Of a stretch of 64,000 bases of DNA, positions 1 through 64,000 are shown one piece after another (position 1 is the stretch's first letter; every line of letters starts with the position of its first letter). Source of the stretch: Moniliella sp. 'wahieum'. Its lineage: Eukaryota. The notes under the pieces were generated by a model, which ran no database searches, was not told where the DNA came from, and worked only from the letters and a program-made list of their open reading frames with translations. The stretch spans positions 1 to 64,000 of the forward strand of contig RSEE01000026.1 of the NCBI GenBank assembly GCA_003971905.1, given 5' to 3'. The translations under genes and the position numbers were made by a program.

Positions 1-106
1 CCGCGAACCGCGAACCCGAGAGAGAGAGGGGCCTAAACTAGTGAGCGCGGGGGGGGGTAAACGAATCCATTCTAGCAAGAGAGCGGCACGAGGATCCAGA
101 AAACGC

Positions 107-205
107 GAACGAGAACGAGAACGAGAACGAGAATCGGAACCAGCAAGCGAACCAGAACCAGAACCAGAACCAGGACCAGAACCAGGAGCAGGACCAGGAC
201 CAGAA
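107..205 (+). repeat. Hexamer microsatellite tracts (GAACGA)n and (GAACCA/GGACCA)n
   Basis: Directly visible tandem hexamers downstream of the kinesin stop. They generate the spurious poly-LV ORF 72..278. Confidence 0.8.
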
Positions 206-527
206 CTATGACCAGGCCCGAAGTAGAACGAGGGGGGGTATCGTCAAAGATCAGATCAAGAAAAAGAGACCAACGCAAAACGAGAGGGGGATCGAGCAGA
301 GCTAGGGCAGATGTAGAGGTAGTAGATGCGGAGCTGGATCACAATGGGTAGAAAACGGTGCAAGAGCAACGGGAAAGGGGGGAGGGGGTTCAAGTAGTGG
401 GTGGGCGGGGGCCCTAGGCTTTTCAAGTGGGTGGTCCGACTTTTGTTTTCCAGTAGGGACGGGAGGGGCGGGAGGGGCGGGAGGCACGGAGGCACGGGAG
501 GCACGAGAGGCACGGGGATGACGAAAG

Positions 528-3500
528 TTAGAGACAAAACAGCCGCGTACTCTTACGTTTCGTCACTTCCTCCAACCGAGCCGACAGAGCTTCGCGCGCT
601 TTATCGCGTGCAGCGCGTTCCTGTTCAATCTGCAATTCGAGCGCTTGACGCTGTTCCTGTACGCGCGCCTGGGTCTGGGCCAGTTCGGCAGTGGCCGCAT
701 CGACTTGAGTTTGCAACTCGCCCGATTGCGCCGCAAACGCATCGCGTTCCCGCGTCACTTCCGATACTTGCGTTCGTGCTTTGCGCAAATTGCGTTCGCT
801 GTCGTTCAAGGCCGCTTCCAGCGTAGCGACCAAATCGGACGACGGTGCGTTTCCGCTTCCAAATGCGTCAGCTTGGCTTGCAAGCGCTGGATCTCTTCCT
901 GGGCACGCTGCTGTTCTTCGGGCGGGAACGTGGCCAAGGGCGCCATCACCATGGGCGCCGGACCGGGCGAGGGGCCGACAGTGCCGGGCCCCGTGGTCGT
1001 CATGGACGATACCGAGTCGGCCAAGCTGGAAGAACGAGTGAGCGAGGCGGGCGGGACAGCCGTCGGGGTAGGTGGTGGCGGCCTGCCGGAGGCGGCGTGG
1101 GCGGCGGAGGCGGTACTTTGCCACTGCCTGACGAGGGACTGGCGCGATGCGCATGAGCATGCGCCGTATCCCACGACGTGATTCGTCCTGGTGTCGCGTC
1201 TTGCTGGTCCAGCGTCGAACGCTGCGCTTTGCCCCCGTCGAACGGAGGGATACCGCGCGCTCGGCGTGGGCAAACGTTGTTGCGCGTCACGCAACAGCGC
1301 CTCGTTGCGCGCCGCATCTGCCAAGGCTGCTTGCGCTTCGGCGCGGGACCGAGCCAAGTCGGAGCGGGCTTGAGATAAGAGGGTACGGTGGGAATCCAGT
1401 TCGGCGAGTAAGCTAGCATTGGCGGCGTTGCCGCTGCCATCGGTGCTGCCGGGCTCGTGCTGCATACCGCCCCTACTGCCCCAACTGCCCGACCCGCCGA
1501 GGGGCCCAACGAGTCGCGCAGGACGGCGAGGTCGGTGGCAAATTGGTCGCGTTCCGCTTGGGCCTCGGTCAAGGCGCCTTCGAGCACGACAAGTGCGTCG
1601 GAGGTTTCGGCGAGCTCGGCTTTGAGCATGTCCATCTCCACGGGGTCCACTTGGACTTGGAGGGACAATTGGGCGATGCGTGCCTCGTTGCGAGCGGCCG
1701 CGGCGCGCGCTTCGTCGCTTGCCTGCCGCAACGCCGCGCCCTCGTCGACCAACCGACGTACTTGGGCATCGCGCTGGGCCAGTTCGCGCGATGCGAGCCC
1801 ACCGTCTGGGCATGGCTCGGCCCAGCGCATCGAGGTCGTGGGAAGCGGTGTTACGTGCTTCCTCGAGCAAGGCAAGTTGCTTGCTGGTCTCGTCAACGTG
1901 GCGAGCGAGACGAGCCGCATGAGCCGCTTCGACCGCCTGCACCGCCTTGGCGTGCTCTTCGTCGCGACGTTGCAGCTCGGCCTCGTTGGCTTGTTTCAAC
2001 GCTGCCAGCGCCGCGGCGCCCGTCGCCTCGCCTTGCTCGCTCAGCTGGGCCAAGGCGCGCGCGTGCGTGTCCTGCAGGGCGGCGACCTCGGCCTGGGCCT
2101 GGTCCCGGTGCGTGCGTTCGGCTTCGGCCAGTGCGTCGGCATGCGCAGCTCCAGCATGGCCACTGACGCTTGGTGCTTTTCCTCCAGCGCTTGGAGCGCC
2201 GTGGCAAGCGCAGCTTGGTGAGCGTCCTCCGCTGCGCGCGTTTGGGCCGCGTGGTGGTCAAGAAGCTTGGCCTGCGCCTCGGCGTGCTGCTGCTGCAACT
2301 GGGTTAGCGCACTGGCGTGCTGTTCGTCCGAGCGAGCGACGGCGGCTTTGAGCTCGCCATGCGCCTCGGCCAGCGCGCGGGCATGCTTTTCTCCCAGCGA
2401 GGCCAGGGCAGCGTCGTGCTCCGAACGCAGCTGGGCCAGAGCGTGCTGATGGTCCTCAGCGGCCTGGGCCGCGGCCGCTTCGGCTGCTGCCTTGTCTTCC
2501 TGCTGTGCCTGACGGACGGTATCCAGCTCAGCTTGATGCGCGTCGCGCAGCTGGTCCAACGCAGCCTCGTGGTCAGTTTGCAACGCGGCCAGCGCAACGG
2601 TATGCTGCTCGGAGGTGGTGCGCAAGCGGTCCTCGTGCTCGGCTTGGAGGGTACGGTGGGCCTGGGCGAGCTGGTCAGCCTGCTTGGCCAGCGCGTCCGC
2701 TAGGGCAGCACGATGGGCCTTGTCGCGCTCTTCGACGGCACTCGCAACGGCCGCGACGGTGGCCGACGCATGCGCCGCCTCGGCGGCCTGCAGCGCGCGC
2801 GCATGCGACTCGGCCGCGTCGTCCCGGGCGCGCTGCAAGTCGAGCGCATGTTCCTCCTTGGCCTGCGCCAGCGCAGCGGCCAGGGCTGTCTCGTGGTTGC
2901 TTTGTGCCTGGTACAGCGCGTCAGCCTGCTGCGCGCGCCATTGGGCCAACGAGTTGTCCCTTTCTTCTTGCGACTGCGCCGCCCGAGCCTCGTCCTGCTC
3001 GGCGGCAGCACGAGCGGCGGCCGCCTGCGCCTCGCGCTCCCCCCGCAGCGCTTGCGCATGTGCCTCGTCCCGCGCCGCTAGCGCCGCCTTGTGCTCGGCC
3101 AAGCGCGCAGCCAACGTTGCGGCCGCCGCGGTCTCGGCGGCAGCGAGGGCGTCAGCATTTTTTATCGGCTTGCGCTTGCGCTTCGGCGTGAAGCGACTGG
3201 AGCGAGGCGGTGGTACGTGCTTGGGCTCCTCGGCGGCTTCGGTCCGCGCTTGGACCAAAGCCTGATCCGCCTGCTGCAGCTTCCTCATGGGCCGCCTTGA
3301 GACTGGCGATGGCCTGGTCGTGCTGGGTCTGCAGGGTGCTGAGTTGGTCGGCATACTTGGTCTCCATGGCCGCGAGGGCCTGGTTGTGCTCTTGGATCAA
3401 CTGAGTTTGAGCGGCGGTAGCCTGTTCGGTCTGGAGGGTGGACAAGGCAGTTTGGTGTTTGGTCTGGAGCGCGGCGATGGCCTGGGCATGGGTTTGATCC

Positions 3501-6500
3501 GACTGAGCGAGCGCACGTGCGTGGGTCGCCTGCGCTTGTTCCAGCGCATGCGCGTGCTCGGCAGCTTGCTGTGCCAGCGCGGCGTCGTGGGCCGCGGTGA
3601 GCTCGGCAAGACGAGCGGCGTGCGCCGCTTGGCTCTCTTGGTTCGCGCGCGTGGCCTGACTCAGTTGTGCTTTGGCCGCGTCGGCCTGCTCGGCCGCCTC
3701 GGCAGCGGCGACCTGCGCAATCGCATACTGTTCCTGCAGCGCACGGTGCGCTTGGGCCAACAGCGTGGCGGCATGGTCGCGCGCGGCCAAGACACGGGTG
3801 TGCGCCTGCTCTTGTTCGGCCACGTGGGCGGTATGGCGAGCGTCAAGCGCGGTCAACTGGTCCTTGTGCGTGTTTTCCTGCGTAGCGAGTTGGGCCATCA
3901 GTTGTTGCACTTGCGTCTGCATCGAGTCGCGCGACGAGGCGGATGGCGAGGCTGGGTCAGCATGCAGCGCCTCGGTCGAGCCATTGGCCACTTCGGCTGC
4001 GCCCACGGCCGCCAGCTCATCCGCCAAGGGGGTGTTGGGTTCCGTCCGACCGCGCACGGTGGCCGCAACATCGGCAGAAAGAGGACACGCCAACTTGCTG
4101 CAGCCCATCCAGCTCGTCCCCTCTGGATCAGGAGCGCTTGCAACGTGTCCCGCTCGCGTTCCAAGGAACGAATCTTACGCTGAGCCTCTTCTGCAACCGC
4201 CGCTGCCGACGATCCTGCCGCCTCGGCTCGCCCTGCCACCGTCCCGCCCACCAGGGACAAGGGTCGGCCTGGTTGGGACGAGGTGGAAGCGGAGCGGGCG
4301 TGCAAGGGCTTGGTGGGCGAGGTGGCCTCGGTGGGGCTGCCTTGGTGGGAAGCCGGTACATCGTTCAAGTCGCGTGCGGTGGAGGGCGCATCGGGTGGAC
4401 GGTAGGCGATGCCCGAGTTGGACCGACGGTGGGTAGCACGGGAGGATGGGCGCGAGGGCGTGGAGGATAGCAGCGTCGCGACCAGAGAGCGAGTTGCGCC
4501 GGGACGAGGCTGAGAATGACAGGCTGGAACGGCGACTGAGCCGGCCCTGGCTCGGCTGGTCGCTGTCTTCCCCTCCATGCAGGTCTTCCCCTCCATGCAA
4601 GAGGCGGGCAAGGTCCGGCTCGGTTCGGCTGCGCAGGGATGGGTGCCACGTTTCGCGACGGGTGCCGGTCGAATTGCGTCGCTGCAGCGCCTGGACCGAG
4701 TCGTCATTGTGGATCGAGAGTACCTCGAGCGGATCGTCAGTGCTGGAGCTGTTGCGCGTACGAGAGCTGGCGGCCGGGGTAGGCACGGACGACAGCTCGG
4801 CCACCTGCGTGGCCAACAGTTCGGCACGTTGCAACGATTCTTGGTGGGCCGATTGGGCGGTGCTCAAGTCGGCCATCGCGGCGGCATACTTGGCCTTGAT
4901 TTCAGCCAGCTCGGTGCGAACGGTGGCGAGTTCTGCCAACTCGGCACTGGATGCCGCCTCGGTGGACTGGGCAGGAGACGGAGCTTCAGGCGATGCCTCC
5001 TGCGCACCAGACGGAGCGTCAGACGAAGACTCCAGCGCGCGCGACGGAGCGTCAGGAGACGGCTCTAACGCGCGCGACGGGGTGGTCTGGGCCTGTGCCT
5101 TGGCCTGTTCCACCTCGTTCTGCAGCGCCTCGATACGTTCTTGGCGCGCATCGAGCTCAGCGAGCAACAACTTGTGGTCCTGCTTGGACGAGTCGAGGTC
5201 GTCCAAGGCGTGTGCGGCGGAGCGGTCGTGGGCCGCTTGGGTTTCCCACTGGCTGAGGCTAGCCTGGGCGGCGGCCAAGTCGGTATCGGTCTGGGCCAAG
5301 CGAGCTTCGAGTTGTTGGATGTAAGATTCGTTGTGCTGTTCGCTGTGCTGGTGCCGGGCGAGGTCCTTGCGTGCCTGGGCCAAGTTCTCGACCAGCTGCT
5401 GGTGCGCTTGCTGGGTCGTGTGCAGCCGAGTCTCCAACTCACTCGCATAGTCTGCCCCGGCGGCCTCGCGATCGGTCAACTGCACCGCGGCACTCTTCAT
5501 GTCCGCCACTTGCTCCCCCAACGTCTCGGCCAGCCGCTCCTTTTCCGCCAGCAAGTCCTCCTGCTCCACCACGTGCTGTTCCAAATCGGTAATCACATCC
5601 TCCGAGTGGCCCAGGGCGGCCTTGAGCAGATTGATCTGGCCCGTCAACACGTCGATTGACTTTTCGTACTCAAGAATCACAGGCTCGGCCGATTCGAGAA
5701 AGGTGTCCTTGCCCCACTCCTCATCGGAAAAGTCGGGGGCCATAAGATCTTGCATGGTGGACGACTGACGGCGCACGCGCTGACCCAGCCGCGTCTTGTC
5801 CATCTTGAGCTGCGCCACTTCCTGCGCCAGCTCGGCAAGGCGGTCCTGTTGGTGCCGGATGATCTCCTGGGCCTCGCGCGTGCCCGTGGGGAAGAGAGCC
5901 GAGGAGCGGAGTTTGGTGCTGCCTGCGCCGGCATGCCGACGCCGGCGCCGCACGGCCGGCACGTGCATCGAGCAGGTCACGGCGCAGCTTGGTAACGAGC
6001 ATCTGCATGTGCGCCAGGTCGTCCCACCCGGGCTCATGTTCGTTGACCTCGGCCTTGTTTTTGATGGCGCGAGCGCGCGAAGCATACTGCAACGTATTCA
6101 CCGTCTCACTCAGGTTGTACTCGGCGGGACTGACACAGGCAATCATCAACGTGTACGCGTTGCCCCCGAGTGAGTCTTGCAGCAGACGGGTCAGCTTCGA
6201 GTCGCGGTAGGGCACATGCACCGCCTTTTTCCCTTGGCCACGTCCCCCAGGGCAGAGATGACGTTGCCGAGCGCATGGAGACCCGAATTGATGCTGATGC
6301 CTTCCTTGATGCGCTCGCCTTTGGCCGCGGTCCGTTTAAGCTGTGGAAACGGCGAACGCACAGGGCGCCCCTCAGTTAGTCTTCTTGTCACGTCAAACGA
6401 TCCAGTCCCACAGGAGCGGCCAAATACAAAACAAAAAGCAGAGAAAAGAAGAGAAGCGAAAAGAGGAGGAAAGACTCACCCGTTCCGACCCGGCCAAATC

Positions 6501-7889
6501 CACAAAGTGGAACTTGCTGATGGTCGTCACCATCTCGCCTTCGGTCAAGACGTTGGTACCTTGGGATACCGACCGGGCACGGTGCCCCAAGTTGGTGATG
6601 GTCGCCTGCGAGCTGGGCGAACGGAGGGCAAACATGGACTGGCGCTTGCCCTTGCCTGCCGTGGCGCCTGGCGTAGGCGAGGGCGAAGGAGGGGGTGCAA
6701 CAGTGGAGCGGGAGAGGGCGGACTGGGGCCGCGGGATGGCGGACATGCGGTTGGCCGGGGTAGTGCGGCCGGTAGGGGTAGGGGTGGTGCGACCGGCCGG
6801 GGTACGGCGGCCGAGACTGGGCGGCGGGGACATGGTGGGGTCCGAGAAGGCCGAGGCGCTGGCCGCGACTGGCGGGGCCTGCGGGAGCTGTGGGACGGGG
6901 GAGGTCGGGGGCGAGATGGCCATGTCGGGCGTCGCCTCGGCCGGGGCAAAGGACAAGGGCGGGAGGGAGGCGGCGCGGTTGTGGGTGAGGGTGAGGCTGA
7001 AGATGGCGTGGGAGCGGGAGGACTGGGCATTCATGTCGGTCGAGTTGGTGCGACGGACGGCGTTGCCTTGGGCCAGGAGCGCCATCACATCTGCCACGCC
7101 ATGGACCGGCACCTCGTTCATGCCAGACCAGACGATCTGGCCCTTGTCCTGGCGGATCTGGACCAAGGGGCGCAGGTCGGCGGGGCGGTCGCTGTCGGCG
7201 AGGAGGTCGATGAGGTCCTCGTTGTAGAGCTCGATGAAGCTGACGCTGAGAGTATAGCTGGAGCCGGGGCGGGTATCGCGGTTGGTGTAGTAAAAGATGT
7301 CGGCAATGGCGGGGGATGATGCCGTGCCGGGCTCCCAGGCGCGGGGCTGGTCGGGGGCGGGTAGTGGGGCGGGGCAGCGGCGGTGCCCATGGTGTAGGAC
7401 TTGCCGCTGCTGGTCTGTCCATAGGCCAGGATGGTGGCGTTGTAGCCCTGGAAGAATTTGGGGATCAGGGGCTGGACCGAGTCGGCGTACACGTCGCTCT
7501 GGCCATGCTCGGGGGCGAGGACGCGGTCGTAGACATAGTCGGAGCTGGCGGCGGCGGCGGCGGTGATGGAGGCGGAGGCGGGGGCGGCGGTGCCGGGGGG
7601 GGCGGAGGGTCGACGCGGAGGCGGGTGGGGGAGTCGGCGAAGATGGCGGTGCGCTGCCAGCGGGCGGGGATGGCGGTCTGGTCGTGGGCGGTGAGGGGGC
7701 GGATGCGGACGGCGACCTGGACGGCGTTGGGGGCGGTGGGGCGGTGGGGCGGCGGGGGGCGGGGGCGGCGGGGGTCGGGGGCGGCGGCGCTGCTGGTGCT
7801 GCGGGCGTGGGTGTGGGTCGGGGGCAGGGGCGTGGTGCGGGGGCGCGAGGGCGGGCGCGCGGCGGAGGGGGGCGGGGGATGGCGGACAT
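528..7889 (-). CDS. Kinesin-4/KIF21-like motor protein with a very long Ala/Gln/Glu-rich coiled-coil tail (frameshifted, at least one intron)
   Basis: Motor motifs across frames: [30 protein letters not shown] (P-loop), [83 protein letters not shown] intron 6479..6341 with ACTAAC branch site. Coiled-coil ORFs continue to the stop at 528. Confidence 0.9.
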
Positions 7890-8295
7890 GGGGGGCGGGG
7901 AGGCGTCCCAGCGGACCCAGGCCTGGTGGAGGTGGGGCAGCAGACAGCAGCCGCCGCAGCCCCCCTGCATCTATCTGCACGGGGGCGCCGCTGTCTCGGC
8001 GGGCGCAGCGCAGCACACGGGCCCCGTGCGGCGCGCGCATCCCGCCGAGTGGCGCCTGCAGGGTGGCGTGCATGCTCACCTTCCCTTCCCCACGGCTGCC
8101 TGCCACGCTGGCACTTTACTTTTACCCGTCAACCTAAATACTCACGCGGCGCGGCGTGGCACGAGGCGGGCGAGCGCGTCGGCCGCACGACGCGAGGCGG
8201 CCCTTCTGTTCTCGGCTCTCCACTCTCCGCGCTCGGTCTCCGCTCTCCGCTCTCGGCTGTCTGCTCTGCTGCGGCGGCTCCCCCCCCCCCCCGCC

Positions 8296-9658
8296 ATGCT
8301 CAGCCCCGCGCCCCACCCGCCTTCCCCGCCAAGCGCACGCGCGCCCGCTCCTGCTCCGCCGACGCGTGGCAGCCGGTCGGGCGCACCAAGCGCATGCGCA
8401 CCAGCACCAGCACGGCCGAATCCGATGCCGCCTCGGTGCCGTCGCCGCAATCCACCGCGCCTTCTTCGCCCCCCTCGGACGAAGCGGCCATCTCAGTGGA
8501 GACGCATGGTGTGCACCGCAGCTCTCGCTCCTCGCTGCGCCTCCTGCCCCGTCCCTTCTCTCCCGCCAGCGGATGCGCACCAGGAGGCAGACGCAGACAC
8601 GCGTCGCATCACGCGCTCGGGACGGGTGCTGCGCGCCCCGGCTCGTGCTGGCCGGACGAAGGACGCGCGGGCTTCTCACTCTCTTGGCTCCGACGGCAGG
8701 GCGGACGTGCGTTCCGCCTGTTCGACCAGGAGGTGCGTCGCATGACGCGTTCGGGCCAGGTGCCGGGCGTGCACCGGCGCGAGTGCGGTCGAAGGATCGG
8801 CGGCGCGCGTCGAGCGCACCTCGGTCGGACTTGCTTGGGTTTGTGCAAGACGACGAAGACGTGTACCTGGCCCAGCTGGCTCTGGGGCGCTTGCGCACGC
8901 TGCCCGCTGGGTGCTGCAAGATGCCGACGGTGGCCCAGATTGAGCAGGAGCTGGAACGGGAAGAGGAGGCCAAGGAGGAAGAAGAGGATGTGCATGACCA
9001 AGGCTGCTCGCGCGCGCAGGGCATCATGCGAATCACACCTCGTGCCAAGGTGCACCATGTACCGGCGCGGCAAGAGCGGGATGCCGCCTCGGCCCCGCCG
9101 AGCCATGCGTTGGCGATGGGTGCGCTGGCACGGAAAACGCGCGCGGCCGAGGCGAGTCGGGTGGCGGACGACAAGTCGGGTGCAGACGGGGCCGTAGCAC
9201 CGCCGCCTAGCGATCTGCTTCGGACGCGCAAAAAGGCACTTCGGTTCGCCAAGAGTCGCATCCACGATTGGGGGCTGTACGCGCTGGAGCCGATTGCGCC
9301 GCGCCAAATGGTGATTGAGTACATTGGCGAGGTGGTGCGACAACAGGTGGCCAACGAACGCGAACGCCGCTACGAACGGTCCGGCCAATTTTCCACCTAC
9401 CTCTTTCGCGTGGACGATGATCTGGTGGTCGACGCCACCTGCAAGGGCAATACGGCCCGCTTGATGAACCATTCCTGCCGCCCCAACTGTACCGCCAACA
9501 TTGTGACCGTTCATGGCCACAAGCGCATTGTCGTGTACGCCAAAGAATGGATCCTCCCCGGACGGGAGCTGACGTACGACTACAAGTTGGCCCATTCCAG
9601 CGACGAGGATCCGATTCGGTGCCTGTGCGGAGCCAAAGGCTGCCGCGGGTTCCTGTAA
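8296..9658 (+). CDS. Compact Set1-like histone H3K4 methyltransferase (N-SET remnant, SET, post-SET)
   Basis: RKKALRFAKSRIHDWGLYA, MVIEYIGEVVR, YLFRVD, ARLMNHSC, ELTYDY and post-SET CLCGAKGCRGFL. N-SET-like DDEDVYLAQLAL and Win-like GCSRAQG. Start codon uncertain. Confidence 0.85.
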
Positions 9659-10199
9659 TTCTCCCTTCCCTGGATGTTGCTTTTTTTTTTTTTTCCCCCT
9701 CTTTTTCCGGCAGTTGTTCATACTGTGTTGTTACTCGACGCCTGGATCTCCCCTTTGCACTTTACTCTTTCTTCTGCCCTCAACAGCGCGATGGATTGCC
9801 GTCCCATCCATCTGGCCGGTACTACAGACTGTCTACCACGGGACATAACTGTGTGAGCGCGAGAGGGATGCAGTAGTAGCGTTCAAACAGTGGCAAACCA
9901 GCCTTTTTGAGATATGCAACGACGCCAGAGGCAACGGATGCAACAAGGGGGTAGGGGGGGGGGTAGGTGCCAAGGAGAGCAGGGAGGAGGAGCATGGAAG
10001 ACATAGAGATCGGGTAGGGGCCTCGATGGGCCCAAGGACGCAAAGAGAGGAATGCAGAACCATGATATCCTACTCCCTACCGCCCGCCTCCCCTCTCCCC
10101 TGAGGCTCCTCACGAACCTCGTACCACAACAAGGACCGTTCCCAACCAAAAAAGAGGGGACAACACGAGCGGCACACACGCCGAGTCTGGTCTGACCAC

Positions 10200-10795
10200 T
10201 TAGTTCTTGGTCTCCTCCTCCTGCTCCACAGCCAGGATAGCGGCGCGCTTCTCGGCGATGCGCTGGGCGCGGCGCTCGCGCATGGCCTTGTTGCGGGACC
10301 GACGGGCCTCCATCTGGTCGGCGAGGTGCTTGGAGCGGGCCTTTTCTTGGCCTTGGCCTTGTGGATGTGCTCAATGAGGACACGCTTGTTCTTGAAGACG
10401 TTACCCTTGCTCTTGAGGTAAAGCTCGTGGTAGAGGTGCTTGTCAATCTTGCCGGCCTCGCGGTACTTGCGCAGCAGGCGGCGGAGCACGCGCTGGCGGC
10501 GCATCCAAAGGATCTTGGTGGGCATGCGGGCTTCGGCCGTACCAAAGCGCTTACCGTGGCCTGTGTGGCGGCCGAGGCGCTTGGCCGCGTGCAGCGCACG
10601 CGCCCGGCCCTTGGACTGGCCCACGTCGGGCTGCTTGAGGATCTGGCCCTCGGCAACGAGCTTGCGGATGTTGGCACGGCTGTTGGCGTTCGCAATCTCG
10701 CCCTGCTCGGCCGGGTCGAGCCACACCTTGCGCTTGCCAACACCGAGCACGCTCGCCGCCAGACGCTTCTGGATCCGAAGGTTGCTGCCTGCCAT
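10200..10795 (-). CDS. RPL19: 60S ribosomal protein L19 (eL19)
   Basis: [63 protein letters not shown] frameshift near 10345 shifts the tail; the likely stop is TAA at 10202-10200. Confidence 0.95.
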
Positions 10796-11021
10796 CGTCT
10801 AGTCTTGGTGGATGGTCGACGGCCCAGCCCGCCGTCCGGCAGCCGCGACGAGCGGCACGCAACCGACGGGGGGGGGGGGGGGCAAGCCCTACACTCGCGC
10901 TGTGCCGTGCCGCAGCCTGCCGCACAGGGGGAGTATCGGTGCCAGGAATATTTTCGAGGCCGAGCGTCGCAGCACACTGGGCCTGTGCGACGCCTCGTAC
11001 GGCTGCACTGCGCCGCGGAGC

Positions 11022-11036
11022 AGGGTTGGCAACCCT
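11022..11036. promoter_or_regulatory. Telobox-like palindrome AGGGTTG-G-CAACCCT in the RPL19/RPS27 bidirectional promoter
   Basis: Perfect 7-bp inverted repeat, with related AGCCCTA and CCTAACCC words nearby. Function is inferred only. Confidence 0.4.
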
Positions 11037-11160
11037 ACTCTGCCTGGGGTGGCCCACCGCCTGGAGCGATGGGCGCGAGGATGGGAAGACGAGCGGGGGC
11101 CTAACCCGCCCGCCCCGCCCCACCACTCGTTGCTTCTTGCCGCTTGCTGCTGTGCTCAAC

Positions 11161-11501
11161 ATGGTGCGTGCTTGCGTGCCTCCTCGCTCGTGTCCGCGCT
11201 GGGGGTCGCGGTGCTGACGCTCTGCTGCTCTTCTTCTCTTCTGCTTCCTTTCTAGACTCTGGCCGTCGACCTCCTCAACCCCAGCGCCGAACAGCAGGCA
11301 CGGACGCACAATGAAGCTGCTCGTCCAGCAGCCCGCTCGTACTTCCAGGACATCAAGTGCCCTGGCTGCTTTGCCCTGACCACCGTCTTCTCCCACGCCC
11401 AGACCGTTGTTGTTTGCGGCTCCTGCTCCCAGGTCCTGGCCACCCCCACCGGTGGCAAGGCCCGTCTCACCGAGGGCTGCTCCTTCCGGCGTAAGATGTA
11501 A
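11161..11501 (+). CDS. RPS27: 40S ribosomal protein S27 (eS27), ATG-only first exon
   Basis: ATG, then intron 11164..11255 (GTGCGT...GCTGAC...CTAG), then TLAVDLLNP...[11 protein letters not shown]...[37 protein letters not shown]. Small deletions near 11310-11340. Absent from the ORF track. Confidence 0.95.
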
Positions 11502-12142
11502 AGCGTAACGCATCCCTGTTGCCGGTTTTTTTTCTGGCACGTGCTCCTCATCTTTCCTCTTCGTCATCTCCCCCTTTGCATCCCGGGGTCGGTGGGTCGG
11601 TCGTGCCTGTGGTGTGGGACCTGTTGCCCCGGATGCCTCTACGCTGTCCATCAACCCGGGGCGGCCCTGCTGCAACGGCACATACGCAACAGCAACAGCA
11701 ACAGTAACAGCAACAGCACCCTAGCGAGCCTTATACGCTTCGGCATGTCCGGCCTGGCTGCATCCCCCCTCTTCATTCTTTCCCCTTTCCCCCCCATCTT
11801 GCAGACATGTTTTGCCGTCTACGGCCCTCTAAAAAAATTGGCGCCCTGCCAACTACGCCTCGACCCCGTTTGTCTGCCATAGCATTTTTTCCTAGCCAGT
11901 TCGAACCCGCGAGGTCACCCTGGAGAAAGGCTCGCTGGTGTGGGTAGGCCAGCAGTAGCTAGGAGCTAGTTTGTTTGCCGTGCATCGAGCGCTGCGGCAA
12001 CCCAACAAACGAAAAACGAAGGAAGCGGCCGATGCAAATCGAACGGGTGGCAGTTCCAGTGAACCACCTGGAGGCTAGGGTGGGTTTTTTTTCAGTTTCA
12101 ACGTTCAACGTTCAATATTCAATGGACCATTTCCGCTGCGAA

Positions 12143-12152
12143 TGACTGACTC
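12143..12152 (+). promoter_or_regulatory. Possible Gcn4/CpcA element (TGACTGACTC) upstream of ARO2
   Basis: TGACTC core about 155 bp upstream of an aromatic amino acid biosynthesis gene. The motif is short and could be chance. Confidence 0.3.
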
Positions 12153-12304
12153 GTGGCGTGTGGAGGAACATTTGTCGATTATCTCCGTCGTCGGGCGTGG
12201 CAGTCGCCCGATTCGGGTCGGCACTTGGGCGTGAAGCGCCACCGGTTTTCTTTGTTCCACCACCCCGCACCCTTTTGCGCCGCGTTGCTGTCGTCTGCAC
12301 CAGC

Positions 12305-13598
12305 ATGTCTACCTTTGGCCGCTTCTTCCGCGTGACTACCTTTGGCGAGTCGCACTGCCCGTCGGTGGGGTGCATTGTGGATGGGTGCCGCCCGGGATGG
12401 CGCTGCGGAACGAGGATGTGCAGCCGCAGCTGAGCCGGCGTCGGCCGGGCCAGAGCGCGCTCACCACCCCGCGCGACGAGAAGGACCGGGTGGAGATCCA
12501 GTCGGGCACGGAGCATGGCGTGACGCTCGGCACGCCCGTGGCGATGATTGTGCGCAACCAAGATCAGCGCCCGCACGACTACACGGACAAGACGTTGGAC
12601 CTCTACCCCCGTCCGTCGCATGCCGACTACACGTACTTGGTCAAGTACGGCATCAAGGCCTCCTCGGTGGTGGCCGTTCCTCGGCGCGAGACGATTGGCC
12701 GTGTGGCCGCGGGCGCAGTGGCGAGAGAAGTACCTCAAGGAAGCGTTTGGCGTGGAGATTGTTGCGTTTGTCAGCTCGGTGGGCAAGGTGCACATCCCGC
12801 GCTTCCCTGGCGAGAAGCTCGCCCCGGCACCCAAGGCCGACGTGCACGACCCTGCGGCACCGGCGAGCAGCGTTGACAATGTGGTGGTGTACGATGGTCT
12901 GAGTGCGGCCGAGGCAGAGGAGCCGTTGAGCCAAGAGTTCCGTGACTTGCTCAAGTCGGTCACGCGTGCCGAGGTGGACAAGACGCCGATTCGCTGCCCG
13001 CACCCGCGGCGGCGAACGGATGGAGCAGCGCATTCTGCTCGCCAAGAGCAAGCACGACTCGATCGGAGGCACAGTGACGTGTGTCATTCGCGGTCTGCTG
13101 CCGGGCTGGGAGGCCTGTGTTTGAAAGTTGGAGGCCGTTGGCCCACGCCATGCTCTCCATTCCCGCTACCAAGGCGTTTGAGTTTGGTTCGGGCCTGCGC
13201 GGTACCGAGGTGCCGGGCAGTGGGCACAACGATGCGTTTTTCGCCAAGCCCGATGGCACGCTGGGAACCACGACGAATTGGTCGGGGGGTGTGCAGGGGG
13301 CATCACCAATGGCGAAGACATCTACTTCCGCGTCGGCTTCAAGCCCCCTGCCACCATCTCCCAAGACCAGCAAACGACGGCGTACGACGGTACTGAAGGT
13401 GTGCTCAAGACGCGTGGGCGGCATGACCCTTGCGTTGTTCCCCGCGCGGTGCCCATTGTGGAGTCCATGGCTGCGCTGACGGTCATTGACGAGCTGTTGG
13501 GCCAGGATGCTCGCCAATTGGCCGCCTCGCGTCTCAACTCGGCGGTTGTGGCAGGGTTGCCCGACAGCATGAAGCTGCCCAAGCACAGGACGGCCTGA
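12305..13598 (+). CDS. ARO2: Chorismate synthase (frameshifted)
   Basis: [105 protein letters not shown]. Confidence 0.97.
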
Positions 13599-16500
13599 GA
13601 CGAAGGCCAAACGCCCGCTGTTTCCGTCAACTTAAAATGCACGTTTTTACAGAAGTACACGTTCCATCTTAAGTTGTAGTGTAGTCTGCTCCCTCTGATC
13701 CCACGGGACTACGCGCCCAAGCACCTGCTTTGAGCATGTACAATGCAACAGCACCCGACCTCACATTCGTAATTGAAGCCCAGCGTCGTGAAACACACAA
13801 CCCCACATGTTTAATCGCTTTGTTGCGCAACTGAGCGGGAAGGACAACTGTGTCGTGCTTGGACACCATGCCTCCCCCACCACTATCACTGCTTGGCAAA
13901 ATATGGAGGCAAAACATCACAGAAGAGGAGTAGACAAATATGAGTAGAGAACGTGTTATAGTACCCAAGTGGGATACGGACATCCCCCCTCTCATCGATC
14001 CCGATCTAGTCATATATTTCGCTGCTTTCTATAGTCTCAAGTCTCATTGAGAGCAGTCCCATTCGTCCCACCTCTTGTTCCTTTATCATACATGTACGTA
14101 GCCGTCTTTCTCCCACCGCCTACGACCTCATCATCTTCCCCGATCTCCGACGACAATAACGACCGCCAGCTTCTACAGTGGTGTGCACAGGTGTCGAGCT
14201 CGTCCAAGCGCGTCTTTCCCTACAGCCCCATCTCCTTACGTCCCAGCATCGCCCAGCAGCCAGCCCGACACATTTCGATCTTCCTGTGGCGCAGAGGCCG
14301 TCACCACGCCGTCATCAGCTCTCGTTTCGACATCCGTCGTCGTCCTTCAGCATCGGCCCTTCGCCACCCTCCTCAGGAGCTGATGGGCCCGCTCCCCTCT
14401 CCCCTGTATCCGAAACACAACCCCACCTCTGGTGTGGAGCGCAAACGCAAGCGTGAGCATGAGGACGAGGACGAGAGCGAAGACGACGATGAAGATGCGG
14501 ATACGAAAGTTATGGGTGAATCGGCACTCAAAATTGTCAAGGTACTGAACCATGTTCGCTTGCCTGAGATGACCGCCTCAGCGCGCCCATGCTGGTTACT
14601 GAGAGCCTGAGGCGTTCCTGACCCCTCCTTCCATTCAAGATGAAAAGGAACGGGCCCGTATCCCTATCAATTTGAGTGACCACTGAAACGCTACCCCTGT
14701 GATGGGAATGTGTAGCCTCTTACTTCGGCGAGCGAAGGATATGACGAGGATGATGCGTTGGAGGTGCACGCTCTCGCCTGCATTTTTGGTGTCACGCAAG
14801 TTCTTGGTCTGGCCAATATGGTTATTGGCGGTATGGTGTTCGCGCTCAGCGGTATACGATTACGAATTGCTAGGGCAAGACCAACCGAGTACGGGGGGAA
14901 AATTTCGGCCCTCAGTGACATGGTCACCAACTAACAGAGAAGATGATTAGTGTGTTGAGTATAGCGCCGACAAGGCCAGGCGCACCGAGACGTTGCGTCT
15001 TCACACCCAGAGCCTGCATGCACAACCGGCGCCATTGAACACGGCTTGTGTCCGTGGTTCTCTACAAACCGCCGACGGGTGTGCATTGTTGGACAGCAAT
15101 AGGGCACCTGCTCGGTGGACTACTTTCTCAAACGTCACCTCCACGGCCGTCACCTCCCCGGCCTGGAATACATTTAGTCTCCATCATGAAAAACGAACCC
15201 TTTTTTCCTCGATCCATGTGGACGCAGTTCCAGCACTTGCGCCCATCCCTGATCCCTCCACGCCTGGCCAGATGATTCCTTTCCTCACCTCTTCGATGGT
15301 CCACGAGTGATCGACAGAGACGAGCCACGTTCGTGCGCAGTTCAGCATGAAGCCGTAATATCCTCTCCTTCGATCCATGCAATAAACTGTGCGGTATCCC
15401 TTCCGACCAAAGCGGGCTTGGTGTTGGGTCGCTCACTCGTCCTCTCCGTGTGTTGGTTCGTCGGCATCAATGCGCGCATACGCGACGGATCTATTGTTTG
15501 GGTATCCCACTCCAAATCGGTAATACTATAGGGACATAATAATAGTACAACGGCAGTTTCCCTCAAGACTCTCCCCTACTCTCTCTTACGGCAAGCCTAC
15601 CACCCTGTGAACCCATCTCGCCTTCGTCGGTGGTTGTGCGACTATTGCCATTACCCGACGTCCACACTCACGCTCCATAATACCCCCTCATGACGATCCC
15701 CGCAAGAGGACTGAAGACGTGCTCACTACCACGGGCAACACGAAACCAAATGCCCTGCAGTTACAACAGCGCCCAAGGGTATGGTGGTCTGTTCCTGCAA
15801 AGCTCCCGTCATTGATAAAGGCTCTTTTTCAGCCTCCTACCCCCCCTGATCCTTTTGAAAACCCTCAGCGCTCGTATTGGATGGATGTTGCTATTGCATA
15901 TGTGCCTCTGTGATGGATTTGTTCTCCTCCTGCATTACTCCCTTCTCTGGCAATGCCTCCCTTCCCCAGGTCAGTTCTATTATCATACGGCTTCTCAATG
16001 CTGCTGTCGAGGACGACGATGGACACTAGGTAATTACATGAGCAACGCCCGCATTACCGATGGCCAAAGCGCTGCCATTACAACGTGAGATGTTGGCTTT
16101 GGGATTGGGACTGTATCCCAGGCGCCACCCGAAGAAGCCACCGCGGCGCCAATGCTCAGAATATATCCACAGCAAACCGCGTCCGGGTGGATGAGTGTGT
16201 TTTGTCTGCTGTCCTAAGGAGACTTTTCCTACTGGCTCCTCAACGGGGAGCATTGCAGTAAGGGGAAGAAGGGTGGGGCAAGGGGGACGGATGGACAAGA
16301 GGGGAGATCTCGATGATACTAAAAGGACGGTGAGTTCCGGCTGTGATGACGGGGAAAGTACGACCCATTTCTCACAATATTCTCACGTATCTACAGGTCT
16401 CATGGCGGCCTACGGCGCTGCGTGCTGATAGGAGCTGTGGCCAGAAGTCGCCCCGATCGCCCCTCCCCCCTTGTATTCACCGTGCCAGAAAGGGAGGTAA

Positions 16501-18302
16501 AGCCCGCCATCACCCGGGAAAGGGGGAACATCGCTTACGAGCAACACAACAGCAGCACGCCTCCCCCCCCCCGCGCTCAGTCTCCTTAAAAAAGGGAGTT
16601 GAGGATGTTGACCGGTCAACCCCCCGCTGTTGGAATTTCCCCTCCTGTCTAATCTCCATCCGACTGGTATCAACGTTGACAACGCGAAGCAGACGAAGCA
16701 ACCGAGACGCCTGCGACTCAAGGCTGCGACTCAAGGCTGCAAGCTCCGCGGCGCCAAAAGAATATGATCCACGATATCACTTGCTCGTATATGTATATCC
16801 AAATCCACCATCTGCCTCCCGTTCCTCTATCTCACGTTTCGTTACTATCACACTAGTTCAAAAAGGGTGCTCGTTTTCCTTCTCACGCTCTTGGTCCATG
16901 TCAGATCCCCCCTGCTCGGATATACGTTCGATATACCCTGTTGGACGGGGTAGATACCCTGGGCGCACGGGTCGCCAGTGCGCTCTGCGCGGGGGGCGGG
17001 GCTTTTGAACGTGTGTGGAAGAGGCCTGTTGAGAAGCCTGGGAGCCATTGGCCGTTTGGCTGAACGCTGAACGCGCTGAACTCAACGTTGAATAACGTAT
17101 TCGTTGAACGTATACGCGTGGAACGTGGAGAGTAGAAAACTGGACGCATGCCACCCACACGTGCATGCTATGCCACCTGTGTCACAGAAATCTGTGGCAT
17201 GCTCTGCGAGCGCTCACCCGCTCATCCGCTCAGCGCTGAGGCTCAGCGCTCATGGGTCCAGCTTTGGGAAACTCAACCGCTTCAACATCATGCATCATGC
17301 ATCATGTGTCGTCATGCATCACCTGAACATTCAATATTCCACGTTCGACCTATGCTCTTCTCCGATCCATATCCATTCGCCTTCGCCTTAGCCTTACGGA
17401 TGCGCCGGTCCATCAGTGACTACTCCTAATAGTGATCAGCATCTAGAAACAACAGTGGCACGTATCGATATCGTTAACCGATTGTGAGTGACATCTATCC
17501 TATTGTGTGCATTCCATTGACAGAGCTTAAGGCTGGGACAGGGGGAACGCTACGTCTAAACCGAACCGTTCATCTTGCGGGGGTTACTTGGAAGCGCCAC
17601 CAAGATTAAGGGACCAGGGGGATCGCCAGGATATCAGGACCCTCCGGCTCACGCCATCCGGTCCCGTACCCTAGGAAGCGCGTGTGGACACGGAGGAACG
17701 TGGTTGACATACGAGCGAGGAACCATTTCCACTGAGACTTAGTATTCCCCCATTGGCGCAGAAAACGCGAATGTATGTCGTCAGCGCGTCAGCGAACATA
17801 TGAGCGCGGACCATCTGTGGCACCAAACTGGTGTAGCGGCGCCGGTAGCCAAGCCCGGATCCGTTTCCGATGCATTCCTTCCAATATTCCGTCCAGATGA
17901 TAGAGGAATATTCTAGCCTCTGTAGCTCATGCCTACAATGCAATGTACCATCAACTGCCTGTGCTCTCTGGTCTTCTCTACACCATCAATACCCAAATGC
18001 TGATGGGTGGCAAAAGAAGAAACGTCAGCGCGTCAGCGTCAAGCTTCAAGTCCATTCGCCCCAATAGTTACTAGTTACGAGTTACTAGTTACTAGTTATT
18101 CATAGGCGCTATAGTCAGTCACACTGGTCTCGCTGTGGTCACACTGGTCACACTAGTCACTCCTTGATTAGACTAGTCGCTCGCTAGGATCTAGTCAGCA
18201 CTCGTATGTACTCAGTACTCGATACTCAGTGAGGTACTCAGGTGCTCGAGTACTCAGGACTCAGGTACTCAGCAACCAAGCTTCAAGCTTCAAGCCCAAA
18301 AC

Positions 18303-18800
18303 TGTTGGAGTGTGGTGGCATGTGGCACCACTTGGTGTGATGGCTGGATCGGCCATGTCGCTGGCAAGCGGAACTGGCTATAGAGTTCCGCAACTCGCGC
18401 GCTCCGGATTGGTTACCGTCGCGCCCTCGTTCCCCTCCTTCCTCTTCTCCCGTTGCATTGAAGGTTGGACTAGCGTCAGGAGCTTACAAGAAGCTATCTC
18501 TGACTGTTCCCACCCTGCACAGGTGAGCTTCCTGTTCTCTCTCTTCCTGTTCTCTTCCTGCTTCTGGCGCTTGTCCTTGTCCAACGGTTGCATTAAAGGT
18601 TGGACTAGCGTCAGGAGCTTACAAGAAGCTATCTCTGACTGTTCCCACCCTGCACAGTGCAATCGTCCTTAGCTTGGTAGCGTAGCTACTTCTCAGTTAA
18701 CGGACAACCGGGTTCTGGGCTCTCATTGGTGTGACCGATTTCATCGCGCTCACCCATTGATCGCCTAGTCTAGTGCTTCACCCTAGCCCCCAATCTTTCA
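18303..18800. mobile_element. Solo LTR, family A (498 bp)
   Basis: Starts TGTTG and ends TTTCA, flanked by the identical 5-bp direct repeat AAAAC (18298-18302 and 18801-18805). Contains an internal 71-bp duplication. Confidence 0.75.
18452..18657 (+). repeat. 71-bp direct repeat, two copies (18452-18522, 18587-18657), one mismatch
   Basis: GTTGCATT(G/A)AAGGTTGGACTAGCGTCAGG...CCCTGCACAG occurs twice, 135 bp apart. Confidence 0.9.
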
Positions 18801-19100
18801 AAAACCACTAGGTTCTAGACTCTAGTCACTTAAGTTACTAGTTACTATTCACTAGTCACTATTCACTTGCCACAGCGACCAAACTCGATCTGATCGATAG
18901 TCACTCTAGTCACTTGCTTGCAGTCACAGCGACCTGTCTTTCACCTGGAGCGAGGGGATGGAGTCACAGTGGGGCTAGGCGGAACCCGCGGAGCCCCGGG
19001 TTAAATACCGATAAAACCACATTAACATAGGAAACGCGAGAAGTATAAGAAGCTGGGAGATAAATGGTAAAAAAGAGAAGTTGAGAATGTTGATACTAGA

Positions 19101-20094
19101 TGTCACGGGCGGGCGCCTCCAGGGGCCCGCCCTGGGGGTTTTTGGGGTACAATCCCTTAGGCGACGGTAGGTCGACTCACGGTGGTTTCGGGCTTAGGCT
19201 GGTTGGTGAATCCGAGCGGAGCTAGGGACGAGGAGAGGCCTTTGGTGGGGCGGCTGCACGTGTGGCAGGGCTGTGTCTGCACCGGTTTGGGCCGTAGTAA
19301 CGTGTCTGAAGCCTCCGGGACTTAGGGACGGGAGGAGGCAGCGGCGGACAAACGCTGCCTTGACTGAGACTGGAAATCGACGCGGCCAGAGGAGGGCTCG
19401 CGCGACTGGACTGACGAATGACTGGAGGATGAGGTCGGAGGAGATGTCGGACGCTAACAAGACATAGCTAATCGAAATTTCTTGCGCACAATCTTGTTGG
19501 GCCTTGCCCACCTTGAATTTTGTACGTAGTCCTCACATATCTATCCGGAACCTTGTTACCAGCATTTTCGATTAGCTATGGAGTAGGCTGCCTGTACTGG
19601 ATCAATTGGCTGGAAAACGGGCAGGAGCCGGACAGGATAGGCGAGAGGGTAGACGAGGGAGTTGAGACGAGAGTGGGGACGAGAATGGGGACGAGAATTG
19701 ACGAGAATGGAAGGTGGGGGAAAAGATCCCCATCAACCAGGCGTACAGGCAGGATCAAAAGGGAAACGGATACAAGAGGGGTGTAGAAAGGAAGACATGT
19801 CAAAAGCGGGGTTGGTCGCCACAGGCACGACCGAGAAAGGAAAAGGAAACGGGGACGGGGCGACAGACGTCGCCACGGCACTGGAAGCTCGGTGGCCTTA
19901 TTTAGGCCGGCCGACTTGGACTTGGGGGGGGGCGACTATTGCCGCGCGGATGCATGGCCCTTCGGGCACGATACTTAATTTAGCCAACCATCATCACACT
20001 CGGTTGGCCTGCGGAGCAGGCTCTACTGGGCATGTGTGGAGCAGGCGGGCCTTAGCTTGGGTCGGACCATCTCGTTTCCGCCGCGCCCGTGACA
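19101..20094. mobile_element. Solo LTR, family B, full-length copy (994 bp including a MITE insertion)
   Basis: Termini TGTCACGGGCG...CGCCCGTGACA form an 11-bp inverted repeat (TG..CA). Flanks CTAGA/ATAGA match 4 of 5 as a TSD. A closely similar partial copy starts at 58492. Confidence 0.8.
19463..19580. mobile_element. 118-bp MITE with 15-bp TIR and 2-bp TSD
   Basis: CATAGCTAATCGAAA...TTTCGATTAGCTATG flanked by GA/GA. Absent at the matching position (about 58850) of the second LTR copy. Confidence 0.85.
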
Positions 20095-21849
20095 ATAGAA
20101 GCTGATGCGCTGATGTCGATGATGTCGATGATGGTCTATTGCAGTACCATGTAACAGTCAATATTCATGTTTTTAACGGGATAGCCTAACCGCTTGACGC
20201 TACAAAACCTGCAGATGGTAGCCTCTGGTAGGCCGTCGTTAGGCTGGGGGGGGAGGGGGGGGGCTGATGCACTGATGAGACGCGGCGAGGTGCGCGGCGT
20301 ATGCAAAACCAAGGCGCTATTAGCTACTACTACTTTCTAGTAGCTATAGTTACTGATGGTTACTAGTTACTAGTCTTCTGGATGGCTTTTTTCAAGCTTT
20401 TGATGATCCTTGCCTGGTGGGTTCTGCGGTCACGCGTCACGCCCAAGGCTCACCGGTCGCCAGTCACTAGTCATCCGCCACCAGTCACACGGTCACGCGT
20501 CACGGGCTACGCATCCCACATTCATGTCACACGAGGAGGACCACCGGGCCTACGGCCGGTCGGCTGGGGCTTCGCCCCAGCGTGGTGCTGCGTCGCCACC
20601 TTAGCCACCGTTCCACCGTCGCTACCCTTCCACGCTGGAACCCTTCCACGCTGGAGAGGGCAAATAATATCACCGATTCTCTGGCTGCGGGTGGCTGGGA
20701 ACGTGGCATCGGTCGGCACGTGCCTATGACGTAAAAGTGTGCAGGATTTTCCAGCCGATCTTATGACATGTCACATTGATGCAGATCCCAGACTAGTCGG
20801 GCTTATCCCACACCTCCATCATGTCACAACACGCACATGTCACAGCCATCCTGTCGTCACCGCGTTACTCGTTGCTAACTGCTTGCCCTGCCCATGTCAC
20901 TGTCACTAGTCACTGTCACACTGTTGCCAGAAGCTGCTGGTACGCTCGGTGGCCGGCGGTGCACTGGAAACTCGAGGGAACATGGTGAACATGGGAACGT
21001 ACTCGAACGAACCGTCGTGATGTTCTGCCAGGGCACAGCAGTGCGCCAGTGACCGAGCGATCCGCCTACCGCTGAGGCTCAGCGGGGATGCTCAACTCTC
21101 AATCTCACGCTCCAACCTTCAAGCTGCAAGCTTCACGGCCAACATTTCGCCCCAAGCGCACCCCTTTCGACATACTAGGTAGCGGGAATACAAAGCCGTA
21201 AGCGGCAACAGGCAAGTACGGGTAAGGGGTACGCGCCACCCCTGCACCGCAATGCCCCAGGCCGCTCAGTCTGAGCACTCAGTCAGTACCGGAAGTACTC
21301 GATCTGAGGTCAAAGTACTAACCGGTGCCACCATCCACAACACTCTCCCCCTGCCCGGACCGGTAGCACACAACACGCAATCCAGCACACGCCGCGCCTG
21401 TCACCAAGTCACAAGTCACATGTGAGCTGGCGAGGCTGAAGGCAGGCTCACGTCCCTGCCCTCCCAGTCGCCCTACCTGACCACTCGGCACCACAGTACC
21501 TCGTTCCTCGTTCCTCGTTCCCCACCACCACCACCTCCTCCTCTTACTTCGCTCCTCGCTCCTCCACTCGACCCTACACTCTCGTTCGAATTGGCTCCCG
21601 CCAGCGATTGGCTACAGCAGAACGCAGCGGCACCTTATACACCCACCGCTGCTTTTCTAGCTCCCTTGTCACTCGTTGGGCTCTGCTCTTCGTCTCCCTT
21701 TATTTCACTCTACCCTTGCCGCTGTTTCGTCTCGTTTCGTCTCGTCCCTACCCGCCCCGTCTCTTCTACTCCCGTCCCGTCCCGGCCCGTTCCGTCCCTT
21801 CTTGTCTTATTTCGTACTTTCTTGTTTCCCATTTTTCATTTTGTTCGCG

Positions 21850-23670
21850 ATGACTTTTTCGACTTCTCCTGCTATCGCCACTTCAACTCTTGGCATTACC
21901 TCCCATGGCACAACTCTGCAAGGTACCCCTCCCGTCTCTCCTCGGACTTCGCCCTCCCCAGACACGCCGGGCGAATCCAAGGTCTCCAAGTCTACCAATC
22001 GCTCCCCCTCGTCCTCTCGCAAGGCTCAATCTGCCGGCCAACGCAAGAGATCGTCTATCGGCGGGGCCACCGCGTCCGCCAACCAGGCACCTGCACAATG
22101 TGAGCAGGAAGACGATGACCTGTCCACTACCGTCTCCATGGCATGTACTTTTTGCCGCCAACGGTGCGTTTCTCGTGTTTGGTCTTTAGCATTGATTTTT
22201 TACCAAAACGCACCTACTAACCGTCTTTCTTAACCCTTTTTCGTCATTGTAGCAAGATCAAATGCAACAGCGCCAAGCCGGTCTGCAGTGCTTGCCACAG
22301 CTATGGCCGCAAGTGCGTTTACCAGGCGGTCACGGCTGAGGCCAACGCGGCATTGCGCCTTGTGCCAAGCGCACTCGTCGAGCCGCCTGACTGCCTCTTT
22401 AATCCTGTCGGCTCCGTCGCTGCAGTCGTGCTTGTTTAGCCAAAAGGTTGTGGCTAACGTGACCACTCGGGTGCACCAGCACCACAGCGCGTCACTCAAC
22501 CAGATTGCCGAGTCGATGGCAGGTCTGGCCTTGTACTCAGACAATGGCGAATCGCTCTCGCATCTTCACCACGCCGTTCGCTCGCCCGACGATGGTGTGG
22601 TGAACCGTGCCTCCACCCCAGTCAACTTGCATGAACTTCTTACTGTCGATTCCGATGTGCAGCCGTCAAGTCGAGGTGAATATACCTCGCTTCACCCTAT
22701 TACGCCCTCCAACACCGTTTCCGGATCGCCATTGCCCATGCTGTTCACCCCGCAGCCCTCGATGGGACGGACGAAGGAGTGGGAGGGTACTGCTTCCGAG
22801 ACATGGTGGAGTGCTCCCCCCTGCCCTTCGTGTTCGTTGCCTTCCTCCTTCTCTGCTGTATCGGGACCGGGACCGGACTCCATGTTCTGCGATCCCAACA
22901 ACGTGTTTCGCCAGAACCGGTCGTGGATGGCGAGCAACCTAGGTATGGCAATACTCCCCGCTGCGAATTCTTCGTCCGAGGGTGACACGGAGACCTCTTC
23001 AGCGGTGGGAGCCAATGGCAGTAAAGTGACCCAGCTAGGCTCTTGTGTTGATCTTGACCTCTCCCTCCTGCTGGAGAAGATGGAGGAGGCCATGTCGACG
23101 TCCTCTGCCACCCCCATACAGGGGCTGTCTCAAGCTTGGACCAGCTACCCGGGTTGGCAAGCTGGTGCTGGGTTTACCCTCCCGAGCACTGAGGTTACGA
23201 CGGAAACGGTTGCGACGGAGATCAAGTCGAGGGAAGCGATAGAGTGGGACTTGTCCTGCACCCCTCCGCTTTCTCCCTCGCTTTCTCCGTGGCCCTCGGA
23301 GGCAGGGACGGTTGATCAATCGGTAAGCACTCGGCGAGAGCAGCGCCGGCCCGTGGTTGTCAACCCTCGCCTATACCATGTGATTGAGGTCATGAAGCAG
23401 ATCCAAACCCCCGCGCAAGTGAGTGCGCTCGCTCGCCGCCGCCAAGCACGGCAAGCGCAGTCGACCGCTGCACACTGGACCTGTCCGAGCGTTGGTCCGG
23501 GTTCGAACGACGGATCGAGTGTGCCAACCAACACGGGTAGCACCTTGCTCGGCGATCCCAACCAACAGTCAGGCGCAGGGTTCCTGTTGGAGTTGGACTT
23601 GGCCGATTTGCTACCTATAACTCCAACCCGTCTCAGTGGAGCACGCCGTGCCTCGTTGAGCGTGGGCTGA
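21850..23670 (+). CDS. Zn(II)2Cys6 transcription factor with a Ser/Pro-rich C-terminal region
   Basis: ACTFCRQR|KIKCNSAKPVCSACHSYGRKCVY, joined across intron 22164..22252 (GTGCGT, TACTAAC, TAG). Continuation into ORF 22288..23670 requires a frameshift. Confidence 0.8.
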
Positions 23671-24882
23671 GCTCTTTGTCTCCCTTTACTCCAACCACGG
23701 ATGATCTGCTCACCCCCCCTCGCATGAACGGCTGCCGGCTGGGTCAGATTATGCTCCCCCTCCATACTGGGGCTCATGGAATCGTCCTGCATGCCCACAC
23801 AGGAGGAGCTGCTCGTGTCGGAGTTTATGGTGGACGATCCCTTTGCCATGTCGCTTAATCTTGGTGATCAAGCTATGTCGGCGGGGGTATGATGCCCACA
23901 GGGCCTCCAGTGCCACGTTTGTGGAAACGCGCTGGAAGTTTATCTTTTTTTTTGCTCTTTTGTCACCTGTCACCATCTAACCAGCTCTTGGCTGGGCTGG
24001 CCGATAAGGGTGCGGTGCTGATAGTCAGTCGTGATCCTATGACATGACTGTCTCTCCCGGCATCCTTGCTTGCACCCTATCGTACTCTCCGCCCCATCAC
24101 TTCCCCCAAAACTGCTTTTTTATATGTATGTCGACTCACATCATTCAAGTTTTTATGCTCTCGTACGAGCTACACCCCTTGCCTCTTTTGCCCGTTCCCA
24201 TTCCTTCTCCCTCTCTGTTGGTTGCCCGGCTGGAAAGATGGAGTATTCGAAACACGAACATGCCATCTTCCTGGAAGAAACTCGGCATGGCTCCATCCTT
24301 TCCTGGCCCCCTTGCTCCTGTCCCGTTTATCCCCCTTATATTGACGGCCTTTCGCTGTCCATGGTTGTGTCTATGTTGAACATCCTGTCGCTTTACTCTG
24401 CGCATAGTTGACGCTCCCCCGGCCCCGCACCTGTAGACCTATCAGGTCTGATGGAAACACTCGTACTAGTGCGGCCAACAAAGATATTTTGTCATCCTTT
24501 CCTAGTAATATTGCCGCACATGTGTCTTTATATCGTCTCATCATCTCATCGCGCCATGTAGGATCGATCCACGATCATTTTGACCGTCACTCTAGCCACT
24601 CCGACACGGAAACAATTCTCCTTGGTGCAGCAACAACAGCATGACGCATTGGGGGGAAACTGTGCGGTGCTCAGTTGACGGTAACATCGCGTATTGGTGT
24701 GGGGGCGCATGGTGTGAATGTGGTCGAGCGCATGGCATATGTGTATCTGCGGAGAGGACACTCTATGGCCTCGGCTCGCTGGAGCGGTAGATGCAACTGC
24801 ACCGTGTGCTACAAATGCATAAGTATTAAGCCATCCGTGGGCAAGTGATCCAATGCGAAGCGCCAGGGACGAACGATAGGAT

Positions 24883-26546
24883 CTAGCTTATACCCCTGCC
24901 GCTTGGTCGCCAAACAAGGCGCGCAAGTTCTTTCCCTTCCTGTTGCCGACGACCAGAGGCGATGGCGGCGCGCATACGCGCCTCGGGCGAGTCTGCATCT
25001 GCCGCCGACCCATCCGATGCGGTCTTGGGGAAGGAGGAGAGGGGCAGGGTACAAGTCTAACGACGCTGGACCTTGGCGTCCCAGTACCTCCAAGGATGGC
25101 CGAGATTCGTCGTTTGCAGCTAGCATTGGCGCGAGACCAGCACAGAGAGGCGGAACCACAGCCAGCGTCCCCTCCTTGGAGAGCTGGAGAGCAAGCAAGT
25201 CCCGCCCTTGCGACTCGGTCCCAGGAGAAGGCGCGAGCGCGTGTCCAGCGATACGTACACCATCTCCGCTACCACGGCAGCGTGGAGGATAGATTGGCCA
25301 AGGTCGAGGGTGGTCACTCGTTGCTACCACTGAAGAGGGTGGACAGGGGGAGGATGTGAAGGGCGGTACTGGCCTCGAGACGGAGGAGTACGTGGGTAGC
25401 CTGCTTCGAACCGGGGGCGGCCAGGAGGGCTAGTTGGACAATGCGAGATGGCCCGTACCCTGGATGGAGTTGCGCTCTCGGCAGGGGGCAGCGCTCCGTC
25501 TCGTCCCAGAGGGGGAGGCGGAGCAGACGCCGGGCGGGAGCAGGCAGTACGTCGGTGCGGACGTACTTGGCCAGCAAAGCCGAGTCCAGCTCAATGGTGG
25601 CTAGGAAGGTGGGCCGCAGATGGGGGCGCAGGGGAGGAGGCGGGGTAATTGGGCAGGTAGTCGCTCAGGCGGAGTGTGCTGCCGCCATCGGCAGAGAGCA
25701 GGGCCGACTTGCGCGCGCCCTCGGATGGGTACGGGACAACCAGCAACGCCCCAATGAAGGATGCGCTGCCCAGCACGTAGTGTTCTACGACCCAACCGGA
25801 CCGTTGAGGCCCCCAGCGGGAGATGCGGATATGCTCGTCGCGGTCCGCAGTGATCACGAGCGGGGGGACCGGGCCAGCGTACGTGGTTGATACGGGCAAA
25901 GGGGCAAATACAGCGTCGGTAAGCATTCCCACGTGGCCGATGCGGGGACTAAGAGCATCAGAGGGGTCAAAGAAGCCCATGTCGGCCGCCTCGTTGGGGG
26001 TAGCTTGGTAGTGGGGGAGAGGGGAGCCGGCCTTGGGAACCGGGAAGGAAACGTACATCGCCATGTCGATCGCCCACCAGAAGGTGGGGAAGTCCCCTTT
26101 GATGCCACAGGCTCCAGAGGAAGACGGCCAGCCCGCTTGGGCAGATGGTGTGGAGATGGCTTCTTTGCCATAGGCAAGCAGGGATGCTTGTCGCAGGCGT
26201 GAAGGGAAGGTCAACGGGCAGGTACCAGACGCGCAGCGTCTTGTCGTCTCCGGCTACAGCAAGCGCCGAGGCATCGGGGGAAGGATGCGATTCTAGGAAA
26301 AGCAGCTGTGCAGAATGGGCTGCGTCCACCTGTTTGCCCTGGGGACGCGGACGCAGTAGCAGTGTAGGAGAGCGAGCAAGGCAGACGGCCTACTTGCACC
26401 GCCTCGCCGTCGGCGTTTCGAGGGGGACGGCACCAGAGAGCGCGAGCGAGGCCGCGGTAAGCAGCGCAGGAAACGGTAGCGGATCCGGGTGCGCCAAGGG
26501 AGGCGCTGGCGGCGACGAGATGGACGGGGAGGCGGTCGGAAGCCAT
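24883..26546 (-). CDS. TRM82: tRNA m7G46 methyltransferase WD40 subunit (Trm82/WDR4), frameshifted
   Basis: AVAGDDKTLRVW, VGDRHGDV, IGHVGMLTD, VITADRDEHIRISRW and HYVLGSASFI motifs. 3' end approximate. Confidence 0.85.
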
Positions 26547-26782
26547 GGCGGATGGGCCGGTGAGGCTGCGGGAGAAAGGAGAGGGGGGGGTGGGTGGGGC
26601 ACAGGCAAAACCAAAGGCCGGCGGGGGCGAGATTCCGCGGGCAGAAAATTGGGATTCGCGGTGAGGCAGGGCTGGCTCATGAAAAAAATTATTGCCGCGG
26701 GGGCGCCTTTCCAATTCCTCTGCTATCTCTGCCCTCTGTGCTCCTGTCTGCTTGCCTGCCAGCGCTCTCTCCCGCTCCCACC

Positions 26783-28411
26783 ATGCCTCCCAAGCGCAGG
26801 AGCAGTGCCCCGCACGCCCAACCGACCGCCGCCAAGGCTGTGGAAGAGACGGTGCCTCGGGATCCTTCGCCGGCCCCTTCCCCTGACCGTGTGTCTGGGG
26901 CCGTGGCGAATGGCGTGCCGAAGCCGGCCAAGCCAGACTCCCCAACGGGGGCGCCCTTGCAGCCGGTTAGTCCTCCCTGCCCTCCTCCTCCCCCTCACAA
27001 GCAAAGGTAACTGATGCGTTTGCTTCGCCTAGCCTCCTCTCCCTCTGGCACCTGTTCCGGCCGTGGCCGAGGCCAAGGCACTGCCGTTGCTCTCGGCCAG
27101 CTTCTCCTCTCTGGTGGCTTTGATCCCCCCGCGGCTCTACTTGGTCCAAGACGAGGAGGAGCACCTTTTGGTTGGCGGTGGCCAGGCTTCTTCGCGCTTC
27201 CACAAGAACGTGCGTCCGGGCACGGCAAACAAGAAGGAGGCAGCCAAGGCGGCTCGGATGGCCAAGTTGAACCCGGCGAACCATGTGTCGGTAGAGGAGG
27301 TGGCTCTGGCCCGGGCCCAAGGCAACGACAGTTCGGAAGACGAGTACGAGGACGAGGAAGACAGCGATAACGAGTCTCTCCCCTTTGCTGTGGACGATGA
27401 TGATGAGTCGGACATGGAGGACTTGAGCGGACGCAAGCGCAAGCGTTCCTCGGAAGAAGACGAGTCTGGGGACGAGGACGAGGTCCCGCCACCGAAGGGG
27501 CTGGCAACTTCGATTGGCGACCTGCGTTCTCGTCTGCAAGATCGGATTGTTGCGCTACGGAAAAAGAGGGGTGTGGACGAGACCAAAATCGAGTCGGAAG
27601 AAGTGTTGGCCGAACGGAAGCGGGGGGTGAAATGCGGGATCGCAGGCGGAAGGAGAGAAAGGAGGCGCGGCGTGCTGCCGCTACGGCGGCTGCTTCGTCC
27701 TCAACGTCGGCGCCGAGCTCCAGAAAGAACACAGATTCCCTTTTGCGTACCAACAACTCTGAAGGTGGTGGGAGGAACGGAGCTCCTGCCCTGTTGGTGA
27801 CTGAGCCCAAGTCGGCCGCTTCCCAGGCCAGGGAGGAGGCCGCCAAGAAGGCACGGGAAGCTTATGAGGTTGACACCTCAGCTGCGGATGTGCAATTTGG
27901 GGGAGAAGTGGATGAGCGGGTGGCCAAGTTGGCCGAACGCCACAACCTGCCCCGCGACCCCAAGGCAGCGTTGGCGACGCTCCAGGCGCGGAAGGCCAAG
28001 GCTGAGCGCATGGCCGAGAAGAAGCAAGCCAACACGGGGACAAAGCGGGAGAAAACTACGGCTGCAGACGCAGCGTGGGATAAGGCGACCGCGGCCGCGG
28101 CGGGCGTGCGAGTGAGGGACAATGAGGCAATGCTTCAGCAGGCGGCAGCGAGGAAGGACCGGGCCAAGGCCAAGGGCAAGGCCAGCATGGGCGGAGCGTA
28201 CTAACATGAAGGACGCCCAGGCGGCGCGCCAGGCTAAGCGGGAAGAAACATTGCGCTCCGCCAAAAGTCGAAGAAGAGCCACAAGCCCCACCCGAAGGAC
28301 ACGCGCAAAACTTCTTCGTCCTCACGCCCGGCTCCGGCGGGTAAGGCCAAGACCGCTCGTGGAGGGATGCAGAATAAGGCCCGGGGCAAGGGAAAGGGCG
28401 GACGGAAGTGA
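26783..28411 (+). CDS. RRP14: Rrp14/SURF6 60S ribosome biogenesis protein (frameshifted, probable intron at about 26965-27032)
   Basis: FSSLVALIPPRLY (RRP14 N-domain-like), acidic tract, LRSRLQDRIVALRKKR, DPKAALATLQARK, AWDKA...GVRVRDNEAML...WAER...RQAKREE (SURF6-like). Confidence 0.85.
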
Positions 28412-29092
28412 TTCCCCACTTGTCCAGTTAGCACTGATCTCGCCCAATCCATTAACGCTCGTTACACTCACCTTTCACGTTGGGTACTAAGTATATTTCC
28501 CCTGGCTCAGGTGGATGTCAAGTGGGCATCGTATAGGCTGGCATGACCTGTACCTGGTCAGGTGTCGAAGACGTTCATATTTTGGTAGACATGGTGCTCG
28601 GACAACGGATGAGCATTCCACTTGCAATGCGTACTAGTAAGCTACTCATCTCAGAAACACTGCCGCTGGCCTCTCGTTGTGCTATAGTAGTTGACCACGA
28701 TCCTCCTACTAAGTAGTAGGCTGATACTCCTTTCTTTTCTCTGATACCTTGTGATACGCTGACACCCAATCCCTCCGAACATCGAGCGTTGAAAGTCATC
28801 CGTGAGTGGCAACCACATGCAGGCTCCTTAAGTCACTCTCATCGACATTATCAAATCGCTTCTGATATGATGCCCTACTTTCATGTCCCCACCTGCCCCT
28901 TCTGCATTGCATAATATCACTGTTATCGTCATACATAAACCCTTTCGAATCGCAGGACAATCAAGCGTAATCCGGACCAAAATGTTCCTCAAGCCCAGGT
29001 GTCTCTTGCGGTTCACACTCGGGGAACTCTTGGTGGTTTGCGAAGGTAAGGCACACAGTGTCGTTTCCAGCCACCGCATTTCCGGTTCCGTA

Positions 29093-30973
29093 TTAGATGC
29101 GGAACTCCTCTGCCCGGGCCATACCAAGCATCACAGCGTTCTGTCCGCCCGTCGATGCTGTGAGGCTGACCTGCGTACGCAGCGCAGCCGACCGCAGCAC
29201 TTGTGGTGTCTCCACCGTCTCCTCTTCGCCCTGTCCCAGCTCCGACCGTTGTCCCAGCCCCCAGGTATAGGCATTGCCATCCCGCGCGACTGCAATGGAA
29301 AAGCGCGGTCCCGCAGACACTTGCACAATATGCGAGTTGCCAGGGAATGGGATGTGGACTGGTTCGGTGAGGTACTCGTCTGGGGGTGGGCCACGGATCG
29401 GGGGCACATCTTCAGGGGAAAGCAAAGTGGCAAATGTGCCTTCGGTAGCAAGAGCTTTCTTGGCCGCCATACGTGCCTCGTAGGCCCGCAACTCTTCCTG
29501 CAGTTGTCGCTCTCGTTCTGCTTCCCAGGCATGCCGCGCCTCCACGATGGTCAGCTTGGCCGGGTGCTCATCCCCCAGCCCCAGTTCGTTGCCGTCGCAC
29601 CGCCCAGTGCCCCATACTTGGCCATTGTCCAGCAAAAACAGACTAAAATGAGAGCCAGCGTCAATCTGGACGACCTTGGCACCGTTGTGCTTGGAAGGCA
29701 ACAGACCCTGTACCACCTGCGGTTCTACCACTTGGTCCTCGGCTGTCTCGAGCCCGAGCTGGCCAAATGTGTTGAGCCCCCAAGCATAGACAATGCCCAG
29801 ATTGTCGACTGCAAACGAATGGTATGCGCCACAGCCGACGGCGACAATGTTCTTAAGTGCGAGACGGGAGGGAGAGAGGGCGTTAAGTTTGCGCCGTTCG
29901 ATCACCTTGCGGCCCAATTGACATTGCTGCCCGTTGCCCCATGCCCACACTTGACCCTGCACCGACAAGGCCAGTACATGGTCTTCCCACAGGCCACGGA
30001 ACTGAACCGCACCTTATCCAGTCCATGTAGCGCACGGGGAGTAAACTGCAGCCGAGCCGCTTGGGGCGACGGGTCAAAACCAAGAAGTCCTTCGTTGCTC
30101 TACCATCCACGTCAGTCATGTCAGCCATTAATGCCTCCCCCCAAAGGAGGCGAGACATACACGGAACGATCCCCACACTCGTAGTTGACCTTGATCATCG
30201 AGGGCCAGTGAACACGAACTTGATGCGGCCACACGGGTGGCACGGAACGTCTCTACTGGCCCGAGGGAACCTGCCCGAGGCCCGTTCCCGCCGATCACAC
30301 CATGGCCCGTGGGGGACAGGCCCTCAACGAGAGCAGGCGTTGTTTCAAGCTCCTCTGCTTGCTGGTCTGGGTTGCGGGTTGTGCTCCGTCCCAGGGCGGC
30401 ATTGTCGTTGACGCCCCAGGACCAAATCTGTGGGGTTGTCACATCAGTACATGCTACCGTAGGAAGAAAAACGCGCCTACCCGTCCAGTCGAATCCAGGG
30501 CCAACGAATGCATCCCGCCCGCCACCACTTGCACTAGGCCACCGGGGCCAAAGAGACCCTCTTTGGTTCCCTGCTCAGCCCACGCATGCAATCTCGGGCG
30601 CTGAATTTCTTCAAGCGCATCCATCCCCAGGCCATGCTGGCCCATATCCCCGTTGCCCCAGACCAGGAGGGAGCGGACGTGGGCATCGGGCGCGGCATGG
30701 AGATGAGAAGGCGGTGCAAAAGGGGCCGGGAGCGGGTTGAGGGCGACGACTTCCCGCTTGATGCGCGGTCGCTTGGGGATCGCAGCCGAAGGCGTGGAGC
30801 TGCGTCCTCGCTTGGCCCGGCTGGCTCGCACGGGGTGCTGGCGCGGGGGCGGGATGCAGGCGGGGGGGCGCTGCTGTGGCGGACGCCTCTCTTGGGCGTC
30901 TGCATCGCCGCGTCGTCGTCTGGGTCGGAGGGGGGGCCCTCGATGTGGCGCGGCTGCTAGTGCGGGGCGCCAT
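29093..30973 (-). CDS. RCC1: RCC1 / Ran GEF (Srm1/Pim1-like), with introns and frameshifts
   Basis: LVWGNGDMGQHGLG, VVAGGMHSLALD, WSWGVNDNAALGR, LRVWGSFR, WGNGQQCQLGRKVIERR, GCGAYHSFAV, WGLNTFGQLG and further RCC1 repeats. Confidence 0.92.
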
Positions 30974-31974
30974 GGGGGCGGGCGTGTGGCGAGCGAGGAG
31001 GGCGCGGTGGGCTGCGCTGGGATGGGCTGGGATGCGTCCAACACGCCCCCGACGCTCTTGTGCGGCTCTGTTTGTGCTGCCGCTGAAAATGAAAAAAGTG
31101 CTCTGGTGCAACTTTCAACTGTCGCGCCGTTCGCGTCACGCGTCACGTGCCTCCCCATTGGCCATATATTGCCGACTCCCTCCCCGGCCTCATCTTGGCG
31201 GCAAGTGGCACCTCGCTGGGGTTTTTTGCTCCCAGCTGGGCCAGTTCGAGCCCAGGCTCTCGGGCGCCGGCACCGGACGATGCTTTCCGTGTTGGCCAAC
31301 GTTGGGACTCCAGCACCTGCAGCGTTGGCGGCGCCTGATGGAACACGCGTGCATCCTGCAGTGCGGTAGCAGGCTGTCGAAGTCTGCCCATGCCTAGCTG
31401 CCGAGCGGTACTAACGTTGGGCAACGAGCTTTGTTGGAAGGAACCCGAACGGCCAGTTCAATTCCGCCCAGCTGGGTTCGACAAGGGTGCCCCTGCCACT
31501 CACTGGCTTTATCGAATCCCACCATAAACACCACTGTGTCCCGATCCAAGAAGCGGCTTGGGCGGGCCAACAAGCCGATTTACGCGGCCTGGGAGGGCTA
31601 AGTATAGCTTGAAGCCTGAAGCTTGGCATGAAGTGTCCTGACGCTCATACGACGCTTGGATCAGACCTGGGTGCCCTAGCTCGTCCGAGCATCGATCCCA
31701 TCCGCCATGCGATCGAGTGGGAAAACGATGGTCGAAAGATCGGCTATGTGTTGCGCAGGTGGCGTGTCAAACGGCTGGGGAGCCACGGGCATCGATCATA
31801 AATAACCCCATGAAATTTCCATTTGCGCCTGGCCCGAGCGACCACCACCATCAGCACCACCATCAGCACCACCATCACTGCGCTCTCCTCTCCGCCCCCC
31901 ACCCCAGCACGCCCTCCCACCCGCTGGTTTCTTTGCCCAGGTCGGCGCACTCCTTGCTCACTGCCCCACAGGGA

Positions 31975-34281
31975 ATGACACACGAGGAAGAGTCCATCCC
32001 GCTTGCAGATATGAGCACCCCCCGCCCCGCCTCGACCGCCGAGAGCGACACACTGGCCGCCACCAGTGACTTTCCCCCCACCCTCACCTCCACCACAACC
32101 GGCATGGGTTCATCCTATGCACGCACCGACACTGCCTATACTCAGAGCTTGGACGGACTGGACGCACACTCCAAGCTCAGTCCCAAGTCGGACGACGAGG
32201 GCCGTTCGGACCTGGACCCCTTGGACGCGCATGCCCATTATCCCAGGAGAGACGCGCATGGCGACCAAAACGATGGCGATGGCAATGGCAATGGCGATGG
32301 CGATGGCAATGGCGATGGCGATGGAGATTCGTTCCTTGGCGACGAAATGGGAGAGGATACCCTGATTCCAGAAGGGGGTACGCGTATTACCTCGTACCTG
32401 ATTCGGGTTGTGCTCATCGCCTGCTTGAGCGGACTTCAATTTGGGATGGATGTAAGTGCGCTCCCCCCAGGCCCGGACTTGGACCCCATACTGACGTCGC
32501 GGGTTGCTTGGTACAAGACTGGTGCTGCTTCAGGTATGCTGGTTGCCATCCATGGTGATCTGGGCCATCCTTTGTCTGCAGGGGAGCAAGAACTGGTGGT
32601 CTCTGCCACGACAGCGGGGGCGATCGTGGGCTCGCTCTGTGCTGGCCGTGTGGCCGATTGGGCAGGGCGCAAAAAAGTGATGGTGACAGCAGCGATCTTG
32701 TTCCTGTTGGGCGGACTGGAACAAGCGGCGAGCCAAGTGGTGCAAGAACTCGTGGTCGGGCGGGCAATTCAAGGGGTGGCCGTTGGGATGGCCAGTATGG
32801 CCACGCCCCTGTTCTTGGCTGAAGTGGCACCAAGCGACATCCGCGGTCGCTTGGTAGGGATCAACTCGTTGCTCATCACGGGGGGGCAGGTGGTCTCCTA
32901 CATCATCTCGGCAGTGTTCTACCACACTTCCCATGGATGGAGGTGGATGGCCTTATCGGGATGTGTACCAGCTGTTGTTCAGCTGGTCAGTTTGATCGCT
33001 TTGGACGAGTCCCCGCGCTGGTTGATTCATCAGGGTCGGGTTTCGCAGGCCCGCCACGTCTTGAGCCGCATCTATCCTGCTGCTCCCTTTCTGGTGATCG
33101 AAGAGGATTACGCGGATTACCAATACTTTTGGGCAGACAGCGTATGAAGCACGCGCCTCCGCGCGTGCCGCCGAGGCCGAGCATCGGGAAACCCGATCGC
33201 AGGAAGTTATGCTCACTCGGCTCCAGTGGTGGCGGTCCAACATGGCCGCGTCGATCAAGGAATCGGTCCAGCCCGGAATCGCACAGCTCAAGATGCTCTT
33301 TGGCGTGCCGGCCAATCGCCGTGCGCTCGAGCTGGCCGCCGGGCTGCTCTTTTTCCAACAGATGATTGGTTTCAACAGTCTCATGTACTTTTCCTCCAAA
33401 CTCCTCTTTATGGCCGGGTTTGAAAACCCCAACGCTATGGCAATCGGGATTGCGGTAGCTAATCTGGTAGGAACAATGGGAGCGATTCGCTTGGTGGATA
33501 CCATCGGTCGCCGTCGCCTGTTACTTCGCACCATTGCTCTCGCCGCCCTTTCCCTCGCTTTCCTCGCGATTGCCCTGCACAACGTTAATATGAAGGACGT
33601 GACGGAACAGGCCTCCTCCTCCCTTTCGGGCTCGGGGACTGCCCCACCTCGCTCTGGTGGACATGCGGGCTGGGCTTATGCCAGCTTGGCTGCCGTACGT
33701 TGAGCGCATTGTTCACACTTGTCGGGGATGCTGATACTGACCCTCTCCTCCTAATTCTACTTTTTGCTCTCTCCAGATGATCCTCTTTACTTTGTTTTAC
33801 GCTCTAGGACTCGGGATTATCCCCTGGCTCGTCTCGTCTGAAGTGTTTGCCTCGCCTGTGCGTGCCGTCGGAGGCGGCGTGGCTTCGGCGGTGAACTGGA
33901 TTGCCAACCTGATTGTGTCGGCTACCTTTCTCGACTTGGTCGTACGTACCCATTGCTTCCCTGCTGCCCTACCACTGGATGGAGGAAAGTGACTGACATT
34001 GCTGTTGTGCACAAACCGTCTCGCAGCGCGCGGTCACGGCGTCGGGGTCGTTTGGCATCTATACTGGCATGGCCGTCTTGGCCTGGGTATTTACCTACTT
34101 GCGCCTGCCCGAGCTAAGTGGAGTGTCGATCAACGATGTCCAGCGTGCCTTTGGCGCTACGGAGGGGCTGGCGGGGGCGCAGGCGTACCAAGCGTTGCCG
34201 CAGCTGGCGTCGGTGGTGGACCTGGACGAAGAGCGCGATGGTGGCGAGGAGAGGCGGGTAGCTGCCGTGCAAGAACAATGA
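31975..34281 (+). CDS. MFS sugar porter, myo-inositol transporter-like
   Basis: LSGLQFGMD|TG, QELVVSATTAGA, DWAGRK, EVAPSDIRGRL, ESPRWL, FQQMIGFNSLMYFS, DTIGRRRLL, GIIPWLVSSEVF, LPELSG. Introns at about 32452-32517, 33694-33777 and 33942-34026. Confidence 0.9.
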
Positions 34282-34724
34282 TGATGATGGTGATGATGAT
34301 GGTGATGATGATGATGATCCTGGTCGGTGAGGTTGATCGAGGAGCAGGGCAGGGGAAGAGAGGGGTTGCGTGGGACGGACGAGTGGGGTAGGCGAGTAGT
34401 TGGGCATGTCGAGTATCTACAGGGGGCGTACCGAGTGTGGGATCAGATGGATGCATGATGCCTCCCATCGATGATCGGCGCAGCTGGTCGGAGTCAGGTA
34501 CACTTGCTAGCTGCGCATTGATCGGTTGTTGATTGATCGCCCCCTGTTGGCCGCCTCGCCCGTCGCCTCGCCCATCGCCTCGCTCACCACCCCCACCATC
34601 GCCACCACCATCGCCGTCCCCGCGCCCAGCGTGCAGCGTCCGTGTTGGCGTCCCCGCCGCTGTGCTCCATCAGCAGCGCCTTCTCAGGCAGGCCGCCTCC
34701 CCCGCCACCCATCCCGCTCACGCC

Positions 34725-37211
34725 ATGCCTTCCGCCGCCTCCTTCTCCCCTAGCAGCAATCACCGCCACTCCAGCCTGTCCCACGGCATTCTCCCTGCCC
34801 CCGCCCCGCTCTCGGGCACCCTTCCATCCATGTCGGCCGCCCACAGCTTTGCGCCCTCCTTCTCCAGTCTAGCCGTCGCCGCCGCCGGCGACTCCCTCCG
34901 CCCCCCGTCTTGGACCAGAGCGCTCTTTCGCCCGCCGAGTATGCTGCCTACATCCCCGCCCTGCTTGCTCTGCGCCGCCTTCCGAGGCCGGCATTGACGG
35001 CTTGTACGACGAGCAAAGCGCGCTCCAATATCTGCGCGAAAAGTGCAAACTCGAGCTCAAGGACGAGGCCATGATCTTGGCCCTGTTCGAACGCACCCCG
35101 CTCGGCATCCAGCCCGGCCACTTTTTTGCCTGGCTCCGGCTCGTCTCGTGGGTCCAGCAGGGCAAGCTGCCCAGCAAAAAACTCCTCTTCACCCAAAGTA
35201 CGTTGGATATTGGCTTACTTTCCTCCCCCCCCGTTCCTTCCTGAGCCGTCTCTGACTCCTTCCCCCCCACCCTCTCCCGCATGGCGCCTACAGCCCAGCC
35301 AGCCCAGACGTTTGTTGGTGCCCCCTCCGAGTATGAGGCAGGGCGGCACCCGGGCAAGACAGTCGCTTCGGCTTTGCGATCCCCCTTGGCCGCTCCCTCC
35401 GATTCTCCGCGTGCCTCCCGGCTGGGATACGGACCGGCACCACAACGACGGGGAAGGCGCGCCAAACGGCCTCGTCCTCGGCGGCCGCCATCCCGCCGTC
35501 GTCGTTGGCGAGTGTAGCCAGTGCCGAGCCCGAGCAAGTGCCGAGCAAAGACGTGGCCCGGCCCCATCCGCGTGTGGCCACCCAACCCTCATACCCACCC
35601 ACCGCGCTTGCGTCGTCCACGGGCCAACAGCGAACCCATGCGGTGTCCCAGCCGGTAACCAATAGCAAAAATCCCTTCCGCCCCTCGCTATCTCAGATCC
35701 CGTCCGAGACCGAGGGCGTCGACTCGGTTCCCGCCTCGGTCCCCTCTCTTCCAGTCCCGGCGCCTGCCTCGCTGCATCACCACCACCAGAACCACCACAC
35801 CACCACCATACCCCCCGGCCCTTGCAGCAGCCCCTCCCCTCTCACCACCATTCGCATCGTCTGGCCCCCAGTGACCCGGTTCCTGCCCCGGCCCCCGCAC
35901 ATCCCCTCTCCGGATCGCGGGCCCTCCTGCCCCTTCAACCGTGTCGTCGACGCGTACCCTGCCTCTCGATGCGTTGATTGGCTTCAATCCTAACCCAAAC
36001 CCATTCAAGCAGCCCAAACCACGGCTGGTACGTCCCACGCCCGTTGTGGCCGCCTCGCGACGCCCCGTGTCGCAAACGTTTGGCACGGGTGCCGAGGTGC
36101 GGGATGGAGAGCGGGACCTGAATGCGCCCACGCCTGCACCCCGTTGGTCTCTGGACGAAAGCAATGGGTATGTGGGGTACAAGCAAAACGACCGTTTGGG
36201 CGTGACGATGCCGTCGCGTGCGCCCATCAGTCCCTTGATCCAGGCGGGCCTGGACGCTGCGTCGGAAGTGCAAAGGGCCAAACAAGCCTTGCCTCCCAAA
36301 ACGTATACGACCATCCAACGAAGTACCCTTCATCCCTCCCCGTTCAAGCCCAAGGCGGCCAAGTCGGCGACGACCAAAAAGACAGCGGCAGCGCTTCCGC
36401 CTCGTTCCACCGCCACTGGCACCTCGGCGACCGAGGCGGGACCCAAATTGGTCGCCCCGCAACCGCGTCGGGCGGCTGCTGGGACCGATCTGAGCCAGCA
36501 CCGGAAAAAACCATCGTCCCGCTCGGAAGCGTTGGACGAGGATGAGATCCGCTCGATGCGCAGCGTCAAAAGTGGCAAGAGCAAGCACAGTACGATGACG
36601 CGCCCGCCCCCGCTGCCGCTTCCAGACCCAAGGGTGGCGCCTGGGATGGGCGATCTGTTGGGCTCCCACCTGGCCAGTCTTGGCGCTGGCGGACGTCCCA
36701 AGTCGCGTGGCGCAGGCATGCCCAAGCTGCACATCCCTGACGAACTGCCTTCGGACGCGGCCATGGCCAACAGTACGGCCGGGTCGGTGACCAACTGGCT
36801 GCGCGAGCAAGATACCTTAGTCCGTGCGCGCAACCAAGCGCCGAGTCGCATGGCCAAGTCGCCCGTGCCACTTTCGTCCGCCTCGACCCACAGTACCTCT
36901 GCCAGGGGGAGGGGGAAGGGAGGGCGAGTCGAGTTTACTGGTAGATGGGGCAGATGGGATCAGTCGGCCAAGGAACCCATTTGACAGGCGACAGAGCCCC
37001 GTCCATCCTCGGCTTCGCCTGGGCCTGCACCGCCCGTACGGCCCGCACTGGTGCTAAGCCACTCGCCTTCCGCCACCCCCACCCCTCTTCCCAGGGACTG
37101 AGGATGAGTCTTCGGGCCATGGGGACGGTCCCTGCGACCACGCATGATCGTCCCTTGCCAGCGACGGTCCCAAGCCGCCCCACTGAACTGACTTTCGCCC
37201 CCATTCAATGA
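34725..37211 (+). CDS. Uncharacterised Pro/Ser-rich protein with an N-terminal EH-like helical domain
   Basis: LQYLREKCKLELKDEAMILALF...GHFFAWLRLVSWVQQG resembles the EH-type 'F..ALRL+...Q.G' pattern. NPF motifs and long low-complexity ORFs follow across frameshifts. Confidence 0.5.
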
Positions 37212-37254
37212 CACACCTCACTCGCCATACGACCCGCATACTCTTTATCGCTCT

Positions 37255-37700
37255 TTAGCTTTGACCTTTTGTGTCCCCACAGGACACGGGACCGCCGCCT
37301 TCCCATCTCCTTGTTTCTAACCCTCTTCCTATCCATCTCACCAGAAATCCCTGTCCTTCCCATTGCTTGCTTCCTCCTTCAGTTTCTACTAGGCTATGAA
37401 CTGGCACTACTGCGGCACCTGTCGGCCTCGGAGGCGTAGAGGGGTCAGGGGGGTACCCTACTCTGTTGGGCAACATCCCTGCCTGTCCGAGCGGTAAGAG
37501 TATGGCAGCGCTGAAATCTTGTGCGCTCATGTCCACTCCCTCGTTTTCAACCGATACCTCTTGTCTTTCCCATTGTCTTTCTCTTGATGTTAAAGTATGG
37601 CTTGATGTTAAAGTAGGGTGCCGTGGTACGCTCGTTCGAACTTAGGATAGGTGGTAGGTCAAACCCCAACGGGAGACCAATGAATTGGCACCCCAGCTCG
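37255..37700 (-). mobile_element. Possible degenerate chromovirus (Ty3/gypsy) integrase C-terminus / chromodomain relic
   Basis: FDLPPIL...PYFNI, a Pro-rich linker, then VHSLVE...FLVRWIGRGLETRRWE, resembling the chromodomain pattern YLVKWxG...xxWE. Matched by eye only. Confidence 0.35.
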
Positions 37701-37739
37701 CCGTGTTTGGACCGTCCAACATCCAATCCTGTCCAGCAT

Positions 37740-38484
37740 TCACTTAAACTGGACCTTGCTCCAATCAATGTTGTCGGGCAAGCCCGAGGCCGAGGGGGCG
37801 GCGTGGCCGTCGCCAGCCTGGGCCAGTTGGGCCAGGACTTCCGGTGGCAAGGAGGCTGTGGACGGGTCGGGTTCGGACTGCTTGCCCATCGCCTTCATGC
37901 GTTTTCCCACATCATCTTCTCCACCACCGCACGTTCTTCGCCCTGCAAGTCGCTCAGACTCGATGCCTCGGGCACAATCTTGCGCACATCAATCTCCGGT
38001 CCTTGGTCAACACGTGCGACCACCAGCCGACTTGTCCACCTTCTCCAACACAATCGCAACCACCTTGGAATCCTCTGTCCGCCCGCCGCCCATCCCAGTC
38101 AGCATATACACACACATACACACACATCACTCCCCAGGCCTCACTTCACTTCCCCGCTACATGCACGTACGTACCCAACGTCCAAAACTTTCCTCCTCCT
38201 TGATCGGGCCAGGAAGGTCGCCCTGCACCAGCGCCGGCTCGCCCTTGAACCCGACGGAAAGGTGGGTGCGCTTGATCACGACGGCGAGCTGCTTGGCGCG
38301 TGTGCCCTCGGGCACGGGAACATTGACCGACACTTGGTCCAGCGTTTGGGTCCACGAGTAGGGCAGCGCCGCTTGCTCCGCTGCCTCGCGCGCAGCTTGG
38401 GCCGCGTCGTACGCCTCGCGCTCCTCGGGGAGAGCTGTCGATGGCGTCCTGGGACAGGGGGGCGGAGGAGGGCGCAGAGCTCAT
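37740..38484 (-). CDS. nudC: Nuclear movement protein NudC (CS/p23 domain)
   Basis: [77 protein letters not shown]. Intron 38174..38075. Confidence 0.9.
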
Positions 38485-38992
38485 CGCGGTAGCAGCGAGG
38501 GATGGGGGGGAAGTGGTGGTGGTGGTGGTGGCAGTGGGGCCGTGGCCGTGGAGGGGCGGCGCACGGGTGGGGCCACCCGCTGTGGTTATTGGTGGCGCTC
38601 GAGCCGCCTCGAAGCTTTGGAACGGGTGCTTGAACATTTCACGCTTCGCAGGAGCAGCCAGGCGGTAGGGTTAGGGTCACGTGTTACTAGTAGCCCATGC
38701 CAGCCAGTCCCAAGTGGTATTTGTGCTAAGGCACCGACGCCTGCCCCACCGCCATTCCCCCCAGCCGCGGCAGACTAGCATACATCGCATCCGATTACAG
38801 CGGAGCCAAGCGCACCCGAAAGCACGCCGCCAGCATGTATGCCCTGCACGGCGCCAGGCGGCAAGCCTGGGCACGCAGGGGGGACAGCAGAGAGAGAGAT
38901 ACAGAAGCAGCCCTGCCGAGCGCGGCGATAGATAGCCCGCTGGGAGCGTCAGGGGGGTTATCAAGTGTAAGTATTCCAAGCGTTCCAGGCGG

Positions 38993-41406
38993 TTATGCCT
39001 CGAGAAGGATGGGCGTATCGGGACCTGCCACCGCCTGGCCCAGGCCGGCACTTTGTGTTGCAGACGACGGCGGAGCGAGCGAGGGTCCGGCCGCCAACCG
39101 AGCGCCGCTGGCGAAAGGTCGGCGTCCAGCGCCCCGACCAACGTTCGTCGGGCGAGCAGGTGCGCCGCTGCGGCCCGGTCGACGCGCACCAACGCCGAGC
39201 ATGCCCAGTCCCAACGTGCACGATGGCCTGGCGCGTGGGCGGTCCGTCGGGCCGCAGGCTCAGGAGGTAGGCCGCGCACGAGGTTACTGCCACCGCCACA
39301 CACGGTCGGCCCGGCGGCGGGCGTAGAGGCGTTGCAAGATGCGCATCTGCGCGGCTTGGTACCAGGAGATACTGTCGGTGCTGGGACGCGTTGGATCGAT
39401 GGTAATGGCCGCGGCTGTGCGCTTGTCGTTCGGGGTCGAGGGCACTTCGTCCGTCTTGCGTGGCTCGCTTGGCATGCTCCGCGTGCCCCCGCGCGGGATG
39501 GTACCCATTCCGAAGTACGCCAGCAGCCAGGGTACGACGGGCGCCGTCGGATCAATGCGGCAGAGGGGTTGTGTGATCGGGCTTGGAACGAGGCGCGGCG
39601 AGCCAAGGCCGAGGAAGGGGGAGAGGAAGAGGAGGAAGGAAGGTGGTGGCGGTGGAAGAAGAGGCGACAGGGTGGACATTGGGCGTACTGGCTGGCCTCG
39701 GCCGTGGGAAATGGGAGATGAGAGGATGAAACCGAGGCAGAGCAGGAAGGTGGGACTGGGGCCGAGGCGAGCAGAGGCGAGACGTGGTGGTGTCCCAGGG
39801 GGTTTTGGCCCTGCTCAGGTCCACCACGCGCACTTGGCTCGGGTGGCTGGCTTGGGCATAATCGATGAGCAACGCGCGCCCAATGGGCGAGATGTAGAGC
39901 GCCCGTCCATCGCACGAGGCAAGATGGGCGATTCCGACGCCGGGCCAGTAGGCCGGTACCTCGCCCCACTCGTCGTCGCTGCCAAAATCCAGCACGGCAA
40001 CCAAGGGTTGCGGAGCGGGGCTGGGGAAGCCAAGCGAAGCCGGTGCGTGCCCAAACAGCGTCGCACAGCCGCGGAGGATCAAGACGCCTTGCCCCGAAGC
40101 GACCAAGATGGCGTCGTGAGCCACGTCGCGGGTAAAGACCGTGTCGAGCAGCGCCAAGTCCCTTGCCAGCGGTGGTCCTTGGGTGATGCGAGCTTCCGCA
40201 GCCGCACATGCCGACGTGGGGGGCAGGTCAAAGCAAGTGTTGAAGACAAATGTTGGCTCGGATCCAAACAACGTTCCCGACGCCACCGCTGCGCCCATCG
40301 CCCACACCAACGTAGCCGCCTCCCCCTCGCGTGGGGACGAAGCACAACAAACAGATCGTCCCACGTTGGGGGCGGCCAGCCGTGCCGGCGGGAAGGGAGG
40401 AGGGTAGTGGACAAATAGATAAAGTGGTCATCGTAGTCAAACGAGCGGGGAATGGTGGTGCCTCTGTCGGCGGGCAAAAGGTGGGCGAGAGAGAAAAAGT
40501 GGGTTTGGGTCATGGGGGCAGTGCCATTGGACAAACGTGCCGTCGCCTGCCACCAGGGCGGCCGATAGACCGTTGACCTTGATGTTGGTACGAGGACCAA
40601 CGACTGCACGCCGGGCGGCAGAGGCAACTGGCCCATCAGTTTGAATTGGCCACGCCGATCGGATCCGGGAGTAGGATGCTGGGCACGAAACAGGTGGACG
40701 GTACAGATAGCATGGGCCCCCCACGTTTGGGCCGACAGAATGAACTGGTCGCCATCCGACTCGAGCGCCGTGGACCGAAGCGCAAGCGGACCAGCCGACC
40801 CAGGCGGCATGCCGCCCCGGTTGGAAGCAAGTTCTTCCGGGGGGAGCGGAGGTGGCGTGCCCCACAGAAGCTCGTGCGACTGCACATCCACCACCCATGC
40901 GTCGCCCTGCACACCGGGTACGAGCAAGGCTTGGTGGCGGGGCAAGGCGATCAGGCGCCGCTGGAGCGCGTTGCGGGCAAGACAGGTGCGGAACGTGGCG
41001 ACAAGCTCGCCAAGAGGGCCTGGTGGCGCGGCGCACGTATTCGGCGGGCCATAGAGAGAGACGACGTGGCATATGGAAGGGAGCAAAATGGGCGTGCGAG
41101 CGCGACGGCCGAGGCCGGTGCCCCATTGGCGGGCCAAGGCATGGTGCAGCACCACGAGCGAACGCCAGGAATGCACCGAGGCAAAGGCCCCGTCTCATCC
41201 GGCGGGGCAGCGCTGGCGCGCGTGGTGGGCGCAGGCGGAAGGAGGCCGTGGCGCTTGGCCAGGCCGTACCAGACAGCGTCGGCCATGGCCAAGTGGTACC
41301 ACGCCTTGCACACCCGCGCGGCCACGGCCAGCTCCGCGGGGGACAGCACGCCCGAGGCCAATACGTCGCAGGCCACCTCGAAGGAGAGGGCACTGAGGAT
41401 GTCCAT
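38993..41406 (-). CDS. F-box protein (frameshifted)
   Basis: MDILSALSFEVACDVL...LSPAELAVAARVCKAWYHLAMADAVW F-box motif followed by about 2.3 kb of coding-like ORFs. 3' end uncertain. Confidence 0.7.
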
Positions 41407-42347
41407 GGGCGGGGTGCGCGGGGGGAAGAGCGGCGGCGGCCAGGAGGATGGAGATGGGGGCGGGAGGATGTCCGCCCCAAGGAAACGAAGCGAGGCCCCT
41501 GCTTGGCAGTAAGGTACTACTTCGAGCGGCCTACTCGTAGCCGGAGTGCACTTGAGCCACTCGCCACTAGTCAGCGCTCAGCCCCTGTCAGCCCACGGCA
41601 ATCGGATCTACAAGATCGAGATCATCGATCATCCGTTATCAATATTCAATCATCTTAATCATCGATCCACTGGGCGAAATCTGGTTGGGGTTTAAATAGG
41701 CCTGAGACCTTGTTTGGCCCTGAAGCTAGCGAGTATCGACTATCGGTTCATACATGGCGCTCACGAGCACGTTGAGCACGTTGAACGTCGAACCTTCAAG
41801 CAAACCCGGAAAAGGTGTTGCTAAGTAACTGAGTTCTTCGGCATATCTCGGTCGGTAGTCTGTCAGTTAGTTGCCACTGCCCCTTGTCAGCAGGTCCAGA
41901 TGCCTCTTCGTCGAAACACTGTGGCCTGTGCTCCCTCTGTCTACTGCATGTCTAATGTCTATCTACGCCATAGGAGGTCGTAGGGCAGGCCTTGGTGCTC
42001 ATGCGCTCACAATCCAAAGGTAAAGATGTATCTATCTGTCGTCGATCATCAGGGTTTCCCGCCAAAAACAGACTGTTGCAGCTAATACACAAGGGAAGAC
42101 GCTCAGGACAAACCCATAATTGCAAGCGAGGGAACACAGAGACCAGATAGAGATGGGAGTCGGAACCACCACAAGAACAGCAGACAACGTAAACAGCAAC
42201 ACACGGGAGACATATATGTTTGCGCAAAAAAGAGGAAAAGGAGATTGGCAGCAGTGCATCCAGACGAGGACAAGCGATGGGCCTGCTCGAGACCACCAAG
42301 ATCAATCCGGACCAATCTCGGTAGTGGAATGCAGTGGTGAACTCAGT

Positions 42348-44268
42348 TCATTCCATCTTGCGCGGCTCAACTATCTCGTTGTGTGGCGTGGCGTCATCTT
42401 CGACGGCCTGCACCTCGGCCAACTTGCGCTCCGGTTCGGATCCGTCGCCCAGCACGTCGTTGCGGCCATTGGCAATCAAATACTCGTTCCATTCGTTGTC
42501 TTGCTCTGTCAAAATCAATCTTGGTCGTATCGGGAACAAACACGGCAATCACCACGCCCACCGCGCCAATCCCTGCGGCCCAGTAAAACGTGGCATTCTT
42601 GCCCCACCGGTGCTGGATCGGCTGGAAGGATTGGGTGCCGATCGCCGCACCGGCCTTGGCAAGGCCGCTGCAAAGCCATAGTGCGTCCCACGCAACGCCG
42701 TGGGGAACGAAGACGCGGCCACCAACCCCACGCAGAGCCAGGCCCAGTTGCCGAACGAGGCCAACAGACCATACAACACCACCATCGCAGCTGGCGCATG
42801 CAGCAGCTTGTCCCACGCCGCCCCGATGATCACACCTGTCCATCCAGCCATATGCATGTCAGTTACTCCCCATCCTGAACAGGAAACCAAACTGGAGCGA
42901 AAAAAAGAAGGCAAAGGAAAGAAACGAACCCAGAATGACGTAACCGCCAAAGCCCAAGACGAGGCCGCTTGTCCCAACGTAGGGCAGGAGGACTGGCCCA
43001 GGAAGGCACCGGGGAGAAAGTGCTCCGAGCAACAGCTGGTACTCTGCGGTCCTGCGCAGCGGCGGTTTGTGGAGATAAGCGAGATGACCGTGCCAGAAAA
43101 CCCGTTGGAAAAGCTGACAACTATTGAAAGGAGGGGACAAGCACAGAGGGTCAGTAACAGGAGGTCGAGGCGTTGTGTGGAGAGAGAGACAGGACCACAC
43201 TCACAGTCGTACAGGAACCAGGACATGGCGATCAAACAAGGGGCCAGTACTTCTTCAATGCGAGCCAGTAGGGCACCTTGTGACGAATGGCATTCTTGCG
43301 ATAGAGCTTCGAGTTGATCATGCGCCACCGAAGTAAACACCCGTCAGGGGCAGAAGAGCACCAATGCCAAAGCAGATGCGCCAGGTAATGTCAAGCTTGC
43401 GCATATCGCTTGCGCCATGAGGTACAGGCGTGTCGCCATACCCGGTGGCCGACAGAACGATGAGGAAAATCGAAGATGCCAGTGGCCCCAAACGTGAGGA
43501 CGACATTGGTGACCCAGATAAACACCGAGTCGCGCTTGGCCCGCGAGAGAAGCGTTCATCGGCCGCCTCGGAAGCGGAGACGGACGAGGCAGGGTACTCG
43601 CTCCGACGCCAAACCCAATAGCCCACGCGTGATGACAAGCCCCAGAACAGGTTGTTGGGGTTGCCATGAATGGGGGAGGCGGCAGTGGAAAAATAGCACC
43701 CAGGACGAGAATGACGGTAGTGATGACGATGGCTGACTTGCGGCCCACGCGGTCGGTAATGACGCCGACGACCAGTTGACCAAGAATGGCACCCACAAGG
43801 AGCGCATTGCTCACGCGCGTGCTCATGGTCGATGTGTAACGTTGGAGCCATACCGCTACTCGGGGGGAAAACATCTTCCATCAGTATACAAGATGAGCAA
43901 CGCCAAGGCAGGGAGAGAGGGCGGGGCGTGGGTGCGTACCGTTCGAAAGAGCACATTGGCCAGGGTCATGCAGTTGTTCTGATAGCCGTCGCTAATGAGA
44001 GCAGCGCCAGCGGCCAGAACAGTAAGAGCTGTACTTGGCGATCCTGGCCTGCTTGGCCTCCTTGGCGGTCTGGATGGGATCTTGGTAGGGCAGGTTGGCG
44101 GCGGGGGACAACTCGCCGGAGGGAACTTCCTTCAGCGGCGACTTGATGCTGCTGCTCTGCCCGTCCGAGGACGAGACCTTGAGAAAGTCGCTGGAACGAG
44201 CATGTCGGGCGCAGGCGCAGGTGCTGGCGGGGGCCAGGACGGGCGGTGGCCGTGGGGGGGGCGGCCAT
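42348..44268 (-). CDS. MFS glycerophosphodiester/metabolite permease, GIT1-like
   Basis: TRVSNALLVGAILGQL, DRVGRK, EYPASSVSASEAADE, WRICFGIG, SFPTALRGTHYGFAAA, IGTQSFQPIQ, W.EYLIANG. Several introns and frameshifts. Confidence 0.85.
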
Positions 44269-46263
44269 GGTGCTCTATGTGGGAGAGGAATAAGGGGGGG
44301 GGGGGGGGGGACGTGTGGGCGGGGTGCGGGGCGCGCGGGATGGGGCGGGGGGGGTTTTATGCAGATGGCTCCAGCACCAGACACGCAGCTGGAGGGGACG
44401 AAGGTGCGGGCGAGTGTAGTAGGGATGGGGGGAAGGCGCGGACAGACGGTGACGTGCAGGCGGGAGGCGAGCCTTCGTTGGCACGGATGTGATCACACTG
44501 TTCTGGAATCGTCGCAGGTGCCGGAGCGCTGGGATGGAAGCAGCAGCGTGCAAATCCTCTGTGCCCCTGCGACAGCCAGCCCCCCAAGACACGCGCCACG
44601 CCGGCCCATAGCGGACGGAGCACGGCGTGTGTCTTCCTCTGGCGCTGTGCGCTGTGCCTCTCCGCAGCTCCCAGTCATTAATCATTAACCCCGCAATGAT
44701 CGGCTGAGTCCGGCTAAGTCGAGCTATCGAGCTAATCTGTGATCAGTCCTCGGCACTGGGGGGCACTTCCCCGCCCAGTCAGTCGCGCCCCCACACGCGC
44801 CGAGCCAGCAGCAAAAAATGTCCGCCCCACAGCCCCCGTGCTGGGCGATTTGTCCCGACCCCGCATGCACACCACTGGCCCCGTGCGGCGAGGGCGCGGA
44901 CGCGGGGCAACTGCGAGTGCACCCTGGTACCTGCCTAGTCCCCACTGCTCGTGTGTGTCACGCAGCGGGCGGTGATATCGTGATGCTGGGGGCAGCGCAC
45001 CAGCACACTGTCCTGCGCGCCGTATCGCCACGCCTGTCCAGGCGGGGCCCAGACTGGCCTGGCGCCAAGGCAGGCACCAGGCCAGTACCAAGACCAGCAA
45101 CCATGCTGCCAGTCGCACCCCCGTCTCCGGGTGACATGTGAGCAGCGGCAGTGGCTAGTGGCACAGCACCGTCGCCACCCTCGTCCGCACAGGACGAACG
45201 AAGCACCTAGCAAAAGGGCGGTACATAGAAGGGCATTGCCCTGTATAGCGCCCGAGCCCAGAGCCTCCCAGTCCCTTCCCCCCCACGTCCTCCTCTAGAG
45301 AGCCGAGGATATGTATATGGCCCACCGGTTGGACCACATCCAATTGGCCCGTCTCGGCGGCAACCGTGGCTTGAAGCTTGATGGGGGTTGGTTATATTGT
45401 GTGGGTATAGAAGCGCAAGTCGACTCGCGAACACACAGGTGAAACTCAAGTAGGCTCCGATGGTTGCAACCGGGTGCCCAGGCACGCATTGGTAAGCATG
45501 TTGGCTGTTTCGTGTCCGCTCTTCTTTTTGTATCCAAGTTTACCTGGTATGTTTGGACACCTATGCTTCTCTGTATAGGTATGCCAAAAAGCCAACAGGT
45601 CCCGAGCACAATCAGGTACAAAACAGGATCCACGTGTCTGGGGTAACTTAGTAGTAACTAGCTTAACTAGTGTGGAGTCGTGAATCATTAAGAAGGATCG
45701 ACTGTCCCGCGGGCTCTCTTCACCATCTTCGCCCTCGCTCCCTTAGCTTGTTTTGGGTTTGAAATCTCCCACAATGCTTTTAGGAGAACTTGTTGCAAAG
45801 GATAGGTGGTTTGCAACCTGTTTGTGTAAACTGAGTGAGCCCCAGTCTCCTGCCGCCCTCTCCCGAGTTGAAGCATATCGGTGTGAGACATGTGATAGAA
45901 AACGTTGTATATCTGTAGGGCAGTCTCGCCCGTCAGGCGGGGGCTCGAGCCCCCCTTCCCCAGATGCCGGGGAAGCCTAGGGGGTCACATGTCCGGTCAT
46001 CAAAAGCTTTTAATATAACGTCACTGCTGAGATGATGCGTGGCGGATATAACCGCCGGTTTTCGCACCATAACCTGCATTCAAACCCAGTGGACACATAT
46101 CCAGTAGCATATACGCCAGAGCAAGATGGTGCTGTTATATAGCACTTCGGCTTCATTGAAAGAGGAGATAAAATGAATTTGACTTGGTTTTTTTATCTGT
46201 TTTTTTTGGTGGAGAGGGTGGATGGAAACATGGCGGGTGTGAGAGACAAGAGATGTTCAGGGC

Positions 46264-48102
46264 TCATGGATCATGGATCATAGAACATGTGATGAGGTCG
46301 ATAACAACCAATCCAGGGCGATGAGTGAAATGAGATGATGGACGCCCATCCAGGGGCGAAAACATGACGGATCCTGGAACCGAACCAAAACAAAGCGAGA
46401 GCATCTGGCATCTCTCGAGGGCGATTATATTCGCTCTAGATGTGGGCCAGCCCCGACGGGTCGCCAAGAACGCCGCGCCCACCGCGGCCGAGCCCGGATT
46501 GAGCATGTTGGCCATGCCCAGCACATTCATCTCGTTAAATGCACCCTGCAGAACGGCGGCGGCAGCAATGGACGGGAGAGCAGCTGTGCCAAACTGCGCT
46601 GCCGCATTCGCCGCAATGGCCTGCGTCACGCTCGATTGGGCCGCCGCCGTAATCATGGCCTGAGCACGAGCCTGCATCAAGGCAATGGACTGGGCAGCTT
46701 GGATGCCCGCGCGGGATGAGGTCCTGAGCAAGCATCTGCTTCCGAATGGCCGCAGTGACAATGGAGCGGAGGTAGGGTGCAGTGGAAGCTTGCTGAATTG
46801 CCTGCTCCACCAACGAGCCGGTCACACCCACTGCCGCCGCCTTCTGAAGGGCCGACGCGATGGCGATCTGCTTATTCGTCTCGACCAACGAAGACAGGCA
46901 CGACTGGAGAATAGCCGAATAGGCCGCGGCCTTGATTTGTTTCGCCTCCTCATACGCGGCACCCTGCATCCTGGCAAACTCGAGAGCATTGGCCACTGCC
47001 GAACGGGTAAGAATCGACTCCTTAGCTGCCAGCATATAAGGCGCCACACTGGTGCCCGCTTCGAGCATGCCAGCCTGAACAAGACTGTCGGTGAGCAAGC
47101 TCTGGGTGAAGCGCGAAGAAGCCACATCACGAAGAGCCGCCAACACCTCGGCCGACGAGGCAGTTGCCGCCTCTTCGGCCAACAGTGACGAGGCAATGAT
47201 GCCGTTAGCCAACCCATTCATCGCAGCCCACTGTAGCACGGCAAAATGCGCGTCAGTACATATACCCCTCACAACTGAGTTCCAACCTGATTTCCATGGC
47301 GCTGTTGTCATCCGAAAATTAACGTACCTTCACCATCCCGCTCGTAGGGCAGGCGCCCATCATCATCATTCGGCTCGCCATCACGTCCTTGGCCGCGGCC
47401 TGGTCCGCGATTGCCGACTTGATCATCGCCGCCTCGACCGCCTGGTCTTCGGCGATTTTCGACTTGAACATCGCCTCGTCGATCGCCTGGGTTGCCATGG
47501 CCGACTTTTTCATCTCAGCCCACTGCGCTGCATCTTGCGCCCGCACGGCCGAGTCGAGCGTCGTGAGCCACGCCTCGTCAGCCAGGGTGGCCGAAGCGGC
47601 AGACAAGTAGGCTGGTTGAACCAATTGACCGACTCGGCCGCCGCCACCTCGCCGGCAGCAGCCGTGGTCATCATGCGGCTGACGAGAGCGGCGCAACGTG
47701 CAGGAACGGTGCCCACTGGGCAGCAGCGCGCTGCTTGGCCTCGGCCGTGGCAAGCCGTGCGGCCAGAATCTCAGCATGCGGCAAAGGCAAGGCGGAGCCA
47801 TTGTAGATCATGTCAATCTCATTGGCCCAATGGGCCGGCATGTCGGCCAAGACCTTGTGGTAGACCGTGTCCATCGCATCCATCGGTCCGTCAAGGGTAA
47901 GAATCGACGAGCTGATGCGGCTCGCGTCCAGGCCCATCTTGGATGCCAGCGCCATGTTGGCCTCGAGAATGTCGAGCGAGGGAGCAACGAGGTGCACGTT
48001 GGCGCCTTGCTGCAGCAGCTTCATGGCCATCGACGCACCCTGGCGGTTGTCACCAGTAAAGAACATGATCCGCGCGCCGGCCACGGTGGGGTAGGTCATC
48101 AT
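46264..48102 (-). CDS. Ala/Met-rich unknown protein with a degenerate SDR/Rossmann-like N-terminus
   Basis: RIMFFTGDNRQGASMAMKLLQQGANVHLVA...EIDMIYNGSA resembles an SDR beta-alpha-beta start. GT-AG intron 47327..47231 with CTGAC branch site joins MVK|WAAM in frame. Upstream TATA box. Confidence 0.6.
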
Positions 48103-48358
48103 GGACGAAGACAGAATTCCAGGGGAGGGGCAAACGCCGCAGACGCCGCGAGAGAACGACGGATTGCCAACGTGTCAGGCACAACGTGGCCGGGAAAGAG
48201 TTGGAGGCTGGTGGGGAAGGACATGTTGGACAAACTGAGTGCTTGGGGGGCAAGGTGGGAGTAGTGGGGAAAGCGAGAGGTAGTAGATGTGGGGAGGTGC
48301 GGGAAGGCAGAAGGGGGTGTGGTGAAGAAAAGAAACCCAGGGGGGGTCGTCCGCTGGG

Positions 48359-48366
48359 TTTATATA
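48359..48366 (-). promoter_or_regulatory. TATA box (TATATAAA) of the Ala-rich gene
   Basis: Canonical TATATAAA about 260 bp upstream of the ATG at 48102, followed by a pyrimidine-rich tract. Confidence 0.55.
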
Positions 48367-48917
48367 CGGTTGTCGCTCCGCTTCACACAACTATTAGAAG
48401 AAAATACTGTACTACACTGTGGAAACATGTCCGTGCGCTTGCTGCACCACCGCTGCACCACCAAAAGTGTATATTTTCGGATGATCTGTGCTCGTTTGGA
48501 CGCCCCTGCGCAAAGGCCCCAACCCCACCACCTCTCGAAGCTCTGATTGGATGACAAGTGTCGTACGACACCTCTGTCCTACTGGCCCTGCACCTCCACT
48601 CGACTTTCAGCCTCGCTCCCCCTCGCCTACTAGACGACGCGCTAAAACCTGTGCGCACACTCAGGCAATCGTCCTAACTGAGTAGCTGAGGTGGCCCACA
48701 CGGGCGCTAGGGGTGCTTCAGTCCTCAGTTGCCGCCTCAATGACCGACATACTTTCCCGCGGTGCCACCCACCTTATTACCTTACCACCCGGCCACCCGG
48801 CCACCCCACCACCCCACCACCCCACCACATCCCACCCTCCACCGACTCCCTACCGAGACACGAAGCGAGAAGAATGGCTTAATTAAGCGCATGGTATACT
48901 AGCAGACTAACGCCTAC

Positions 48918-51900
48918 TCAGTAGGCTGCTGCCGTGGCAGTGAGCGGGGCCATCCTGGGGATGCAGGCCAATGCGCCGGCCCTCCTGCCTGGAACAGCAG
49001 AAGGCGCTATGGACGGACAGGTCAGGAGCCTCTCCTGGATAGCTTCGATTTTGGCTGCAAAACGGGCGGCGAGGTGCTGACGCTCGGTCCAGCACTTGGT
49101 GGGCACAGAGGACGCTGCGCTCCAGCGCTTAAGCCGGACCAAGGTCGTAGGAATCGCATCCGCCTCGCTAGGCGACACATGGGAAGCATGTTGGGGCGCG
49201 ACTGGCTTGTCGGTCACCTTCTCTTCCTCATCCGCTGGGCCCGAGCTTCTCGTCCGCAACCGGGCCAGCTCCCGAAGTGACCGACTTGCCGCGCGAATGA
49301 CGGTGACCATGGCTCTTGTGCGTGCGGTGCGAGCGAGGCGGCTTAAAGGTAGAGCAGGTAATGTCAAGCATCCGTGGCGTGGCAGCAAATTCGAGCGCTT
49401 GCTTCCGCACCATCTTGGCTTGGTACAAGAGTGATGGCAGATCCAACTCTCCCTCGGCCTTTTCCAAGGGCAGATGCATTGCCACCCTTCCCTCCTCGTC
49501 CTGTTCGGCCTTCTGCACCTCGCCCTCTTCAACCAAAGGCAACGGTGGGAGGCTGAACAAGGCGCTGCGCAGGTCGGCACTCTTGAGGTAGGCGTTCTCA
49601 TTGACGACGTGCTGCAACGCGGCGCGGAGCGACCGTACCCGGTCCAAAAGGTAGGAGGTCTCGACGTCAATGGAAGAGTAGGTGAACTCGGTGTGTGTTT
49701 GGTTCTCTCCCTCTCGCACACCATCTGAGATGCCGGCGTTGTTTGCAGTTGCAGCAATAGTGGCCTGTTTGCGTGCGATAGCCAAGTTTTTCTCCAGATC
49801 GTCAATCTCGGCTTGGAGTGCGTCGTTGGCTTCTTGGTAAGTCTGGCTCTGTTTGAGCGTTTCTGCTAGTTCATGCTTCACAGCAACGATCTGGTCGGCC
49901 CGCTCGCGGCTGGCTTTGAGCTGCCGGTTTAATCGCTCCACCCTAATTCCATCTTCTTGCAATCGCTCATCGCGCCACTTGAGCTCGCGGTACAAGTCGC
50001 GAATTTCATCTGTCAGCTTGGCCACCGTTTGTTCTGCTTCAACGTTACGCATTGACTCGATCTTGATCTGCTCCACTCGGGCAAGCCATGGCTCGGCGCC
50101 CACGACTGAAGATGCGTTGGTCAGTGTCGTGGGAAAAAGGAAACAGAGGGGGAAAGAGGAAGCACGCACATTGCACAATGTTATCAGGTTCCTTGGCCAC
50201 AATAAGCAAGGAAGAGACAGTCGCCATAGACGTTGTAGACTCGAGGGGTTTGATCCAGGGCTCTGCGTCAAAGACATTGAACCCTTCCTTGGTTGCATCC
50301 AGAACCTGTTTGAGAAAGTTGGAAAGCAGGCACGGCATCTTGGACATCTTGACCTCGTGGGCATAGGCCGCGGCAGAGCGCGCCAACGCTGCAGCAAACT
50401 CTACCAACTCCGAGCTGGTCTGGGTGAGAGTGGGCAAAGTGGATGATACAGCGTCCATGCGGAGGGCCTCAGTGTTGGCGTGCAATCCCTCAAGGTGGCG
50501 GAGGAACTTATGTGAGGTAACCTTGGCCGCCTTGAGCTTGTCCACCAGTTCGTCCAGTGGCCCAAACATGGACCTGTCAACACTCTTATCCCCACCACCG
50601 AGCTCCCATTCGACCGAGCCATCAACGTGGAGTGCAGCGATGACTTGCCGGGTAAAGGTCAGGGCGGCAAATAGGGTGTCAAGGTCGTGTTCAAAGAGCG
50701 AAACACTTCCCACCTCCTTGGCCCAAAGATCAGGCTCGGCATCGAGTTCGATTGCCATCCCGTCGGCAATGACGCCTTCTTGGTCGGCACCTGCAAGTGC
50801 CTCAGCAAAGCCCTCCAGCTGAGCGATGAAGCGTAGCAGGTCCGATACGCACTCGGACTCCTTGAGTTCCTCTTTGCGTAGTGCTTCGATATACATATCC
50901 ATCCTCCGCTCCACGGAGGCAAGCTCCTTGTACATCCGCCCCCCACGGATAAAGGCAGACGTGCTGCCATGGCCAACAATAGCTGAAATCTGCCGCGAGA
51001 CGGCAGTAACGTGGGCAAGATGGCGCCGCATTTGACAAATAGAAATGAGCTTCTCGTTGGGTGGTGGTGAACCCGCGACCGTGATCTGGGGGTGTTCCAG
51101 TTGACGGGGAATGTCGTAGTGAATCTCAATTACATGTTTGATGATGTCCGCCTTCTGGTGAATGCGTTCAAAGAACAGCAAGGCGTTGACTGCATCCGCA
51201 TCTTCACGGAAAAAAGCAGCTGGGAGGTAGGGACGCGTGACATCAATGTGCATCTGGGCCTGCTGGGCAGCTAGCTTGCCCAACTCGAGCTCGATGGTCT
51301 TGGCTTGAGACTTGAGAATGGACGTTTGAAGCTTCATGTTAAGGTTGAGCATGGCCTGGGTCTGGTTGGCGAGTTTGCCATTCCCACTGACCGTTGTGAG
51401 TGCACTTGCATCGGCTCCCTCCGAATCCGATAGCCATTTTGCCTTCTCCTCCTGTAATCGCTCTAGTTCAGACTGAAGTTGGATGGTCACCTCGCGGAAC
51501 TGAGTAAAGATCACTTGGTCTTCGCCATATTAGCTTGAAGCGTCTCGTTGCGGTGGTGCTGCTCTGCAAGCTGGATCGCCTTGAGATCAATCTCCTCTTG
51601 AAGTTGCTTCTCTGTCTCGATATGGGTCTCCTCGAGCTCGTCGTTGAGCTCCCTGAGGGCATCGAGATCCTCGATCACAGCCTTCATCTCCTCCACCTTC
51701 TCGTTGAGAACAAGATTGCGTTCCGTCAGTTCTTCCAGCATCTCCTCAGCATTAAGCGCATCATCCAGCTGCGCTTTGAGTTCTTCGATCAACGTCTCTG
51801 CACTCTCCAAACGCTCTGAGGTCTGCTCGTACTGAGTTTGGATGTTGACAAGTTGGGCAAGCTCCTTGTCCATCTCAGCAATTTCGCTGTTGCTCAGCTT

Positions 51901-53855
51901 CAACCTCGTTGGTGATATCACGGAAACGGACGAGGGCTTCCTTGAGCTTCTCGTTTTGCCGCTCCAATTGGGCGATGGTAGCTGCAGCACGCATGTCGGT
52001 AGCGCTTGGGGCTCCATCCCTGTTACCCTCCAGACCAGTTGGGGAGAAAGAACCGTGGTCTTGGATGCGATCAAGTGCATCCTGCTGCTGCTCCTGCAGC
52101 ACCTCGAGATCAATTTGGAGCTCATCGGCACGGAGTGTCTCTTGCTCTAGCTGCTCTTGAAGCAGCTCTACTTGTTCTTCCGCCACTTCCTTATCAAGCG
52201 TAGACATCTCCAGCTGCTCGCTCAAATCTTGAATTTGGAGCTCCATCTGGTTACGCTGGCTCAACCATTCCTTCTCCATCTTCTCGTAGTTGCGCACATC
52301 TTGCTCCAGGTCTTGCATTCGCTCTCCATCTTTCCTTTTTGCGACAGGAACTTGGCTGCATCCTCCTTGTATTGCTCCAGCTCCCGCAGACGATCACGAG
52401 CCTCCTCCTTCTGTCGCTCGAGCACTGTTACCTTTTTGTACACGTCGGTCACTTCGCGGGAAGAGAGTACGTCTTTGACAGGCGAGGCTGCCATGGTGCC
52501 TGTTGTGGAAAAGGACGCAGACACTCCGCCAAAGCGCGCCGAAGGCGACTCATCATTCAGTTCCACCAGCGCATCCTCCTCATCTTCCTCTAACTCAGCA
52601 GAAAGCCCAGTCAAGAACTCAGACCTCCCCCCCTCACGATCCCGCTCGCTAGGATCAAACTCGGTCGAACGCGGTAAGACCAAGTCGTCTGAGCCCTCAT
52701 CGGGCGGGTCACTGCGCTGGCCAAACTGAACTTGACGGTCGCCGAAGCCAGAAGTCCGAGCACGGGTCGATGGGGCGGAGCTCGGTTGACGAGCAGGACG
52801 ATCCGAAGGAGTAGTACGAAGCGGGTTGGTGCGGGGAGCCAAAGCGGAAGAGGAGGTGGTGGCCGCCGGCCCGGCGCGGCGCGTGGCAGGCGTGGTCATA
52901 GCAGCCCCAGATCTACGAGCTGGGGCCGTTGCAGGGGTCGTTGCGGGGGTTGTTGCAGGGGTCGATACAGGGGTTGTTGCTGTGGCCGTCGCACGCGTAC
53001 GGACAGATGCGGAGGATGCAGGAGCAGAGCGAGTAGTAGTGGTAGGGGGCGGGTCCCTGGACGGGTCGCCATCGAGGGACGGGCAGCAGGAGTGGGGACG
53101 GCTGCGGCGGATGAGGCGCGAGAGACTGCGGGAGAAGGAGATGGGCGAGCTGAGGATCGTGGCGTGATCGATGGACGCAACCGGGCCGGCACCATGCTAG
53201 CGCCCATAGTCTCTCGTTTCAACGGAGAACCACGCGAGGACGGAGGTGTAGGTCGTGTCGAGACCGGGCGGCTCGCGACAGCGGAAGAACGTGTCCCTAG
53301 GTTGGGAGATGCGGCAGCACCGATAGCAGAAGGGGATGAAGAAGTAGCGGTAGCAGTCCTTACTCGGGCGGTAGCCGACGGGTTCGACCGTGTTGCCTGT
53401 GTGCAGCAAATGGTTTCATGTCAGAAAGAGCCCTACTCACCAGGCCATGAGGAAGGCAGGACGTACAGTCGCTGTTCGCGCAGACACCGATGGCCGAGGG
53501 CTCCTGGAAGCTACAGTAGATGGCGTACCGGAGGCACTTTTGCGTGCAGGAAGAGGCTTATAAGGGTCGCTGGGGATGACGGACAACTCGTCGTCGGGCA
53601 CGCTTGATGCTAGCGCTGGCGGGAGAGCATGTACCTGGGTGGGGCGGACAAATACACCATGTTTTGGTGGGCAATCCTGGATGTACACCTGTCCCTGCAC
53701 CGATCCGTCGTTCTTGCCGTTGGGAAGGTCGAGCACAACGCCGACCCACTGCCCCGGAGCAAAACGGGGCTGGCCAAGATACATAATCTTGCCCACCCGA
53801 GCCTGCTGATCTCGACGCGCTGCCCGACCCACAGCTGGGGCGCATTGGCGCTCAT
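48918..53855 (-). CDS. Dynactin p150Glued subunit (DCTN1/Nip100/Ro-3-like)
   Basis: CAP-Gly motif FAPGQWVGVVLDLPNGKNDGSVQG...GVFVRPTQV, basic Ser/Pro linker, coiled coil LEMSTLDKEVAEE...NEKLKEALVR, LDDALNAEEMLEELTERNL, ELNDELEE, then the dynactin domain. Introns near 53400-53465 and 50105-50168. Confidence 0.95.
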
Positions 53856-54336
53856 TGTGGAAACTGCTTTCGGGCACGCAAATGGCAACAGAAACGGAAT
53901 GGACAGGAACAGGGGCAGGGGCGATGGCAGGAGAACAAGAAGTGGTGATGGTGGTGATGGTGGTGATGGTGGTGATGGTCATGGCGTGACCAAAGCAGCA
54001 AGAGATGAGTGAGACCCCGCAATAAGAACGCCCTCCCTAGGGCGTTGGTAGGAGGCAGACACAACCCTACATGTAACCCTAGCGCTCCACGCTCACGCTC
54101 CTAACCGACCTACCCAGGTCTACCCATAGCCTACCCCCGTTGTTCCCCATGGGCCTCATCTATCCGATCGATCATCATCAACCTCGTTGGCCATCCCGAC
54201 TGGTCTGCTTCCGGCTGCACTCGCGCCTATCTCCCAAAGCCTTAGATGCCCCCAACCATCGATTCGTAGTGCAGGATACCAACAGGACCAGGCACCTTAT
54301 GCGTCCATCCTGCCCACTCAAACGTCAGTTCCCCTT

Positions 54337-55581
54337 TCATCCGGCGCAAAAACGGTCCACGTACTCATTCACACACTCCCACTCCCCCTTCAGGTTCTCC
54401 TTCCATAGCGTAACTTTGCCGTCGCCACACGAGACGGCCAATACGTTACCCGAGATGGACCAGGACACTTTCCAGACCGTGTCGGGGAACTTCCCTTGTC
54501 CATCGGAAGAAGGGTCCAGGGTGACTTTGGACCATTCGGATGACATTGCCTCTTGCGTCCAGATGAGCACGGTACGGTCCTGCGATGCGGTCGCCAGCTG
54601 TGTCCGGGGCAAGCCTTGACCGGGAGCAAAGGCCACATCACGCACCCAATCCGTATGTCCAGCAAGTGGGACGGCCTCCTCAACCCACCGGTTCTGCTCC
54701 TCGCTAAACTCCCACAGCTTGACCACATTGTCGCATCCGGCACTCGCAAACCTCCGCACGGGGGGAAGCGCCTGCGCCGCATCCTTGCCCACGCCAAGCT
54801 GAGGGTTAACCAGGCTGCCGGGAACCACGGCCGGCGCCCACGAGACGGCATTGCAGCCAATCGGATGGGCAGTGACCATGTCCACTGCCCAAGTGCCGTT
54901 GACTATCGGACAAGGAAACATGTCAGTTTACTAACCCTCGACATAAAATGAGAACGGGCCACGCACAATTGAACGTCAATACCGACACGTTACCATCGGA
55001 CGAAGCACAGGCCAGTACAGCGCCCAGTTCAGGCGGGGCCCAAGCCAACGAGTTGACCGAAGCCGAATGCATGGCATGCTCCTTGATCTTTTGCCACGAC
55101 CCAGTCGGTTGCTGGAGGTGTCGCCCGCCCCGTGCCGGCGCGGCAGCGGGAGCCTCCTCGTACTTCCAAATCAAGACCTTGCCATCGTACGACGCGCTAG
55201 CCAAAATCGAGCCGAATTTGGGGTGGGCCCATGCGACCTGCCACACCGGCCCCTCGTGGCCGGTCAGAGACACACCTGGACCAGTCGCCGCGCCGTCCAC
55301 AACATCAAAAATCTTGACACTCCGGTCGGAACTGCAAGTAGCCAATCGGCGCCCGTAAAAGTCGAGCTGGGCATCGTGCTGAGCAGAATCGCTCTCGTCA
55401 GTTCCGCTCCTCAACACAGGGGGGTGCAGGCCACGTACAATCATATCCTCATGGTGAGTTTCAATGGTTTTGGGCTCCGCAACGGGCGGGGCAACGGGAG
55501 GGGCAGCAGCAAGAGCCTGTGCAGTAGCAAACAAGCGGTCAGATAAGGGTTTCGAGCGCGGGGCGAGTTGGAGCATACCAT
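54337..55581 (-). CDS. SEC13: COPII/nucleoporin WD40 protein Sec13
   Basis: ATG-only exon, intron 55578..55517, then [85 protein letters not shown]. Confidence 0.97.
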
Positions 55582-56389
55582 CGTTGGTGAGAAATAGCGT
55601 GGTGGTGGTAGAGGCTGAGAAGACGGCAGCGAGCACCATGGACGTGGCGCCGGCGAGCTGGCCACGTTGCTCCAACGAACAGATTGACTGGCCTTGTGCG
55701 GCTGGGTGTTATGTAATACAGGAAACGTTCAATTTTCCAGTGCCAGGTGCCTTCCATGTGTGATCATCGATCATCCGTTTGAGTCGGGCGTCACGCGTCA
55801 CGCGTCGCCTGTCACGCGTCACAATCATCATGCGATGAGAATGGCACGATCATGCATCATACATTGGCATGATCATCGATCATCCATCCTGCATCATGCA
55901 CATTTTCGCCAAAATGCGAGCTTGTTCAGGATCGATGGATGTGTCGCCTCGTGGCATACGCGAACCAACCCGATCTCAAATGCTAGCCTGTGGCCAGCTA
56001 CATCCACCCAAAGCCACACGGCCTGGTCCCGCATAGAATCACAGATGGCCAAGGCATCTTACAGACGGTCCCCCAGACGATACTGCCTCTTGACATCTCC
56101 CATCATCACCGCGGGTATGCTGTAGCACCACTACATCATACTCCTCCTCCCTCTCCCTCTTCTCTACGTTTACGCATACGCGCGAATTGTTATCAACAAT
56201 GTTCACGCATTTCAAGCAAACTTGTCATTGACAGGCCAGCTTCAAAGCTGCGGGTCCCAGTAGTGGTATATAGCGTCGGGGACAGCTGCGCCTCCGAAAG
56301 GTATCCTCTGGGGCAAGGGAGGCAGACGGGGGGAGAAGGAAATAGGGGATTCAAGTTCCTAAGCACCCTTCAAGCGGCAAATACCAAGC

Positions 56390-57927
56390 GAGATTCACAA
56401 GGATGAACGGCCACTGCGCTCGTGCTCGTACGCACTGACAAAGGTCTCGATGCCCGTGAAAAATTGGCGAAATTGGCGAAAGTTATCATCCTCGCACATA
56501 TAATCCCGATACTCGTCCATGATCTCCTCACCACGGCGAAGCAGGTTAAGGCAGTAGTTGTACGAGTCAGAGTTGGGGGTAATCTCCGACTGAACGGGGA
56601 CTAAACGAGTAGTTGCCCTGGGGTCGGACGCACCGACGAGTGCCGCTTCCCACGCTGAGCAGGTTGAGTCTCCCCAACATTCGACATCCGAGTGCGCTTC
56701 CTACCCGTCACACCGTTCCGTGGCAGACCAGGAAAGGCTGCAGGTCTCTCTGACCTCCTGCTCCCAGGTGCAGAAGAGCGTGGCAAAACGGGCGGGTGCC
56801 GCGGCGGGACACAACAGCTTCGTCCTCGCCATCGTGCTCCAACAAAGCAGCCTCCACCATGCCTTCGTCTGTGGCATCCCCCGGCTCGGCCCCCATATCC
56901 ATCGTCATGCCCGCTTCCGCATCAGTCTCCACATCCTCTTCCTCATCCACCTCGTCGGTCGTCCCCTTTGCGCTCGAGTGGTACCTTCATTCCCATTCGC
57001 ATCGAGGGGCAAATCATCCCGTGGAAGAGTGTAGTTGACGGGATTTGGTACGGGGAGGAAGGGTGCCAGAGGGAATGCTCCACCTCAAGGTCGATCACAT
57101 GCTCGTCGTAGCGCAAGCGTAGATTGATATTGGAATGGCAAGCGAAACGTTGCGAATCGGACAAGTCGGTGACCTGTTTGGGTCGATACGTGCTCACCGC
57201 ATCCCACCGCTCGTCTTGCGCACAAAGACATTTGGCTGCCCACGTATCGCCCACACGCCACGTATTGCGCATATGGAAGCGGTAGCCGATCAGGCGATGA
57301 ATTTCGCTCATCAGCGCCTTGACCGCGCGCGTGCGCCGGCTGGTGTTGTGTGTATCATCCGCCATGGCAGTTTCGAGGGGCGGAAAGGCGCTCATGGGGA
57401 GGCGGGCGCGGTACACCAAGGGGGTTCCGGCCTTGCGACTGGTGTCCACTGCCGCGACAAACGCGCCCAGCTGGATAACGACGTGGCGACGCGATGTTTC
57501 CGGCAGGTGCGCAGCAGGCGGCCATTTTTGAAAAAGTGGTCCTTGGGCAACGTTTCGTGGCATCTGGGACACCGGATAAATGCGGGGGCGATCTTGGGAT
57601 CCATCCACGTTTTGCGCTGGCGGGACCGGGAGGTCGACTCGTTGGTAGTCGGGTTGGTGGAAGGATCTGCTGGTCACCCTCCCCGGGTTCCTGGCCTTGG
57701 CTGTCCTGCTCATCGTCATGGTCATTATCATCATCATGGATCTGACCATGGTTGAGATCTTGGTCATGGCCGTGATGGCCTTCATCGTGTTCATATCCCC
57801 CAGCAATCCCGTTTGCGACTTCGCTCGTCCCACCTAGATCCGGCTGCACGTTGCCAGCCTGGCTCGAGGGCAGGAGACGGGTGAGGCGGCCGGCGAAAAA
57901 ATCCTGCATGGGCACAAAGGTCGACAT
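56390..57927 (-). mobile_element. MULE/FAR1(WRKY-GCM1)-like DNA-binding gene with no visible transposase catalytic core
   Basis: CPRC...F...TCRKH zinc-finger-like motif, then CLCAQD...RFACHSNINL...EHSLWH (C-C-H-H, FAR1-like), then an acidic tail. No room for a DDE plus SWIM region, and no TIR found. Confidence 0.5.
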
Positions 57928-58491
57928 GGTTGGAGAGATGGCTGCTTCCTAGCGCATGCAACCCACGTCCAAACCGTGGGATGAGGGAGTAGCTAGCAAA
58001 CCGGAACGGTGTCTGTAGCTTGCCCCCTCTGCCGCTTGTTCTCGCGCCGATGCGATGAAATTGGCCGAAAACCGTGATTACGTTTGAAACGGTTGGGGAA
58101 AATACGACCCCCTGATTCGGAACAATCAGCGGTTCGATCGCTTACCTACGCAAATGTTGGGGATTCGAACATTGGGATCATGTCGATCATGCATCATGCA
58201 TCATGCATGCATCATCCCTATTGTGCTGAGAGTGGCCAGGTTCGGGGAGTGCGCGGCGAGTCCCGGATGGGTTTTCTGTGGATTTCCGGATCCCCACCAG
58301 TCCATGTTGAAGAGGGGTTAATTTGAGTATCCCCCCGAACTGGTTTCTGGGAATACCTGGTGTACCACATCCCAGTGTCGACTGTTGCGACGCGCGCCAT
58401 TGGTGTAGTATGGCCTAGTAGGGACCCAAGCCCAAGCCCGGTTGCCTCTCGGGCACACATTTCGTTCAGAAAAGGATAATCGGAACTGTGT

Positions 58492-59044
58492 TGTCACGGG
58501 CGGGCGCCGCCAGGGGCCCGCCCTGGGGTTTTTGGGGTACAATCCCTTAGGCGACGGTAGGTCGACTCACGGTAGTTTCGGGCTTAGGCTGGTTGGTGTG
58601 TCCGAGCGGAGCTAGGGACGAGGAGAGGTCTTTGGTGGGGCGGCTGCACTTGTGGCAAGGCTGCGTCTGCACCGGCTTGGGCCGTAGTAACGTGTCTGAA
58701 GCCTCCGGGACTTAGGGACGGGAGGAGGCAGCGGCGGACAAACACTGCCTTAACTGGGACTGGGAATCGCCGCGACCGAAGGAGGGCTCGCGCGATTGGA
58801 CTGACGAAGGGCTGGAGGACGAGTTCGGAGGAGATGTCGGACGCTAACAGGAGGAGCTGCCTGTACTGGATCAATTGGCTGGAAAACGGGCAGGGGTCGG
58901 ACAGGATAGGCGGGAAGGGACGAGAGTGGAGACGAGAGGATGACGAGAGGATGACGAGAATGGAAGGTGGGGGAAAAGATCCCCATCAACCAGGGGTACA
59001 GGCAGGATCAAAAGGGAAACGGATACAAGAGGGGGTGTAGAAAA
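58492..59044. mobile_element. Truncated second copy of LTR family B
   Basis: Collinear and highly similar to 19101-19790 from the TGTCACGGGC terminus onward. Lacks the MITE and the far terminus. Confidence 0.9.
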
Positions 59045-59597
59045 AGTCAACGACTAGTAGCCTTGTCCAGTAGCCCTCGTCCTGCTTCCTACCACCAACG
59101 CCTATCTCTCACCCGCAATCGATCGACTACGCTACTGTCCCAAACGCTTCAGCATCCATTGCGGTCTCCATAGCCGGGTGGATGGCTATACAGGTCACTA
59201 GGTCACTATTCTCCTCAGGTCTCACTTGAGCTATACTAGTGACTAGTGACTAGTGACCTACGGTGTTACATCAAAAGTCAAGGCGATAGCCCCTGGTCGA
59301 GGTCAAGGAGCTCCGATGTGTAACCATTCCATTTAGCTTTTGTGTTGGCTTTGTCCATGATCTCCGCAGCCCTAAGGTATATAGCCTCTGTTGCTCTTTC
59401 ATGCACCCTTGTATTAAGCGTGTCGTTGGCTGGCGTATTTGACCACCACACTGCCAACACTATAGTGCTACCGCATCACCCATCAGGGTGGCCATCTGGA
59501 CTGCGCCACTCTCATCTTCAGATAGGGGATGACGAATGTAATCCGCCTTGGAAGAGCATCAAAGAAGCGGGAGAGCATGCGTCTCTGGGAGAGGGGG

Positions 59598-59641
59598 CAA
59601 GTTTTAAGGTTAGAGGGGACAAGGTTTAAGGTTAGAGGGGG
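59598..59641 (+). repeat. 22-bp tandem duplication CAAG(T/G)TTTAAGGTTAGAGGGG(A/G)
   Basis: Two adjacent near-identical units just upstream of the transposase remnant. Confidence 0.75.
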
Positions 59642-59699
59642 CCGCGATCGTCTGCCGGACCTGTGACAAAAAAAGCACCCCACCAATGCATATCATATG

Positions 59700-61450
59700 T
59701 ACAACCCATCTCGCCCATCCTTTTACCAAGTCGCCACCACCATGTTTCGACGTCGGCTCACCAAAATGCCGACCGATGGAACGAGCTCGCACGCGTGCAC
59801 AATAGGACAGACACATCTGCTGTACCTTTTCCCGCGGCCTGATCCACGATGAAGCAGGAAGAGAGGTTGCTGTACCAGTTCCCCGCTTGCCCAGTTCAAC
59901 CGATGTCCGGTTTCATGCATGCACACGAAGGTGCGCAGGTACAGCCACAACGTGGTGCTGGGTGCGAAGATGGGGGCCAGTCACGCCATTGACGAGGTGG
60001 CCGAAGATGCGAGCATGCCCCAGCCACACCTGACGCATGCTCACCTTCCCTTGCTTCCCGTGCCTCCTCGCCTGTAGACACTACCATGGCCGAGGACGAG
60101 TTATGCCAGACGTAGCCCAGTGTTCCTTTGGACCACCTTCAAGAGCCCACGGGCGTGTCCTTTGCCGCCCGCGGGCGCATGACAACCCGCTCGGCGCCCC
60201 GAATGAGCGTGTCGAGCAAATCCGCAACCAAGAGACTGATATTCATCAGCGATCTCAACACGGAGCGCAGAGGGCACCAATATCCGAGCTAGGGGTTTGT
60301 TGGCTAACCTAAAGACTGTGGGGTTGGGAAGGATGTGCGCACTATGCTTGTGGCTCTCCCATTCGCGGCACTCCCCATCCTCGAGACCGGAAAAGAGGCC
60401 AACGATGAGAAGGAGTTCACGTTTCCGGTTCCGCTTTATGACGCTATCGTCGCGGCAGCCGACCTGCATGGTTTGCTTTTCAGGACATGGTACCCGGCTG
60501 CCGGGCAGGCCAGGGGGCAGTTTATGGTACGTCCCACAGCCTTGATTGATATACGGGTTTAGACGCTGACATGCCTGTTATGGCTGGAATAGTACCGGGC
60601 GACCCAGACTGCATACCGACTGATCGAACGCCTTTCGAGACTCGGCCCCGACAGCGCCATGATCGCGACGCGACCGAAGCTCCATCTCCTCCTGGCGCAT
60701 ACGTCTGATGCGCTCGAATTGTTCGGCCCTCTCCAGAACACGGACGCTGCCAGATTCGAGGGTCGCGTGAAGCACATCCGTGCGTCCGTTGCCCATTGCA
60801 ACTTCCAGAACCTCCCGCGTGACACGTTGTACAACGTCATGGTCGCCGAGAAGATTCTGCACCACTCTTCACCGGGGTACGATGTGTCTAGTGACGCCTC
60901 GGTGGTGGCTCGGCCTGGGGCTCCTCCCGGGGTGCTGGAGCAAGGGAAGGAAGAGCCCGACTACGATTCTGATGGCATGTGGCGATTCCACGAATGGTGC
61001 TGGCCCCAGCCAAGAACCAATCCTCGGTGGATTGCGACAACCTCACCGACGAGGAGCTGGTCGTTTCCAGTTGGCGGGCCGTGTCAAGGTGCGGGCGCAG
61101 TACCTGGTGGGCAAGGCGGCTGTTATCGCTACAGGGGAGATGGTCCGTGTGGGGATGAACGTGACGATCGGCCAGAAGTCGGCCCAGTACAGCGCGTCCA
61201 CCGACTTTGTTATTGTCAAGATCCTCCGGGTTGGGCGCGACCCGTTGGATGAGAAGGCTGCCTGGGTCGGGTACAGGCCGTACGTCATCACGGGTAGCAC
61301 GCATCGCTCAGGCTGCCGCATTGTCCGCGAACTCGATGATGGTGATGCTCCTGAAGAGTTTGCCCTATTGACGGTGAGCACCGATGAGTGCTGAATCCGG
61401 CTGCGGGACGATTGCTCATCAAGTACTGACACTGGGACATTGACCACAGG
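59700..61450 (+). mobile_element. Degenerate CACTA/EnSpm(Tnp2)-like transposase
   Basis: LGKDVRTMLVALPF...LYDAIVAAADLHGLLF, then RPKLHLLLAHTSDALELFGPLQNTDAARFEGRVKHIRASVAHCNFQNLPRD, matching the PK.H...H......FGP......FE pattern of fungal CACTA-like transposases. Boundaries uncertain. Confidence 0.65.
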
Positions 61451-61497
61451 ATGTTGGCAGCGAGGCGCCTCTCCAGCACGCCTGCACCAAGAAGTGC

Positions 61498-61869
61498 ATG
61501 ATAGAGCAGGACGGCCAGAAAGTACTGGTGCACAACTACGAGAAGGACCCGATCTCGGGGGAGAACGAGGCGATAGAGTACTTTATCCTGGCGGCGTCTC
61601 ATTTTAAAGCCAAGAACGGGAAGCGGCTGGTATTGAACGAATACGCTATGCGAAGTCCACCACACCACAAGCCGCACATGGACTTGAGGATCAGCTGGAA
61701 GTCCCCGGAACTGAGCGCAAACGCGCTGAGCAAAGACGTGGCCCAGAGGATTGCAACGAACGATGCCATGCACCTGTGGGACAAGCGCGCCAAGAAGAAG
61801 ACACCTGCCGTGGCCGCTGTCGGAGGAGGGGGCAACAGCGACGACTCTTCGGACAGTGATAATGATTGA
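61498..61869 (+). CDS. Small hypothetical ORF following the transposase, possibly element-encoded
   Basis: 123-aa ORF with natural-looking composition and an acidic C-terminus. No recognisable motif. Confidence 0.3.
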   Translation: MIEQDGQKVLVHNYEKDPISGENEAIEYFILAASHFKAKNGKRLVLNEYAMRSPPHHKPHMDLRISWKSPELSANALSKDVAQRIATNDAMHLWDKRAKKKTPAVAAVGGGGNSDDSSDSDND

Positions 61870-62884
61870 TGCGAGAACCAAATGGACATGCATTCGCGAT
61901 GAGGATGAGTATAGGTTTGGTGGCAGTCGTCAGTCATCAGTAGCCAGGCCATAGGGCGGTGCGCATCCCGGACCCATCAGCCCGAACCTCTCGAGACGTG
62001 AGATGGGGCCATGAGCGGCGCTTTGACATGATGCGCATGCGACATAAGCTTCTTTTGCCGGCGAACGAGCCAGGTGACGGGTGACTGTCATGCGTCCCCG
62101 CGCAGGGGCATGGCCGAAGCGAAGGGGCGGTTATGGAGTAAGAGGCCAGACGGTGAGGCGTGGGTTGCAGCCCCAAATGGCTGTCGCCACAAGCGTCGGG
62201 TCTCTGCCACCTGCCTCTTCAGCCCCACTCCGCTTATCCAGCCCATCTACCATCTTCCAATCCCGCCATTACCCAATTTTTCACACCCGCCCGGGTCATG
62301 TGCGATGTCAAACCCAATCATGTCTTGTCTTGGCGCGTGGACAGTCACGATTATTCATTCATCGCCGCATCAGCCACGCTCTTGTTGTGCAAAATGGTCG
62401 TCAATCTGCTGACGAATCTCTATATAGCTTTTGGTGGTAGCTCATATCGTGTGAAGAAGTATTCGTTGGAGATCCCGTGTACAACGAGAGGGACAGAGAA
62501 CTGAATCATTGCTATAATCCCGCACTATCGAGTGGGTAGGCCAGGTGAGCGGGAAAGGGTGGGTGGGTGATGAGTGCGGTGGCGCTTTGTGTGTGATGGT
62601 TTGGTCTGCACAAGGAGAGCCAATAAAGCGCGCATGGCCGGAGCGCATTTAAGCTATTTAAGCTTAATCGCGATCACCTCGGGTCGGTGGGGTGGGTGCC
62701 TCGCTTGAAGCATGAAGCTTGAAGCTTGAAGCTTGGCAAGGCCCCTCTCATTGTTTGACGTCTCATATGTAAGCCCTCTTTCACCACACCGCCCACCCCT
62801 TCTGTCTCCGCGCCCCCCTCAACCACCACCTCGCATCTATCCCAGCCCCCCGAGTGCAGTGCCAACCCCCACACCGCACCCAGC

Positions 62885-64000
62885 ATGGACAGCATCCCAC
62901 CTCACTGGGCTGCTCTTCCGCCTTCCCTTAGCCCCCGTGCTGGCTGCAGTGGCCGTCGGAGGCATCTTGACACTCCTGCTGCTCGTCCTGGTACCTGACC
63001 GTCCCATTGGGGCCCAGCGCCAGGCCAACATTGGTGTCGTGCCCGGCGGCTACCCTATCCTGGGCCATGTCGGCATGCTCTGGGACTCGATCCGGCTCAA
63101 GACCAGCGACCGGTTCCTTGATGACATCTGCGATGCACAGCGCGCCTTTGGTCCCGGGTTGCGCCCCTATGCTTTCCATCACCTTGCCATGGCGGGACGA
63201 CCATTGTCATCAACCGCCCGAGTATGTCATGCACTGCCAAGATAACAAGTATGGCAACTTCCCAACTACATTAAAGGCGCGAGCATTCAGCGTGCCATGT
63301 CCGATTTTCTTGCGCCCGAAGGGATCTTTGTTGCAGATGGCCAACCTTGGCGAACCAACGCAAGATCGCAGCCAACATAGTATGTCGCATCTCCCTCCCC
63401 CCTGTTGCGTGTGGACGCGTGGAGCAGCGCAGTGGGGATCGTCGATCATCGATCAAGGCGCAGTGGGGAGTGTAGTATTAACAGGTTTCTGCCTGTGTGA
63501 CGCACAGTTCTCGGCTTCGAATTTCCGCACCCACTTTCAAGAAAGCATTCATGCCCACCTGAAGAAAATGGAAGCGCTTATGTCCATCTGCGCCAAGGAG
63601 CGCATCGCCATCAACTTCCAGGACCTGATGTTCCGTTTTACCATGGACACATTATGGACATTGCGTTTGGTTCTTCATTGGGTCTTTCCGTACGTCTGTG
63701 CTGTCACTCCGAGCGGCATAAAGGGTCAACAAAACTAATCTTTACAAACGAATGTGCCTCTGATTGTATGACAGAACACCCCGATGGCCTCAACCATACT
63801 AAGCCGTTTGTAGTCGCTTTCGATCATTTGCAAGAGGTGGCAAGGACGAGGGCGCAAACGCCGGCTATTTTCTAAACTTCAGCGCTATACTTCAGAAAGG
63901 ACGAAAGACTTCGGCTGCAGTCGCCACCGTCCTTTCTATGGCCAACAAGCTCGTCATGGAACGCATCGACGCGCTGGCCAAGGCGGGCGAGGATTCTGTT
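62885..64000 (+). CDS. Cytochrome P450, fatty-acid omega-hydroxylase-like group; 5' part only
   Basis: N-terminal transmembrane anchor, PGGYPILGH, NFPNYIKG, EGIFVADGQPW..QRKIAANI|FS, INFQDLMFRFTMDT..DIAFG. Intron about 63381-63507. Runs off the window. Confidence 0.88.

Follow-up and report, generated by a model that had tools for sequence, protein, structure and literature searches.

Many short 7-base repeats in the non-coding DNA of the window, by which we mean the whole 64-kb stretch analysed here, follow a single rule, in which each unit combines a T-N-A core with a 4-bp palindrome of variable sequence. The rule is confirmed for this one window, from which all the statistics given below derive, and every example array listed in the original prediction was recovered, in place or within a few bases.

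The heptamer rule and its enrichment

The motif TNA-N4-TNA occurs 129 times in the window, against 100 in dinucleotide shuffles. Matches with a palindromic spacer numbered 48, in 31 clusters, where 6.4 were expected (maximum 15 in 100 dinucleotide shuffles), a preference that had been predicted, while those with a non-palindromic spacer showed no excess (81 vs. about 94 expected); TCA microhomology alone therefore does nothing. An identical palindrome flanked TNA on both sides in 18 instances (0.93 expected, maximum 5 in 200 shuffles). Compared with the shuffles, no other core of the form c-N-c' was enriched in the window (G-N-A, for example, 1 vs. 1.3 expected), and the enrichment was limited to spacers of 4 bp, palindromic spacers of 2, 6, or 8 bp between TNAs giving none; even palindromes as a general class were likewise not enriched. 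The earlier view that about ten unrelated units share a period of 7, a TNA core and self-complementarity held in substance, the count being corrected to 11 of the 16 possible palindromes in the strict 10-mer TNA-pal4-TNA, among which dinucleotide ends starting with G were the rarest. The central base was C or G in 41 of the 48 palindromic-spacer matches and T in both cores in five, and by cluster the core read TCA or TTA on the plus strand in 17 cases and TGA in 5. Spacing from TCA to TCA peaked at 7 bp (65 vs. 26 expected), and direct recurrence of 6-mers at 7, 14, and 21 bp. The form TNA-NN-pal4-TNA was found 17 times (6.3 expected, maximum 12 in 100 shuffles) and its mirror form TNA-pal4-NN-TNA, without enrichment, 7 times (6.7 expected); TCA-NN-GA-TCA showed no clear enrichment beyond the palindromic TCGA.

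Perfect tandem arrays of period 7, defined as at least 2 copies, numbered 37 against 3.9 expected. The unit was palindromic in 18 of them (0.5 expected) and in all 18 was centred on TNA; palindromic units made up 2 of 69 arrays at period 6, 0 of 11 at period 8 and 0 of 8 at period 9. Because palindromic units are restricted to period 7 and a T-N-A centre, slippage alone does not explain the rule, in agreement with what had been argued beforehand. The arrays are bounded by TNA and are mostly perfect and short, with 2–5 head-to-tail copies. Six runs are exactly 14 nt long, equal to one 7-bp duplication without flanking microhomology, and in these N lies at unit positions 2 to 6, being central only in three GATCATC copies. 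In half of the TNA-centred duplications the unit is palindromic in full or in part, and chance would give 1 in 16. The same array words recur at unrelated loci that do not share flanks and, with the exception of a fold-back at 59.2 kb, the arrays are not unusually stable as folded single strands (z from -0.25 to -2.9). This geometry and these statistics are direct observations.

Distribution of the arrays

When clusters were compared with 500-bp block dinucleotide shuffles, putative coding DNA (about 31.5 kb) contained 3 clusters, against 2.4 expected, and the remaining 32.5 kb contained 28, against 3.7 expected (maximum 12 in 200 shuffles); the excess is confined to DNA outside putative coding sequence, where it had been predicted. 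The host of the TNA heptamers is a fungus-like eukaryote. The rule was absent from the heptamer tandems of two controls, namely viral contigs (2 of 45 tandems palindromic) and metagenome loci totalling 558 kb (19 of 226 palindromic, their centres mixed). The arrays and patches are as follows, with the strand where one was assigned.

12097–12123, plus: TCA-ACGT-TCA-ACGT-TCA-ATAT-TCA, about 0.2 kb upstream of chorismate synthase ORFs
16607–16679: 14-bp perfect palindrome GTTGACCGGTCAAC (a TGA-centred 7-mer, then its reverse complement) and TCAACGTTGA
17059–17121: patch of direct and inverted TGAACG/CGTTCA words, including TCAACGTTGA
Within 17059–17121: GCTGAAC-GC-GCTGAAC, gap the reverse complement of the repeat end
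17211–17321, plus: GCTCA words (period 8), TCA-GCGC-TGA/TCA, (ATCATGC)3, then another TCA-TGCA-TCA
17779–17794, plus: CGTCAGC-G-CGTCAGC, a TCA-centred 7-mer with a 1-nt gap complementary to the flank; the word returns at 18023–18038
18023–18295, plus: dense hot spot with CGTCAGC-G-CGTCAGC, TCA-AGCT-TCA, (TAGTTAC)4.9, GGTCACACT of period 9, a GTACTCA series and (CAAGCTT)2.7
18822–18914, plus: TTA-CTAG-TTA beside TCA-CTAG-TCA
Within 18822–18914, plus: AGTCACT-CT-AGTCACT, gap the reverse complement of the repeat start
20101–20504: hot spot right of a dispersed repeat, with TCA-ATAT-TCA, (GTTACTA)2.3, GTCACGC twice, TCA-CTAG-TCA and TCA-CGCG-TCA
Within 20101–20504: TGATGTCGA of period 9, with a matching gap
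20764–21425: TGA-CATG-TCA; a run of TGTCAC words with TCA-CTAG-TCA; AGTCACA twice, then inverted TGTGA
31132–31147, plus: (CGCGTCA)2.3, near the 5' end of a minus-strand RCC1-like gene
41571–41663, plus: TCA-GCGC-TCA, GATCATC twice, TCA-ATAT-TCA and AATCATC-TT-AATCATC, just upstream of a minus-strand F-box gene
44675–44688, plus: (TCATTAA)2
45131–45381, minus (where the core is TCA): TGA-CATG-TGA and TGA-AGCT-TGA
55762–55884, plus: four arrays in 123 bp, GATCATC twice, about five copies of GCGTCAC, TCA-TGCA-TCA and GATCATC twice, upstream of a minus-strand WD40 gene
58176–58215, plus: GATCATG-TC-GATCATG, (ATCATGC)3.3 and TCA-TGCA-TGCA-TCA (two adjacent palindromes)
59192–59259: 68-bp fold-back (folding z -4.0) with inverted arms, left GGTCACT-A-GGTCACT, right (ACTAGTG)3.3
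62647–62735, minus: ATTTAAG-CT-ATTTAAG, TTA-AGCT-TAA and (TGAAGCT)3.3, about 150 bp upstream of an ATG at 62886 that was read by eye
63442–63455, plus: (TCGATCA)2, in an apparent intron (GTATGT at about 63381, a placement deduced from the sequence)

Hot spots span 0.1–0.7 kb, are non-coding and often promoter-proximal, and hold several different units side by side, the densest patches (16.6–21.4 kb) lying within an 8.6-kb stretch without a recognised gene. The arrays had been described as densest around transposable-element insertions; two hot spots do flank a non-coding dispersed repeat, but those at 12.1, 31.1, 41.6, 44.7, 55.8, and 62.7 kb show no transposable-element sign and adjoin gene starts, and the arrays have no special tie to such insertions. 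Several lie within about 50–400 bp upstream of a gene start, namely those of the F-box and WD40 genes, of chorismate synthase and of the ORF that begins at 62886. Array orientation does not track that of the neighbouring gene, TCA being read upstream of a plus-strand ORF at 20.1–21.4 kb and upstream of a minus-strand gene at 55.8 kb.

Junction bases and search for an element

If flanks had passed through a hairpin, as first proposed, extra bases between repeats should be the reverse complement of the flank. Where non-coding TNA-centred 7-mers are repeated with a gap of 1–2 nt, 11 of 15 cases indeed had a gap reverse-complementary to the repeat end beside it (3.5 expected), in a test designed post hoc, after the data had been seen, and with partly non-independent cases (17779 and 18023 are the same word, and 62647 and 62648 belong to one array). 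The corresponding figures were 17 of 56 (14.9 expected) for other frames of such gapped repeats and 6 of 50 (10.8 expected) in coding DNA. The axis of the perfect palindromes falls exactly at the predicted duplication boundary, as in GTTGACC|GGTCAAC, where the bar marks the axis.

The transposase or element with a TNA target that the original prediction called for is absent from the window: no transposase domain was detected in the 24 + 148 + 136 ORFs scanned, and neither a TNA-flanked inverted-repeat element nor a filled site was found. A search for TNA-centred 7-mers flanking inverted ends gave two weak matches among 994 pairs, both in ORFs treated as coding. A single clear MITE is present in the window, and the repeat flanking it is 2 bp long (GA).

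Origin of the arrays

Our preferred reading, which we hold tentatively and at somewhat less than an even chance, is that a hairpin-forming cut-and-paste element or related nuclease, cutting with a 7-bp stagger centred on TNA, left the arrays as scars at its donor sites. We infer both the element and the hairpins, and likewise the sequence of steps. The target would be a dyad-symmetric site centred on T-N-A and cut with a 7-bp stagger, a nuclease derived from a cut-and-paste element being the alternative agent. Insertion would duplicate 7 bp (yz-TNA-ab), and excision would leave both flanks hairpinned, the tips lying at either edge of the duplication and 3.5 bp from N. Hairpins opened 0–2 nt off the tip would add P nucleotides, in which the last bases of the flank are copied in inverted orientation, and, were one opened end kept and the other clipped, the product would be TNA-ab-b'a'-TNA-ab, with period 7 and a 4-bp palindrome by construction. 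Retention of both full copies and of the extra bases would give period 8 or 9, a long inverted copy would give perfect palindromes of the TGA...TCA type, and where the duplicated 7-mer is itself palindromic the opened ends would be cohesive and could be religated cleanly. Because each scar would hold two new TNA targets, re-insertion and later slippage could lengthen the array.

Scars of this kind should retain two direct copies of a fixed-length duplication, and these are seen in the period-7 arrays (37 vs. 3.9 expected) and the six 14-nt runs; P-nucleotide-like bases occur at the junctions, within the post hoc limits of the gap test. As expected of target-site copies, N is the same in both TNA copies in 39 of the 48 palindromic-spacer matches. 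An inverted-end element with such a duplication, accompanied by a transposase gene, was not encountered within the window. Other observations stand against excision scars: half of the units are fully or partly palindromic, which needs the extra assumption of cohesive-end ligation or of a preference for dyad-symmetric targets; a symmetric enzyme does not predict that TNA-NN-pal4-TNA is enriched without its mirror form; neither the lack of a clear excess of TCA-NN-GA-TCA nor the 17 to 5 strand bias is predicted; and N is off-centre in the exact 14-nt runs, the three GATCATC copies excepted.

A single window leaves room for chance, for local base composition and for an artefact of assembly, but these have a negligible probability, the enrichment persisting in both whole-window and 500-bp block dinucleotide shuffles and the arrays being imperfect and set in unique sequence. 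An origin as ordinary microsatellites, by replication slippage or flap misprocessing with a lineage-specific step that favours units self-complementary around TCA, would involve no transposon and is conceivable, if rather doubtful. Slippage would account for the few, mostly perfect head-to-tail copies, for the bounding TNAs if TCA acts as microhomology and for the 7-bp peaks of TCA spacing and 6-mer recurrence, and the strand bias of TCA would suit replication asymmetry; in yeast, rad27 mutants make duplications that have short direct repeats on either side, and structured flaps are resistant to FEN1. Yet the arrays are not unusually stable as single strands apart from the 59.2-kb fold-back, non-palindromic TNA-N4-TNA, other loop triplets and other periods are not in excess, the exact 14-nt runs have no flanking microhomology and the rule is missing from TCA heptamer arrays of the viral and metagenome controls. 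Composition or microhomology alone does not explain the choice of unit (TNA-centred palindromes in 18 of 37 arrays vs. 0.5).

In another reading the arrays are cis-acting protein-binding sites in promoters or 5' leaders, with a dimeric or polymerising protein reading T-A steps 7 bp apart and slippage multiplying the sites. The position of several arrays upstream of gene starts and the return of the same words at unrelated loci without common flanks agree with this, and some units contain hexamers, e.g., ACGCGT, that resemble known fungal sites. It appears improbable nonetheless: one protein cannot require palindromic positions 4–7 and accept 11 palindromes, many different factors would not share a TNA core and a 7-bp period, and one conserved word per factor is not what was found, 11 words following one grammar; array orientation does not follow that of the neighbouring genes, and the densest patches lie in the 8.6-kb stretch without a recognised gene. 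Footprints of a PIF/Harbinger-like element would combine a 3-bp TNA duplication with 2 nt left by each inverted end, the joined ends forming the 4-bp palindrome, much as TA-CATG-TA is the footprint of Tc1. The minimal unit TNA-pal4-TNA, its two cores sharing one N, suits this scheme, in which two inverted ends yield a palindrome by construction, but it is very unlikely to be correct. A 3-bp duplication with end remnants requires about 11 element families that each end in a different dinucleotide, so that the TNA target duplication of the original prediction gives way to a 7-bp duplication centred on TNA, which fits; few kinds of end remnant, corresponding to the terminal bases of resident families, would be expected where 11 palindromes are in use, and G-first ends are the rarest here. 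Three to five identical units would need repeated insertion by one family at one spot, the period-8 and -9 repeats with flank-copying gaps are left unexplained, and no TNA-flanked element with inverted ends lies in the window.

If the scar reading is true, the arrays would document in nature, and unusually cleanly, a single reaction that breaks and repairs DNA, with its stagger length, target dyad, hairpin-opening point and choice between clipping and keeping an end. Transposon scars could then seed a whole microsatellite class in promoters, and such arrays could alter promoter spacing and gene expression. More speculatively, and with little probability, a previously undescribed cut-and-paste system (a domesticated nuclease or a new lineage of transposons) might break open promoter DNA at T-N-A dyads with a 7-bp stagger, and repair of these breaks through hairpins would write the heptamer microsatellites; microsatellite birth in this lineage would then be largely enzyme-driven and readable directly from sequence. 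SSR surveys usually stop at 6-bp units, and those that do would miss 7-bp arrays. Should the transposon reading fail, the TNA-palindrome rule would still need a mechanism.

Comparison with known systems

The literature records searched yielded no process that would account at once for the 7-bp period, the T-N-A core and a 4-bp palindrome whose sequence is free, and gave no support to the heptameric repeats suggested for Ustilago in the original prediction. The arrays resemble heptanucleotide microsatellites as short head-to-tail 7-bp intergenic arrays, but those consist of one or a few fixed words, whereas here at least 11 words share one grammar, and the dyad rule is not found in the heptamer arrays of the viral and metagenome controls. 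The canonical Tc1/mariner footprint, which arises from pairing of two identical 3-nt overhangs, is likewise a palindrome of odd length whose centre base is ambiguous; there, however, the flanks are direct TA copies, and here the bases beside TNA are inverted copies. Since the bases flanking it are mutually inverted, TNA cannot be left over from between two target-duplication copies in the Tc1/mariner style. Excision of P-type elements leaves long 3' overhangs and is not known to pass through flank hairpins.

Closer parallels are offered by the footprints of hairpin-forming transposons, flank hairpins being described for hAT, Mutator and Transib elements in PMC5499845. As in these footprints and in V(D)J P nucleotides, direct copies are joined through 0–2 flank-complementary bases and palindromes are centred on the duplication boundary. 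Unlike the hAT, Mutator and Transib cases, the duplication here would be 7 bp and T-N-A-centred, the scars are stacked up to about five units, half of the units are fully dyad-symmetric, and the window contains no element or transposase. Galileo, according to PMC4168063, duplicates 7 bp with the palindromic consensus GTANTAC, which lies within a target motif of 15 bp that is itself palindromic, and thus shares with our arrays a 7-bp odd palindrome with a free centre base within a longer palindromic motif. The bases next to the centre are A/T in Galileo and T/A here, where the outer positions are symmetric but of any sequence; moreover, in contrast to Galileo and P-type elements, these arrays have a fungus-like host, and the window showed no THAP or P transposase. 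Individual P-element target sites are rarely symmetric, as stated in PMC2577343, which also sets out a general model of palindromic targets with staggered cuts and self-regenerating hot spots, and the hot spots described here would, similarly, regenerate their own target.

A palindromic rule for heptamer arrays

The arrays listed in the original prediction are all present where it had placed them, and the rule drawn from them, a TNA core with a variable 4-bp palindrome (pal4) at a period of 7, was borne out in the window when palindromic and non-palindromic spacers were compared. Two TNA cores separated by four nucleotides (TNA-N4-TNA) occur 129 times, and 48 of these, grouped in 31 clusters, have a spacer drawn from the 16 possible 4-bp palindromes, while dinucleotide shuffles gave an expectation of 6.4 palindromic of 100, with a maximum of 15 over 100 shuffles. 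Non-palindromic spacers showed no excess in the window, nor did the cores ANT, CNG or GNC in place of TNA; palindromic spacers of 2, 6 or 8 bp were not in excess either, which excludes a rule based on palindromes of another length. Even palindromes overall are not enriched in the window, and a general excess of palindromes was thus rejected as the cause. Perfect tandem arrays with a period of 7 and two or more copies number 37 in the window against 3.9 expected, the unit being an odd palindrome in 18 of them and centred on TNA in all 18. Palindromic units at other periods were ruled out by their frequency in arrays of period 6, 8 and 9 (2/69, 0/11, and 0/8, respectively). As presumed when the arrays were first described as non-coding, the excess is confined to such DNA: 28 clusters lie outside putative coding DNA and 3 within it, as compared to 3.7 and 2.4 expected from 500-bp block shuffles.

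At its smallest the unit reads TNA-pal4-TNA, and it is TNA, not the palindrome, that closes the arrays at their ends. Eleven palindromes are in use, and in 41 of the 48 matches the core has C or G as its N; the TTA arrays all carry the CTAG palindrome and all adjoin TCA-CTAG arrays. N is identical in the two TNAs of 39 matches and complementary in 8, the latter giving perfect palindromes such as GTTGACCGGTCAAC. Runs of 12-13 nt, extended to one side only, are common, and in the six runs of exactly 14 nt the position of N is not always central. Between 12 and 64 kb, 17 clusters read TCA or TTA on the plus strand and 5 read TGA, a bias independent of neighbouring gene orientation that could reflect the direction of replication; a dependence of array orientation on the neighbouring gene was excluded by the orientations of both. 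Single-strand folds of the arrays are not unusually stable, save for one fold-back at 59.2 kb, and stable hairpins were discarded as the driver of the arrays on account of this weak folding.

Genomic setting of the arrays

The window is eukaryotic DNA of about 60% G+C, and its intron-broken genes encode dynactin p150 (closest relative found, 53% identical), kinesin, a SET protein, chorismate synthase, an RCC1-like protein, sugar transporters, an F-box protein and a WD40 protein. The gene map relies on the scoring of open reading frames, a rough codon-bias map having been dropped as too insensitive; several introns look fungal by eye, and Rfam and tRNA scans of the window returned no match. Different units stand side by side in hot spots, several of which lie directly upstream of gene starts and two of which flank a non-coding dispersed repeat, and other non-coding stretches, e.g., 13.6-16.6 kb, carry no arrays. 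The features concerned are the following (forward-strand positions).

16.6-18.9, 20.1-21.4, 41.57-41.66 and 55.76-55.88 kb: array hot spots
13600-22200: 8.6 kb with G+C lowered to 52-56%, without recognised gene or domain, holding about half of all arrays
18452-18522 and 18587-18657: 71-bp stretch present twice, 135 bp apart, 99% identity
19101-19797 and 58492-59043: dispersed non-coding repeat, about 0.55-0.7 kb long, copies A and B 87-94% identical, beginning with TGTCACGGGCGGG
19463-19580: MITE of 118 bp, perfect 15-bp inverted ends (CATAGCTAATCGAAA), 2-bp flanking repeat GA
55842-55887: 23-bp unit present twice (82% matches per TRF), carrying two heptamer arrays along
59192-59259: fold-back of 68 bp with oppositely oriented heptamer/octamer arrays as its arms, AC at both flanks; its single-strand fold (z -4.0) is clearly stable, as in no other array region

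The dispersed repeat has neither a Pfam match nor a clear target duplication; the MITE lies within its copy A, and copy B (near 58849) represents the empty site. Both 71-bp copies end in CAG, followed by GTGAGC after the first and TGCAAT after the second, and the pair may be a young local duplication including an exon-intron junction. The idea that the left and right hot spots share an origin in an old duplication was rejected, since the match is limited to the arrays and the flanks differ.

Bases between repeated heptamers

Scars joined through hairpins are predicted to keep, in some cases, both full copies of the TNA-centred 7-bp duplication together with one or two extra bases mirroring the flank, and this prediction was evaluated on every exact 7-mer repeated in the window with a gap of 1-3 nt. 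For TNA-centred non-coding 7-mers, 11 of 15 gaps were a reverse complement of the repeat ends beside them, against 3.5 expected (5/5 one-base and 6/10 two-base gaps), figures to be read in the knowledge that the test was devised after the data had been seen and that two pairs of cases are non-independent. Examples are CGTCAGC-G-CGTCAGC, GGTCACT-A-GGTCACT, GATCATG-TC-GATCATG, and AATCATC-TT-AATCATC. All other repeat frames gave 17 matches out of 56 (14.9 expected) and coding DNA 6 out of 50 (10.8 expected). The form TNA-NN-pal4-TNA was found 17 times against 6.3 expected, with a maximum of 12 in 100 shuffles, while its mirror form TNA-pal4-NN-TNA was not enriched (7 vs. 6.7 expected). The behaviour of the gaps is what moved our reading towards hairpin-joined 7-bp duplications.

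Origin of the arrays

We tentatively regard the arrays as scars of a dimeric cut-and-paste enzyme, the explanation we favour, at somewhat less than even odds. The enzyme would have its dyad on the N of TNA and would cut 7 bp apart, so that insertion would duplicate yz-TNA-ab and excision would leave flank hairpins with tips at the duplication boundaries. A hairpin opened two bases off the tip would expose a 4-nt self-complementary overhang, ab-b'a' (a' and b' being the complements of a and b); with one overhang kept and the other clipped, the product would be TNA-ab-b'a'-TNA-ab, a period-7 unit palindromic by construction, which matches the common 12-13 nt runs extended to one side only. Were everything retained, the period would be 8-9 and the gaps mirror images; perfect palindromes would stem from long inverted copies, and on a symmetric target the ends would be cohesive and the duplication clean. 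Two fresh targets in each scar would enable arrays to grow, and slippage may later add copies. This single geometry would account for the period of 7, the invariant T and A around a free centre, a palindrome of any sequence, the two classes of N and the restriction to hot spots in non-coding DNA. A bolder reading, of low probability, is that promoters receive their heptamer repeats from an enzyme system not yet described.

Several observations count against excision scars. The original prediction had pointed to transposases with TNA targets, and no transposase domain was detected in the 24, 148 and 136 open reading frames of the window that were scanned; no inverted-repeat element flanked by a TNA-centred 7-mer emerged there either, with two weak matches in 994 pairs. 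The only clear MITE has a 2-bp flanking repeat, N is off-centre in some exact 14-nt runs, and the strand bias is not predicted for a symmetric enzyme. Fully symmetric units are also far commoner than independent choice of half-site targets would give, and equal half-sites are rare in P elements (PMC2577343). The tandem form and the strand bias would agree with slippage or flap misprocessing that is sequence-selective, but the limitation to TNA and a period of 7, the background level of non-palindromic TNA-N4-TNA and the weak array folding would not, and we hold this source of the arrays to be unlikely. The promoter positions would suit protein-binding sites, a reading we consider improbable, as it accommodates neither a single grammar shared by eleven words nor the array orientations. 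A 3-bp TNA duplication accompanied by two bases of each element end would require about eleven element families and is very doubtful, and chance or artefact is scarcely credible for an excess that survives shuffles.

Other routes were abandoned altogether. Decay of CpG from ACGT, CCGG, GCGC and TCGA to ATAT, CTAG, GTAC and TTAA is contradicted by the missing single-step intermediates and by CTAG outnumbering CCGG. TNA as what is left between the two copies of a target duplication 2 or 4 bp long is at odds with adjoining bases that are inverted, not direct, and with arrays that end in TNA. All-frame stop cassettes were set aside on judgement, as an unlikely target of selection.

Comparison with known repeats and transposons

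The TNA-palindrome rule is not a general property of heptamer repeats. In viral contigs, five TCAs at 7-bp spacing occurred in 124 loci, 45 of them true tandems, and the spacer was palindromic in 2 of the 45. Around 120 metagenome loci matching ATCAT-SS-ATCAT-SS-ATCAT (558 kb), 226 further period-7 arrays had palindromic units in 19 cases, close to what chance would give, and the centres of these were mixed (CNG 9, TNA 7, ANT 2, GNC 1); none of these 120 contigs carried several unit types, the best candidate (L172) having two. A heptamer microsatellite with the unit ATCATCC appears to be widespread, because in the metagenome loci L125-L244 the CC junction of its non-palindromic repeats is far commoner than GG, CG or GC. 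One 619-bp metagenome locus (L217) has five period-7 arrays with units of the TCCNGGA type, palindromic heptamers with a CNG centre, and may hold a different rule-based heptamer family of another organism.

The broader class, either transposon scars or microsatellites, is already known; within the texts reached by full-text search, also by array sequence, no account of the TNA plus 4-bp palindrome grammar appeared, and the heptamers that the original prediction mentioned for Ustilago found no support there. A palindromic staggered-cut target model leads to hot spots that renew themselves (PMC2577343), and the flank hairpins known in hAT, Mutator and Transib elements (PMC5499845) are a precedent for the hairpin step proposed here. 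Galileo likewise provides a precedent for a 7-bp duplication with a palindromic consensus, GTANTAC, which lies inside a 15-bp palindromic motif (PMC4168063).
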